Shown in pieces: positions 1-59,314 of a DNA stretch of 59,314 nucleotides (its first letter is position 1; every line of letters starts with the position of its first letter). Source of the stretch: Perkinsus chesapeaki ATCC PRA-425 (lineage: Eukaryota; Protista; Perkinsozoa); the NCBI GenBank assembly GCA_013115145.1, contig JAAPAO010000165.1, positions 1 to 59,314 on the forward strand. The letters are read 5' to 3'. The notes under the pieces were generated by a model, which saw nothing but the letters and a program-made list of their open reading frames with translations, had not been told where the DNA came from and made no database searches. Position numbers and translations under genes: made by a program.

Positions 1-1793
1 TAGATTGCCAAACTAACGACCACGAGGGCGTGGGTTCTAGCACCCCGGAGGGCCTCGGACTGCACTGCGCTAGATGTTCTGTTATGCAGTTAGGAAGTCT
101 GAGGGGAGAGTAAGATGTTCTCAGAAGGAATGCATTTGATGTTTCTCCTCCACCTGGCAACATTTTCTGCCAATTTTCCATCATATCTCCACGTTAGGAC
201 CACTTTTGGATCTTCTAAGCTAGAAGACATTTCTGTAAGACTATATGACTCTCTCGAATCTATCCTTCTGACTCTCTGGGCTTTTTCTTTCCACTGCTCT
301 TATCTGCCGATAGAAACATAAGCGGTACGAACATCGATATCTTTCCGATAAATCCTTGGTGAGTAAATGAAAGTCTTTGCTGTGAGTTCTCTCAAGCGCC
401 TGATAATAAGGACTGCATGTTGAAGAGAATTAACTGAGGAAGGGTGGCAAATGATTCGTTCTCAGGCTCCACGGTTATGCTGGCCATACCGGCGTGTTTG
501 GACTCCATAAAGCTAACTGATGACGTGGTGAGTTCTGAGGGTCTCGCACGGCTGAGCGACATACTTGTTATTACCTGCCTACTTTTGCTGCACTTTCGCA
601 CGATGCTCGCATACCTGATCTTAATATCTCTCATTGGCGAGCAGCGTACTGATCAAGGTGACGGAATTTCAGAGACATTTAAGTTGCCGTCTAGCTCATT
701 TCGAGCTAGCGGAGACTCAACTCTGCCCTAGTGTTGTTTAAATCCACTGGATTCTGCTGCAGCCATTCTTTTCATCTGTAGAGAGAGTCCAGTAGCACCT
801 TAGAGGAGGGATTGGCCTATTCGTTGGTCGTTATGCTCGATTTCTAACTCGCCTCTTGGTTAGGTTTTCGAGGAATGGACAACACGCTTCCTGTCATGCC
901 TCACTGAGAGCAGTTCCGAAAGTATCCTGAAGGACACTAAGAATGAAAAAGCCATTGGCGCTACGTTGGTGTCGCTTGCTCATCTGCAAGTCGGTCCGCC
1001 AGGGCTCACAAGCGGTAAGCGGCTGAGTGTCCACATCTCTATAACGTTCGCCTTGAGGTTCTGTGAGTCTTACATCGATACGCTTTAGGTGGGGCACTGT
1101 AGTTATGGAACTCCAAACTAAATACTGTATAGATCTTCGTCGGAGAGCCCATTTCATTCAGTATGTCTAGAGATCAACAGGAGTCAACTTGGTGACATAG
1201 TGGTTACGCATATTCGAGATTTCAACAGTTATATGGTAACTACTGACACCATGACAGTGGCAATCCGAAGCTCCGGGGACTAAAAGTATCACGAGTATGG
1301 TATCATATAGTTAGCATATGTTTCTGCGGGACTACAAGACGACGCTGTACTACAGCGTATGTAGGCATCATGATGGTCAGTCGCCTTGATGGTTCATCTG
1401 CTCCCAAGCAATGCTTGGGAAGCATCGACCGTAGTCGAAATCTTGCCAGAGAGCTCCATTTTAGAGTTTCCTGCACTTGTTGCCCCTGGACCAGAGGTCC
1501 TGGTCGATTTCATACTAACCCAACACTGTCTTCTTAAGCCAAAATGAGAATGATAATATGTAATCGAAGGAAAGAAAGGGATTCTATTAGCACCAACCAA
1601 TATAGTTGCATGCAATTCAGCTACAATGGGAAGTGCACGGAACTACAAGTAAACAAGTTTGAGTCCGCACACAGTCACACACTACCGTGAATACAATACA
1701 GGATAGAAACGACCTGCTCAAAGCGAGCCGATTCGACCTGACGTATAGGTCAGACCTATTAGGTCTGAATAAGCGACCACAAAATGACAGGGT

Positions 1794-2249
1794 TTAACAT
1801 GACTTTGTCGAGAAAGGCTCGTAAACAAAGTCATAGTTTGGTACCCAGATAGTACTATCCGCGACTTTAATGAGATCGATGATGTCATCGTTGTAGTAGC
1901 CATCAGTGGCTCTGATGAAATCTTCATAACCATCCGCCAGCTCGATGGGGTATTCGGGATCTTTCGTCTGAGACTCGTAGTGACAAGGATAGGATTGGTG
2001 AAGTCCAGATTTTTCGTGAGGATAGAAGATAATAACATTATTAACTGCTATCACCTGAACCTTCTGCAGCAGCCATTTGGTGGAACCGGCACAATAAACA
2101 CCACTTTCGGGCATGCCGTTTACCGAGGCTCCCAAGGAGCTCTTGTCCATAGAGTCCACATGAGTAGCATTATGATGAATGTCGACCGACTTGGCCTCGC
2201 AAGTGTTGGCAGTAACCAGGGCAACGATGATATAGACGAAGGGAATCAT
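1794..2249 (-). CDS. Intronless secreted protein, 151 aa, unknown function (paralog of 54873-55295)
   Basis: Clean ATG-to-stop ORF with a hydrophobic N-terminus (MIPFVYIIVALVTANTCEA). Shares VIIFY, SY.CHY, L.DGY.D.I and DF.YE.F motifs with the ORF at 54873-55295. Confidence 0.75.
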   Translation of the reverse strand: MIPFVYIIVALVTANTCEAKSVDIHHNATHVDSMDKSSLGASVNGMPESGVYCAGSTKWLLQKVQVIAVNNVIIFYPHEKSGLHQSYPCHYESQTKDPEYPIELADGYEDFIRATDGYYNDDIIDLIKVADSTIWVPNYDFVYEPFSTKSC

Positions 2250-3189
2250 GTGGAGGGGGAGTTGGATAACTTTTTCTGAGTGGAAAACGATGATGTTTGA
2301 AGGTTCTGGTACGTGTAAATGTTATAATACTCATCGGCTATACTATATAACATTATGGCCACAATAGAGCGAAGTTATGAGTCCATCTGTTATACCAAAA
2401 AGATAAACAGGAAGCCTTTGGATGAGCTGCAAGAAACGCAGTATTGGCAATACAAAATTTTCGTGAAACTCCACGGCGGGCAGTCAAACGACGAATAGAA
2501 CGATGATCCTCTACACAGTTCTGTAGCTAGTTTGGCCATATCGGTGACAGATGATCGCTCACGTCACTGGAGCGACATCTTCTCAAGTTTCCTAAAATAA
2601 AGACTCAGAGACTCTTAGTAAGAGTTACGACTCGTCACCTACGAAATAGAACCTATTGACTAGCTCAATGCCCGGTTTCCTGCGGTACCGCACGCTAGGG
2701 GAGGATGGCAAGAGGGACAAAGCACTGAGCGCACTCACGCAGTGTGTGAAGGGAGCCGTCGACCGTTGATAAGTCGGCGTACGTGTCGCATTTGGCCGTC
2801 GCCGTAATTTTTTTATATTCTGCAGTGTATTAGCTTTTGTGGGCAGAAGGTTGTTCTGCACACGTGGAACTTGGTGTCAGCCCAACTTGGGTGGCCCTGG
2901 GCCGTGGGCCACTGGCCCAAGGTGCGTTATTGAAGAAATAGGTTTAAGAAGGTTCGCCAATGCGCTGTCTCCGCGCCTGGGCCCATTTTGTCCCTTTCGG
3001 AATTGGGTGGTTGCGCACTGAAATGAGGTACTACTTCGAGCTAGTGGTTCCCGACATTCTCCCTTCAAGCTTGTCCGTACAGTGTCGGCGCTTTCATTGT
3101 CGACGATTGGATTTGAGCTCACGCACGTCCTAGTGGGACCGTGTTCTCACCGAAGTCCATCGGTTCATACCACTCGTAGACTGGGCAGG

Positions 3190-4450
3190 GCCCGGGGACC
3201 ATGAAGTGGGTATTCTCTGACCAGCACAGTCAACCGCTGTTTCACTGTGGTGTTTCTTCTGCTAGTAATTGACCGATTTTCCCACACGCTATGTCGTATG
3301 CATCGCAACTGACGTGGAGCTCAATAGTCTCGGATAAGGCTCACCTAGTTGGCGAGTATGTGAAAATAAATTCTGAGTCCTCTCGAGTTGGTGCGCCTCT
3401 CAAGACCTGCTGTATATAATTATGCGAACCGAGGCGTGACAAATCTTTGCGGTGAAGTTTATAGTTTCATCATGAAACTTTCATGCTATCCCGGCACAGC
3501 ATGTTCGCTGAGATTGTTGAGCAGACAGGTGACCTGTGACACAGGTAGCCGGTTTCACGCACTCGAGGATACTGCCCGACCCAGCGGGTACCTTCAGAAC
3601 ACCGAGTGCATAATTTCCGGGAAAAATATGCACCCTTTGCTACAGTCCCATCAATGCCTGGTATTCTGTCAAAATAATTTTGGGAGTGGACTGGATGTTT
3701 AAGATCTTCGTTGCATTTGACGTCATAGACCTCATCGACAGGAGGACTTCCGAAACTGCTCAAGCTGTTGATCTAAGGGCTTTGGAAATTGAATTCAAGA
3801 GCCAAGATAATACGACAATAACACACACTGCCTTTACTAACGCAGACTTCTTCATGTATGCTCTAAACTGCCGTTCAAAGCACTGCAGTGCAAAGTACAC
3901 GTGATGTGATTCCCCAGAAAGAGACACTTTCAAGGACTTCAGAGGAGCTTCAAGACTGGATGCGCCGGAATAAACTATATTGTGAATCTGCTCCTGGAAT
4001 TTAGAGATGACTCGACTGAGAAGAGGTGCAAATTCTCGAGCACTGCTCTAAGCAGGGGCATATTGGCGCATGTACTCTCACCAAATGACTCTCCCACTGG
4101 ATTACCGACTTCAGCAACGTTGCCTGTCACAGGTGCACTTGGCGTCTTGCTAGATCGTATGGCGGCGTATATCCGTCAAGGAGATAGTCACCGAGGTCAG
4201 AATCGAATGATAACGCCTATTGGGGAGCCTCGACAGGTTCTGGCGCTTTGTCCGCACGCGCTCTGACTACCTTTGTGAAGGCATTCGGCAGTCTTGCAAC
4301 AGGAGGTCTTTCAAATTCCAGCCAGGACTCTCTGAAGAGTTTCAGTAAAAAAGATCTCCGTGAGAATTCGACCAAGGTAAGTGGTTGGGAGTTCACACTG
4401 TTATCGATGAGACATCTCGCGGTGCATTTGGGTAACTATCGATATTGTTG
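3190..4450 (+). mobile_element. Possible degenerate Ty3/Gypsy integrase remnants
   Basis: Stop-interrupted fragments resemble integrase motifs: LLVIDRFSH (~3258-3287), GHIG...CHRC (~4056-4137), SFKFQPG (~4284-4305) and GKWLGVHTVID (~4376-4408). No intact ORF or LTR seen, and the fragment order is not that of one clean element. Confidence 0.3.
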
Positions 4451-4742
4451 CTCTCCTTAATACAATTAGGATAACCTGATTATCATGATCGTTGTGAGCT
4501 CTGTGAATCACGGACTGATACGAACATCGCAAAGAATCGGAGGGACATGTCAGCAAGCATTATCGTTACGACGCCTCCGCAACTAAGCTCAAGAGGCTAA
4601 GGAAGTTACTCGGCAAGTATCTAAGCTTCAAGCACGCATTAAGTTTTCACATCACGAGAAGTATATTCAAGACTATCAAACCTGTTAACATATTAACGCG
4701 GGAAGTTTACTCTACTCTATCATTCTACATCATTGTTGTTAG

Positions 4743-6715
4743 ATCAGCGAAGTACTCGCGCTCTGCCTCGCCGCCCTCGACCTCCCTAATTCACCGTCGG
4801 ACCGTCTTCTTCACCTCGCCATTGCGGTTGACGAAATTAATGCGAGTGAGTTTTCTCGAGTGCATCTGAACTCGGCTTTGAGTGCTAGGTGATACGCCGT
4901 TGCTTCGGGGAGTTGGAATTGCCGGGAATCAGATCAACCGGCTTGAAGCGGGTTTTGAGAAAGTCGAGATGGAAAGCACGTAGGACGGGGTATGCTGCTC
5001 CATACTACAGCACTTCGCTCTGTCACACATAGGAGAACATTAGACATTGGGCACAGAAGGACCGTTAGGAGGTTTAATGTTTTTCTTTTGGATTACTAAT
5101 GCATCGCCCGAAGTGCGTTTTCTACAAACCGTTGTAACAGAATCAACAGGAAATCTAGCAAGTGTGTGCTGTAGGGGTGCCGAGTGAAGCGGAATGGTCA
5201 ACAGGGTGAAACTCGTTCCTTTATGTTGAAACCGGTTTGTCAGTTACACAATCGATGAGCTTCTGGAACTACTCAGAGTCGCCCATTCCTTAGGGTGGAA
5301 GAACGATAGAATGTGTAAAGCGATTTTAAAAGTCAGCGAGGAGGATGGGATCGGCCCCCATGTCTTCGCTCGATCACTTCCCTATTTGAAGTTCGTCCGA
5401 CCATCTGAGATTGAGATTCTGCAGAAAGCCGGTAGGGGATGACATCATACGCCAGAGTAGTAAGCTTGATCAGTTGAGCTCACGAAAGGCCGAGACGCGG
5501 CGCAGTGCCTGGTGCAGATGGTGTCCATGGATGCTCTATCGTCTGATCTAGACGAGTGCAAGAGACTACTTGGTGAGATGGGTCCAATACTGTATAAGCT
5601 AAACCTTCGGTATTTCCGAGGGTTTTCCCATCGACTCGATGAGAAAGTACAAAGATAATGCAGAATTATGCCTAATGGAGGCTCTGGGAGTGTCAGGAGA
5701 ATCATTACACAGTCTACAAAGTCCAACAAAGTGTTCTTAGAACTCAATCCAATATGGAGCTTGAGATGGGAACTTTGAGCAGGTACGGTCCTCGGCAACG
5801 CACTGTCTGAGGTTGAGGTATGCAAGTTTACAACACAGCAGCTTATCGCTGCTCTTATGAGCGGCGCGTGCACTCCATCACTGAGCGAGCAGGTGAGACA
5901 GAGACTATGGTAAAAAGCAAGCAGATCTTCCCCAGCTGGATCATTCGGTATGGACTTTCGAACTATCTCAACGGTGAACTATCTCTCTCTCTCGTGGTGT
6001 GTTATGCTTGCATATCGGAATGCTTTCAAAAAATTACCTTGAGAAAAATCAAGAGCATGCTGCCAGCGGCAATTTCCCGCCCTCAACCGCATCCTGAATT
6101 CCCCCGCTTTGCTGTAAGCGAGGACAGCTGTATTCAGACGTTTTCTCAACCTTAGTGAAAAATGCTGACGGTTTTCCAGAACACGTGGGAAGCACACTTG
6201 GAATCATTTCTGTTCACCTTTTTTTCCAGCTCCTCCTAAGTGAGAAGGGTGACTTAGCCCGACTGGTGGAAGATCCCACCTCCTCCCCTATCCCTTTCAT
6301 GGTTCTTTTTCAGATCTTCAACAGTATCTCTGAGAGAATTTCGACGATCGGCAGCTCGCAAATTGAGCGCATATCCTACGATTTCCATCACCACGCGATG
6401 ACACATTTGTCGATGAAAAGTCGAGCTGATATGGTAAGGAAAGTCAGAAAGAAAAACGCTGGTGTACGTGACTTAGCGGCCTAATTAGGATTTGGTGCCA
6501 CTCTAGGACAATAGCGATTCAGTTTACCTTTTGCCACCTTACTACTGTGGTAACGGCAGCGCTTATTATAATACACTTACAAAATGAGTGTAGTGTTGGA
6601 CGTCAAACCGTAAGTCTTTTAGGCACGGCGATTTCGCGACTTTGCTGGTCTAGCTGATGATGAAGATTCAGCCTCACAATGGCGAGATGCAGCTTTCAAC
6701 ATATGGCGAATATGA
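4743..6715 (+). CDS. Multi-exon hypothetical protein, possibly helical-repeat (OPR/HPR/RAP-like); 5' end unresolved
   Basis: Several GT-AG-bounded open segments (ISEVLALCLAALDLPNS..., EVCKFTTQQLIAALMSG, IFNSISERISTIGSSQIERIS). Last exon ARRFRDFAGLADDEDSASQWRDAAFNIWRI ends at TGA 6713-6715. The repeat-family call is weak. Confidence 0.5.
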
Positions 6716-7564
6716 TATGAGACAACTACATGCAACGTTTCACTTTCATTGTTTCTGTTTTACTAATTGGCTTCAGAGTTGCAGCACTGATACGATACGT
6801 CAACTCACAGTGAGCTGAAAAGGATCACGCTTGCATCTGCGGGGCTTGTGCCATGAACCTCAGAGCAGTATCCGGCCTAAGTTCATCGGATCATTTGTCA
6901 GTCCAACGGTTGAATCCCTATTTCGAGATCAGAATTTACCTCCATTATGTTTCGCTGGCTCCCCCTCGCCCGGCCGCGATTCGCTAATGTAGCCTCTGCA
7001 GACTCAGCAGTGCCGATTTCTGTCATATCGGCTACCACAGATGTCGCTGTCAAAGCACGCAAGATGCAACTGGGGGCCAACCGAGCACGGTGAGTTGTGC
7101 TGGTTGGTATATTCCTATTCGACCCCATGATGCTCGTATGACTTGCCGCTCCTAATACGAAGTATAGTCAAGCTGGGCTACTTCCTTGCCTTCACCATGG
7201 TATGCCTTATTGCCAGAGTTTAGGCAGATGTTAATAGTACTGCGTCGTAGACACTCCGCGCCGCGGAGTCCGCGGGGTTAATGGTGGTGACTTGCACATT
7301 GGATTCAGCCCGGCGACATTCATTGTTGAAGTGGAGCTCAGATAAGCTTATAATTCTTCTTCAGGACGCTATTGAAGTTGACTCGCGACCTCTCGGATGA
7401 GCATGACCCATCGAGGCCCAGGAGATCAGTTCCAAAAAACGGCTTTAAAGCGCAGCTCATAAATCACGCTGTAGCTGCTACCAAATTAGTAGGCCTAGTT
7501 ACCTTAGTCTATAGGAATTACTACATAATGCTCTTGTGGACGTTTTTAGGTTAGCCGGGATGAA

Positions 7565-10448
7565 ATGAGTGCATGGGACAACGATAAAAGCGATCGAGGT
7601 AAGATCCTCGCTGTATTGCCGAGACTTTCACGCATTTCATCAACAAGCTCGAAATAATCGAGCGAAGGACTTCATACTGCCTCGTGAAGTAAAGATTCAT
7701 TTTGCTGGTATGGGGTAGCTGCTACTTCGCCGTTCCGTACAAACTATCCCTGCTGAGCAGGAACTGAAGAGGGGGCACAAGTCCGAGTTGCCGACTTGTC
7801 TCGTGTTCGGCACCCACCAGAATCAGAATATTTCAGGCTCGGTCATTGTTGCCAACTTCTTCGACACGCTCGCCGCCAGAGCAGTTTCACTTTCCTCGAG
7901 CCTGACAGCCGCTGAAATCGGTGTCATTATGGCGGCATTCTCGAGAGTGGGAGTTTATCACGAGTTCATGGTGGGTATTCGAAGAAAGAGACTTCTACTC
8001 TTCGGGGTTTGAAAATCGACGGTTCGATTCTGCTTGTTTAAAATGACCACTTTGTTGACGTGCGCGACTTTATTTTTTTTATTTCCACTAAATCGACTCG
8101 ATAGAAACATCTGAAGCTCATGTCGAGATGTGGCTCCAGTTTGCGATTCTTGAATTTTTCGTATTATAAAATTTCCTGTCTTAGTGCTGCTCCTTTTGTT
8201 TCGACTCTGATAAGGTATAAGCGAGGAAGTAGCCCTAGGTATCTCCTAACTGCACTTCTCAACTAACTCTTCACTGCGTATAACAGATCTTCTCGTGCTC
8301 AGATGGAGACTTTGAGGAGTCGATTGTTTGTGGACCGTTTGATTGACGAAGCACAGCCGTCTACTATTGCTGCGGTAAGAAGCTTTTGCTGCGTATAACC
8401 CTTTTTATATCCCCGCCATTTTCAACAATTACCGTATAGGCTATGCGGTGCGAGTATCATTTTCCATTGCTGTTGGCAATATCTCACTCATACTTTTACC
8501 AGCACGGACTTCAAAACCCTCCAGGTGGCACACTTGTTCTAGACGGCTACAGTTTGTCTAACCTCAAGAACGGAGGATTTAGTTTCTCAATGAAAAACTA
8601 AATCCTCCGTTCTTACGGCGAATTGAAAGGCTATTTTGCACTGAACGAAACCCTTGCTTGGGACCAACCACGAACATGAGCTGAAAATGAAACAATGATT
8701 GCGACATGTTCTTTCACAGGTTTGCTGGTCATACGTTACCTTCAACAGAATCGAAGGGGATGCTGCGTCAGCCATTGCAGAGCGTCTACGCAAACTGCTT
8801 CAGTTCGGCGATGTTCTCCAGCTAAATGGGCATGGTTTCATCGGAATCATACGATACCTATCACAGTAAGACTTTCGGCCTAGCAACAACTACCGTGTAT
8901 GTGGTTTAGGCTAACCAGCCAGGAGAACACTGGCGTGCTCCGCCGCCTCGTGGAGGTAAGAAATATCTTCACTCGGGGCGCGAACTTCACGTGGCTGCGA
9001 TGAGTTCCTCTTTTACTTCCCGCTTTTCGAATTTCAACCCGCAGTGCCTCGTTTCGTACCAGGTTTGATTGCTTGTGGCAATGTAGGTTCAGCTGTCTAC
9101 CGCGCTCGTCGATATGTCGGCGAGTAACCTTTCCGCGCTTCTGGTTTCTTTCGTGGATGCTCACTATCCAACGGAAGTTAACGAGGCGGATATTATTCGG
9201 CAAGTAAGAGCAGTTCTTGGTTCTGCACTTTGCGTGCAGTGCATCCACAAACAAGATTTCAGCATTTAAATCCCTTGCTTCGGTGCTAGATTGATGGCAT
9301 CACCGGAAATGGAACTTCGGAAAAGAGCGTCGTCGTCATTTGTTTTATAAAGTCGCCATGATGACGTGGCGATTCGTTTGTTATACCCGTGAAGGCCGTA
9401 ATGCTAGTGTATACTTTTCAGCATGTTACGAGCGCCGTTGTGAGCAGCCTGCCTTGGTTTTCCCCACGCGAATGCGTTGAAGTGGGGAAGTTCTATTCTG
9501 AATGTAAGCACCTCACGAGAGCTATCTGGGCAGCAGTCGTCCATTTGTCGCACTCTTTGCTTAGTTATCCGCTGCTTTGGTATTGGCAACCAAGAGTCCA
9601 CAATACTAGCACACTGCTTAGGTGAGTAGTGACCACTCCCTTTCCACCAACTCTTGCTTAATTCTTCCAGGCTCTAGTGTAGTTACCGAGTGTCGTGACT
9701 GTGATAGCATTGCCATAGTATTATCGTGCATAGCGTCCTTATCGGCTGCTGGCCACTCGGGTAAGGTTGGCGAAGTATTCGAGGCTAATGAAACACTTGA
9801 AATGCCACAGGTATCCCTGGATGCTCGTTGATGAAAACGCGGACGATAATTGGCCAACTTTTACGCTCTCTCGACTCGGCTGAAGTCGGTGAATCAGCTG
9901 CATTAGTAATTGCTCGGAGTTGCTGCGCTATGAAGGTGAGTGGAGGGGACCTTTTTGCATGTTAGGTGGCTGCGCGGGAATTGGGTTTGCGTGCTCAGAT
10001 ACGCCGAGAAAAACTACAGAGCAGACTGATGACGATACTCGAGGCTGCGGGAGCCATGACACCGGATTTGCGGGACTGCTTCATTGAGCTTGAGATCAAT
10101 TCCACATGAGTTTCTGCACCGTTTCTGGAATTCGTGGAGCTGAGTTCGAGAATCAGTGGAGATGCAACCGTGCAAAGCAGCAGCTGCATTGCAGCGAAGA
10201 GGAATTCAACCCTTCATCGCGGAACACTGCACTGTACAATGCACCCATAAAATCACCAAGAAGGCGGCCGCCGTCCATTCAGGCTGATGCGAGGCCTACG
10301 TCCTCGGGGCAAAGGATATGTCCTGCCCTCAACAACAATTCTTCCAGTAGCAAAAAATTCTGAGTCAGAATTTCTGACTGATTTGGCTCGTTTTGTTGGT
10401 CTAGCTGGTAACGAATATGTAGCCTTGAAAGTTTGGCGAATGTGGTGA
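7565..10448 (+). CDS. Multi-exon hypothetical protein, helical-repeat-like; C-terminus paralogous to the gene at 4743-6715
   Basis: Exons include SLTAAEIGVIMAAFSRVG, IDEAQPSTIAA, IGQLLRSLDSAEVGESAALVIARSCCAMK and VAARELGLRAQIRREKLQ. Ends LARFVGLAGNEYVALKVWRMW at TGA 10446-10448. Start and exact exon chain uncertain. Confidence 0.5.
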
Positions 10449-11062
10449 TCTCTAAGACCATGAGACGTTTCATCATCATTGTTTCTGTTTCACAAAGAGT
10501 TGCAACACTAATACGATACGTAACTCACATTATCTGAAGTACATAATCTACCAACCAATAAACACATTATAGCCGAGGATGTACGTTACCGCACGCTGAA
10601 GATTTCCTTTTTCGACGCAGCTGGTATGAGCACGAATAGTTCCCTAGTCCCAAAGGGTGAGTATTATATCGTACACTACGAGCTGGTACAGAGTTAAAGT
10701 TTTACGCGGTCAAACTGGTACAACCTTAGTTCGCACAGCATAAACCGAGCCGGTTACGACATGATGCTAGTTTAGCACAACGCACAACACCAGCCGCGCA
10801 TCATCCCAGAGACTGATGCCATAGTTCCACACTCGAAGCACCTATCGTTACGAAGGGTGCATAATGGTAAGATAGTAAACAAGTGAAAATGAACTTGAGA
10901 TTCTTCGTTTAGGAACTTCAATTTAGGCACATACTACTTCCCAACTCGATAATAGGAGTTTAAGTATGAAATCCTAGCATCAGATTCACAGCCTGTGTAA
11001 CAATCATGCACTAGTGAACGAATCTGAGTACTGATATTATGAGTTTACTATGTTACAGTTGG

Positions 11063-11371
11063 TCAGTGACCAATGGTCACGGCTATCATAGCCGGGTTAT
11101 GTGCTGGATTCTGTATTATGACCTTGTTATTGACATACCTATGTGACTTTCCCCTGACAGCTTCGGAATCATCGACCCTGTTGCACATAGTTGAAGGCCC
11201 TTTAACTATGTGCAACAGGGGTGCAACCCTCCAATAAAGGGTAAGTTTGAGACTAATAGTCTCGTAACTGCCATACCAGGTCTTGCTCGGAGAGGATGAA
11301 TAAGAAGAGTATGCCATGTAAAGGAGACAAAAAAGGGAACAAAAGATCTGGGAGAAACTGAGGGAGAACAT
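11063..11371 (-). CDS. Putative small secreted or membrane protein
   Basis: 102-aa ORF with a hydrophobic N-terminus (MFSLSFSQIFCSLFCLLYMAYS). No family recognised. Confidence 0.4.
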   Translation of the reverse strand: MFSLSFSQIFCSLFCLLYMAYSSYSSSPSKTWYGSYETISLKLTLYWRVAPLLHIVKGPSTMCNRVDDSEAVRGKSHRYVNNKVIIQNPAHNPAMIAVTIGH

Positions 11372-11392
11372 AAATACGAGGATTCCTAGTAT

Positions 11393-12257
11393 TCATTGCG
11401 TATACTCCGCCAATTCCGTACTCGCAAAGTTAGGGCATGGTTCACTCAGTGAGCTGCGCTGCCCATGGAGCACGATGGCATCGATCAGGAGACGGTATAG
11501 AGTGAACAATAGGGCATAGGAACCAGTGCAGGGACAGAAAACGTAGATCGGGTAGCCAGGTGCAGAGGTTAGAATCTTGGAAACCGTTAGATAACCGTCT
11601 GAATCCTGGTCTATCCTAAAGTAGTCAAAGGCGTACAACCTTGTGAATTCATCTGTGGTTGCTGTTATCATCGCAAGCGTTAGGACTGTTCCAATTGTTT
11701 CTCCTGGAGCGCTCCATGGATGCGCTTTTGTGAATTTCACTCTACGCTTATCTCACGATGTATTACATCGGAGGTTGCATGAGATTGCATGAGATTGTTA
11801 CTCTTACATGATGTAAGAGTGGCAATCTCACGTTGCCACCAGTTTACTCGAGTCCCGATTCGGGAGTCCTGAACGCCTATCTCGAAAAGATAGGGTGGTC
11901 GATCGCACCTTTTCGCACGGTGCGGCGAGCCGATATGGCAATTCAGTCACATGTCGGTGCAGCAGCGTTGTGTCGGGTCTTTCCTGCAGTAACCGGTTTT
12001 CCGGTCGCAAAAACTTTGCGATTAATGTACAAATGCTCTATCACTGCAGCTTTGAACGACACGGAGTCCATCGTGGTCTGTCTGCGGGTCGGACGAACAC
12101 TACCACCGGTAGCAATAGGCTTTTGGAAATGTTGGCCGATTACCAGAGCCAATAATACAAGGAGCACGATGGAAAGAGGCATTAGTATCGCATTATTACC
12201 GCAAATTGCGGTAAGCCTGTCAAACCGCACAGCTTGAGCCTCGGTAGTGCGTCTCAT
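11393..12257 (-). CDS. Putative secreted protein, probably two exons (ORFs 11943-12257 and 11393-11740)
   Basis: Signal-peptide-like MPLSIVLLVLLALVIGQHF in the upstream ORF, followed by a second protein-like open frame downstream on the same strand. The splice junction was not resolved. Confidence 0.35.
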
Positions 12258-13333
12258 CTTGGTTCAGCGTGCAGATGCTGGACGACAAGGGACCCGTTTG
12301 TGGAGACTTCTTGATTATAGTATAATCATTTGGAATTATAAAGAATAAATCTTTCCTTTTTTCATGCGGAAAACTTCCTGTCAGAAAGCATCAAGGTCTG
12401 CTGTGGAGCAAGCAATAAAGATGGCATAAATGCAAGAGGAGGAATATTGGGTGTGGCGGACGGTGACACGCGTCATGGTGGATACCTTAGTTAGGTGTGT
12501 TCCGATACCATGCGTCGTCAGGGTAATGTTCCGAGCTGCTCGTTGCTCCATTCGCTCTATCCACTGTCTAACTTTATACGTCTAGATCGGCGACATTGCC
12601 TCTCCCATGTAGCGATCCTCGAAATCGCACGTAAGTCGATTGGTTGCGCGATTAGATAAGAATGCCGCCTAATCGTCGGATTTGTAGTCGTCTTGCCCAA
12701 GTGTTGAGTTTGTTGTTAATCTTTTCAAACATGGGCTAGCGGTGAGTCCCAAGGTCAACAACACAATCAATGGGACGAGACATTGGGGGCGTGCGACTGA
12801 ACTGCAGATACCAACATCTGGTTGTGTGGTAAACCTCTGGTCCACCCCGCGCATAGCAATGAAGTCTACAGGGCATCGTGGCTGTCCTCGAAGCCCAGAA
12901 AGATAATCTCCGATTCAACTCTGGCTCGCTGTGTCAGGCGAACCTTTGTTAACCTCCTTCCCACATCCCCAGCAAAATTGACATGGGCCAAGTGTAACGT
13001 TTGCGGTATCTGAGCTACCCGTCGTGTTGTGATTCGGAAAAGAAAACTCACAGTTTTGCCCGTCAAGATATATAGTGCACAGAAACTTGATAGGAACCAC
13101 TCTGTGTACTCAACACCTAGACGCATAATATAATCATATGGCTTGGCTTGCAGCGACGAGGAGAAAGAGGGCCATGCTCGGAAGAAAACAACTGTGGTAT
13201 CATAGAAGATGCAACCATAAAGCTCCGAACGCATCACAGGATAGGTAATTCACTCAAATGAACGATAGCAGTGTTGTGATGGCACACAGTAAAAGATGAC
13301 ACGGACCTCCAACACCATGAATGCGACCCGACT

Positions 13334-14034
<701 letters not shown>

Positions 14035-14269
14035 CTATCGGATACGCGAGAATCCAAACACGCATCAGGCGCATCTTTCAGAAACGGCTCGCACTCGGAT
14101 GTAAAAAGCGCACGCCCAGGTAATCGATATGGCACCAGGAGGTCAGGAGGAAGTCAGCGAAATGAAGCGTCATAAAAGTAAGTCGTCGAGTTGTGGAGAA
14201 CGAATATAATGGCCGCCTGGCCGGCAGATGATTTAGAACTCGGTCTCTGCTGACGGTCAGGGTCTGGTC

Positions 14270-15205
14270 TATCTCAGAGCCACTTTTAACGCCTTTGTCA
14301 TCGGCTCACTGGCTTCAGATCCCTTCAGTGGCATACCGGACCACATACTGGCCGATTCTATCTTGTCATCATATACGTTAAACGATTATTATACCTACTC
14401 TCAAGTGAGTCACGTTTGAAACTCAAGTCAGACTTAATATCACCTGAGCAGCCCTCGTGGAGCTCTACTGATTATTAATAATGCAAATGCAAGGGTAGAC
14501 CATGCGTAGATGAAATCAATTAACAACATTGCCCTCGAGTGCCAGATCATCTTTCCAGTCACCGCGTTTCGTGACGAAAAAGTTCATATGCGTAAATTAG
14601 TCCACGATGGGGGCGGTCTTGGGATATGAACTCACCCGAAATGCTTGACCATCACTGCTCAGGTTTGCAAACAATGGAGCTCCGCACTACACTCCGATTG
14701 GCTTTGGAAGCGACATTGCGAGGAGCGAGGATTTCAACCCACCGACTTGGCTTGTAGCAATTCGACCAAATCTAAAAAGTGAGGTCGAAGCATTATGCGT
14801 TCGTTTACGAACTTCAACTGGACCTTGTCGGCTGTTAACCAATCGTGTGCTGCGCCACTGTCCTGTGAAGAAGCTCTGGGAACCTCGAGAAAGAGGGATG
14901 TGCGGAGATGCGATAGCCACGAGGCGATAAAAACAATGCCGTCTCGGTTCGGCATTCCACGGCTCTTCCGGACATCCTCATTTCCTCTCGTCCGTGAATT
15001 CAGTTTTTGAATATATGGGGATGGCGGGAGGGGCAAGTTCAGAGAAAAAACGGAGAAATTGGGGCAGAAAATTTCGGGGAAAACAGAAAATTATTGTTCG
15101 TCTGGCTGCTGCCCCAAGCAGTAGAATTATTATTACTTCTACTCGAGTCCACACGCGCCTGGACCTCTCGAGGTGATTGCTGTCGAGGAAGATGCGAACC
15201 TTCAT
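14270..15205 (-). CDS. Hypothetical multi-exon protein
   Basis: MKVRIFLDSNHLERSRRVWTR, then an AT-rich intron, then a long open exon (ORF 14734-15036) and further GT-AG-bounded segments. Boundaries approximate. Confidence 0.35.
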
Positions 15206-15366
15206 ATTTGTAGATTGGCTAATAATGATAACTATCGCAAAAGCTCAGTGTGGAGGGATATATACAGGAAGAGACATTCAGTGGAGAAAAGGTGACCTCT
15301 TTACGGGGGAAGGGGATACGTGTCCAGATCAAGGAAAAGTCATTTAATAAATAACTTTGCACATTC

Positions 15367-15404
15367 GCCGGTGATAACGAATAAATTTAATCGTTATCAC
15401 CGGC
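15367..15404. promoter_or_regulatory. Perfect 14-bp inverted repeat in a divergent intergenic region
   Basis: GCCGGTGATAACGA (15367-15380), 10-nt AT loop, TCGTTATCACCGGC (15391-15404). The sequence is certain; a regulatory role is inferred from position only. Confidence 0.45.
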
Positions 15405-15439
15405 CAACGTGCAGCGCTGGAGGATATTAAAGAAGCTGA

Positions 15440-18205
15440 ATGACGAAATTGAGCAACAACATTTCTGCGTGGCGGTTAGGAGTCTTCTTTAACGTCTGGT
15501 GTGGGGGAAGGCGAACAGGGGTGACAGATATTCAGACGGTTACGAAATATTATTATACTTGGGGTGAAATGATCCCATCTCCTTAGATGAATGATATTAC
15601 CTTATATTCTCATTAGTATTATCGTCGGTATCTCGTTTGCAGGCAAGCAATGTCAAGGAAAAGAAGTTGGACACTTTTTTCATTATTAGTATTTACCATT
15701 TATTATTATCCAGGTTCAGTAAAGGACAATACGTCGACCGTAAACGTGATTCCAGATCGGCTCCGATAATGGACGTAAAGGTGAACTGACTGATTCGTTG
15801 ATTTCGCAAGCCAATCGCGCCTCTGACGAGCAGACAAGCTTGCTTCCAACGCCGATAGCATTGGCGGCATGTCGGACTGGTCGACTGCTCGTATACGAAC
15901 TCGGCGGGGGGGACGGAGAGCGATGCACTCGAGTGACCGAGCCTAAAATGGAACTGATAAAAAGAATAAAAAGTGAGATTATCTTGGCGGTGATAAGTTT
16001 TCCGTTTAACGGAATCGCTGAAGAATGAACTATAGGGGGAACCGTCCCACATTAAGAGGTTTGGTGATGACGAAATAGTACACTGGGTGACACACGGTGT
16101 AGATGAATGTGCTCCTGCTACTGCGGCTGCTGCTGAGGGTGCCGAGAATCTGATAGCTTGGCTTGTGAGGTGAGATATTCACTGTGTAGAAGCCTAACTT
16201 GGACATCAGCAACTAGGCGATAGAGACATCAACTGGAAAGATGTCAATAATCCTTCCGGATATGCAATGTGGCACATGGGGATCGGTAACGCCGAACGTC
16301 GCTTATCCGAAGCCGAGTTGGAAATACTGTGGGTCGATTCCCTCGGCAATTCCGAAATAAATGATTTAGCGCCACCGTGGCACGTTTACGCCTAAAAGTC
16401 GTCCGGAGCCTTCGCCAACATATGTCGGCGGCGCCGCTTTAGAAGGCGAGATGCTTGAGCCGTAATGTTGGTGTTATGCCGCTCAAAGGTGGCGGGTGTG
16501 ATCCACCATCTGTATAGAATTGAAGCTACACATTCAGGTGGTCATTCGAATGCCGCAAGTGCCGCGTTGTCATGTGAGACAGTAGCAAACCGCTTTGCCG
16601 TGGCAGGATACGCAGGTGCTAGGGGGGAGTGACGAGCGTGTGGGCGATGGTTATGTCAGATGGAAGCCTGTCAATGTGGAACCTAGAGAGCAATGAAGCG
16701 GTTGTAGGAACTATGTGCCATCCAGGAGGGGCCACCACCTCGGCGAGGGAGATGGAGGGTGATTTGAGGAAGGAGCGGTATGAGAGTGATGCCCTCTGGA
16801 AGGTTCGAAGCTTCTATCGGCTGGATCGGACGGCTACTGTCGCCTGTGGGACCCACTGGAGAGCGTGAAGTGCATTTGGACTTCACCCCCACCTGCACGG
16901 GAAGGCGAAGATGTAGTTCTGGTTGGATCCGGGAGGAAGCAACCCCACCTCTCGAAGTGTTTGCCTGTCTCAGCCATCAATGCGAATTCGGAGGCAGTTT
17001 ACGAGTGTCTCAGCGGTTGATGGAGGCCCGCTCGTGATTGCCGGAAAAAAGGATTCTTCCTGGCGCGCATTTGACACTAGGGTCGGCGGAGTTGGATCGG
17101 AGGTAAGCTGGGTTGAAGTGTTATGAGCCCTCGACGAAATTCGGGTGCAAATATAAACCAAATTTGGCGGTAAGAGCCTCGAAGCGGAGGAGAATGGAGT
17201 GTAATCATCGCTCGTTTTTTATGTGGAGCTAATTCGCAAGTACTGTCACCAGAGGCCCCGAGTTGATATACGCTTACTTGTCATCGAGGCAGGAGGCACT
17301 ATAAGATATATTTTATAATATTACTTGACGATGTTAAATTGCTATGTGTTGATGACAATCCAATAATAACAACCCCCGAAAATGATGGTTCAGGTTGTGA
17401 AGACCAAGATGACCGATTGGTGCATGTGCGTTGAATCCGACTCTCGACAGTCATGGATGGTGAGGTATCTAAGAAATGGTATCTTACGGTTTTAGCTTAT
17501 TATCAAGTAGCAAACAACAGTTACGTAGATTTGTCGGCTATAAACAAATTTCGAAATAGCGCAGTGTTCGCCGCCACATATCGATATTCCGAGTTATCTC
17601 AACCATCACCAAAGCGAACTAAAAGCTAGGCAAACTGAGAGACTCAGAAACGACGCGGGAGGATCCTCTCAGATGGGAGCGCGGTCGAATCATGTTCGGT
17701 TCCACTTGCACAGATTCGAGCAAGCGACAAGTCAGTGAAGCTCTTCGACATGAGACGCATTACCTTACATGGGGACAGTGGGGTGGTAAATGAAGCTCAT
17801 AGAAGTATACCCCGAATTCCCGGGACGTAGCGGAAAAGTCGGTATCAGGTTCTCGACTGTTAACTAGATTCTGTTCTGATGGACGTTATCGTCTAGTGTC
17901 CTGCGGCCTTGATGGACGAGTTCTGGTGTCAAGTCTTGAAAATAATGATAACGCTTATAAAGAAGTTCACAGTGAAGATGTAAGTTGTCGGCCAGCAGCA
18001 ACCCCTCTCTTCGATGCGGAAGGGAATGCGCTCAAAGCCTAAAGCTTTAGACATACCCTCCTCTGAGACAGTCAAACTTTCAAAGCCTCTGGTGATAGTT
18101 GTTGTCATTTCTCAGGACTATATGTTGGCATGCGCTTTCGATTCTACGAGATTGGTCGTAGCAGGCCTTCGGGGCAAAGTTGACATATTTAGTTTCGATG
18201 GCTGA
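15440..18205 (+). CDS. WD40-repeat protein, multi-exon; 5' end approximate
   Basis: WD-like exons: IALAACRTGRLLVYELGG, VMSDGSLSMWNLES, IAGKKDSSWRAFDTR, ASDKSVKLFDMRR, RLVSCGLDGRVLVSSL and LVVAGLRGKVDIFSFDG ending at TGA 18203-18205. Confidence 0.75.
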
Positions 18206-18429
18206 TGGCTGCTGAAGCTAAGTTGTTGTTGTTAAACTATGCTTTAACGGCCTTCTTGCATGGTCATGCAATTCATGCTCATCTGTTCTTGAGTTTTGTC
18301 AGTGAGATCCATCAATAGCCGAATCACCTAAATCGATTAAATGTTATATCTATAATGAGTACCACTACTACTATTCTCGAAACTGTCACAAGGAACCACA
18401 TGAGTTACCCTTTATTACGGGTTCAGTTA

Positions 18430-21400
18430 CTGCGTATTACGCTTTAAAGTAATCATGATTTGATACCTCCAATCAAACTACATCTTCGGTGCGAAGAGAC
18501 GGAGCTCGATAGTGCTGTATATTGATAGAGTCTGCCTCGTTGAAGGCTTCGAGGAAAAAGCGAAAAATATTTGTTGTGGGATTCGAACCTTTGGGCGATT
18601 TCAACCCGATACGGATTTCTTCGCACACGAACGATTAACTCCTGCAGCACTCCTTGTCAAGGCAACCTTTGTTGACTTCCCTCGCCTTCTTCGTCTGTAC
18701 CGTCGGTGTATTCTAGCATTTTCGTTACTGCACAACTCATACCGTATTTTCCTATGAAATTGTGAATTATTATAGCCATGGTAGTGTTGTTAAAAAGCAG
18801 CAGCAATTGTGGTGGAGATGGTGGCGGCAGATGGACTTGATATTGTATTCATCACTGAATGGTCCTTCGCCAGTAACATTGAGCTTATCAGCTACTATTA
18901 TATTAGTAACAACAGCAGCAGCAGCACTCGGGGCAGGGGCAGACAATCTAATAACAGACTAGAGGGGAAAAGAGCGTCATTTGATCGGCAATAAGAATGG
19001 TTCAATGGTTCAGATATTTATACTATTAATAATAAACGATTATCATGAATCTGTCTTCCCAAGGGCCTTACGACGATGAGCATCTCATCGCGGGCCCAGC
19101 TAGCATACAAAACTCGATAACAATAAATAATTGTTGTTGCGGCTTCAGAATAGTGCAATATTAGCAGCCACTGCGACTGCTATTATAATTAAACAATTAC
19201 TACTCCACGCGATACCGAAGTTCGGACATAAGGATCGTGGTTGCCTGAAAGCAAAGACCATCATAAAAAACAACAGCACCACCGGCGTTACGTCGGCAAT
19301 GTCGAATTGATGATTCTCATCATCATGATCGATATCGCAAATTCGGATCTCTCCTGTGCTCGCCGAGAGGGACACAGACACTTTCACAGGGACCTGCCAA
19401 CAGGTTCAGCGTCGAGGTGCGTATGCGTGCAGAATTACGGCTATGCTGTCCCTTGGTCGTTCGAATGGGGGCAGATGGACTGCTGCCGATGTCTGGTCGT
19501 CCGGCGGGAAAGTGTATGATGATTTATTTGGAGATGACAATTTCGGGCCAACAAACGCCCAAACCTGCACGCGTTGCGTTTCCTTCGGGATGAAGTCAAG
19601 TGGTAAGCGACCTGAAAGCAGCTTCACTGCGCCACGAAATTGTCACGCACCTAACAATGGCGAGAATTTCCGGCAGCTCCGAACACCGCCGCAGAGCATC
19701 GCTTCCTTTGAGGAAATGTGGAAAACGTGGACACTAGTTTGCCTGGGATCATCCCAGGGGGGAACTGAGCACAAACCACGTGACAAAAATGAGGTAGACC
19801 GTTTCCTCTTACGCAGTTGAATTGAACTCATTCTGGAGCGGTCTGTAGGGTAAACGAATCCGTCGACGTTTAACATAGACGGAATTGAGAACGATTTACA
19901 CATCGCCAGAAAAGTTAATGGGGACTCCCTGAGAGGACCGGTGCTGCGAAAATTAGCCTCAGACTTACCTTCCGCGGTTAATTCCGAGTATCCCCAGAAA
20001 TTGTGAGTTGCTCTCATCGACTATTGGAAAAGCACACTGTATGGCGGGGAATAAGCAACTGATGATGATAATGGTGACAAGGGAATGAATAGACTCTAGT
20101 TCGCCAGGAATTCTGACCAGTTTTTACGTAAAGTTCTGACAGATATGAGAGATAAATTAGCAGCAAAATTGACCAACGTGAAAATACATTTCGGAATCGA
20201 TAAGGTAATTGTCAATCCCGACTGACCGGTAGATATACCAACCCTTGATGAGGAATCCTCATTGAGAATGAACATTATTACTATAAAATCATCCAGCAGC
20301 ACCGCACTGCTCCGAGCACCTCTTATTCCAATGCTTTCAAATCCGGAAGGCGATCATATACCAAGTAGCGGTATACTCGCTTGCTTTCCTCGGCTAACTT
20401 CACCAAGGCCACCACCACAGAAGATGTAAAAGATCGGACCACATTTCATCAAAATGTAGTGGACACATGTGGTGCCCAGCACTACAAGCACTCGAACGAC
20501 AAGATCTTCCATCCTCGGAAAAATCCGATAAATTAGAGATGGAAAAATCTTTTCCCGGAAAATTTCTCGACGACCGTTGTACAGGATCAATAATATATAA
20601 AAACAATTCATACCATTATATGAAAACTTAAATGCTGCCACTTCCTCAGGAGTTCAACCCTGAGGAATATGCGCCAAGTTCTGACGTCATCGGTAGCCCT
20701 CGGCATAGGGCCGTTGAGCTACTAAAAGGTTGAACTCTGTGGGGAAGAATATTCTTTTTTCAGCCACTTCCCGGCAGTCCTTACTCGGCAAGCTTTGCAG
20801 TACTGAGGACCTCCGCTTGGCCAGATTCGAGAAATCCTGGCGCCGCAAGTTGCCCACTTAAGTTGACGGTATAAAAGGCAGAGTGAAGCGACGCCGAACA
20901 CCGTGGAGCTCCGGCTACATCGCTGACTGGGAGGGTACAGATGACCACCTGAGGACATTTGGACTTCGGAGAACCGCTCGCAACAGTCGATATGTGACTT
21001 GGGATGTGAAATAGTGATGGATAAGATGCTCCGTATTAGTGTATTTACTTGATACAATTATACATATACGATGCTCAGTATCATAAACGAATATAATTAA
21101 ATGATATCAATGAAGATGGTGAGGCTTGAACAGTTAAGTTCAACCCTACTGCTCTGCAAGCGACATTAGATGCCTCGATGAAAATAAATGCTTGTATCGG
21201 ATTTATTATTATTCCTTCTATACAAACACGCACCTGTGCCTGGTAGAAGGAGGTCGAGTGCTGCCGTGGAAAACGGTGCGATTATGTGGTGGATCTACTA
21301 AGTGGAAATTTAGTAATAATATCGAAGTTATCATTCATTGATATGATTTTCGTCGATATGCCACACAATACTGTCTGAGGGGAATCACACCGATAGCCGA

Positions 21401-22244
21401 AATCTTGGACACCAGACATTCCCGGGGCATTACCTCCTCATAGCAACCTTGCTCTTCAAAGAGAAATAAGCACTCCTCACCAGCTCCACTAGTAGTGGTT
21501 GTGGATCGTCTACCGACATCCATACAGTACTGCTTGCCACTGTACTCTTTGGCTGATTCTTCAATAACATCGTAATTATCATCGGCTTCATCGAATTCCT
21601 TGGACGTCGACTTTACCGACGCCCTCGATGACGTATCATCCTTTATTTTCTTAGGTTCGGGTCGAAGCACCAACGGTGAACAAATCTCAGTATTGCAATT
21701 ACAAACCGACGCGAGTTCCTTGAGTGCTGACAGCAATGACGCTGCAGAGGATCGAACCTGTGCGAGTTTGCTCCTACCTCCCGGGCTGGGCAACGAGGTT
21801 GCCATGTGCTTCAATTGATGGCGATGAAATACTATACCGGTGCTCGCCAAACCTTCATTTAGAGATATCTCTTCAGTGTCATCCGAGCAGCCCCGGCAAG
21901 GACGTGACGTATTGATCGCGGGCACCATCATGTCTCGGCGGAAGAGTATCGCCCAGCGACGTAGAGGCCAATGAAGAAGAAACCCTTCAGAAGGAAGAGA
22001 CAGCACCCACAGAAGAACGGACGGCACATTTTCGGTGGAGATGGCAGAGTTCAAGTTACCTATACGAAAGCAGGTAAATGATATTCACCATCACCTGGTG
22101 AAATACGAGCTCGGAAATATCTTGTTTCAACCTTAAAGATTCCTCTAATACAGACGCTGAGGAGTTTAGCCAATACAAATCAAAATAGTTCACGATAATC
22201 GATCGTAATGATATGGGTATCACAATATGATCGATCGACGCCAT
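18430..22244 (-). CDS. Large multi-exon hypothetical protein (could be two genes)
   Basis: MASIDHIVIPISL... first exon, a 239-codon open exon (21335-22054), and many short GT-AG introns on the minus strand down to ~18.4 kb. No family recognised; 3' end approximate. Confidence 0.45.
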
Positions 22245-22493
22245 CTACAGACATACCACGAGTGTCAAGGTGACACAGTGGATGATGGGATCGGAGGGTT
22301 ATTAGCGCAGCTAGTAGAAGGGATATAACAATTATTTAATTAGCGCGGCCTTATAGATAGTCGACCTTTTCTGTATCTTACCTGCTTCAACCTAGGATAC
22401 CACATTGCGCATTTAAGTTAGCGCGCGCCCGTCTAATCGATCATTATAATCACGACTCTCGGGAAACGCGCGCGTCTCCTTGTTCGCTTTGAA

Positions 22494-25400
22494 ATGTCCG
22501 GTTATGTTCCGAATGGAGAAAACCATACAGGAGCTCATCGGAAAGGCATGCCCCCTCTAGGGAAGGACCCGAGTAATAAGGAGCTGTCGGCTGGATGTTA
22601 TTGTGGGGCTTGTAAAAGGAAGTGGTGGGGAAGCGAGAAATTATAGGATTGCTGATTGATAATACTAAAGAGTTAAAGTGACCGGAAATGATAGAATTGA
22701 GAAGACAATGGTGTGATCAATGACAATAAAAAATATAGTTTCGGAAAAGAAATATTCCTAATAAGGAATATATTTTGGAGCTTTACAAACATAACAAATG
22801 TAATTAAATTTTTCACACCGTGGTTTACAGGGATACCGCCGATGCCGGTGAAACGTGCTAATCGGAGTCGACCACCTCTACACCCCAGCACATCAGCTAG
22901 GAACAGGACCAGGGCACCTGGTAGAAGCCCTAAACGGTAGTAGTGGGGAGATGGGGCACATCCCCGATGCCTGGAGTTGCTTGAATTGCTTATGTATCAT
23001 CGCATTGTCTGTTTTACCTCTTCAAAGTCGTTGATATCTTTTTTATTCTGATTAGTCTTTTGATATTAACTAATAGACCTTCCCTCACTCTCTTGCGACA
23101 TTCGGGAAAAACTATTTATTGATGAAATCCCCCCCCCAAAATGTTCGTTTTTCGGGAATGTATTTTTCATCGAGGTTCCAAAAACCAACAGTACTTCGGC
23201 TCAGAAGGGAGCGTAGAGTGAAGTCAGCTGTCAGGCCCCGAAGGCATGAGTTCGATGTTTCCTTTTGGCGAATTTCCCATCAAAATTCTGTACATTTGTC
23301 TTCTATCACCTCCTCCGCATTAGAACCACTGTTCGATCCTTGAAAATGTTATTCTGGATATAATTGTGATTATCCACCAATGAAGAAAACTGCGCGATCG
23401 GGAAAATTTTATGAAGGGAAATAAATTTGAGAGCATCTTGAAAAATGATGAAATGTTTGTAAATTGAATTTTCGCATATTTCAAGTGAAATATTCGGCGA
23501 CTGTCGGGGGAATAGAAGAAGCGGGAAACTTAGGAGTGCAGGGAAAAGCCGGAAATTTATGTGGAAAAAGGCAGGGAAAAGCCGGAAATTTATGTGGAAA
23601 AAGGCAGGGAAAAGTCGGAAATTTATGTGGAAAAATGCAGGGAAAAGTGGGAAATTTATGTGGAAAAATGCAGGGAAAAGTGGGAAATTTATGTGGAAAA
23701 ATGCAGGGTATGTGGAAAAATGCAGGGAAAAGTCGAAAATTTATGTGGGAAAGTGAAAAAAGGGGAATTTCAAAAGGGGAAAGATTGTATTTTTCTTATC
23801 GCTCATTTCACCGATACAAAGCTGACATGTCTTCAATTTATTCAGTACCGTGGTATCACTTGCTGACCCTCTTCACAATCTCCGACAAATTCCGGGAGGA
23901 GACGAAGCGAGCAGGACAGCGTATCTTGCTAAAGCTGAAGAGGTAGAAATACTGCTGCTGAGGATCGAACCGGCGACCTTCAGGACCGCGAAAGTCGAGT
24001 TGTAGAGGAGAAAAATGCAGAGAAGAAATTGGACCCTCCGCCGAAGGCCTGGCCAATCACGTCATTCCTCATTTTTCGGATTCCTGGCGCGGCAATTTAT
24101 TTGATAATTTGCGCTGGTTTGGCAGCGACACTGTACACGTGGTCATTGGGGTGGATAAGTTCTGATGGTAGGAGGCGGAGCGAAGCGTTTTTTGTTTCAC
24201 AGTTTTGTCGTTCAGGCGGATTTCCGCTGTTCGATTGTCCGAGTTCGTCGGTTGTTTCGCTGAATGAGAATGTCGACGGCAATTTTTGCCAGCTGACATT
24301 CGCGTTTGATAACATTACGAACTATCGAGCCGCGGCGGTTGGATTCCAAAGTAGGCGGGGTGTAGAGGAATGGGATGATTTTATTCGGTGACATGTACTT
24401 TTATGAGCTTTCGATCAGGCAGGAGGAATCTAGATGAACTTTAGGGAAATTTGTTATTCGATCATCAGAGATACGATAGGGAGGAGAATATCTCTCCCCA
24501 GGAGAGAGTGCCGAAAGAAGCATCGGATGCATGCCCTTACTCTCCAATCTCACTGGCCATAAATCGGCTTGTTAGTTTATTATATATTTTCTCGTTTAGC
24601 CATATTAATCTTGCTTGTGAATCTTGATTTCTTTGGTTGGATGAAAAAACTATCTCCGTGCGATTTGCCTGACCGGAAATTCACAAATGCTTATGTAGAA
24701 ATATGGAAACGATACCTTCCAGAAGACAATGTAGATAATACATTCCAGAGGACAATGTAGATAATACATTCCAGAGGACAATGTAGATAATACATTCCAG
24801 AGGACAATGTAGATAATACATTCCAGAGGACAATGTAGATAATACATTCCAGAGGACAATGTAGATAATNNNNNNNNNNNNNNNNNNNNNNNNNNNNNNN
24901 NNNNNNNNNNNNNNNNNNNNNNNNNNNNNNNNNNNNNNNNNNNNNNNNNNNNNNNNNNNNNNNNNTAATACATTCCAGAGGACAATGTGGATAAAACAAT
25001 CCAGAGGACAATGTAGATAATATATTATCGTTTGATATTGTATCCTTCACTCTCTCTTATATAGTAATGCTTTGAAAGTGCAGAAGTGTAGAGCACACTC
25101 AAAAAAGGTATATTATTGATCGATTGTTGCTGAGGTGATTGTAATATATTTACGATCGTAGCAAGTCCAATAATGTATGATTTCTCTTTTGGAATGGCTC
25201 CCCTCCTCAGTAGGGAGATAGTAGACGATGTAGGGCCACTCAGATACGTGAAGAGTAGGGTGAGATTTGTCAAGTGAAGTAGTGAAGGGATCAGAATACA
25301 TTATATCATTTTTATTAGTGGTTTAATACTCCACATTGTGCTAGTTGAGATTGAAATTTTTGAGAAGATTTTTCAGAAATTTGTGGTTGAAGTAATGAGT

Positions 25401-28400
25401 TGTTCTGAGGAATCCTCGAAGATTTCGAGCTCAGGGGTATCTTTCGCACTATAAAGATTCCTTTTCAGAGGAGGATGGCTCGCGTTCAACTTGTTGGATT
25501 CCGTCTCGGTATCAGTATGAAGATTGTGATGCGCTGGAGCCGTGCTATGTAAAGAGTATCTTTACGCACTGTGAAGATTTCTGGCCCTTCAGGTGCGGTG
25601 CCGCTCAGCTGTACCATGCCGTACGGCTCTCTATGGGCCGGACTCGAAGACCACACCGAAGCCAAACCAGGTGGAACCAGTGGCCTGTGCAAAGACGGTC
25701 ATTTGGGGAGCTGATGAGAATAATAATATAGTAAGAGGCGTAGGTTCAATTCCCGGTGGAGGCATCTTTTAGTGTTGGGAATGATTTTCGTTATTTTACT
25801 AATAACTTAATAGTATTGGTCACAGTATTGGTAAATTAAAATTGGTCTGCTTGAATGAGAAAATCAAAAAAGGAAATTTGGAAAATAAAATAGAAGAAAA
25901 ATTGGGAAGAAATTAGAATATAAAAAGAGGAAGCAGTTCGAAGTGACCACTCTCCTCTGTTTTTTCGTGCACAAATCCACAAAGGTGAAGGGGAGCAAAG
26001 ATATATCTATAGACATATTCGCCAGCAGTGCCATTGTGCAATTTGTCCCCTTAGTTTTCCCATTCCTCAGGACTCGGGCTGCTCGCAAACGATATGGTTG
26101 AAGGAGGATCAACCTACTACAGTGCCGCAGACGGCCATCGCGGTTCAACCGTAAGTGATTTTTTGGAAACAAATATTTTTTCTCATCGGATGGTCCCGGG
26201 TTCGATTCTCGGTGAGAATAGGTTTAATGCACATTCTATCGAACTGATGAGAATTTCAGAGAAGGTTAAAAGCTGAAAAGTCAATAACAAATTACCATCT
26301 CAGAAGTTCTTCAACCCCAAATCGTCACGCGCCGTAGAATTATTTCCCATCAGATATTGCGACTGGGGCGGCACTGTATCTCCGGCTGACATAATAGGCA
26401 TTCGTGCCCTCTTTCTCGGGGTCCTTCTGTTCTTGCTAACATATATCGGTGAGTGATTAGTGTAATTAGCGCGCGCCCTGGTGATCGATTTGATTAGGCG
26501 CCGTGTTTGCCATTCGAGTGAACTATAAAAGACGGATGACGACGCACGCGGCGGAATTGGAGATGTTACAACCGAAAATGAACGATGTCCGCGAAGATAT
26601 GCATTCTGTGGTAAGTTTGAAAAATGCCGCCGGTGGGGATCGAACTCGCGTGGATGCTTCAGTTTACTCTGTGCATTTTATTTCCTGAAAGCCCATGGCT
26701 TTCGCGGGTTTTTGGTGTTTAGAATATAACGAAGACGAAAAGCACGACCATATCAATGTAGGCAATTTTTTTCAAAAATTCAAAAAATTTTTTTGCGGAA
26801 AATTTTTCCGGGTATTATGTAACATAATACCAGGAAAAATTTTCCGCAAAAACTTTTTTCTCATATATATCCTACATAATTTATGTAGGATATATATGAG
26901 ACTCTTTCGAGCTTTAATCCGAGAAGTATTTTCACTGCTGTTCTTCCCCCAAAGTATCCGCATAATAACACTATTTCCTCCGGTCCAGGTGGAGCGTCGC
27001 TGGTGCGGTCTGCCAGTCGAAGCTGGTCCTCCCCATGACTCAATGAACCACAACGGCCCGAAGTTCGAGACGGGCAGTTTGCTAGAACTGGTAAGAATGC
27101 ATAGAGCGGTCATTGCGGAATCGGAAAATATCCTTTTGGTGAAATATCTCAAGTGTTCTCGTACGTTTACAATTGCGCGGGTCATATTCTCAACGATTTG
27201 CGGTAGGGGGAATTTTCCCCCAATTTTTTCCGCTAATTTTCGTCAAGCTTACAGGATCCGAAAAGAACTATATTGCCGATGTAGAGTTCAGTGTGAATAT
27301 TAATTTGATAGTATATTTTTAGATCCTCTCAAACTTGCCACCGATGCATCCACTTCGTAAAAATTCATTCGCTTTGGAAAACGCAAAATTTTCGTACAAT
27401 TTGTGACTCCTATTCGCGTGAATTTTTTCCACTTTTTTGTGCATTTTGTGACTCGGTTGATACCTTTTCAGAATACCGCGGCGAAGCCGGGCAAACCTCC
27501 AATGACATCGGCAGATCATAAACGGCGGTGAGAGCATCCCGCGTTCGATCCCTGGTGGAGGCGTTTTTAATATCCAGGTTTGCGTCGGGAAGCTGGCGGT
27601 ATCGTCTGCGTTTAATGGCGGGCTTGCGAGCTCGCAAAAAGGCTATGGTAAGTAGTCTGAATAGTTTCGTGGCGCGCTGGAAAATTGTATGTTTTTTCAT
27701 GATTTCTTCTGCAAATTTTCTCATTCTCACGAATGGTTTGTCGAATGTTTCTACAATCTCCATGTAATCGAAGAAGAATTATTATTTTATATTATATAAA
27801 ATTTTATTAAGATCATTCTTCCTACTTTTGCTAGCCCGCCGTTCATACAACTAAAGTCTTGTTAAATATGAACCGGTATAATATATTATCTCCGACTTTG
27901 ATAATGTTTATTGGTTCTGTTAGGTGGCCTCTCGCATCCGTCACCAAGCTGTTATGATGGGTGTCAGCTATCTCCTGTTGATTGTATCGATTATGTGTTT
28001 GGTCTTGTTGATACAGCCACTCAATTACGTCGAGTAAGGAGTCTAAGGAGTTTTGATTGAATTATTCGAGTTGTGGAGGAAGGCATGCGGATTTCATCGG
28101 CTAACAAAAAAAGCTCTTCCCAGTGTCCCCGAATTTTTCCCCATTTTCGCCAATTTTCCCCAATTTTCCCCAATTTTTTCCCGTCAGTTACGCCCCCCGA
28201 GCGTTTCTCGATCCAATAATCCACCCGGCCACGCGAAATTCAGGCGAAGGTGTCTATGCATGGTTGGACCTGTTGGCATTCAGCGACTATATAGTGGAAT
28301 TTATAGTAAGGAGGCGCGGGTTCAATTCCCGGTTGAGGCGCTTTTATCGCATTTTTCAGGTTCTTACAATCGGTATATTGACGTCAGCGTATAAAATGAA

Positions 28401-31400
28401 AACTGGCAATCAGCTGGGCAAAAAAGAAGGTATTTTTTCGGAAATTTCTAGATTTTTTCCAAAATTTTCCATTTTTCAGGGCGGCCCCACGACCTAAATA
28501 CAGCTTCCACAGGTGTCTCACCGCCATCACGAGACGTCGAAGTGAGTTTCCTGGCGCGTGAATTTTTTATTTCACCCTCAGCTTGGCGTCGATTCCCCTG
28601 TTCGGCAAATCAGTGATGATGTCGAGCATGATCCGATCTTCCCAGAGAGCGTCTGCGCGATCGTTCTAGTAAGTTTTAGCGGAGCGAAGTTTCCCTACTC
28701 TATTTTTGACTATTTACACTGAGAGAAGTACGAGGAAAAATTTTCTGACATTTTTCGAAACTTTTTTCTTTTCGAAAATTGTAACTCAATTTTTGTGATG
28801 TATTCATCCTTGAGCTTGACTCCTCTAGATACAATTCGAAAAACTCCGCACTTTTTCCGGAAATTTTTCCGAGTTTTTTTCGAAAATTTTTATGAGTTTT
28901 TTCCGGCAATTTTTCCTTGCTTAGTTACCTGGAAACGGTGCCTGCACCTGGAGCGTTGATGCCCGATCCAATTTAGTGCGCTGTTTGACGCGGCTCATCG
29001 ACATCGGCCTCCCCGCTCGGCAAATCTTTGTGGTCGATTGTGGCAGTGGTCTGACACCAATAGACGATACTTGGCGAGTTGTAAGAAAGAATCGATTTTT
29101 TCCCGGAATTTTCCCCCAGTTTTTTTGGTATTTCCAAGTGTTATATTTTCGGATTATTCTTTCAATTCTATTCCTAAATTTTTAGTACAATTTTTTAGTT
29201 AACGGTTGTGGTTTCTAACTGTTTTTCCCCGATTTTTCATCAGTTGCATCCCAAATTAGTTTTCCAGTCAGCTTCTCAAGAATTTCGACGCTCTTGGCTC
29301 TTTGTCGTGATAACTGAGCCCGTCCAAATTTCTATATTCTTCGTACTTGTTGTAATTTCCCTTCTTTCCATTTCCCGCTTGTCGTTTTCTCAATTTTCCC
29401 AATTTTTCCTCTTTTCTTATAATTCGCCTTGCAGATACATACGGTTGTCTCCCCCGACATCAATTACAGTTACCTTCCCGAAAATAACCGAATTCTCGGC
29501 GCCTATTGGGCAAATAAGATATGGATCCCCTATGCCGGCAAAAAAGCGGCAGCAGCGAGTGGCATGAAGTAAGAACGTCTCGGGTTCGATCCCCGGCAAA
29601 GGCATTTTTATTGTAATTTTTCAGGACTGGCAGTTCGGGTGTGTTCGAAAGCAAATCTGAAGGAAGTACGTCAGTTTTATTGGGAAAATTTCGGAAAATT
29701 CCTCGAAATTTTCAGGTCCGAATGTAACCTTTCGCTACGCTCTTATCGTGGATGATATCGAAACGGTATTGCCGAGCACGTTCGATCTTCGGTCGCTCAA
29801 TCTCGGGTAAGAGGAAAAAATATTTTTTCCGGATTTTTCCCCACAGGGAAAGCAAACCTGCAGCAGTTCACTTTCCCGTTACAATTGACCCGAGAAACGT
29901 AAGAAATTTTCCGGGAAATTTTCAGGAATTTTTTTCAGCGACCGACCGAAGACTTGGCAAAATTCGCCGACATGCGGTTGATGCTACAGTGCGCTCACAT
30001 CAATTTGCAGGCCAACTTGCTCGGTGGGGCACTTTCGACGCAGAGGGGGATAAGCCTTTGGCATAGAGGAGCACTGGATAAGGTGAGGAAAAATTGGGAA
30101 AAATTGGGAAAAATTGGGGAAAATTGGAAATATTGGGAAAAATTGGGAAAATGGGGGAAAATGGGGGAAAATTGGGAAAAATTCGGGAAAATTCGGGAAA
30201 ATTCGGGAAAAATACAATATAAACCTGACATGGTAATATCCGTAAGCCCTGGTTTTTTGTTCTGAACATATTATACATATTTATACTAGAGATTTTGAAA
30301 GGGTTGGTGGGAATCAATTTTTCAGGTGTAAAACCGGAATTTGAGAATTACGCTTTTACACATTTTGTCGAACCGTTCGATCCTCTCCACAATAGGTTTC
30401 ATTTCGAATGACAGATTTTCTTGCAGCGCCGCGAAATTATTTTTGTCAGGTTTTATATGAGCACGGTACGGAGCCTTTTGCCGTGTGCGGTATCTTCGCC
30501 GGCTTACTAATGCTTCGACAGCGCGACGAAGATATCATCAAAACTGCAGTTCAATTGGCTCCTGAAACGTTCGGGAATTCACCTTATGTAAGTGGCGAGA
30601 ATCGAACCTGTGCGGGAAAGGGTGACCGGGGTTTAGACAAGGAATTAAGGTGCTTTATTGATCTTAAGAATCGATGTAAATTTTTGTGAGTATCTTTTGT
30701 CAGGTGGATGTTGGTTTTCAACCTAAAGATATTATTGAGTACGTTGCACAGGAAACGGAAGCCGCCGCACCCGCAAGATTTTTGATGTTGTAAGATATCA
30801 TTATAGATTCGGTCGGAAAGTATCCGGGGGAATTTCAAATGTTTCTATTCTTGTCTAGTCTTCGGGCATTTCTCTCTTTTCCTCTTGCTTTTTACGAGTT
30901 CCTATTTACCTCCTTTTTCTTATGCTTATCTGTATTTCTTCTTCTACCGGTTTTTTGTTTTTTTCCTATCGTGTGGGTTTTTTACCTTCTGTTTCGCCTC
31001 AATTTTTCCTTCTCAATGGTAAGTTATCATCCGTTTCAGGTATTTCCGTGAACTCCTTTGGGTGCCTTCCTTCACCCATATGCGGTCGGTCTTCTTCAAG
31101 CCTTTTTTGTTCTTCGTACCAATTCTATCGGGCATTTTGGATTTCCTTCGCCCTCTGGTGAGTTCCGTCACGCGCCAGGAAATTATCTCTGTGATCCGGT
31201 GAATCGCAATTGCAGAATCACACGCGGAAATGGAAATAAATTTTTATGAATTTGAACGAGAAATAACAAATTAGTTTCAATTGAGGGAATTTGAGACGAG
31301 CGGGATATGTTCATCGGCCAAGCCAATTTGACTCTGAAGGAAAGTGGAATTCGCGTCGAGGGTTCTTTCGGAATTGAATTACGTTCAAAGCTTCCGGGGG

Positions 31401-32831
31401 GGGAGCCTTGTGAACTCTTGTGTAAGTGCATTCGTCTGGAATGAAGGCGAAGGAAATATAATCGAAATGTTGGTGGGGAATATGCTTCTAGGGAAGAACC
31501 AAATACTTTACTTTTGGGCCCTTCTGGGTCTGATGTTCCTCCAGTTTACCTTACTCTTGCGCGGGATGAATAGCGTTAGTACAATACGGAGATCCCTGGA
31601 AAGTCGTGGGTTCGATTCCCAGCGACGGTATTTTTCAGATATTATGCTCTTTGGTGTTTCGGGACCCTTTAAGTTTATTGGTTATGTTAATCGTTCTGGC
31701 CATCTTTTCCTGGCTTCTCGCCCTATTGATTATGGCATCACACAGAAAAGGGTGAGTTTCGAATTCGAAAAAATTAGCTAAATTGCGGTGACTGTTTCAG
31801 ATCATCTCGGATTCGTCGAGCGGGAACAGCGTATGGGTTGCGAGGGTTTCTACTTCATCCATTTTTCCAATTTATTAACTCACTAACGAGGATGGCAGGG
31901 GTAAGAAAATTACGGTAAAAATACCGCCGCCGGGGATCGAACCGGCGCGTGCTCGCCGAGTTTCAAAAGCAGCGGGTGGAAAATGGCTGAGAAGATGAAA
32001 TTGAATCGCTGGCGAGGACCGACTTTCCGGTCGCTCGGTTTTGGTGGAAATTATTATTCAACTAAAAAAATTCAAATTTTTGATGATGAAGTCGCGGCTG
32101 GGATAGGAAAGAGGCGCATGATAAATTTGAAGATGACTGAAAGTTGCTTGTATGCTTTAATGTGTTTCGAGTGCGTCGAAGGATACCAAAATCATAGTAT
32201 TGGAATTCGGCAAAACTTTTTTCGGAAGATTTTTAGGAAGGCGAAGACTTCGGCGACACGGTCGGCGCTTCGTGGCCCTTATCTTTTTAAGCAGCTTAAC
32301 AATCGTCATGATGCTCGATGATGTTGGAGAGAAATTAAAATTTCAAAATTAAAACGAAGTTAAATTGGAAAAGTCAGTTTGCGACGATATCTATCTTACT
32401 TTAATCCTGAACAAAATTTTAATTGGCTTTTCCCCATTTCAAATCGGCCGACTTCCTGGCCCCTGTCCCCTCGCCGAGGATCGAACCCGATACCTCTTCC
32501 TCTCAGCACTTCGTTCTTCTATTTGGTTCGAACTGGCAAGAGCGAGCTCTGACCGGTGATGAGAACTCCCTGCGGGTGGGCCTGCGGGTCGATGACATTC
32601 GAGACATCCCACCGTGCCCGCCGAGCACAGAAGTGGACTGGTTTTCGGTAAGAAGATTTCAGGAACTTTTTCCGACGTTTTACATTTTTTCTGGGGATGT
32701 TCCACGATATTCCTGCCTTGATTTTTTCTCACGCGCCACGAAATTATTTTTTTCAGGTTTGGGCAGGCGCTGGTCCGCAAGGAACTGGTGATCATCGACA
32801 CCATGCAGACCGCGAGATGTCGGAAGACTAG
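22494..32831 (+). CDS. GT2-like (processive glycosyltransferase family 2) multi-pass membrane protein, paralog 1; catalytic motifs degenerate
   Basis: About 30 exons. S/P/R-rich N-terminus (RPPLHPST), TM segments, Cys-containing segment, then QIFVVDCGSG, PDINYSYLPE, RYALIVDDIETVLP, AAVHFPVT, ISLWHRGAL, a hydrophobic C-terminal region and IPPCPPSTEVDWFSVW. TAG at 32829-32831. Colinear with paralogs 2 and 3. Confidence 0.75.
23538..23745 (+). repeat. 33-bp tandem repeat, about 6 copies
   Basis: Unit GGAAATTTATGTGGAAAAAKGCAGGGAAAAGYS with starts at 23551, 23584, 23617, 23650 and 23683. Lies inside a paralog 1 intron. Confidence 0.95.
24717..25022 (+). repeat. 26-bp tandem repeat interrupted by an assembly gap
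   Basis: Unit GACAATGTAGATAATACATTCCAGAG (24725, 24751, ...). About 6 copies before the N-run and about 2 diverged copies after it. Confidence 0.95.
24870..24965. other. Assembly gap (96 N)
   Basis: Run of N inside the 26-bp array, so the true array length is unknown. Confidence 0.99.
26859..26901. repeat. Perfect 43-bp palindrome (21-bp arms, 1-nt spacer) in an intron
   Basis: TCTCATATATATCCTACATAA - T - TTATGTAGGATATATATGAGA. Confidence 0.95.
30086..30212 (+). repeat. 10-bp-periodic A-tract array (GGGAAAAATT)n in an intron
   Basis: About 12 degenerate units. Related arrays at 28130-28181 (complement), 37848-37908 (29-bp unit) and 40187-40286 (20-bp unit). Confidence 0.9.
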
Positions 32832-33138
32832 CAAAATCTTCGCAGTGCGGCGACGCGTATCTTTTGGGGGAGGTTGTTGTTAATAGGAATCTTTGTATTA
32901 TGACTGTTGCATTATTATCACATTTATTGACTTCGGTGGAAGTCTCGAGAACTTTCGAGCCGCAGAAAATAGTATATTAAATCAGACGGTTACAGAAGGA
33001 TGAGTGTTTGGTTTGAGTGAAATGAATGGGCGGAGCGAAGCGATTCATGATTACGGTTTTCGTTTCTTGAAGGGTTTTTGGATTATTTGAGCGGAGCGAA
33101 GCGATTCAGAATTATCATTTTCATCTCTCATTCATCTC

Positions 33139-36100
33139 ATGTCCAGTTCCCGGTCGACGTATCGAGCTCAGGGCTCGTCAGTGAACGACCCAACTCGCCA
33201 GGGTCGACACGCGCGCTCGAGCTCTCCAAACCAGCGAAGTAAGGTATCTTCAAATCGATCGCGTGATCGATTTGAGTTAGCGCCACGAGGGCCGCCTCCT
33301 CGAGCACCCAGCCCTTCGTTTGGGCCGCGTCGACCGCCGTTACACCCGAGCACTCCGAAACTCGCCACTGGCAGTCCAAGGTAAGGAAAGATTTTGGGAA
33401 TTTCAGGAATTTTTTTACGAAAATTGTACGGAAAAACGGAAATTTCATGGGAAAAAACTAGGCAGGAAAGTGTCGGGGAAGGAAAATTGTTCAAGAACAA
33501 CTTTGTCAAGCTTTATTGGGGGAAAGTAAAAGAAATCGCAAAAAAATCATGTTTCGGAAAATATCTTTTCAACGAAAATTTGGTAGTGAAATACATCATC
33601 ATTTTTGTTATTTCCAGACGCGCTTCACCTTCCCGTAAAGCCTCCCCTCCAGCAGCGCCTCCTCTACCGCTGTACGTACAAGAAATTGATAGCGGGGACG
33701 AGGCATCACCACCGCCAGCTGAGATAGACGAACCAAAAGCAAGTAGGCAAGTGGAAAAATGAGAACGTGAAACGCTTCGCTCCGCTAGATTAATGGTTCA
33801 TTCTACTATTGACTGTCGAATGGATTTAGTTTTCCTTTTGATTGTTTTCTCCGTAATTTCTGCAGCTAAAAAATGAGGATTCAATACGTAGTTGACGCCG
33901 CCGGGAATCGAACCTGAATTGGGAATTTTCCGGGAAAATTTCTTTTCTTCAGCTCGAATTCGAGAATCACCACCGAAGTTCCGCAACCGAGCAGATTCAT
34001 TCGGCTCTGACGGTAAGAGAAGTCGATTAAAGTCGTGCGCTTTTCATATGGACCATTTCAGCTGGTGTGAGTGTTGGTGATTTTCCGAACGATATTACGT
34101 CGGATGGAGCTGCCATGATGGTCTCAGCGGCAACTACTAAGGATGGATCGGTTAGGATTGGCGAAACTCCTATGGAGGAGATGATGCGTCATGAGAGGAA
34201 GTAAGGGTATCTTGGAGTTGAGCGTGCAAGATCCGAATAAGGTTGGATTGGGTGGTTTTCAGGTATTTCCGGAGCACATTGCCGAAGAAGTTAGTCAATC
34301 CTTGTGGCTGTTTCTGTCGAATAGTTTCCACTGTTATATGGATCGTAAGTTGGAGATGGTATCTTTAGGTTGAGCGTGCAAGATACTAACTAAGTTAACT
34401 TTCTCTCAGGCCATATCTATCATCGTGAGCGCATCTGTATACACTCAATCCACAGGGTGGGTTGAAGGCTTAACATGCATCCAACCGGCCCATACATACG
34501 GCGCTGTTCCGGGATACTCCAAGGTGGGAAAATTTTCCCGGAAAAAATTCCGAAATTTTCCTATTTCAGGTTTTTGCTGCATGGGATGTCACTGGTACCC
34601 ACGACACAATCGAAGGGACAAGGTGCCGCGTTTGGTTTCAATTCGACCCGCGGGTTGGAGTGAGCCAAACTGCCGTCAGAGCCATCACTCAGTACAGCAT
34701 CGATACTGGTGCCTTGTGTGGTAAGAAAATAACTTTGCGAAAATTGGGCACAAATTTTGTCGTCGGAACTCGGGAGAAACTGTACTTCTCCCCTGGAATT
34801 TTACCGGTATTTGTTATGAAAATTTTACGGAAAAATAATAAAAATAATAAGTTTAATTTGGATTCCGGATAACATTTTTTTGATTAATCTCGTATTTTTG
34901 GTATCTCGAAAAAAACTAAATTCTCCGAAATTTTCTCGCCGAAATTCCGCGGAAAAACTTTTTTCCGAAGAAGTTTTTCCAGAAACTTTTTCGCAGGCTA
35001 TTACAGCGAAGATGAATTTGGTGGCGATTGCGCTGGTGGGCACTGCTGGACATGCATCTCGAGCATCCCGTGTACGCATACGGTGGGGCAATCAGTTCCT
35101 ATTGGGGAAGACTCAGAGGTTAGTTGGACTGATCAAAGGTGAGTCGATGAAGAATTTTGGGGAATTTTCGGGAAATTTCCGGGAAAAAAATCCCGGAAAA
35201 AGGTGTGCCCGCGAGTGAGGAGAACGGTGAAGCTTTTGAAAGGATGTGCTATGGATAGAGCTGAACGAAATGGTCTCTGTTTTTTCTACTGCTTCGTTGG
35301 TTCATCTTAATATTAATTTACCATCAAATGATTTTTCGTGGTTTTTTATATTTTTTGTAGGTGGCTAATTTAGTGGCGCGTGACTCTACTATCAGGTTTC
35401 CTGTGTTCTATCCGAACTCATCTGCCCCACCGCTGGAGCTCCGTATGGATGATGACCATGAAGTCATCGTCAACAACGCTGTCATTGGACTCGAGCCGGT
35501 TTGTTCGGTTGACGGGAATGTAGGGAAATGTAGGCGGAGCGAAGCGATTCATGTTTCACATTTTTAGGTTACTCCTGGGCACATTATAGTAGTTCAGGGA
35601 TTCATTATCACTGGAATGTTACTTGTCTTGTTTGTTATCATCAGAGAAATGTATCTTTGGGTAGGTTGGGATGTGTGGTATCTTTGCGCACTATAAAGAG
35701 TTCTCATGGGTATCTTTTGCGCACGAGGAAGAATTTACGCGGGTATCTTTGCGCACTATGAATATTTTAGTATCGACTTTACGCGGGTATCTTTGCGCAC
35801 TATGAATATTTTAGTATCGACTTTACACGGGTATCTTTGCGCGCTGTGAAGATTTTCTGTTTTTAGTGGTGTAAAATTCAACAGAATCATAAGCGAGCAG
35901 TCGACTGTTCTGTAATAGCGTGTCACATGCATGAAGTAAGAAGAGAGATGCGACGGCGAGTAGAAGGACAATGGGAGACAGAGGCCGTTCGGTACCTATC
36001 TCAAATCGATCACGTGATCGATTCGCTTCTCAGGCGGATGGTGGACTCCCAAAGGCATGCTGAAAGTGAAGGCGAGCGACGGGTATGGGTTCCAGAGCAA

Positions 36101-39100
36101 TTTTGTGGCGCGCGGTATTTATGTTTCTATTTCAGGACGGAAGCTTATCGCCGGGCGCCAGAGGCTTTTCCGCTGACCAGGATTCCCCGTCTGGTCTCCG
36201 GTCGAATGTCCAGCGTCATTTTGAGCACGGGTGCTTATGCGTGCTAGTTTTATTCATACCAAATTTTGGTATACTTTTAGGAGTATATTGAGTCATGACC
36301 CGAGTCCAACGGCAATGCTGGCACGAGCACATTCCACGACAAAGTTTGGGATTGGTTAGATTTGGAGAATCTTCACAGTGCGCAATGAGTATCTTTAGGT
36401 GCGATGAATCCACTCTGTCGAGACCGTGCTGCTGGTTGGGATGTTCAGGTTAAAAACATGCGGGTGAGTTTTGTGGAATGGCGGGAAATTTCAGAAAAGA
36501 GAACAAAATTTCCGGAAAAACGGAAAATTTCCAGAAAAAAAACGGAAAATTTCCGGACAAAAACGTGTTCGCTGGCAAGTAAACAGTGGGAAAAAATGAC
36601 AGACGTGGGGAAATTTTTTCAAGATTTAAGATTTTTCCGGTATTTTTCCTGTGACAGGTCGGACTACGACGACGGCAGAGGACTGCGTTAGTTCGAGGCG
36701 TGCTGAAGACGATGATACGTGCATTTCTGTAGGAGTATCTTTGCGCACTGTGAAGATTTTTGTGTCAGTTTCCTCATTCTTCATATCTTGGCTTGTCTCT
36801 TTGTATTTGCCGTTTCTCCTCGACAACTGTTCGATTCATCTTGGTGGAGTGAGTTGAGAAAATGTAAGTGAGAGTAAGATTGTAAGATTTCAGGTATATT
36901 GGATGCTGCCAGAGGCATACAGCAGGTCGGGACGGGGTCTCCTTGGGTATTCACGGATTTGCTCGTCCTTGTGGACGTTGCCTTGTTGATTTTGATGGCG
37001 ATTCCATCTGCAGTGCGGGCTAGTTGGTAAGGGGGTTGGTTCAGGCTTCGGAAGGTTGCTGGTTCAATTCTCGGCGGGGCTATGCTCACTTTAATTCATT
37101 GCAAATTTGCCGAGTTTGATTTCTTAGGTGGCCTCGAGGTGACTTTAAGTCAGACAGGATGACATCCTCAGACGCCCCGACCAAGCGAGCCCATGAATTT
37201 AGTCCACTTGACAAGAGTAAGTCACGCGTTGAGGAAATGCAAGATTTGCAAGGCTTCGCAAGAGGGAGTTATACTAATAATTGAATACTTGCTAACCAAG
37301 GCTACATCTTCGCACATAATCGTCGGGGGAATTTCATTTGTCGAAGTCAGGAAAATTAGAAAAATTTCTCCTGTATGAAAATTTCGTCATAATTTTCTGC
37401 CCGTGTGTGGGTGTTCGTGTAGTGCGTGGGAGGACGAAAACTACTGTCAACGAGTTGGAAATCTTTTGAAATTTTCGGGTTCGGAAGTATTCCATTTTAA
37501 TTTTCAGGCGCGCGACAAATGACGGTGGTTGACCAGGACGTATGTGTTATAATTGTCATTCGCAGCGGGAGCTGCGCAGATTTTACAAAACGCAAGCGAA
37601 TCGCTAAATTGGTCCGCAGGTAAGATCGTAAAATCTTCGCAGTGCGCAAGGAGTATCTTTAGGTGTGAGAATCTTTTCCCGTGTGAAGCTCCAGGATTTT
37701 CACGAGTATTTGTGGTGGATCATGGCACAGGGTTGATGCCAGCTGATGACTGTTGGAAGATGCTACAGGTGGGAATATTCCAAATCGATCACGCGATCGA
37801 TTTCAAGCATTCTGTCTCTGGAACTATTCTACTGTAACTTCCCGGGAAATGATATTTTCGCGGAAATTTCCCGGGAAATGATATTTTCGCGGAAATTTCC
37901 CGGGAAAAATGACCAAAGCCCCTTGGCGTGGAAATCGCAGTAGAACAATCGATGAGGCTTGTACACAAAATTCTGTCCCTCGCGTACTAGTTAGATAACA
38001 ATGCTCATCCGGCATAGGAATTCATGATAGTAAATTAATACATTAAATAATCCTCGGGGTGATTCGAACCTCTGCCCTTTCCGTTGTAGGACACAGTATC
38101 TCCCCATATTAACTACGCTTACCTGCCTGAAGATGATAAGGCAGTTGCCATCCACTGGGCCAACAAATCCTGGGTCTCGTCGCAAGTTCGACGATATAAT
38201 GCCAACACTAGCGGACCCAAAGTCGCGATGTAAAAGACGCGGGAAAATTTCGGGAAATTTCGGAAATTTTTGGCAGTTTTCGCTACGCCATGGTAATCGA
38301 TGATGTCGACGGGGTTGATGATTTTCTGTTGCCCACCTCGATGGACGTGGATGTTAAGGTGAGCGTTGAGGAACTGCAAGATTGGTCAAGATTGCAAGAT
38401 TCCAGGAGATTGCCAGTAAAGGTGTTAATTTGGTTTGGTTCCCCTCGACGGTTCGACCGGTTGTACAGGGACAGGATCAATCAGTTTGGGTTGACGATTA
38501 TTTATTAAAGAAAGATTCCATGTAAGTACAGGGTGCGCACTGCGAAGAATTTGCGCATGCGTGCAAATATTCGTATCTTTTCGTATTTACCGCATAGAGA
38601 CAATGGCTTATTATCGTAACTGTATTGATATGATACCTGATCGTTCTGGAGAGAGGTGGAAAGTAGATCGCTCGAGGTTGATTGGCAGGAATACAGAGAT
38701 TTACTAAAGTTAAAAAAAAACCTTCTTTTAATTAATCGCAGAATTTTATCGGGGGAAAATTAATGTATGAATAAAGAACTATGGCGGTTGAGGGAGGGCA
38801 AAGGGCGTCCTGGTCGGGAATGAGAATCTTGATTTGTCAGGTTTTTCTCGATTCAGGTTTGAAATATAATTCGTAATAAAATACCATTTTTCAGAGTTTC
38901 GTTAACTCAAGAGAAGTTGGGAAGGTCGGCGGTGGTGACACCCCAGAAATGTGTGTGCCTTTGGAATCGCAGAGTGCTATATGAAGTGATGGAGAGGATG
39001 AGTGGATCTGATGGGGTAAGGGAAAAAATATTCTGAAAAAAATTTTAGGCTGGAAAGTTGCGGAAAAATCCTAGTGGATAAGATTTTTTGCGAAAATTCG

Positions 39101-40785
39101 AAAGCAGTGGAAATTTTTTCCCAAAATTTTCGAATTTCTCCGGAAAATCGTTTTTTTTCAGAAGGACATGACGAATGCCGAGCTAACTCAGCGAATGTCG
39201 ATCGAACAGATGAAAATGAAGGGAGCATCCTCGATGATGGCAGCGCCACAGGTGGGTTACAAAAATCGATCACTTGATCGATTCGTCTGTGTGGTTGGTG
39301 ACCAGCTGATTGCTTGGGTGCGTTCCTGGTGCGAAGATAAAATTGAAATGATTTTCCGAGTGAGTGACAGGAAATCACTTTGGTTTGGAAGCGTTAGATT
39401 GCGATTAGTATAGTCTCAAGCGTTACAGATGCGGTTGTGGTGACCGGGTGTGGGGCAAAGTGGTTCTAAACCGACGTCTATTGAGAGGAATGGTTGGCAA
39501 TTACGAATTTTTATCGAAGAGGAAAATTTTTGGGCTGGCAAGATTATTTTTTACTCTGTATAATAGTCTTACTGATCAATCGTGATTTTTTTAATTTTTT
39601 TGGAGTGTGGTATTTTTCAGGTTCGTGTTACAAATCATGACCAGTTTGGTTCGCACTGTAGAGAATGGAGGATACTCTGCACCTTAATGTTAGAATCCAT
39701 CAACCCCTTTGTGTGTACAGCTTCTAGGTGGGGACAATTTGCACAATAAATTTGCACGCGTGCGCACGTTTGTGCTTTTCTTCAGATGGGCAGCCAAATT
39801 ATGGATTTTGCTATATTATGTTGTACCCGCCTTCTTCATTATCACAAGGTAAGCAAAAATTCTCCCAAATTTTCCGGAAATTTTGTTTTTTCCCTCAGGC
39901 CTTTTTACCTCGGAACACTATTGTTAAGAGCTCCAATCGATATTCCGATCTTGTTGGCAGTAAGTATAAAAAGATATTTTTCGAGGTTGAATAGTGACCT
40001 ACGCGGCTGTATCCAACTTTATAGAAGGTCTTCTGGCTCTCCCTGGATTTTCTCAAAAAATATTTTACCTAAACTTACTCTTTCCCTCTTCCTCCGATTT
40101 CCCTGAGGATTTTTCCGTTTCTCTTTCATTCCGAAGTTCCTCTTCTTGCAAAATTTCTCATCTTCCTGAAATTCCCTTATTTTTCGTGAAATTTTCCCAT
40201 TTTTCCTGAAATTTTCCCATTTTTCCTGAAATTTTCCCATTTTTTCCGAAATTTTCGCATTTTTCCCGAAATTTTCCCATTTTTCCCACCTCAGATATAT
40301 TATGTAATTCTAAACGTGCTCTCCGTTTCCCTAACTCTCCTGGCCCTCCGCAAGCGCCCCGAAATCAAACGCCATTGGACCATGTAAGCCGATAGTAGCA
40401 AATCGATCATCTGGGCGAGCGCTTTTGTCAGCCCTCTCCTGCTGTTTGTATTACCGCTGTACAAATTGGCGTATGACATTGCATATCTTCATACCAGCCT
40501 TTTTCACACAATGTTCAAATTGTGTGCATCTTACCCATCTATAAGGGAAGGGGAAAAGAAGGTAATAATCTTGCAATCTTGCATTTTCTCAACGCTGGTA
40601 TGCCGCTTCAGCCTTGTGGAGCGGGAGTGCCGCCGTTGCCGGGAAGCTCTACGGTTGATTGGTTTTCGGTGTGGGTGACCGAGGACGAAATCGAAGTTCT
40701 GAAGGGCCGCGGAAAGTCAATTCATAAAAGCGGCGGGGCGGTTTGGGTTGCCCCGGAGAAGGGGAGTAGGGGTAGTCGATTGTAG
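33139..40785 (+). CDS. GT2-like multi-pass membrane protein, paralog 2
   Basis: MSSSRSTY..., RPPLHPST, RVFVVDHGTG, PHINYAYLPED, RYAMVIDDVDGVDDFLLP, VCLWNRRVL, TM exons and VPPLPGSSTVDWFSVW. Stop at 40783-40785. Confidence 0.75.
35734..35854 (+). repeat. 44-bp tandem repeat (about 2.7 copies) built on the TGCGCA element
   Basis: TTTACGCGGGTATCTTTGCGCACTATGAATATTTTAGTATCGAC starting at 35734, 35778 and 35822. Confidence 0.9.
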
Positions 40786-43700
40786 AAAGTAGCGGAGAAG
40801 TCGGTATGAACAAATTTGCACGCACGCACAATATTGTACATTATCAACGTCTTGTTTAGCGAGCGGATTGTCGCTCATATTGAAAGACGAATATGTAGTG
40901 GAGTAGGAAAATCTTTATAGTGCGTAGATGACGTATCTTTGTATGGCAAGGCAGCAGCAGCAGTAATGGTGTGTAGTGCTGTATTGTTGTTTTCTATTAC
41001 GTTTCATAGACATCAGACAAGTCAATCACAACGTTAACTAGTATTGGTTTTGAGTTGTGGGTGAAATCGATTAGATGATCGATTTGGCGGGAGAAGGAGT
41101 ATTATGGGGATGAAATCCTTCCAGAGGGGTTCTCTGCCATCTGCTGGAATATTGTTATGGTGGAGGTCGACGAAGGCTCCCTACTCCAGTGGGAGCGTGT
41201 GATGAATAATAGTCTTCAGTCCAGGCTGGGCTCATAGGCCTTGGGAGCAGCCCCGAGCGGCTTTCGTGGGAAGGGCATTGCGACTCCGATAGTAGGCTTT
41301 TGAGGCAGGGAGTGATATAGTAACATCAGATGTTTCCAGCAGGAATGCGTTACAAATTTCCGTTTGGTTTTGAAAAATTTCCGTCGGGTCCGGGAAAATT
41401 TCAGTTTAGGAATAGTCGGTGATCTCTCGGGAACACATTTCTGAGAGGCCAGAGACGACTTCCAGTTGTGAGGTTTTGTGTCGGTGGATTTTACGAGTAC
41501 AAGGTGACTCAGAAAATGTGCTTGATAAATTCCTAAGAAGGGTGGCACGTATGAGGTTCGAAGGCTCTCAGAAATTACTTGCTATTGGTTGACGGCCCAT
41601 GATGATATTTGATGGGGTTGGCGAGAAATGTCGATTTTAAAATTCCCAAAGTATCAGTTAGAATGGAAGAGGTAAGCGTTTTATAGGCTTTGGTGCGTGA
41701 GATTAAACGGGGTTTGGGTTTTCGGGTTTTCGGGTTTTCCGAGGTACCGGTTAATTCAGTATTTGAGTTGTCCTTACCGGGAATGGAACCTGGTTCGTCT
41801 GGACAAGAAATGGAGAACGGAGGAGAGGATCGATTTATGATGGCATCGCCGCATCATACGGGAGGACACAGAAGGGTGGCGCACACGCCTGCTGGCCATT
41901 CGCCGGCGGTGGACCCGCGTAATTGTGGGGAAGGTGGATCCTTCATTTGCAACAGAAAATTGAAGATATGCTTTTATATGGTCGATGAGGTTGTTGTTGA
42001 TATTTGGAAATCATTGTATTGTCCGATCAGGGTGGGGCTGGTGATAATGGACAGGGAGCGGTCGTGGATGAATTTCGGAACTTTGCTACTATACAATTTT
42101 ACTATAATATTAAAACACAGGAGAACTTAATTAAAAATAGATTACTCTTTTCTAGGACGATTACACAGTGATTAGGAAGTGATAGCCATCAGTCTCTGTG
42201 TCGGGGTAATAATTGCTCGATATGAACGCCTCGTAAACCTGGAATGCATCGCTGGGATATCATTCGTGCGTACATATGTTATTATAGGGTTACCGCCGGC
42301 AATTGCCCATCGAAGCCCGCGTAGTCGGCCACCACTGCATCCCAGTACACCTAGGAGGAGCAGGCCGGGGATGTCGAGCCCGAGAAGGTAGTGTGGGGAA
42401 ATATAATGATGTTCAAAGTTGGATGGTTCTTCTAGAAAGCTTGTGATAATTACTTCTCAGTAGGGTTTTCAAGTAGCATATCTCACATAGGGGCATTTGG
42501 TTGATTGATTGATCGAAGACTCCATTTGATTGTCTTTTTGTATTCGTCATAGAATAAATATTTGGGAATTTGCGTTATCTTGAAAAACATTTTATGTTGA
42601 TCGGTGGAGCTGCTACTGTCCAAAGGTGGCCTGAGACTTGGTTGAAATTTGATTCAAGGCACCAAGTTTTCTGAACTCCTCAATATGGCCATCTGTGTAT
42701 GTCTTTCTCTCTTGCTATGTTATGAGGGAAGGTCGTGACTTTGTTACAGAGCACGCGTGGAGCGCTGCTTGATGGAGTCTTAGTAGTAATCGATATCGAC
42801 CAGTACTATCGTACGGCATAAGTTGTATTACAGTGAAAGCAATCGAGTCGGTAAACTACATCGAATCTAAAATATAAATACATTAATAATTAGTAACATG
42901 TTGATTGTTGATATCATCACGAACGGAAGTGTAGTGTGAATGGATATCACTTTTTATAAACTGGTTGTGTATTTTACGTTGACTTACCCCCGCAAATGCT
43001 TCCCATTCGACGGACGATCTTCCTCCATGAAAAATACCTGTTATTTTTCTCGGCATGGTCTTCCTTGATTTGTTATCTATGTCAGTTGGGCTCAGACAGG
43101 AGTGGAGTCACGGTCGCAGCAACCGGCGCAATCATCGAGTACTACGCCCAGCACGGCGGTAGGCGAAGTAGTGGTGGTCGAGCAGCAGCAGGGAGCGGAG
43201 GGGGGCTTAGACGAGGGTATGGATGCCATGGGGCTCGAGGAAAACGATCTGATGAAACGAGAAGGAAAGGCGGCAGGTGAGCTGGTGTCAGGGGGAGGGT
43301 CTTCGGTGGGGTGGGAATGTCGTTAATTACTCAACGATCGCCGAACAAAGCGAGTCCAACGGATGACTCTGATGGTTTCTGGAATAGCATTTTAGGGGAC
43401 TTTGAACAGCAACTTCTAAGGGTGGGCTTATTGATGGAATCTTCCTTTAATGTTACCTTTTACGTTATATAAGTTGTAAACCACGGGGCTTACCGAGTCG
43501 AGGAAGCCGCGAATACGGCGACCAGAGTACTTTTGTGAGCTGTGGGAAGAAGTGGACCTATTCTGGTTGATATCGCCTCACGGAAATATGGGAGGAGGGG
43601 GCTATAATGGGGATTTCGGTAGGAGATATGCTCCTAGGGCGGCATCGAATGCATCCCTTCTGGGCGGCCTAACATGTGATTTTCCTCCCTTTTTTACCTT

Positions 43701-46700
43701 GCTCTTTTTTCAATAGCGCGTTGCAAAAGTCCCTGCAAAGCCAGTGGAGAGTAAACGACAGTAAATGATACCTTTCAGGAAACACAAGCTCAGATGACTC
43801 CTTTTTCGAGGGAGAGTATTCCAGTCCGGTTCCGGCGCGGCAACCTCGGATAGAAGTGCCTCGGTACAGAGCGGATACGTTTCGATCTGATGGGGGTAAT
43901 TTCGTGGCGCGGTGACTGTCGGCTGCTGATAGTCTTCACTAGGTGATTCGGACTTCAATTCGGATGCGGAAGGGAGCGTAATGGGTGATGCTGATTTGGC
44001 TGGTCGACGAGGGCGGGTGGTCGGGCCGGCTATGGTGGCATCTGATAGGAGTTTTGGGGCTATACTGAAGCAGGAACGACAGTAAGTTGGTAGGGAGAGT
44101 TGTTTCTAACTGCAAGTGAACGGAGCAGTTTGGCACTGTGCTCGCTCAGTGGCTGATGCTGAAACTCGCATTAGTGCGTGGAAGGCAATTTGGAACGAAT
44201 ACTGAGTTACGAAATTGGTTCGTTGGACGCTGCAATGGATATAACGTGCCCACCAGAGTGCACCCTCATCTGGGCGTGACTGGAGTTGCCCAAAATGTAT
44301 CACATTGCTTATTCATTTCGTATTATGCTCATGATTATTATCCGCTCAAAAGGTCAGTGGTTTATCATTCTCATTATCGGTGATGCTTTGCTGATTCTGT
44401 CGTCAAGGTACCTCCTGTCACGTACTCCTCCGCCGTTCCTCTCACCCCTGCCTGAAATACTTCGCGTCATCGGTTCAATAATAGCATTGATATTAGCAGT
44501 CGGCGTGGCAGTTACAGCGATGGTGGGATCAATAAATTGGATAACTGCACTCAACTGCCCGTATCCGGTAAGATATCCAAATCGATCACGCGAGCGATTT
44601 GTTTTTTTAGGCTATACCGTTTGCTGCTAGCGAGAACATAGACGGTCTCTACTGTCGAGTGAGGGTATCCTACTCTAGTGTGACCCAGCAGCAGCAGGAT
44701 TGGGCTACGATCTACAGTCCGTACACGACAAGCGTAGCGAACCGCAATGGAAATTTAGGCTGTAAGTGTGTGAGTGTTTCGAGCGCAACAAAAACAATCA
44801 ACGAATTGGTGAAGTCTCCGGCAAATTCCCGAGAAATAGGCGCGTAAATTTGTGCGGTATTTTTTGGATGTTAGAATAGAAATTTGTCTTCAGGAAGGTC
44901 CCTGGTTCGATTCCCACAGTTGTCGTTTTTAGGTACGCAGATTAGCAATAATGAAGTTAGTTGTCTATCGGCCATTCCCTGTGATTTCGCAGTACAACTG
45001 TCATCGGACGGCACTAGTTGTCCAGCCAATACCATTCTCTGGACTGAAGGAGAGTAACCGATGCCTGCCGCAGGTTCATTTCATACCACATTTCCCTCAG
45101 ATTTAATGACAACATATTACCTTTTGGTGGCTCTTGCCAGTATCTTTTGGCCCTCGATCTTCAGCAGTATCTAGTTTCCGGCGCTGGTATAAGCGTTGAG
45201 CCTTTCTGCACAGCAAACGGCGACGTCCCACCGGGAAAAGTATTTGTTGGATTTCGTGGCGCGTGAGAAATTTCATTTTCAGGTGATTATAGCAAACGCC
45301 TTATTGGTACTTTGTGCCGGTTGGGTTATCTTCATCGTGATTGGCGAAATACGAGTCTACGTAAGAAAGTTGAAATAGCGCGCGAGTTGGTGATCTATTG
45401 TGTCGTCTCGGGGGTTTGTTCGCGTAGCAGTTAATCGATCACGCGATCGATTTGTTAACTCAGGTTAAACGACAGAGGAAAGCTCGGCTTGAAGAGGTGG
45501 ATAGGAAAGTGATGGAGCCGAAACTCCCTGGTGTAGGTTTCAATTTTGTGGCGCGCGTGAATTTTAATCAGGTGCACGCGGCATATCGTCGTCGAGTACA
45601 AGCCAGTTGGACCGAGCAGGCTAATCGGGAGCACAGAAGGTTAATGGAAAAACAAGTGAGAGCGAAGGCTTGATTTTCAGATGGGCGGGTCTGCCTATAT
45701 CAAATATAAAACATTTATAGTTTATATTTTCGGTATAATTCTTTGAGTCGCGCAAAGCTGTGGGGAATTTGGCCTAAATCTAATGTAAATTCTTACTTTT
45801 TTCTCAATCTTCATTCGGCTCCTTGAGGTGGAGGAGGGACTCTTGATTTTCATCATTTCGCGAAGTTTGTAAAAAGCGAGCGTTTCGCTATCGATGCCCC
45901 GTTTTTCAGGCCGAGGAGCAACATAGCGACACAGATTCCGTGAAATCTCCGCAGTCCGTCTTCTCGGTTGATTTGGATTCTCCTTCTGGTCTGAGGAGCA
46001 ACGTCCATATGGCGTTCGAGCACGGAAACTTACAAGACTTGGCTGGAGGATTGGTAAAGACGGTTGATGAGAGTGGTGAGTAGGAGGGGAGGGCTTTAGA
46101 ATATATATACCAAATTACGCAGAGGAAGTCGGTGAGCATGAGGAGGATACAAGGCACGGAAAGCTCCAGTGTTGGAGTGTCTAAGTTTCCAATGTTGCTC
46201 GGGCAAGGAAATGTCGATGAAGTTTTATTACATTGCTTTGCTCGATTTTTGCATGTTCCCCCCACTATCAGGGAGTGCACCCCCTACAGCGATCTTCCTT
46301 AGCAGACAGTTCACGCCTCCATCGCATCTACTCGATGATCGAGTCTCGATCATCTTCCATATTCAGAGACCCTTGCTGCTGTAGTATCTCTAGCTTCAAC
46401 TGTCACGTTCGATCGATTGATTCTAAGTATTTGGCCTGCTATTCTTGGCGCGCGGGAAGACTATGCTCTATATTATAGAGCCATAATTGCCCTCCTTTTA
46501 TGGATCTACCTTCAGTATAAATACCATGAAATAGTATATACTATTGTTTCCTGATTTTTTCCACAAGAAATCTCGCAATTTACTTGCTCGCGGCTGAGCG
46601 TTTTCACTAGTTCGTATAAAGATTCTCGCCTCCCGTCTCAGATGTGCATGAGCTTCGCTCCGCTGAGGGTATGTAACTTTTCGGCCTCAGGAAACCCGAT

Positions 46701-47712
46701 ACATCCGTACGCTCGATTTCAAAGTAAAGAGTGGCGTGCGAGAGTATCCGTGGCGTTATTGGAGATTCGATACAGAGCCAAAATGGCCGTCAAACGAGGA
46801 GTTCTGTATTGGTCTTTAACGATGGTTTTGTAAGCGAAAGGTCCCTAGTTCGATCCTCGGCGGAGGTCTTTTTATCATTTAGGGGATGGATTCTACTGTT
46901 CCTTTGCTGCCTTCTTGTGGTGGGAGTGTTCCCGAATCAGATTTATCAGAATTCTGGTAAACTGGACTTACTGGATTATATAAACAATGGGGCTGATGGA
47001 GGTGAGGATATCTTTGAGGTTGACCATGCAAGATACGAAAAATGTTGACTACCGAATGATGATCCCCTTGCTAGAGATCCTTAGAGGAGTTCTTATTCTG
47101 TGCCGCGTGTTACCCGAGTTCCGATGGTTTTTTGTTCCTGCGAAATAATTACAAAAATCTTTGTATTTTCAGAGTCAGTGCCAGCAGTCGCCGTGATCGA
47201 CTGGCTGGTAATTCTCGACGGCCTCATTCTCACAATTCTCGCCTTCCTTCCAGCTCTTCTCAGTTCACGGTAAGCATAATCTTGCAATCTTGCACTTTCT
47301 CAACGACGGTTCTCATCAGCTGGCCGTCATTGCCGACAGCTAGGCGATCTAGTGCTGGTCGCAGCATGTCTGAGAGTGGCAATCCGGTGGCGGCGATAAA
47401 TCGAGAAGAAATCGCAGATGAAGATGTTACGGACGTCTGCGTGATCATGGCTCTGCATAGTGGCTGCTGCACTGACCCGATAAAGAGGGCTCGCGTCCGA
47501 AAGATTCTGCGGAGGTGAAAATCTTCGCAGTGCGCAAACGTATCTGAAGCTTGAATTTAGGTGTACATCTCTGTTTCCTCCAAAAGTTCACGGTTGTAGT
47601 CCGATTTTCGTCGTGGAGGTCGGCAATGAATTAGCACCAGCAGACGATTGCTGCAAAATGATTCAAGTAATAAAGAAGGATCTTGCAATCTTGCTCGTTC
47701 TTGCATTTTCTC
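36853..47712. repeat. Dispersed intronic element AATCTTGCAATCTTGCAYTTTCTCAACG
   Basis: Forward at 40567, 47278 and 47680. Reverse complement at 36853-36889, 37227-37252 and 38364-38401. Confidence 0.85.
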
Positions 47713-49445
47713 CACGCTTGTTTAGGATTCTGTTTCACCGGATATTAATTATGCATATTTGCCTGAAGATAACAAATCGATGGCGATTTATTGGGCTAAC
47801 AAATCCTGGGTCCCATCCGTACTGAGATACGCGAATCCTCAGGAGAATCGCAATTCCGCGTAATAATCGATCGTTTGATCGATTTGCAATTTCGTATCAT
47901 GGTTTCAGATTTCGGTATGCTTTGTTGATTACCGATGCGGATTCGGATGATGATTTGATGTTGCCAGTGGCGCTTGATTTGAACACTCAGGTGAGTCATG
48001 TGGAAATAAAAATATCCTTCCACTGGGAATCGTACCGGAGTCGTTAGCTTACAAGAAGAGCATAATACTCACTCGGCTGTTTTGACTTAGGATTATAGAC
48101 GCCATGGAATCAAGGTCGTCTGGTATATGCCAACAGTCCGCGGTGTGAGCAACATGCCTCTGGTGACTATGGAGGATTACATGGTCAAGCAGCGAGCTAT
48201 GTAGGTGTTTCTTTGTAAAACGCGCGCATCCAGATGATCGATATTTCTCAGAATGTCATTTACACAGGAGAAGCTGGGAGGATCATGCGTGGTGACTCCG
48301 CTGAAATCGGTGATGTTATGGGATCGAGCCGCTCTTCATAGAACTCTCGCTGGCTTTATGGGCATTAATGTAAGTCCTATTTCGTGGCGCGTGACGATTG
48401 CAAGATGTGGCTGCGGTAGGCCGATGATGCTCCTGGATTCCTACAGCCATCGTTGATGATGGATCGATACCTGCGGCATGATTTTGAAACTTCGTTAGGA
48501 GGCAGTCAGGTAGCCCGGTGACCTCCGTACAGCCGACCCAAGCTCGATCCCGGGGTGGTTCATTTTTATAAAAGTAATGTTGTGCTTGTCTCAGATTCGT
48601 ACAGACACCGGGAGCAACCATTTTTCTTCCGAGTGCGCTCGTTGGTATCTTCGGTTGAGAATCTTCTCTGTTGTATTTGCCCCGACTGTCCGCGTGAAAG
48701 GTTGTTGTTCTCGAGAAGCTATTGTTGGTCGAATCTGGTCGTTTTTTGCTGACATAGTGCCGACAGTGATGATCATATTGAGGTGAGCATCATCTGTAGC
48801 TACCGAGGATTGAACTCGGGGTTGTTCGCTGACGAATCTTGTTCTTTAACTTTAGGCCATTTCTTCTAGTTTCAATATTTCTTCGGCAGCCCGCCCTTAT
48901 CGGTGTATATTTTGGTATATACTTTGTAGTCTTTCATGGAATATCTGTAGCTTTAATGGCGATAACGTTGCGTAACCGACGAGACGTTCGCCGGCAATGG
49001 AGTAAGACCACGCTTTTCTGGCTCTCAAATCAGCACATCGCTCTACTCTTCAGACTGGTTCGTGGCAACCGTTATGTTGCCATTCTATAAAATCTACCAG
49101 TACGTCATGGATGTCTATCCGGCGCTCCTTCACGTTATGTTCTCTATTCGTAAAATACCAGGCGGCCGTCAGAATATGCATACGGTAAGTCCGTATCACC
49201 ACTCTAACGGTTAAGTTTCGTGCTTGACTTGCTAACAATCATGAGTTCGATTCCATGCCACGGTTTTCATAAAATACAGAGTCGTTGTTTCTCAGGGAAC
49301 TTCAGTCCCTCTGCCGCCTGCTAAGGACGTTGACTGGTTCACCGTGTGGAAGTCAGGCAGCGACACCTCCGCGTCGAACATTCCTGGGGACATCGATGAC
49401 ACTGACCAGAAACGGCGAGACAAGAGGAAGAAGGCACGCCGCTGA
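41783..49445 (+). CDS. GT2-like multi-pass membrane protein, paralog 3
   Basis: MEPGSSGQEMENG...HHTGGHRR (matches paralog 1 NHTGAHRK), RPPLHPST, PIFVVEVGNE, PDINYAYLPED, RYALLITDADSDDDLMLP, VMLWDRAAL, SECARW, TM exons and PLPPAKDVDWFTVW. TGA at 49443-49445. Confidence 0.75.
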
Positions 49446-49471
49446 CTCTTATTGTCAATTGTGCCGACTAT

Positions 49472-51177
49472 GTGCTCGGCGACCGTTACGTAACAAGTGC
49501 TAATACTAACCATATATTATGTCCATTTATTTTGTATTTCTCTTTGACTTGTCGGTGTCGTCTTTGCGAGCCGGATTCGGACGGCAGGTGGCCTGAAGGT
49601 GTCGGTTTCCTAACACTTTTGTCGTTGAATTAGCCGACGATTGAATTAAGATTGTAATGCAGCTATTTTCAAGCATGACAAGCGAGTCTGTGAGCAGCGA
49701 ATATCGCTTGCAGTACTTCCCAATGAGGGGACGAGGAGAGCCAATCAGGCTCATGCTGGAGCTCAACCAGCTGTCGTATACCGAGGTCACCGAATATAGT
49801 GCTGAAAGTCTCAAGCGGGTTATTCGTTCAGATTGATGTACACTATTCCGCCATGAAAAGACATGCCGGCATGAGTGATTCGCCGTTCGGGCAAGTACCA
49901 TTGCTAATAAATGGCGATAAGACAGTAGCACAAATGGATGCTATACTTAGGTAAGTGTGCTTATCAAATATGGCCTATAACTACTATCCAATGGGACAAT
50001 ACATCTGTATTGAACCCTGAGTGTTCAAATCGTTTTTCTAAATCATTCCTGGTAGTACAGAGGCCGTGGTGAAGGATTTATCCCTGGGCCAGCTCGACTA
50101 TGCGGTCCTGACTGCTCACTAACCTCACACATCCAGGCCAAGGAATGAACTATGAATCATAATCTATGTTGGTGAACAGCAACAGTACGAACAACGAAGC
50201 AACAATGGAAGTCGTCTTTCCACTCTCGAGTCAATAGGTTTTATGCTCATGGACAATACGGTTGCGGTATTACGGTACAGACCCTGTCAGCGAGACCTAC
50301 GCCGTATGCGTGCACCTCCACACCGTGCTCGGCGACCGTTACGTAACAAGTGCTAATACTAACCATATATTATGTCCATTTATTTTGTATTTCTCTTTGA
50401 CTTGTCGGTGTCGTCTTTGCGAGCCGGATTCGGACGGCAGGTGGCCTGAAGGTGTCGGTTTCCTAACACTTTTGTCGTTGAATTAGCCGACGATTGAATT
50501 AAGATTGTAATGCAGCTATTTTCAAGCATGACAAGCGAGTCTGTGAGCAGCGAATATCGCTTGCAGTACTTCCCAATGAGGGGACGAGGAGAGCCAATCA
50601 GGCTCATGCTGGAGCTCAACCAGCTGTCGTATACCGAGGTCACCGAATATAGTGCTGAAAGTCTCAAGCGGGTTATTCGTTCAGATTGATGTACACTATT
50701 CCGCCATGAAAAGACATGCCGGCATGAGTGATTCGCCGTTCGGGCAAGTACCATTGCTAATAAATGGCGATAAGACAGTAGCACAAATGGATGCTATACT
50801 TAGGTAAGTGTGCTTATCAAATATGGCCTATAACTACTATCCAATGGGACAATACATCTGTATTGAACCCTGAGTGTTCAAATCGTTTTTCTAAATCATT
50901 CCTGGTAGTACAGAGGCCGTGGTGAAGGATTTATCCCTGGGCCAGCTCGACTATGCGGTCCTGACTGCTCACTAACCTCACACATCCAGGCCAAGGAATG
51001 AACTATGAATCATAATCTATGTTGGTGAACAGCAACAGTACGAACAACGAAGCAACAATGGAAGTCGTCTTTCCACTCTCGAGTCAATAGGTTTTATGCT
51101 CATGGACAATACGGTTGCGGTATTACGGTACAGACCCTGTCAGCGAGACCTACGCCGTATGCGTGCACCTCCACACC
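49472..51177 (+). repeat. 853-bp direct tandem duplication (49472-50324 and 50325-51177)
   Basis: Boundaries match at an offset of 853. The identical antisense 134-aa ORFs 49527-49931 and 50380-50784 show sequence identity; no mismatch seen in spot checks. Confidence 0.95.
49675..49950 (+). pseudogene. Orphan 5' exons of a glutathione S-transferase (duplicated first two exons)
   Basis: MTSESVSSEYRLQYFPMRGRGEPIRLMLELNQLSYTE / IDVHYSAMKRHAGMSDSPFGQVPLL...DAILR, identical to 50528 onward. May be an assembly artefact. Confidence 0.6.
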
Positions 51178-52895
51178 TCGGTCTCTCACAATGAGATTCA
51201 GTCCATCAGACAACGGGAATATAATGCATTGCTGCAGTATAATGAAGGAACTTCCTTCAAGGAAGACCGTAGCCCCGGAGGTGGCCGTTTTTGGGAGAGC
51301 CGTGGTACATAGCTACGTGCCACCGTGGTGCCACCACGTAGTACGTCGTGGCACCAGTGGTGGTGCCCGTTAGAATGGCCCACATGTGGATCCCAATTCA
51401 CCTTTGCCATTGGTGGTCAGTTACAGGTGGTGATCTAGCAGGTTGTGAAGTACCAGCAATGCACAACTTCAACGTCACTGGAGAGTCAGCTCTTTTCAAA
51501 GCGACGTAGTTATGTGATTAACTTCTGCCCTAACCGCAACTGCGACAGCAAGAAGACATTGACAAGCACAACTGATGGGGAAGGCCGTTGTCGTTTATGC
51601 GCCGGCTCACAACACAGTATGCAGTGCACCCTGTGACGAAATACTCGATATATAGTACTCGTATGATAGCGAGTTCCAAATATTATATTATTTTATTTCG
51701 GAATGGTTGCTTATCCGCGCAACCGTACTGTCAGTCTAGAAGCTGATAAGGCCAATGAATCGTGTGATGAGGAAACGAGTGAGGCCGCCCAACAAGAAAG
51801 CACCGACGACATTGTGTTCAAGGAGAGACATACTGAACTGAGTGCTCCAGTCAAACAAGTTGTGAAGCGAATCACCAATGAGGTTGAGAACTCTAGCTGC
51901 CGCTATGGGTCGAGTTTCTAGCTTGCTGATTCATGATGCACATGATGACAAGATTAAGCATCATGCTTGTTTCACCAGTCAACAAGAACTCCGGTTCAAT
52001 TCCGCTTACCTCCCATGCCCATCCATTTCCATGAATTGTCTCCAGATACCTTGGCCGGAGGCACGGCATGTACTGTGGGTCCCCAGAGGAACTCGCAGAA
52101 ATAGACGAGATGTTGAGCGGCCTCGAAGCACTGCGCCAGAAGTACAGCCACGAGGAAGATCTCTCGCGTGCGCAGATGCGTATCTTCTTAGATACTATGA
52201 TCTAGCGTATGTTGGCCAGTTCACTCCGGAGGCAGTTAGGAAGTATGAGCGCGACCACATGGATCCGAACACCAGGACTGGCGATAACCAAGGTAGGTCA
52301 GAGGCACGATGCAAAACATTTATATTTTTCGAGTCAATAATTGCCGTATGATTCTATTAATGGGGAAGGCTCCCGGAGAAGCAACCTTCTTTAATCAAAG
52401 TATCCTTTCTCAGGCGCGCACATGTTTTTCATTTACCAATTATTCCTGCGGAGTTTTGCCGGCTACGAGAAGTCGTTAAATATTGGTCACGTGCAGCTGT
52501 ATGACATCATTGACCTTCATCTACGAAGAGCTATTGATTGGTCCCGAAACTTTGAAAAGTGGTATCCCGAATTGTAAGTACAAAGACCTCGTGTATTTCT
52601 TTCGCTATCGCGTGCAACTCATCTGGGGTATTCTCGAGAAGACTTCTCGACGGAGGCACTTAGTGCCTCGGCCTAATCGGCGTCTCAAGCATTGTTGTTT
52701 GGATTACTCGGCTTTGCTCAAGCATCTTCAGAATTTAGATATTTTGCCTATGACCGGAGGATGCGAAAAGTCGAAAAATGGTTTGATTCTTTTAGGGTTG
52801 ATTTCCACCAATACTTCTCTCGTTTGCCAACTATAAGGGACTATATACAGAGCGAACGGCGGCCATTAAATGTTAATGTTAACCATCTTGGATAG
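50528..52895 (+). CDS. Glutathione S-transferase 1 (cytosolic, N-terminal Tyr type)
   Basis: YFPMRGRGEPIRLMLE and PFGQVP motifs, a long ~1.25 kb intron, then YLGRRHGMYCGSPEELAEIDEML..., GHVQLYDIIDLH and ...LPTIRDYIQSERRPLNVNVNHLG ending at TAG 52893-52895. Confidence 0.9.
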
Positions 52896-53341
52896 ATAAA
52901 TACCACCACGACGATGGTCTTGTTGTTTTAATACAATTGTTTAGTATTCTTCCTCCTACTTGTTGTGTTCCATCAGTCCGGACGCTCTTCACCTGTTAAA
53001 CCTCTTCACGTGACTCTTGCTGTTATTATCGACAGTGCCCTCCTCGGTGGAACATTCATTTGTACTATTGATTCGGAAACGGAACAGATGATAGGATTGT
53101 GAATCCTAGAACAAGGAAATTAAAAGGGACAGATTGCGCAGGCCCGGTTCGGGCCTCCCTGTCCTTCCGAAGTCGGTGAAGAAACTGTTGCTGTTGTAAA
53201 TCCAACAACACCACGAATAGTCCAATTTACTCTGCTCGATGCCACAAAAAGGGAATATAAAGCGGTTTAGGTATCAGTTGCACTGTGTGCGGTAGCTCTG
53301 AGGAATCTTCCTCTCTATTATACAGTGTTGTTGAGTTTTTC

Positions 53342-54415
53342 ATGCCAGCAGCGGCAGCAGCCGAGGAGACATACACGCTGGTCTACTTCCCCGTCCGTGG
53401 GAGGGCTGAAGCTATACGTTTATGTATGGAATTGAAGGGTGTCAGCTACAAGGAGATACCTATGAACGATAGAGCCGAAATGAAAGCGAATGCTGGTATG
53501 GAATATCCTTTTGGTCAAGTTCCCATCCTCAAGAAAGATGGTAGAGTAATGGCACAAAGTGGTGCCATCCTCAGGTGAGATTTCCGTTCCCGTTTCTTGC
53601 AGCCTCAACTTGTCCCCACAGCAGGAAAGTTACCGGGGATTGTCAATTAAAGTGGATTGCGAATATATAGGACGGGACGTCAGGATCGGACTGTCGGACG
53701 GTTGGCCACACTCGTCGGCGTAGAAAAGTGCTAGTGAGCGAGCACACTCTCCATACAATCAAGGGATGCTAGTTCTTGGTTTAATTTAATCTCAGGTACC
53801 TAGGCCGCCGTCATGGCATGTATGATGGCTCCCCAGAGGAATTGGAAGCAATCGATGAAATGATCGCTGGTGTCGACGATCTTCGTGCCCAGTATCATCC
53901 GTTAGTCTACGTTCACCGACTCGCCCCGGATTATTTAAAGGAATACATCGCCAAGCATATCGACCCAAAAGGGATCCATGAAGACAATAAAGGTGGGCAC
54001 CGCTGGAATGGCTCATAGGCGACCTTCCACAATCAGTGCCCGCTCATTAGCCGCAGTGAAAGGGTTACGATTTCCACATTGAAGCGTCGTAGAAGAATCG
54101 TTCTTCTCAGGTGCCCACATGGCATTCCTAAACAAGCTCTTTGAAAAGCACTTCGCCCGTTATGATGATTCTTCACTAAATATTGGTCACGTGAAGCTTT
54201 TTGACGTCGTGGACACCCACCTTCGAGGAGCGTTGAACCCCAGCAGTCAGTTCCAAGAGTGGTATCCTGAATTGTAAGTGCTCAGTTTGTTCGTCATGGA
54301 ACGCTTTGTCTTTAGGGTCAAGTTCCACGCCTATTTCGCCGACCTTCCGATGATCAGAACGTACCTCGGCAGCGAACGCCGTCACGTCGACATCAATGCC
54401 AACAAGCTCGGATGA
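53342..54415 (+). CDS. Glutathione S-transferase 2, 4 exons
   Basis: TYTLVYFPVRGRAEAIRLCMEL...PFGQVPIL...AQSGAILR / YLGRRHGMYDGSPEELEAIDEMI... / AHMAFLNKLF...GHVKLFDVVD / ...LPMIRTYLGSERRHVDINANKLG ending at TGA 54413-54415. Confidence 0.95.
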
Positions 54416-54872
54416 GCAATCTCAAACTCTGTTTCGCAGAGAAGTCGTATTGTGTTATATTGTAAAGAGCAACACATTGTGTTGAACACTGCGCGAAATC
54501 CACAGGATGCTGGTTATCATTAACTGCAGACTAACACAACAAAAGCTCGAATACGCAACCTACTACACCGGTCACTGATGATCAGTGCACTCGCTGGGAG
54601 CTCAGGAGAAATGCCGAATCTACCGCAGTAGAAAAACGACGTGGCTTGTAATATACAACGTGAAGTAGAGATCATCGATCGATCAAGAGGTCACTGTTAC
54701 CTCATAAGATTCCTTTGTCTCGCTCTGACCCAAAGCGAGCCTTTAACGACTTAGCAGAGGTACATGCTGCTTGGTGATACTGATTCACTAAAAAAAGGCA
54801 GCGTGACAATAAAAACGACTGCAGTGAGTAATAGTATGATAGAGTCCGCCACTCTATCAATGCTGCTTACAA

Positions 54873-55295
54873 CTACTTCACGCGAAACGTTTCGTAGCCG
54901 AAATCGGCGTGGGTGATTGTTAATGTCGCATAATTTCCCTCAATTTCAGTGGCGAACTTCAGATCATAGAAGCCATGAGAGTCCTCGATGATATCTTTGT
55001 AACCGTCAGTCAGAGTCAAGCGCCATCCATCACCCTTGCTTTTGAAGGTATAATGACAAGAATAGGACTCCCGGGGCATACCACTATTTTTACATGTATA
55101 AAATATAATGACTTTGGTATCAGGCAATACCTGGATTGAACCAAATTTGTTGAACCGAGAAGAATAGTAAGTGTTCCTAGGAGGGCCGCTGGACGCAGAT
55201 TCCACAGAGGGGGATGGAAAGCCATTGAAGTGATCGACTCGCTCGCAGGACGCTGCGAGGAGAAGGCCGATGAAGATGTGGACGAGGGTGGTCAT
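54873..55295 (-). CDS. Intronless secreted protein, 140 aa (paralog of 1794-2249)
   Basis: Signal peptide MTTLVHIFIGLLLAASC and the shared VIIFY, SY.CHY, DGY.D.I and DFGYETF motifs. Confidence 0.75.
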   Translation of the reverse strand: MTTLVHIFIGLLLAASCERVDHFNGFPSPSVESASSGPPRNTYYSSRFNKFGSIQVLPDTKVIIFYTCKNSGMPRESYSCHYTFKSKGDGWRLTLTDGYKDIIEDSHGFYDLKFATEIEGNYATLTITHADFGYETFRVK

Positions 55296-56227
55296 TCTAA
55301 GGATAACAATGTGAGAGTTCTTTGTGCAAAGGAGACAGACACAAAACTTGTTGTCACGTCACGCCGAGTGACTCCTTGAACACACGGCGACGTTTCTCCA
55401 GCAGTGTGAGAGTAGGAGATTTGTCCACCCGCTCGATCGAACTTGGTCACCGCAGCGTAGGTCACGCAAAGGTGGTTATATCTTACGCTGCAGTGGCCAC
55501 TGGTTGGGGCTAGACCACAGTTGCCGATTGACTATACAGTGACAGTTGAAGCGCATTCCTTGGATGTGCAGCATAACTTATACTGTACCTTTTCGGCACC
55601 GTTGGATTATAAACTCACACAAAGAGTGGTTCAGCAATGCTTCGAGCTTTCACCGCTTTGACTCAGTTAAGCAGATGTCTAACATCTAACCAGTACGCAA
55701 TACCAAGGTTATAGAGGGAGACAGCCTTCAGAAGACAGTCACGGTTACCTCTGCAGATGTACGCAAACGCAAAACCATCCTTTTGTGATGGGTTCAAAAA
55801 CTAGCCAAGACGTGGAATGAGAATCAGTTATTGAGGTCAAAATGGCACACCTCTGAATCTGGTTTGCATCCCATCACCTACTCTTCAATAAAATACGTCT
55901 CCTGTTGTCAATCCATCATTGGTGATGCAACCGACAATATCTACGTAAGGTGGCAACTCTTCCTTGCTTTTCGAGGAACAGCTCAATTTGTACCGTATTA
56001 CGCATCAAACTAATAGCCCATGATTTATATAATACTTTATATATCTACAACCAATCTACCGACCAATACCTTTTTTTGCTCCTCTTCACTACACTGTGTG
56101 TGGGAGCTCTTGATTGACCACTATAATCATACGCAACAGAATCACGGTTGATGTAAAATTAAAGCCAGAAAGAGTCAAGTTGAGAATATAAACCACTACT
56201 CCATCACAACACCGGACACATTCACAC

Positions 56228-58364
56228 TTAACTCCCCGTGACTTTCGAGTCAAACGTCTTGAAAACACTTATAATGATGTCGCACGCACGATCCATCTCG
56301 TCCTGAGAAAACAGAAATCACTGATATGCGGTGATTTAAGAACGCACTTCTGGAATGACCAGAGGTGGGGCAAACCGAATAATATTGTCGTGGGTCTGCT
56401 TGGCTAGCAGCCCCGCGTCCCGCAACGCCAAACAAACCTGAAAATAGCAGTAGCGAAGGCGTTTCCAGCATCGACTTACATCCCAGGCCTTCACCTTATC
56501 ACTGAAGGTTTCATCGCATACAACTGCGTTCAACAGACCTTTACCTGTACGGAGGTGAGCGTCATCGTCGTCAGCAAAGCATCGGCTACCTCTGATCTGC
56601 TTCACCCAACTCATCCTGCCGATTCCATCTTGCATCTTGGAGCGGAAAATCGCCCCAAGGCGATCGGCTCTTTCAACCAGCTTCTCATCCTTGATCACCG
56701 AAAGTGCCTCCATCGCGACCCGACAAGCAACGGGATTTCCACCGTAACTGAAGCTCACGTCAACAACAGCAAGCCATGGTTTAAATTCGTCACGTCGAGC
56801 CGTGCTGGCCTGGCTTCACCGTCAGCATTATCTCATTATTAGACAGAACTGCCGACACCGGATACATACCTCCGCTCAGCGCCTTCCCCAGAACCTGACA
56901 AAGCATCTATCATCGATTGAGAGGGAACGAATCGTACAACTATATCTGGTCGAACACCCCAGTGCTCACTGCACAACATTCGACCTGTACGAGCCAGGCC
57001 AGTCTGAATTTCATCACAGCACAGCAGCACATTGTGCCTGTAAAAAGTGATCAACACCGCTGGCTTACGGAGACCCGACTTAGTGCAAAGCTCTCTAACA
57101 GCAGGAAGATACGTATCGTCCGGCACATTCACGCCAGCCTCGCCTTGGATTGGCTCGACGTAGAAGCCCGCGACATTCGGGTTGCTCTCGAAAAGCTTTC
57201 TTAAGGCCTCCACGTCATTGTAAGGGACCTACAACGAAATGCAGCCCTCGAAGAACGAATGCTTACAATCTCAAAGCCGGGAAGAAACGGTCCATAATTC
57301 GTGTAACAGTCAGGGTCAGTCGAGGAGCTACATGCGGCCAAGGAACGCCCTGCTCGAGGTTGCGAACAAGTATCCGCGACGAAGTTGACTTACCCCAGAA
57401 GTTGTCCTTGGCAAAGACGATAACAGCCTGGTTTTGAGGGATCTTCTTTATTTCATAACCCCACCTGCGGAGGAGCTATGAGTCGAATTGAAGGCTGATG
57501 CTGCTGCTTGGGTTACCTTCTTATTAGCTTACAGGCTGTCTCCCCAGCCTCAACACCACTGTTCATAGGCAACACTCTATCGTAACTGATAAGTGGACAG
57601 AATCATGTCAAAAGGGTCGGTAAGTGGACAAAGGTATGACGATACGGCAATCGAGTGAAAAAATACGTGACCGAGCGACAAAAAGAATTAAGTTTTTTTA
57701 ATAGGGAAAGTAAACGTACAGGAGGAAAAGAAGCGGTAGAAGACTTACCCGAAAAAGTCAGTGATAAACTTGGTGAACAATGCAAGAGTTTCATTATGAA
57801 AAGCCCTGCTTGTTAAAGCTAAAGTTTGAGCCTGTTGGGTTAAGGCGGCAACTATACGGGGGTGGCAATGGCCTTGGTTCACAGCCGAATACCTGACATA
57901 GCGATCGTAATAATAATAATGACGACTATTCCTATGCAGACTCAACTATAGAGCTGGCATCAAGGACCACAAGGAGCCAGAGGCAGGTGCTTAGTCGGTC
58001 TAACCACGCAATAGGGTTACAGTAACTTACGCGGAAAGGAAGTCAAGATATTTATTTCCCTTTACGTCCCACACGTAGCACCCCTGCCCACGTGCCAGGA
58101 CGACGGGCAGCGGGTGGTAGTTGTGGGCGCCGTAGGCATCCTCGAGCTTGATATATCTGAGAAATAAAATGCTAAATGGAACAACGATCTGTTACTCTTC
58201 GGGATCGTCACTCCTCGGAAGATACTTGCTCTTGAGCTCGGCAATGAAGGCATCCTCGTTGCTGGGCTCCGTCCTGAGCTTCTTTGGGGACCTGCTGGAG
58301 CTATTGCCGATAGAAGGCTCGAAGAGGACTACCTGGAGCCGTTATTTCTTGATAAGGGAGACAT
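56228..58364 (-). CDS. OAT: Ornithine aminotransferase (class III PLP-dependent), multi-exon
   Basis: [103 protein letters not shown] and [16 protein letters not shown] at 56228-56230, probable ATG at 58362-58364. Confidence 0.97.
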
Positions 58365-59186
58365 TCGAGGAAAAAATAGGCAACTGCGAGGAGATCGAGG
58401 TGGAGGAGCAGCAGCAGAGACAACGAGCGGCGTCACCGCCGGCGGGTTGGGTAATTCGTTAAAAGTGAAAGTCGCACGGTGAACCCACACACAGACAGAA
58501 TTGGAAGATTCGCAGGACGCTCTATGGCACAACAAGAAGCGTTGAATAACTCCAGGTGCTCTGCTGCACACAAACATCTGCACGCATGCGCAGGGAGAGT
58601 GCACGGTTTCGGCGATGGGCCATCGATAGACAGCCAGTGATATCATTATTATAAACATTCAGCCTGTCAAACGGCTTCGCCTTCACAGAATGTTAGTTTG
58701 TTACGAAATACAACGCTGAATATCTTCTACATGCTTCGCTAGCCCTCATCCTGTTCCCTGCGGGACTACTCCTGCCCCCCCAGGTAGACAGCCCACAAGC
58801 ACGCGAAGCATCATGGCCGCCACCTTACAGTAGGCCAGTTGACTCCGTCTGACCGTTGCCATGCTACAGTGGAACCAATAGCGATCTTATCGGCCAAATG
58901 GGAAAACACACGCGGCCGATAAGAAAGATTTATCCCACAAATCTCCTCGGTGTGACGCCGGACTTGAACTCAAAACGTGCGTTAGTGTAGCAAATGGGTT
59001 ATTATCAACATAGAGCAGTTGGGCTCACATCACCCGCCTGTCGATTACGGAAGGGATGACGCGAAGACTATTTACCGATATAATAAATAATACAACAACC
59101 TCAGTACTAGAGGGAGAGGCCAGCCTCACAGGCGAGCTGTGACGCTGGTTGAAGGGGGCCAGTACGCAATAGGACTGACAGCGCGC

Positions 59187-59261
59187 GGGGGGGGGGGGGG
59201 GGGGTGGGTTTTTGGGGGGGGGGGGGGGGGGGGGGGGGGGTTGGGGGGGGGGGGGGGGGGT

Positions 59262-59314
<53 letters not shown>
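59187..59314 (+). other. Terminal poly-G run, probably a sequencing or assembly artefact
   Basis: Near-homopolymer of about 125 G at the window end. Confidence 0.8.

Follow-up and report, generated by a model that had tools for sequence, protein, structure and literature searches.

The block at 22.5–49.4 kb of the Perkinsus chesapeaki window (the whole stretch of DNA analysed, 59,314 nt) consists of three diverged paralogs, putative members of the GT2 family, arranged head-to-tail. The island described here earlier is exactly this tandem array, rather than an anonymous region; counting it, at least 13 places in the genome combine several short word families with A/T-tract filler. Judged from sequence, the block appears to represent a real kind of gene marking that goes beyond ordinary intron make-up, and we infer how its motifs act. 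Our tentative reading is that an old GT2-type array has introns built on factor-docking words that would mark a subset of genes, and that the filler is secondary.

The paralog array and its flanks

Gene structures were taken from paralog-anchored coding blocks and from hand-checked introns of the CaM gene. Ab initio models from splice-aware dynamic programming (with a 3-periodic Markov coding model for which 93 long ORFs served as training set) were dropped because codon bias was too weak (GC3 48%) and introns were placed in any sequence, whichever the strand. The number of introns per gene is thus a rough figure only. P1 is the longest copy (Table 1). P2 and P3 shared 52% amino-acid identity and 27% identity at fourfold sites (n = 63). 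Similarity between 22.8 and 42.3 kb was considered as a boundary repeat around the filler-rich part and rejected: it reflects a conserved segment that precedes every paralog, is present near 33.3 kb too and is probably the first exon.

Conserved blocks recognized by eye included VVDxGS-like and DxD-like stretches, for which the D, D, D, QxxRW signature was considered; a scan for Q/RxxRW gave doubtful candidates only, at 30013 and 39241. The window's genes, searched exon by exon, yielded no match to the GT2 profile, and phmmer with the ORF at 47484–47822 found nothing among 1.8 billion representatives. No relatives of the locus were found in sister species or metagenomes. A search with the published spliced leader of P. 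marinus, with 1 mismatch allowed, likewise gave no match. A profile of the paralogs' best-conserved exon had 14 matches in the genome, and those on contigs C3448 and C2817 lay inside or adjoining matches to PF13641 (Glyco_tranf_2_3) of 35 and 29.8 bits, above the cut-off. Some members of the family elsewhere were intron-poor, with open frames of 628–797 aa.

The flanking genes had been credited with short, plain introns, and our data agree. The CaM gene (− strand, 13.3–14.0 kb) has five introns of 38–51 nt, and the ORF gaps of the OAT-like aminotransferase and the GST, both confirmed by Pfam, are compatible with short introns.

Motif families in the block and across the genome

We identified eight short motif families in the block, where at least six had been claimed. 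These were A (AATCGATCACGYGATCGATT, a perfect 20-nt palindrome at 36004), B (TTTCGTGGCGCGTGA), C (GGCGGAGCGAAGCGWTTC), D (tRNA-gene 3′ ends with GGTTCGA), G (TTGCGCACTGYGAAGATTT), E (GATTGCAAG, repeated), H (a near-palindrome) and I (TTAGCGCGCGCCC). The relatives previously reported for H were recovered at 39750 and 40814 with 3–4 mismatches per 20 letters; by our own calculation, about 0.05 chance matches are expected in the window. P1 carried chiefly tRNA-end (D) and B motifs, P2 chiefly A and G, and P3 mostly A and B.

The block stood out sharply from its flanks and from samples of the genome, which bears out its description as an island. Motif sites of the eight families numbered 46 in the block versus 5 in 32 kb of flanks (Fisher p = 2e-11), and a 90 kb genome sample gave one match in total for families A, B, C, G and E. 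Recurring 11-mers, counted as a k-mer check, numbered 135 in the block versus 0 in the flanks; two genome samples of 27 kb yielded 25 apiece, all of them simple repeats, and shuffles yielded 0–3. The motifs had been described as CpG-rich, and CpG observed/expected was indeed 1.08–1.17 in the three genes versus 0.82–0.98 elsewhere. A reading of the motifs as methylation targets is weakly supported; CpG was not depleted, and a C5-methylase gave a single match in the genome, on a small contig and with an internal stop.

Genome-wide matches (forward + reverse) numbered 229 + 233 for A (≤1 mismatch; 6 block sites), 108 + 127 for exact B (3 block sites), 134 + 137 for C (≤1 mismatch; 5 block sites), 54 + 48 for G (≤1 mismatch; 6 block sites) and 58 + 65 for the filler dimer (≤2 mismatches; at least 8 block sites); all controls gave 0. 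The block makes up 0.065% of the genome, and the excess is therefore about 20-fold to >90-fold relative to a uniform expectation that does not model uneven intron density. With such an excess, the make-up of the block is not that of most genes. The related P. marinus is reported to have 109,756 introns in 87 Mb, about 1.3/kb (PMC7789003, Table 1), and the block possibly about 4/kb by our own rough estimate. Intron density was rejected as the cause of the enrichment, as it could supply a factor of about 3 at most, against the 20–90 observed.

The idea that the motifs are special to this locus did not hold. Each of the four families counted genome-wide had about 100–460 copies. Near-identical copies occurred at many non-homologous intron sites, with only a 15–25 nt core in common, and family A was found also in a glutamate synthase gene confirmed by Pfam, where it lies in an intron of 46 nt. 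A search for other islands, as the preliminary description had proposed, returned at least 12 other contigs with at least three families within 10 kb. The other islands include C564 (13–23 kb), C802 (25–36 kb), C2106 (12–34 kb), C299 (11–20 kb), C454, C1478, C1730, C1784 and C2791. Outside the contig of the block, pairs no more than 3 kb apart among the matches listed (observed versus expected) were 13 versus 0.7 for A–B, 12 versus 0.7 for A–G, 18 versus 0.6 for A–filler, 8 versus 1.2 for B–G and 8 versus 1.0 for C–G. The family exon profile had no further match on any of the 12 other island contigs.

In homologous introns of P2 and P3 the G core was kept at 20 of 20 letters and the A core at 19 of 20, and the remainder of each intron differed. 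By this comparison, at least some word cores are evidently maintained by selection, and their conservation in paralogs that are otherwise saturated speaks against pure junk. In most homologous introns the paralogs had no motif in common, and the motif profile differed per paralog; word insertion and loss would also fit this pattern.

Table 1. Paralogs, repeat arrays and selected motif sites in the window
Feature	Position	Strand	Remarks
Paralog P1	22800..32750	+	Coding blocks collinear with P2, P3; ends approximate
33-nt (3 x 11) A-tract minisatellite	23537..23739	+	5.2 copies
26-nt minisatellite with assembly gap	24712..25020	.	Between two conserved P1 coding blocks
Two adjacent near-perfect hairpins	26783..26901	.	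P1 filler; 38-nt arms 92%, 21-nt arms 100%
10-nt A/T-tract array (GGAAAAATTG)	30087..30213	+	12.8 copies; P1 intron
tRNA-gene 3′ end (B-box, acceptor strand, T run)	31609..31635	+	Fills tiny P1 intron
Motif B, exact, reverse orientation	32729..32743	-	P1 3′ part
Two C motifs	33029..33107	+	61 nt apart
Paralog P2	33250..40700	+	Collinear chain of at least 17 conserved blocks with P3
Motif A	33253..33272	.	Close to P2 5′ end
Motif C, exact	35533..35550	+	~38-nt P2 intron
Tandem array, 33- and 44-nt units	35677..35856	+	G motif in every unit
Motif A	36004..36023	.	42-nt P2 intron; homologous to P3 site 45433
Motif G, opposite orientation	36741..36759	+	~40-nt P2 intron
Motif G	37631..37649	-	43-nt P2 intron; 20-nt core identical to P3 copy at 47519
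Motif A	37783..37802	.	14 nt into ~318-nt P2 interval
Family H near-palindrome	38549..38568	.	Relatives at 39750 and 40814
Motif A, 1 mismatch	39264..39283	.	54-nt P2 intron
20-nt A/T-tract array	40163..40288	+	6.2 copies; in ~332-nt P2 interval (39963–40294)
Paralog P3	42250..49400	+	Compact introns; filler 0.14/kb; A, B, G, E, D motifs still present
Motif A, 1 mismatch to pattern	44580..44599	.	43-nt P3 intron
Motif B, exact	45252..45266	+	~37-nt P3 intron
Motif A	45433..45452	.	Homologous P3 intron; 19/20 letters as in P2 copy
Motif G	47519..47537	-	Homologous 46-nt P3 intron
Motif A relative, 3 mismatches	47865..47884	.	P3 intron; P2 counterpart has filler instead
Motif B, exact, then GATTGCAAG	48380..48394	+	P3 intron; P2 counterpart is ~150 nt filler

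A/T-tract filler and the assembly gap

Expanded AT-rich filler introns had been ascribed to all three genes. This was true of P1 and P2, where filler words (GGA3-7T2-6 or complement) occurred at 4.6/kb and 3.8/kb, but not of the compact P3. Densities elsewhere were 0.2–0.4/kb in the flanks and 0.07–0.22/kb in the 90 kb genome sample. The filler was dense across 22.5–42.5 kb only; the stretches noted earlier at about 15.05 kb and 20.5 kb are present. The same pairs of conserved coding blocks lay 318, 364 and 332 nt apart in P2 versus 56, 42 and 0 nt in P3, and 360, 199 and up to 631 nt apart in P1. The ~332-nt P2 interval has no counterpart in P3, where coding is continuous, and the ~318-nt interval with motif A also contains a 29-nt repeat and a tRNA-end piece. 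The two adjacent hairpins in P1 filler gave weak miRNA-like Rfam matches only.

Autocorrelation of A/T tracts across 22.5–42.5 kb showed peaks at 10–11, 20–21 and 30–31 nt, which were not found in P3, the flanks or the genome sample. When 1.4 kb of tandem arrays was masked, the first peak near 10 nt alone persisted, indicating that the phasing of the filler largely comes from a few arrays.

The window contains an assembly gap at 24870–24965 (96 N), with the same 26-nt minisatellite on either side (24712–24869 and 24966–25020). Because the unit contains TAG and TAA and its length is not a multiple of 3, no + strand frame can traverse the array. By our own count, a missing length of 22 mod 26, such as 100 nt, would put both sides in register. 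The array is flanked by the conserved P1 coding blocks 24263–24319 and 25590–25718, which align to P3 44629–44685 and 44953–45054, and so it most likely lies in a P1 intron. The motif families and minisatellites account for the assembly gap, and gene finders will be misled at such loci.

Origin and role of the words

The many tiny introns of the array are built on members of genome-wide, CpG-rich word families of 15–25 nt. Under the reading that we tentatively favor, the words would likely be DNA-level docking sites, here putative, for sequence-specific factors by which a subset of genes is marked. Some introns of P1 and P2 later swelled to at least 150 nt via slippage-type A/T-tract minisatellites with units of 9–12 nt or multiples; the filler would most likely be a secondary, tolerated expansion that leads to phased, bendable DNA. 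A DNA-level role is preferred over an RNA-level one because all non-palindromic families occurred in both orientations within + strand genes, and because family A alone folded better than shuffles. A more elaborate form of this idea, in which a gene compartment is marked by intronic arrays of selected, orientation-independent docking words (B-box-bearing tRNA-gene ends included) together with helically phased A/T-tract minisatellites, as a chromatin or insulation device encoded in the sequence, seems to us quite unlikely.

It is somewhat improbable that the block is instead a passive sink, with functionless words left over from tiny insertional elements or from captured stretches of DNA, such as tRNA-gene ends, that make or fill introns and accumulate along with slippage repeats in genes where the constraint on intron size is weak. 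Such a sink would account for motifs in both orientations, for the differing motif profiles of the paralogs and contents of homologous introns, and for motifs that lie within tandem arrays too (35677–35856 and contigs C17 and C2875). The block has 12 GGTTCGA/GGTTCAA B-box matches, most with an acceptor-like strand and T run. Its tRNA-end copies, seven of them in P1, differ in acceptor sequence and hence are independent acquisitions; the end at 31609–31635 has an inverted partner of different sequence at 31917–31943. ARAGORN found no tRNA gene in the window. Derivation of families C and G from genes for snRNA or for other known RNAs was rejected, with no Rfam match even for short stretches and permissive settings. 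Ratios of one-mismatch to exact copies implied 7–15% mean divergence from consensus by our own estimate, as in a decaying repeat family, and the intron-poor relatives elsewhere mean that the intron-rich state could be derived. Against the sink, aligned contexts of all window copies revealed no target-site duplication, terminal inverted repeat or common flank beyond the core (family A is itself palindromic, but mid-intron); the cores in two homologous introns were kept despite saturated fourfold sites; and the co-clustering of unrelated families would require a common target preference.

We also considered it unlikely that the words act at the RNA level, as pre-mRNA structures or binding sites that assist the spliceosome in delimiting introns of very small size, for instance by keeping both splice sites close to each other or by providing the branch region. 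In modelled tiny introns, the words usually began 3–19 nt past the 5′ splice site and lay about 10–25 nt from the 3′ site, and this fairly fixed offset would fit an RNA-level role. Introns with family A form an 8–12 bp hairpin (z scores −1.2 to −3.3), and the T run of tRNA-end introns serves as the pyrimidine tract preceding AG. However, a hairpin common to all families was rejected, as the 20 introns with B, C, D or G folded no better than shuffles (mean z −0.2), and the two orientations of the non-palindromic families change the RNA sequence. A general aid would be expected across all genes, rather than concentrated in a few loci, and the five CaM introns splice without strict motif copies. 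The remaining possibility, that the block merely shows the ordinary intron composition of the species, is highly improbable. The families are genome-wide, housekeeping genes included, and CaM intron 4 holds a diverged G-like core; but this explanation is contradicted by the excess over genome density for five patterns, by recurring 11-mers confined to the block when compared with its flanks, and by the single match in 90 kb. Because at least some cores are selected, intron sequence in this parasite lineage is not neutral stuffing, and introns may carry the mark of a gene class. Transfection and CRISPR are available for P. marinus (PMC8062965), and the idea is thus open to experiment.

Introner elements are known from Amoebophrya (PMC7789003) and from Micromonas and Aureococcus (Huff et al. 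2016, as cited in PMC7789003). The block is like them in that families of repeated sequence make up many short introns, in its palindromic or inverted-repeat cores able to form an intron hairpin, and in that less-conserved genes are favored. In contrast to introners, the block's introns have canonical GT-AG splice sites, have in common a 15–25 nt core and not the entire intron, are without direct repeats or terminal inverted repeats at their borders, and bring several unrelated families together. Recent spread also appears less likely for the block, as two cores predate the split of paralogs whose silent sites are saturated; contents differ in other homologous introns.

Periodic An/Tn clusters (PATCs) lie in introns of C. 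elegans (PMC4947018; bioRxiv 10.64898/2026.08.08.743475) and, according to the preprint, are derived from minisatellites. The mark of such clusters, intronic A/T tracts that recur about every 10 bp over extended stretches, was found in 22.5–42.5 kb. In both systems, non-coding A/T tracts lie in introns with a phase close to the helical repeat of DNA, and in both they enlarge introns of a subset of genes. The block differs in that its periodicity comes mainly from a few tandem arrays, runs of G or C flank its tracts (GGGAAAATTT type), its filler is accompanied by CpG-rich motif families, and its host is a unicellular alveolate. The compartment idea would follow a logic like that of nematode PATCs with different parts, in a combination so far undescribed.

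Extra-TFIIIC sites, which have a B-box only, exist in yeasts. The block likewise has isolated B-box matches (GGTTCGANTCC) that are not part of a complete tRNA gene, occur in both orientations and may be clustered. Its copies differ in being tRNA-gene 3′ ends with acceptor strand and T run, placed inside spliceosomal introns, and they are candidate TFIIIC docking sites only. Repeated intron sequences were already familiar in the form of introners, selfish elements of recent origin, and phased A/T tracts as the PATCs of nematodes; what is distinct here is that, in a minority of genes, several unrelated short word families occupy tiny introns together with phased filler.

The paralog array and its setting

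The block at 22.5–49.4 kb of the window (contig C716 in an assembly of 41.7 Mb and 3,544 contigs) is a tandem array of paralogs, whose introns concentrate short word families that are found genome-wide and are partly under selection. Six-frame comparison resolved three collinear genes, P1, P2 and P3, on the + strand. Thus, the island placed at 22494–49445 in the preliminary description coincides with a head-to-tail gene array. A piece of ~130 nt was kept upstream in each paralog (22830–22960, 33298–33354 and 42281–42385). Its first and third copies are 73% identical as DNA, and it probably represents the first coding exon.

Positions of the paralogs, other GT2-family loci and further motif islands
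Feature	Position	Strand	Basis
P1	~22.8–32.75 kb	+	six-frame comparison
P2	~33.25–40.7 kb	+	six-frame comparison
P3	~42.25–49.4 kb	+	six-frame comparison
GT2-family loci elsewhere	C3448:35912–36562, C1839:28272, C485:3208, C2817, C1522		exon profile
Island contigs	C211, C299, C454, C564, C630, C802, C1240, C1478, C1730, C1784, C2106, C2791		motif matches

Exons of the block genes, searched one by one, gave no GT2 match in Pfam, and a 113-aa ORF had no relative among 1.8 billion representative proteins. The best-conserved exon, used as a profile, returned 14 genome matches, and those on C3448 and C2817 lay within or adjoining PF13641 matches above the cut-off. Such PF13641-linked paralogs lend the GT2 label of the block genes good indirect support. 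Family members elsewhere were partly intron-poor, with open frames of 628–797 aa, versus exons of 40–60 aa in the window members; this difference reflects either the gain of many introns in the window clade or intron loss in the remaining members.

A run of N at 24870–24965 lay within a 26-nt minisatellite extending to both sides. With TAG and TAA present in the unit, and a unit length not divisible by 3, no + strand frame can cross the minisatellite. It sits between P1 coding blocks 24263–24319 and 25590–25718 (the aligned P3 blocks are just 267 nt apart), and this position, together with the lack of a crossing frame, indicates that the gap is most likely intronic, affecting only repeat copy number. 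By hand count, register between the two sides requires 22 modulo 26 missing bases, for example 100 versus the 96 N written.

Directly right of the block we observed a stretch duplicated in tandem (49472–51400; period, 853 nt), in which 49472–49771 matches 50325–50624 at 100% and the duplicated ORFs are on the − strand. The contig ends in a 128-nt G run (59187–59314, 93% pure), which resembles an artefact of sequencing or assembly, not biology.

Intron length and filler

The flank genes for an OAT-like aminotransferase and GST were confirmed in identity, and the CaM introns, described earlier as short, were five of 38–51 nt. Flank introns agreed with published figures for P. marinus (median 49 nt, mean 124 nt, 99.3% GT-AG, ~1.3 per kb genome; PMC7789003, Table 1). 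The 21-nt spliced leader published for P. marinus (PMC3101222) matched nowhere in the assembly with 0 or 1 mismatch, a result without weight for or against the genus.

Within the block, interval lengths were taken as distances between matching conserved coding blocks. They were 360, 318 and 56 nt in P1, P2 and P3 after block 37601–37771, and 199, 77 and 73 nt after 38090–38200. For P2 and P3 (no P1 value) they were 364 and 42 nt after 38421–38522, and 332 and 0 nt before 40295–40381. Words of the A/T-tract filler (GGA3-7T2-6 or complement) occurred at 4.6 per kb in P1, 3.8 in P2 and 0.14 in P3, at 0.2–0.4 per kb in the flanks and at 0.07–0.22 per kb in a 90 kb unselected genome sample. Together, these densities and lengths showed that the expanded AT-rich introns proposed for the whole block are real in P1 and P2 and do not extend to P3.

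Most of the filler was made up of tandem arrays, whose units measured 9–12 nt or multiples thereof. Autocorrelation of A/T tracts peaked at 10–11, 20–21 and 30–31 nt solely in 22.5–42.5 kb, and only the first peak was left when tandem arrays were masked. Two of the array's genes bear secondary minisatellite expansions. P1 filler also held two adjoining near-perfect hairpins (26783–26901; arms of 38 nt at 92% and 21 nt at 100%), which in Rfam gave weak miRNA-like matches alone, below threshold.

Intron words in the block and across the genome

Eight families of short CpG-rich words (A, B, C, D, E, G, H and I) were found in the block, where at least six had been proposed. Family A is a 20-nt palindrome, and family D comprises tRNA-gene 3' ends with B-box, acceptor strand and T run. 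The block carried 46 motif sites, versus 5 for the remaining 32 kb of the window (Fisher p = 2e-11). Because this set of families was derived from the block itself, an unbiased test was run on 11-mers with at least three spaced copies per 27 kb. It yielded 135 in the block, 0 in the flanks, 0–3 in shuffles and 25 in each of two genome samples, where they were only trinucleotide and contig-end repeats.

Families A, B, C and G were dispersed genome-wide, and reversed-pattern controls gave 0 matches for every genome-wide pattern. As the block makes up 0.065% of the genome, the counted patterns were in ~20-fold to >90-fold excess over genome density, of which intron density can explain ~3-fold at most. 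The profiles were 7 D and 3 B in P1, 8 G and 4 A in P2, and 3 A and 2 B in P3.

Matches to the counted patterns in the genome and in the block
Pattern	Genome, forward + reverse	Block
A, ≤1 mismatch	229 + 233 (97 + 82 exact)	6
B, exact	108 + 127	3
C, ≤1 mismatch	134 + 137	5
G, ≤1 mismatch	54 + 48	6
Filler dimer, ≤2 mismatches	58 + 65	at least 8

CaM intron 4 (38 nt, 13480–13517, − strand) carried a diverged G-like core (AGTGCGCA ... GAGTATCTTTCAG), so weak family relatives extend into flank housekeeping genes. In each of the three copies observed (sampled locus L003 1360–1400, window 22418 and 26466), motif I (TTAGCGCGCGCCC) had a palindrome A half-site (GATCGATT or ATCGATCA) 4–5 nt behind it and is thus a composite word.

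Among the matches listed, with the window's own contig left out, pairs of unlike families at most 3 kb apart far outnumbered those expected from independent placement (A–B, 13 observed versus 0.7 expected; A–G, 12 versus 0.7; A–filler, 18 versus 0.6; B–G, 8 versus 1.2; C–G, 8 versus 1.0). The search for further islands that had been suggested found at least 12 other contigs where at least three families share a 10-kb stretch. None of the 12 island contigs had a further match to the GT2-family exon profile; C2307 was the sole other contig with a GT2-family paralog among the motif matches listed. Four 3-kb loci picked solely for motif A held 1.0–1.7 filler words per kb. In one, a Pfam-confirmed glutamate synthase gene, the palindrome lies in a 46-nt intron, and another combines palindrome, motif I and filler. 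Loci of this kind number at least a dozen, the block included.

Conservation, turnover and possible roles of the words

P2 and P3 share 52% amino-acid identity in their best blocks and 27% identity at fourfold sites (n = 63), which are saturated. In two homologous introns of this pair, core letters were kept at 20/20 (G) and 19/20 (A), and the remaining letters differ. Retention of the cores despite saturation argues for purifying selection on them. Most homologous introns of the paralogs did not have their contents in common; one P3 intron that carries B and GATTGCAAG, for instance, corresponds to ~150 nt of filler in P2. The tRNA-end copies differ in acceptor sequence, indicating independent pieces, not one copied element. 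Motifs also occurred inside tandem arrays (window 35677–35856, C17 and C2875). On C17 (L026 1500–1750) a 55-nt minisatellite has motif B in every unit, and on C2875 motif G is spaced at 56 nt.

A common RNA hairpin for all families is not supported, as folding superior to that of shuffles was confined to A introns (z −1.2 to −3.3); mean z was −0.2 over 20 motif introns versus +0.6 for CaM introns. Rfam searches of the block, permissive settings included, yielded no known RNA, and ARAGORN identified no tRNA gene. CpG observed/expected exceeded 1 in all three paralogs, and the C5 DNA methylase family had one genome match (C138:655–1557, a small contig, with an internal stop) that may represent contamination or a broken gene; consequently, the proposed methylation role has little support.

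We tentatively favor sequence-specific docking on DNA, in which the words would be putative sites for sequence-specific factors, because they are orientation-independent (all non-palindromic families were found in both orientations within the block's + strand genes) and have no common RNA structure. In tiny introns, on approximate models, the word begins 3–19 nt past the 5' splice site and ends ~10–25 nt ahead of the 3' site. An RNA-level aid to splicing, which such a placement would fit, seems improbable. A neutral insertional sink is a possible but rather doubtful source of the words; no terminal repeats or target duplications were found beside the cores. Ordinary composition is very hard to credit.

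The closest known systems to these introns are introner elements and nematode PATCs. Introner elements are defined by border repeats, which the block's cores lack, and by recent spread, for which the evidence in the block is mixed. The PATC-like periodicity is present in the block's filler, mainly through its tandem arrays.

Follow-up and report, generated by a model that had tools for sequence, protein, structure and literature searches.

A 22-bp palindrome in the minimal introns of Perkinsus chesapeaki as a candidate docking site for a dimeric DNA-binding protein

Introduction

The E-box/G-box CACGTG sites and the Drosophila DRE, TATCGATA, are palindromic sites of fixed spacing that belong to dimeric DNA-binding proteins. 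Mirtrons are hairpin introns that are processed into microRNAs. Perkinsus is a parasite of shellfish, the sister group of the dinoflagellates and close to the apicomplexans, and the promoters and regulators of this lineage are, to our knowledge, almost unknown. For P. marinus, which can be cultured, a Cas9 RNP method has been published (PMC8062965). In introners the repeat comprises the entire intron, often with direct repeats at its boundaries, and the insertions are lineage-specific (PMC7789003). The introners of Micromonas, Aureococcus, fungi and Amoebophrya (PMC7789003) resemble the introns described here in that similar short introns with internal inverted repeats occur at unrelated positions, and in that one host lineage is near the dinoflagellates. 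The Perkinsus unit differs from introners in that it is 22 bp long without boundary repeats, resides in old host introns, is retained across species and has non-intronic copies. The alveolate lineage relies on AP2-domain proteins as its main sequence-specific regulators, and PMC4117751 analyses perkinsid AP2 domains alongside apicomplexan ones; for the palindrome these ApiAP2 systems are a lead only.

The window analysed here is a stretch of 59,314 nucleotides from P. chesapeaki ATCC PRA-425 (contig JAAPAO010000165.1). An earlier note on this DNA described a palindrome in several tiny introns and offered two readings, a mobile hairpin mini-intron family and a protein-binding site. The palindrome is read here, with a rough probability of 0.55, as a site of fixed spacing that is under selection and is bound by a dimeric DNA-binding protein.

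The Palindrome and Its Genomic Copies

The 22-bp palindrome consists of two inverted 9-mers, AAATCGATC, with 4 bp between them, and nothing else is common to the copies. Its information content is ~36–38 bits, and directly outside the 22 bp the sampled copies hold at most 0.11 bit. GATC, TCGA and ATCGAT each occur twice in the unit. The 20–22 bp palindrome of the earlier note is real: between 33.2 and 47.9 kb of the window eight sites are observed where none is expected, and 100 shuffles contained no match. The genome-wide count that had been called for gave 78 sites in 41.7 Mb when both 9-mers were required to be perfect, 268 sites when up to 1 mismatch was tolerated and ~415 sites when up to 2 were, and a control pattern gave 0 at each threshold. 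Since a search that allows 0–12 nt between the 9-mers returns the same 78 perfect sites, the spacer is always 4 nt (78/78), which is the fixed spacing of inverted half-sites that a dimeric site would show. Position 10 features A or G only (100:24). The A/G choice at this position is independent between the halves, and the frequency of the A+G combination equals the prediction of independence in a hand count of the 50 perfect sites listed. Four sampled copies carry a double mismatch and none of the four is compensatory. The half-sites therefore vary independently, without double changes that preserve pairing, as is expected of a dimeric site.

The copies are clustered. Among the first 50 perfect sites listed, 12 pairs lie at most 25 kb apart where ~1.5 pairs are expected by our own arithmetic, and 21 additional copies lie in ~180 kb of sequence that flanks the sampled ones. 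Along the 15-kb domain of the window there is one palindrome per 1–3.5 kb. Twenty genome loci were retrieved around palindrome copies and 62 sampled copies were classed; 22 of the 62 lie inside tiny introns (35–61 nt) of different genes, where the donor is 3–22 nt before the palindrome and the acceptor 2–25 nt after it. The automatic caller of tiny introns is loose, as it passes 17% of random windows and 55% of palindrome copies. Most copies are intronic because the genome is compact and most of its non-coding DNA is intronic. Neither the 18-mer nor intron palindromes of Perkinsus are described in any of the papers found.

Palindrome Introns of the Window

Introns were predicted by aligning two orthologous proteins of P. 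olseni, P0003 and P0013, with the window (Table 1). The introns at 33239, 35992, 44568 and 47860 are exact pieces missing from the P. olseni proteins, and the junction residues agree. The spliced junction of the first, NQR|TPRG, fits P. olseni SPAQRTPRS, and its 14 codons are missing from the orthologue. Excision of the intron at 44568 fuses two open frames, and P. olseni has NCPFP|AVPFAASEN there. Four of the five mini-introns proposed in the earlier note are thereby confirmed. The fifth, 45424–45463, is not viable as an intron alone because of an in-frame TAG at 45376, and it turned out to be the 3' part of a longer intron that begins at 45361. At the junction 45360|45464 the P. olseni protein reads GEIRFYVNRRKK, which fits donor 45361 and acceptor 45463.

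Table 1. Introns and other window features that carry the palindrome or a half-site composite; each of the eight palindrome copies has 0–3 mismatches.
Feature	Position	Strand	Palindrome	Details
42-nt intron, gene A, N-terminal part	33239..33280	+	33252–33273	centre CGCGTG
42-nt in-frame intron, gene A	35992..36033	+	36003–36024	14-residue gap vs P. olseni P0003
321-nt intron, gene A	37769..38089	+	37782–37803	13 nt past donor
369-nt intron, gene A	39252..39620	+	39263–39284	11 nt past donor
Copy between genes A and B	41064..41085	.	41064–41085	degenerate centre
43-nt intron, gene B	44568..44610	+	44579–44600	one arm mismatch
103-nt intron, gene B	45361..45463	+	45432–45453	10 nt before acceptor
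49-nt intron, gene B	47860..47908	+	47864–47885	4 nt past donor; centre GTTT
48-nt intron, gene A, composite motif	40384..40431	+		one half-site AAATCGATCA, then TCTGGGCGAGCGCT; 157-copy composite
Second window copy of composite	26470..26490	-		half-site plus GGGCGCGCG

The donors at 37769 and 39252, which had been noticed earlier next to the palindrome, appear to be real, and the P. olseni alignment predicts that their introns extend to 38089 and 39620. P. olseni has AAPQ fused straight to VRVTNHDQ at the second of these; a candidate mini-exon at 39306–39359 was rejected on this contiguity. The copy at 41064 lies between genes A and B, as the earlier note had it, ~280 nt past the stop codon of gene A and past the final A exon covered by P0003. 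The opposite orientation of the copies at 33252 and 37782 was also borne out, with centres CGCGTG and CACGCG. When the exons of genes A and B were searched one at a time in Pfam, none matched, the exons being too short, and ORF 37553–37837 had no match in a protein word search. A search for an allelic contig of the window found none, and elsewhere in the genome short intron repeats alone matched.

Comparison with Introners and MITEs

One explanation of these introns is that the palindrome is a miniature mobile element, built of back-to-back terminal inverted repeats or of the introner type, which inserts in genes and is able to found introns. This is considered unlikely, although several observations fit it. 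Near-identical 22-mers at ~415 sites call for a copying mechanism, and the local clusters look like local hopping. As in introners, many sequence-similar introns are found at unrelated gene positions (22 of the 62 sampled copies are in tiny introns). Paralogues differ in the presence of the palindrome at equal intron positions, the intron at 35992 is present in gene A and has no counterpart in paralogue B, where exon 45572–45655 runs through the homologous residues, and at the 44568 position the palindrome is missing in a relative. However, the repeat unit is not the whole intron with its splice sites, as no sequence is shared past the 22 bp (at most 0.11 bit) and the spacing from donor and acceptor differs between copies. 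Direct repeats of at least 2 nt at the boundaries, tried at four offsets, occur in 3–11% of copies compared with 9% in a shuffled-partner control, so that target-site duplications are not above control. Compared with a MITE, which combines terminal inverted repeats with a target-site duplication, the arms would pass as 11-bp repeats, the unit is 22 bp and there is no duplication. A look through 242 kb showed no parent element of greater length with such ends. The palindrome also does not have the shape of a hAT footprint. Additionally, the palindrome introns (42–49 nt) are no longer than the neighbouring tiny introns (39–59 nt).

The age of the host introns also counts against insertion. The positions of the introns at 37769, 39252, 45361 and 47860 are common to the paralogue, with 38–70% amino acid identity in aligned exon blocks, and at least four host introns are older than the A/B duplication. 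The intron at 37769 has the position of B intron 47667–47725 and is at most 2 codons from C intron 29081–29434. The intron at 39252 is homologous to B intron 48510–48594, which features a tRNA-end-like motif instead of the palindrome, and the intron at 45361 is homologous to A intron 35661–35866, which features a different repeat. The intron at 47860 is a phase-2 intron one residue before FRYA, which is the position of A intron 38230–38276 with its GGAAAATTTCGG-type motif. The intron at 44568 exists in the relative P0001, and of the palindrome introns in the window only the one at 35992 is specific to gene A, through either a gain in A or a loss in B. The alignment of paralogues and relatives that the earlier note had called for thus places most host introns at positions common to anciently diverged paralogues, and they are not recent gains. 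Retention of the palindrome at two orthologous places despite 57% protein identity, described below, is a further point against a mobile element. The mobile hairpin mini-intron or introner family suggested in the earlier note is not supported, as the 22-bp core alone is shared, its position floats, target-site duplications are absent, the host introns are old and some copies are not intronic.

Half-Site Composites and Hairpin Formation

The half-site recurs as a module, which is recognisable alone and with other partners, as the half-site of a dimeric protein would be. Alone it has 1110 genome copies compared with 82 for a control. The composite AATCGATCA-N3-GGGCGMGCG has 157 genome copies and the composite AATCGATCAACCGTTTCAT has 114, compared with 0 for the control in both cases. 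These composites lie in tiny introns, both with and against the direction of the gene.

The palindrome may also be read as RNA. From a perfect palindrome alone, a DNA site and an RNA hairpin are indistinguishable, and a pre-mRNA stem-loop with a 9-bp stem and a 4-nt loop could bind an RNA-binding protein or could help or control how very short introns are spliced. Every copy folds as predicted, with −8.5 to −14.9 kcal/mol and z-scores of −1.1 to −4.7 for the 42–54-nt introns, the palindrome yields the identical hairpin from either strand, and most copies are intronic, many of them adjoining a donor or acceptor. Such a role is nevertheless improbable in light of the copies before a start codon, past stop codons and between genes, and of the half-site in non-palindromic composites that lie in either orientation relative to the gene. 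Position 10, with its preference for purines, would then have to belong to the loop. The double-mismatch copies (0 of 4 compensatory in the sample) give no sign of a selected stem, the almost invariant arms leaving few changes to count. The C-to-T and G-to-A changes in the closing pair of copies with an assigned strand give C.A and not G.U in the sense RNA in all four cases, which are small numbers. The short intron that is mostly hairpin is a likeness to mirtrons; however, a mirtron or pre-miRNA has an intron-spanning stem of at least ~20 bp, whereas the stems here are 8–12 bp, too short for Dicer-type processing, and copies also occur outside introns.

An improbable role for the palindrome is that of a structural or processing signal in the DNA, which might form a cruciform, serve in replication or recombination, or be recognised by an enzyme that modifies DNA. 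The perfect dyad with its nested GATC, TCGA and ATCGAT, each present twice, and the recurrence every 1–3.5 kb in the 15-kb domain are consistent with such a signal, but the presence of the half-site in composites that have no dyad argues for recognition of sequence and not of dyad shape.

Copies Outside Introns and in Related Species

Locus L009 contains a Trm14-like methyltransferase gene and features palindrome copies ~20 nt upstream of an ATG, past a stop codon and, in three cases, within a single intron. The cross-species comparison drew on the P. olseni proteins and on two ORFs from relatives, P0001 and P0002, whose reading frames continue into introns. In the relative ORF P0002, with 57% protein identity, the peptide IDHVID stands at each of the two palindrome places in the methyltransferase gene. 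One of these places is a 42-nt intron, so that only nucleotide conservation explains the retained peptide, and the palindrome intron is also present in P0002. Judged by the protein alignment, the palindrome at position 2482 of L009 may be coding rather than intronic because the Trm14 alignment starts at the F of FKVETQRKG. P0001 reads 38 codons (114 nt) into the intron at the 44568 position and lacks the palindrome there, which indicates that palindrome sites turn over. Three orthologous sites could be compared in total, and the palindrome is retained at 2 of 2 in the L009 gene and missing in the first 114 nt of the 44568-place intron. In metagenome collections, a single bacterial gene encoding EIDHVIDF was set aside as a chance match, and a scan of prokaryote genomes returned nothing matching.

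Proposed Docking Site Model

In the preferred reading, the palindrome would be a cis-element that is read on double-stranded DNA. Its two inverted half-sites, each AAATCGATC followed by a purine, would be held at one fixed spacing and bound most likely by a homodimer of a sequence-specific protein. Copies are concentrated in particular loci, where selection would retain the palindromes while adjacent intron sequence turns over, and about one third of the sampled copies fill the interior of 35–61 nt minimal introns. The motif is most likely read by a protein, and its action is most likely on DNA rather than RNA. Our guess is that binding controls chromatin or transcription of the clustered loci. 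Direct support exists for the anatomy, the counts, the strict spacing, the independent halves, the reuse of the half-site, the lack of marks that a transposon would leave, the old age of the host introns and the retention at two places in a distant relative. The protein-binding site that was a candidate in the earlier note fits the tests run, namely strict spacing, independent half-sites, composite reuse and cross-species retention at two of the three sites compared.

Dyad symmetry, strict spacing, independent half-sites, heterotypic composites and homotypic clusters are features that the palindrome has in common with the E-box/G-box and DRE sites, and its ATCGAT and CACGTG cores resemble known sites. 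In contrast to these, the Perkinsus half-site is ~10 bp, nearly invariant and far more specific, and the sites are mainly intronic, often making up half of a 40-nt intron. The 36–38 bits are far above ordinary transcription-factor sites, which counts against a dimeric binding site. Two further points count against it: near-identical copies at ~415 sites could hardly arise through point mutations only, which means that the palindromes must have been seeded by some process of copying, and sites turn over, as at the 44568 position.

A wider possibility, offered tentatively, is that the tiny introns of Perkinsus are slots for a repertoire of DNA docking motifs, that the introns are kept partly as carriers and that the motifs are exchanged by some copying process. 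This suggestion is drawn from the old paralogues, where the same intron position holds different motifs. The repertoire may include the palindrome, the two half-site composites, tRNA-end B-box-like units, GGCGCG-type words and others.

Significance

On the docking-site reading, families of introns that look like introners could be selected signals, and caution would be warranted in reading them. The 22-bp site and its half-site composites are ready probes for capturing candidate binding factors. If the docking-site reading is true, Perkinsus keeps very long and highly specific docking sites within minimal introns across species. This would give a reason for the persistence of so many 40-nt introns and would open a way into how genes and chromatin are controlled in Perkinsus.

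Palindrome sites in genes A and B

The window is intron-rich and eukaryotic in character. A search of representative proteins with one of its exons returned P. olseni hypothetical proteins, KAF4748047.1 (P0003) and the longer models P0007 and P0013, and alignment revealed that these match gene A (33.1-40.8 kb) and gene B (43.8-49.4 kb) exon by exon with 55-98% amino-acid identity. Genes A and B, together with a third copy (C, at 29 kb), share 38-70% identity in conserved exon blocks and, judged by sequence, are old paralogues. P0013 (2116 aa) spans both gene A and gene B (window 33139-49400), so that either the tandem order A-B is common to both species or both genes are read as one in P. olseni. 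The gene B segment AEEQHSDTDS...LVKTVDE (45907-46071) appears unusually constrained; this exon has 98% protein identity to P. olseni versus 40-75% in the adjoining exons. Between the two genes lies a dispersed repeat of ~130 bp (41546-41676) that may be a SINE or MITE and has at least 20 copies on other contigs with 74-82% identity.

A pattern search found the 22-bp palindrome, two inverted 9-mers separated by a 4-bp spacer, at all eight places where the earlier note had put it and never in 100 shuffles. The eight copies are spread over 15 kb, with neighbours 0.85-3.5 kb apart. Reading frames were checked, and one local alignment was made, on exons joined by script, and splicing of the checked introns is predicted from these comparisons. 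For intron 33239-33280, the spliced NQR/TPRG (slash, junction) fits P. olseni SPAQRTPRS and 14 codons are missing from the orthologue; at 35992-36033 the P. olseni protein leaves a gap of 14 residues exactly there. Removal of 44568-44610 joins two open frames, where P. olseni reads NCPFP/AVPF, and the 47860-47908 junction is one residue N-terminal of FRYA. The intron proposed at 45424-45463 was mis-delimited: there is an in-frame TAG at 45376 and the orthologue fits a donor at 45361, giving a corrected intron of 45361-45463 with the palindrome 10 nt 5' of the acceptor. P. olseni protein alignment also bears out the donors at 37769 and 39252, whose introns are 321 and 369 nt long; a mini-exon at 39306-39359 is ruled out by the orthologue. 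The copy at 41064 does lie between genes, ~280 nt past the end of gene A.

Anatomy and distribution of the palindrome

In the 41.7 Mb assembly (3544 contigs), AAATCGATC and GATCGATTT set 4 nt apart occur at 78 perfect sites, 268 with at most one mismatch and 415 with at most two, whereas the backwards control pattern has 0 sites at all three thresholds. Allowing spacers of 0-12 nt returned the identical 78 sites genome-wide, so the spacing is invariant. In 62 copies taken from 242 kb (the window and fetched loci), information content ranges from 1.1 to 2.2 bits at positions within the unit and is at most 0.11 bit at the first base outside; the copies were picked by consensus similarity, which inflates apparent conservation inside the unit, not outside. 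Position 10 is only A or G (100:24) and position 11 mostly C in these copies, and among the 50 perfect sites listed, whether one half has A or G is no guide to the other half. Flanking direct repeats, at four boundary offsets, are no commoner than when, as a control, the left flank of one copy is set against the right flank of another. Given this and the drop in information outside the unit, the family is a bare 22-bp dyad without transposon marks or common splice-site segments.

Of the two readings in the earlier note, one was a mobile hairpin mini-intron family and the other a conserved palindromic protein-binding site. The evidence does not support an intron-creating element, but past or present mobility is possible for the origin of the family, and some copying process is likely behind the ~415 near-identical 22-mers. 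Unlike the palindrome, the introners of Amoebophrya have boundary repeats and are strain-specific (PMC7789003). Among the papers searched, none was found to describe the palindrome motif or Perkinsus intron palindromes.

With a permissive intron caller, introns of 35-61 nt that have good GT/AG contexts were called around 22 of the 62 copies; in these, donor-to-palindrome distances are 3-22 nt and palindrome-to-acceptor distances 2-25 nt. A looser criterion is passed by 55% of copies versus 17% of random windows. Other copies are either close to an end of a longer intron or wholly outside introns; a range of settings is seen at locus L009 (Table). The mainly intronic location would follow from introns holding the non-coding DNA of a compact genome. 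The sites are clustered, with 12 pairs within 25 kb among the first 50 perfect sites versus ~1.5 expected, and ~180 kb of flanking DNA contains 21 further copies.

Recognition as DNA or as RNA

In RNA form the unit makes an 8-12-bp stem closed by a 4-nt loop (-8.5 to -14.9 kcal/mol in 42-54-nt introns). Several points favour recognition as DNA sequence all the same. The half-site (AAATCGATC followed by a purine) has 1110 occurrences versus 82 for the control, and it is reused in two non-palindromic composites, AATCGATCA-N3-GGGCGMGCG (157 copies versus 0) and AATCGATCAACCGTTTCAT (114 versus 0). The composites also fill tiny introns in either orientation to the host gene (sense at window 40401, antisense at 6287 of locus L038), and copies are found outside introns. 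None of four double-mismatch copies is compensatory, and the four transitions at the closing pair for which a gene strand could be assigned all produce C.A rather than G.U in sense RNA; both counts are too small to decide. On the best reading, the palindrome is a selected, fixed-spacing site that would be bound by a sequence-specific DNA-binding protein acting as a dimer.

Composite AATCGATCAACCGTTTCAT is also found in short tandem arrays, one of five copies at intervals of 54-153 bp (C2639:8693-9032) and one of three copies at 32-bp intervals (C2857:15695-15777). A half-site plus GGGCGAGCG composite lies inside the methyltransferase coding exon of L009 (2282-2306, minus strand), where it encodes RIDQSGERK, kept in a relative as RIDQSGGRK; it may be chance or an exon-embedded motif.

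Conservation and age of the host introns

Relatives were compared at three orthologous places through intron-reading ORFs of a public assembly (Logan). ORF P0002 shares 57% identity with the L009 methyltransferase ORF and reads EIDHVIDF at the first palindrome place, versus KIDQVIDF in P. chesapeaki. At the second, after the common exon end GVM, it reads VSEIDHVIDL versus VIIDHLIDL, with a one-codon shift in the donor offset and a different central tetranucleotide; this place is a genuine intron, so the kept peptide can only mean kept nucleotides. ORF P0001 shares 80% identity with the B exon ending at 44567 and reads 38 codons into the intron at the 44568 position, with no palindrome-encoded peptide there. 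In this small sample, therefore, the palindrome is kept at two of three places, and the third has the intron but no palindrome in the readable stretch.

Since intron positions are common to paralogues that carry other motifs there (Table), most host introns are older than their palindromes, or the paralogues have lost them. Intron 35992-36033 is specific to gene A, by gain in A or loss in B. Palindrome-bearing tiny introns are 42-49 nt long versus 39-59 nt for neighbours with other motifs; they are not longer, so the palindrome replaces other intron sequence rather than being added.

Table. Host introns, L009 copies and other intron motifs (window positions unless stated)
Feature	Position	Homologous intron	Remark
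Palindrome intron	A 37769-38089	B 47667-47725	B: GCAAGAT-type word; C 29081-29434 two codons off, no palindrome
Palindrome intron	B 47860-47908	A 38230-38276	Same phase and residue; A: GGAAAATTTCGG-type word
Palindrome intron	A 39252-39620	B 48510-48594	B: tRNA-end-like unit
Palindrome intron	B 45361-45463	A 35661-35866	A: tandem GGTATCTTTGCGCAC units
Palindrome intron	B 44568-44610	A 34524-34570 (probable)	A: GGAAAATTT-type word, also in A 38230-38276
Palindrome intron	A 35992-36033	none in B	B exon 45572-45655 continuous through WTEQANREHRR
L009 copy (contig C802)			~20 nt 5' of ATG, Trm14-like THUMP methyltransferase gene
L009 copy			In-frame; exonic or intronic
L009 copy			True 42-nt intron with in-frame TAG; spliced GVM/VLLT fits Trm14 strand GVFITT
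L009 copy			3' of stop codon
L009 copy			3' end of an intron in next gene
L009, three copies			Together in one ~170-nt intron
GGTATCTTTGCGCAC/GTGAAGATTTT family	35680-35860, 36715-36760, 37625-37665, 47520-47550, 32830-32870, 34350-34400
TTTYGTGGCGCGYG	36100-36118, 43900-43915, 45250-45266, 45545-45562, 48380-48396, 35372-35388
tRNA-3'-end-like words	29572-29590, 32470-32490, 37050-37075, 38055-38075, 44900-44925, 46843-46866, 48545-48560, 48800-48822
GCAAGATTGCAAGAT-type word	38370-38406, 40563-40590, 47280-47305, 47680-47705
GCGGAGCGAAGCGATTCA word	33028-33048, 33088-33108, 35530-35565, 33768-33790 (reverse)

Other intron motifs

A second intron family features GGTATCTTTGCGCAC followed by GTGAAGATTTT-like sequence, in both orientations, with four tandem units in intron 35661-35866 and copies elsewhere in the genome at 85-87% identity over ~50 nt. 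It is kept in the homologous introns A 37621-37666 and B 47517-47561, whose flanking exons are only ~50% identical. The E2F-site-like word TTTYGTGGCGCGYG is repeated in many tiny introns of A and B, as is a GCAAGATTGCAAGAT-type direct-repeat word in tiny introns, with copies elsewhere 92-95% identical over ~40 nt. The GCGGAGCGAAGCGATTCA word also recurs in introns and has 33-36-nt copies elsewhere in the genome that are 97-100% identical. Additionally, tRNA-3'-end-like words (GGTTCGAWYCC-type, B-box-like) are found inside introns in both orientations; ARAGORN found no tRNA genes in the window. Almost all tiny introns in A and B hold one of a few recurring motifs, and at homologous positions the paralogues appear to hold different ones. 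These varied motifs in homologous tiny introns are the most interesting lead.
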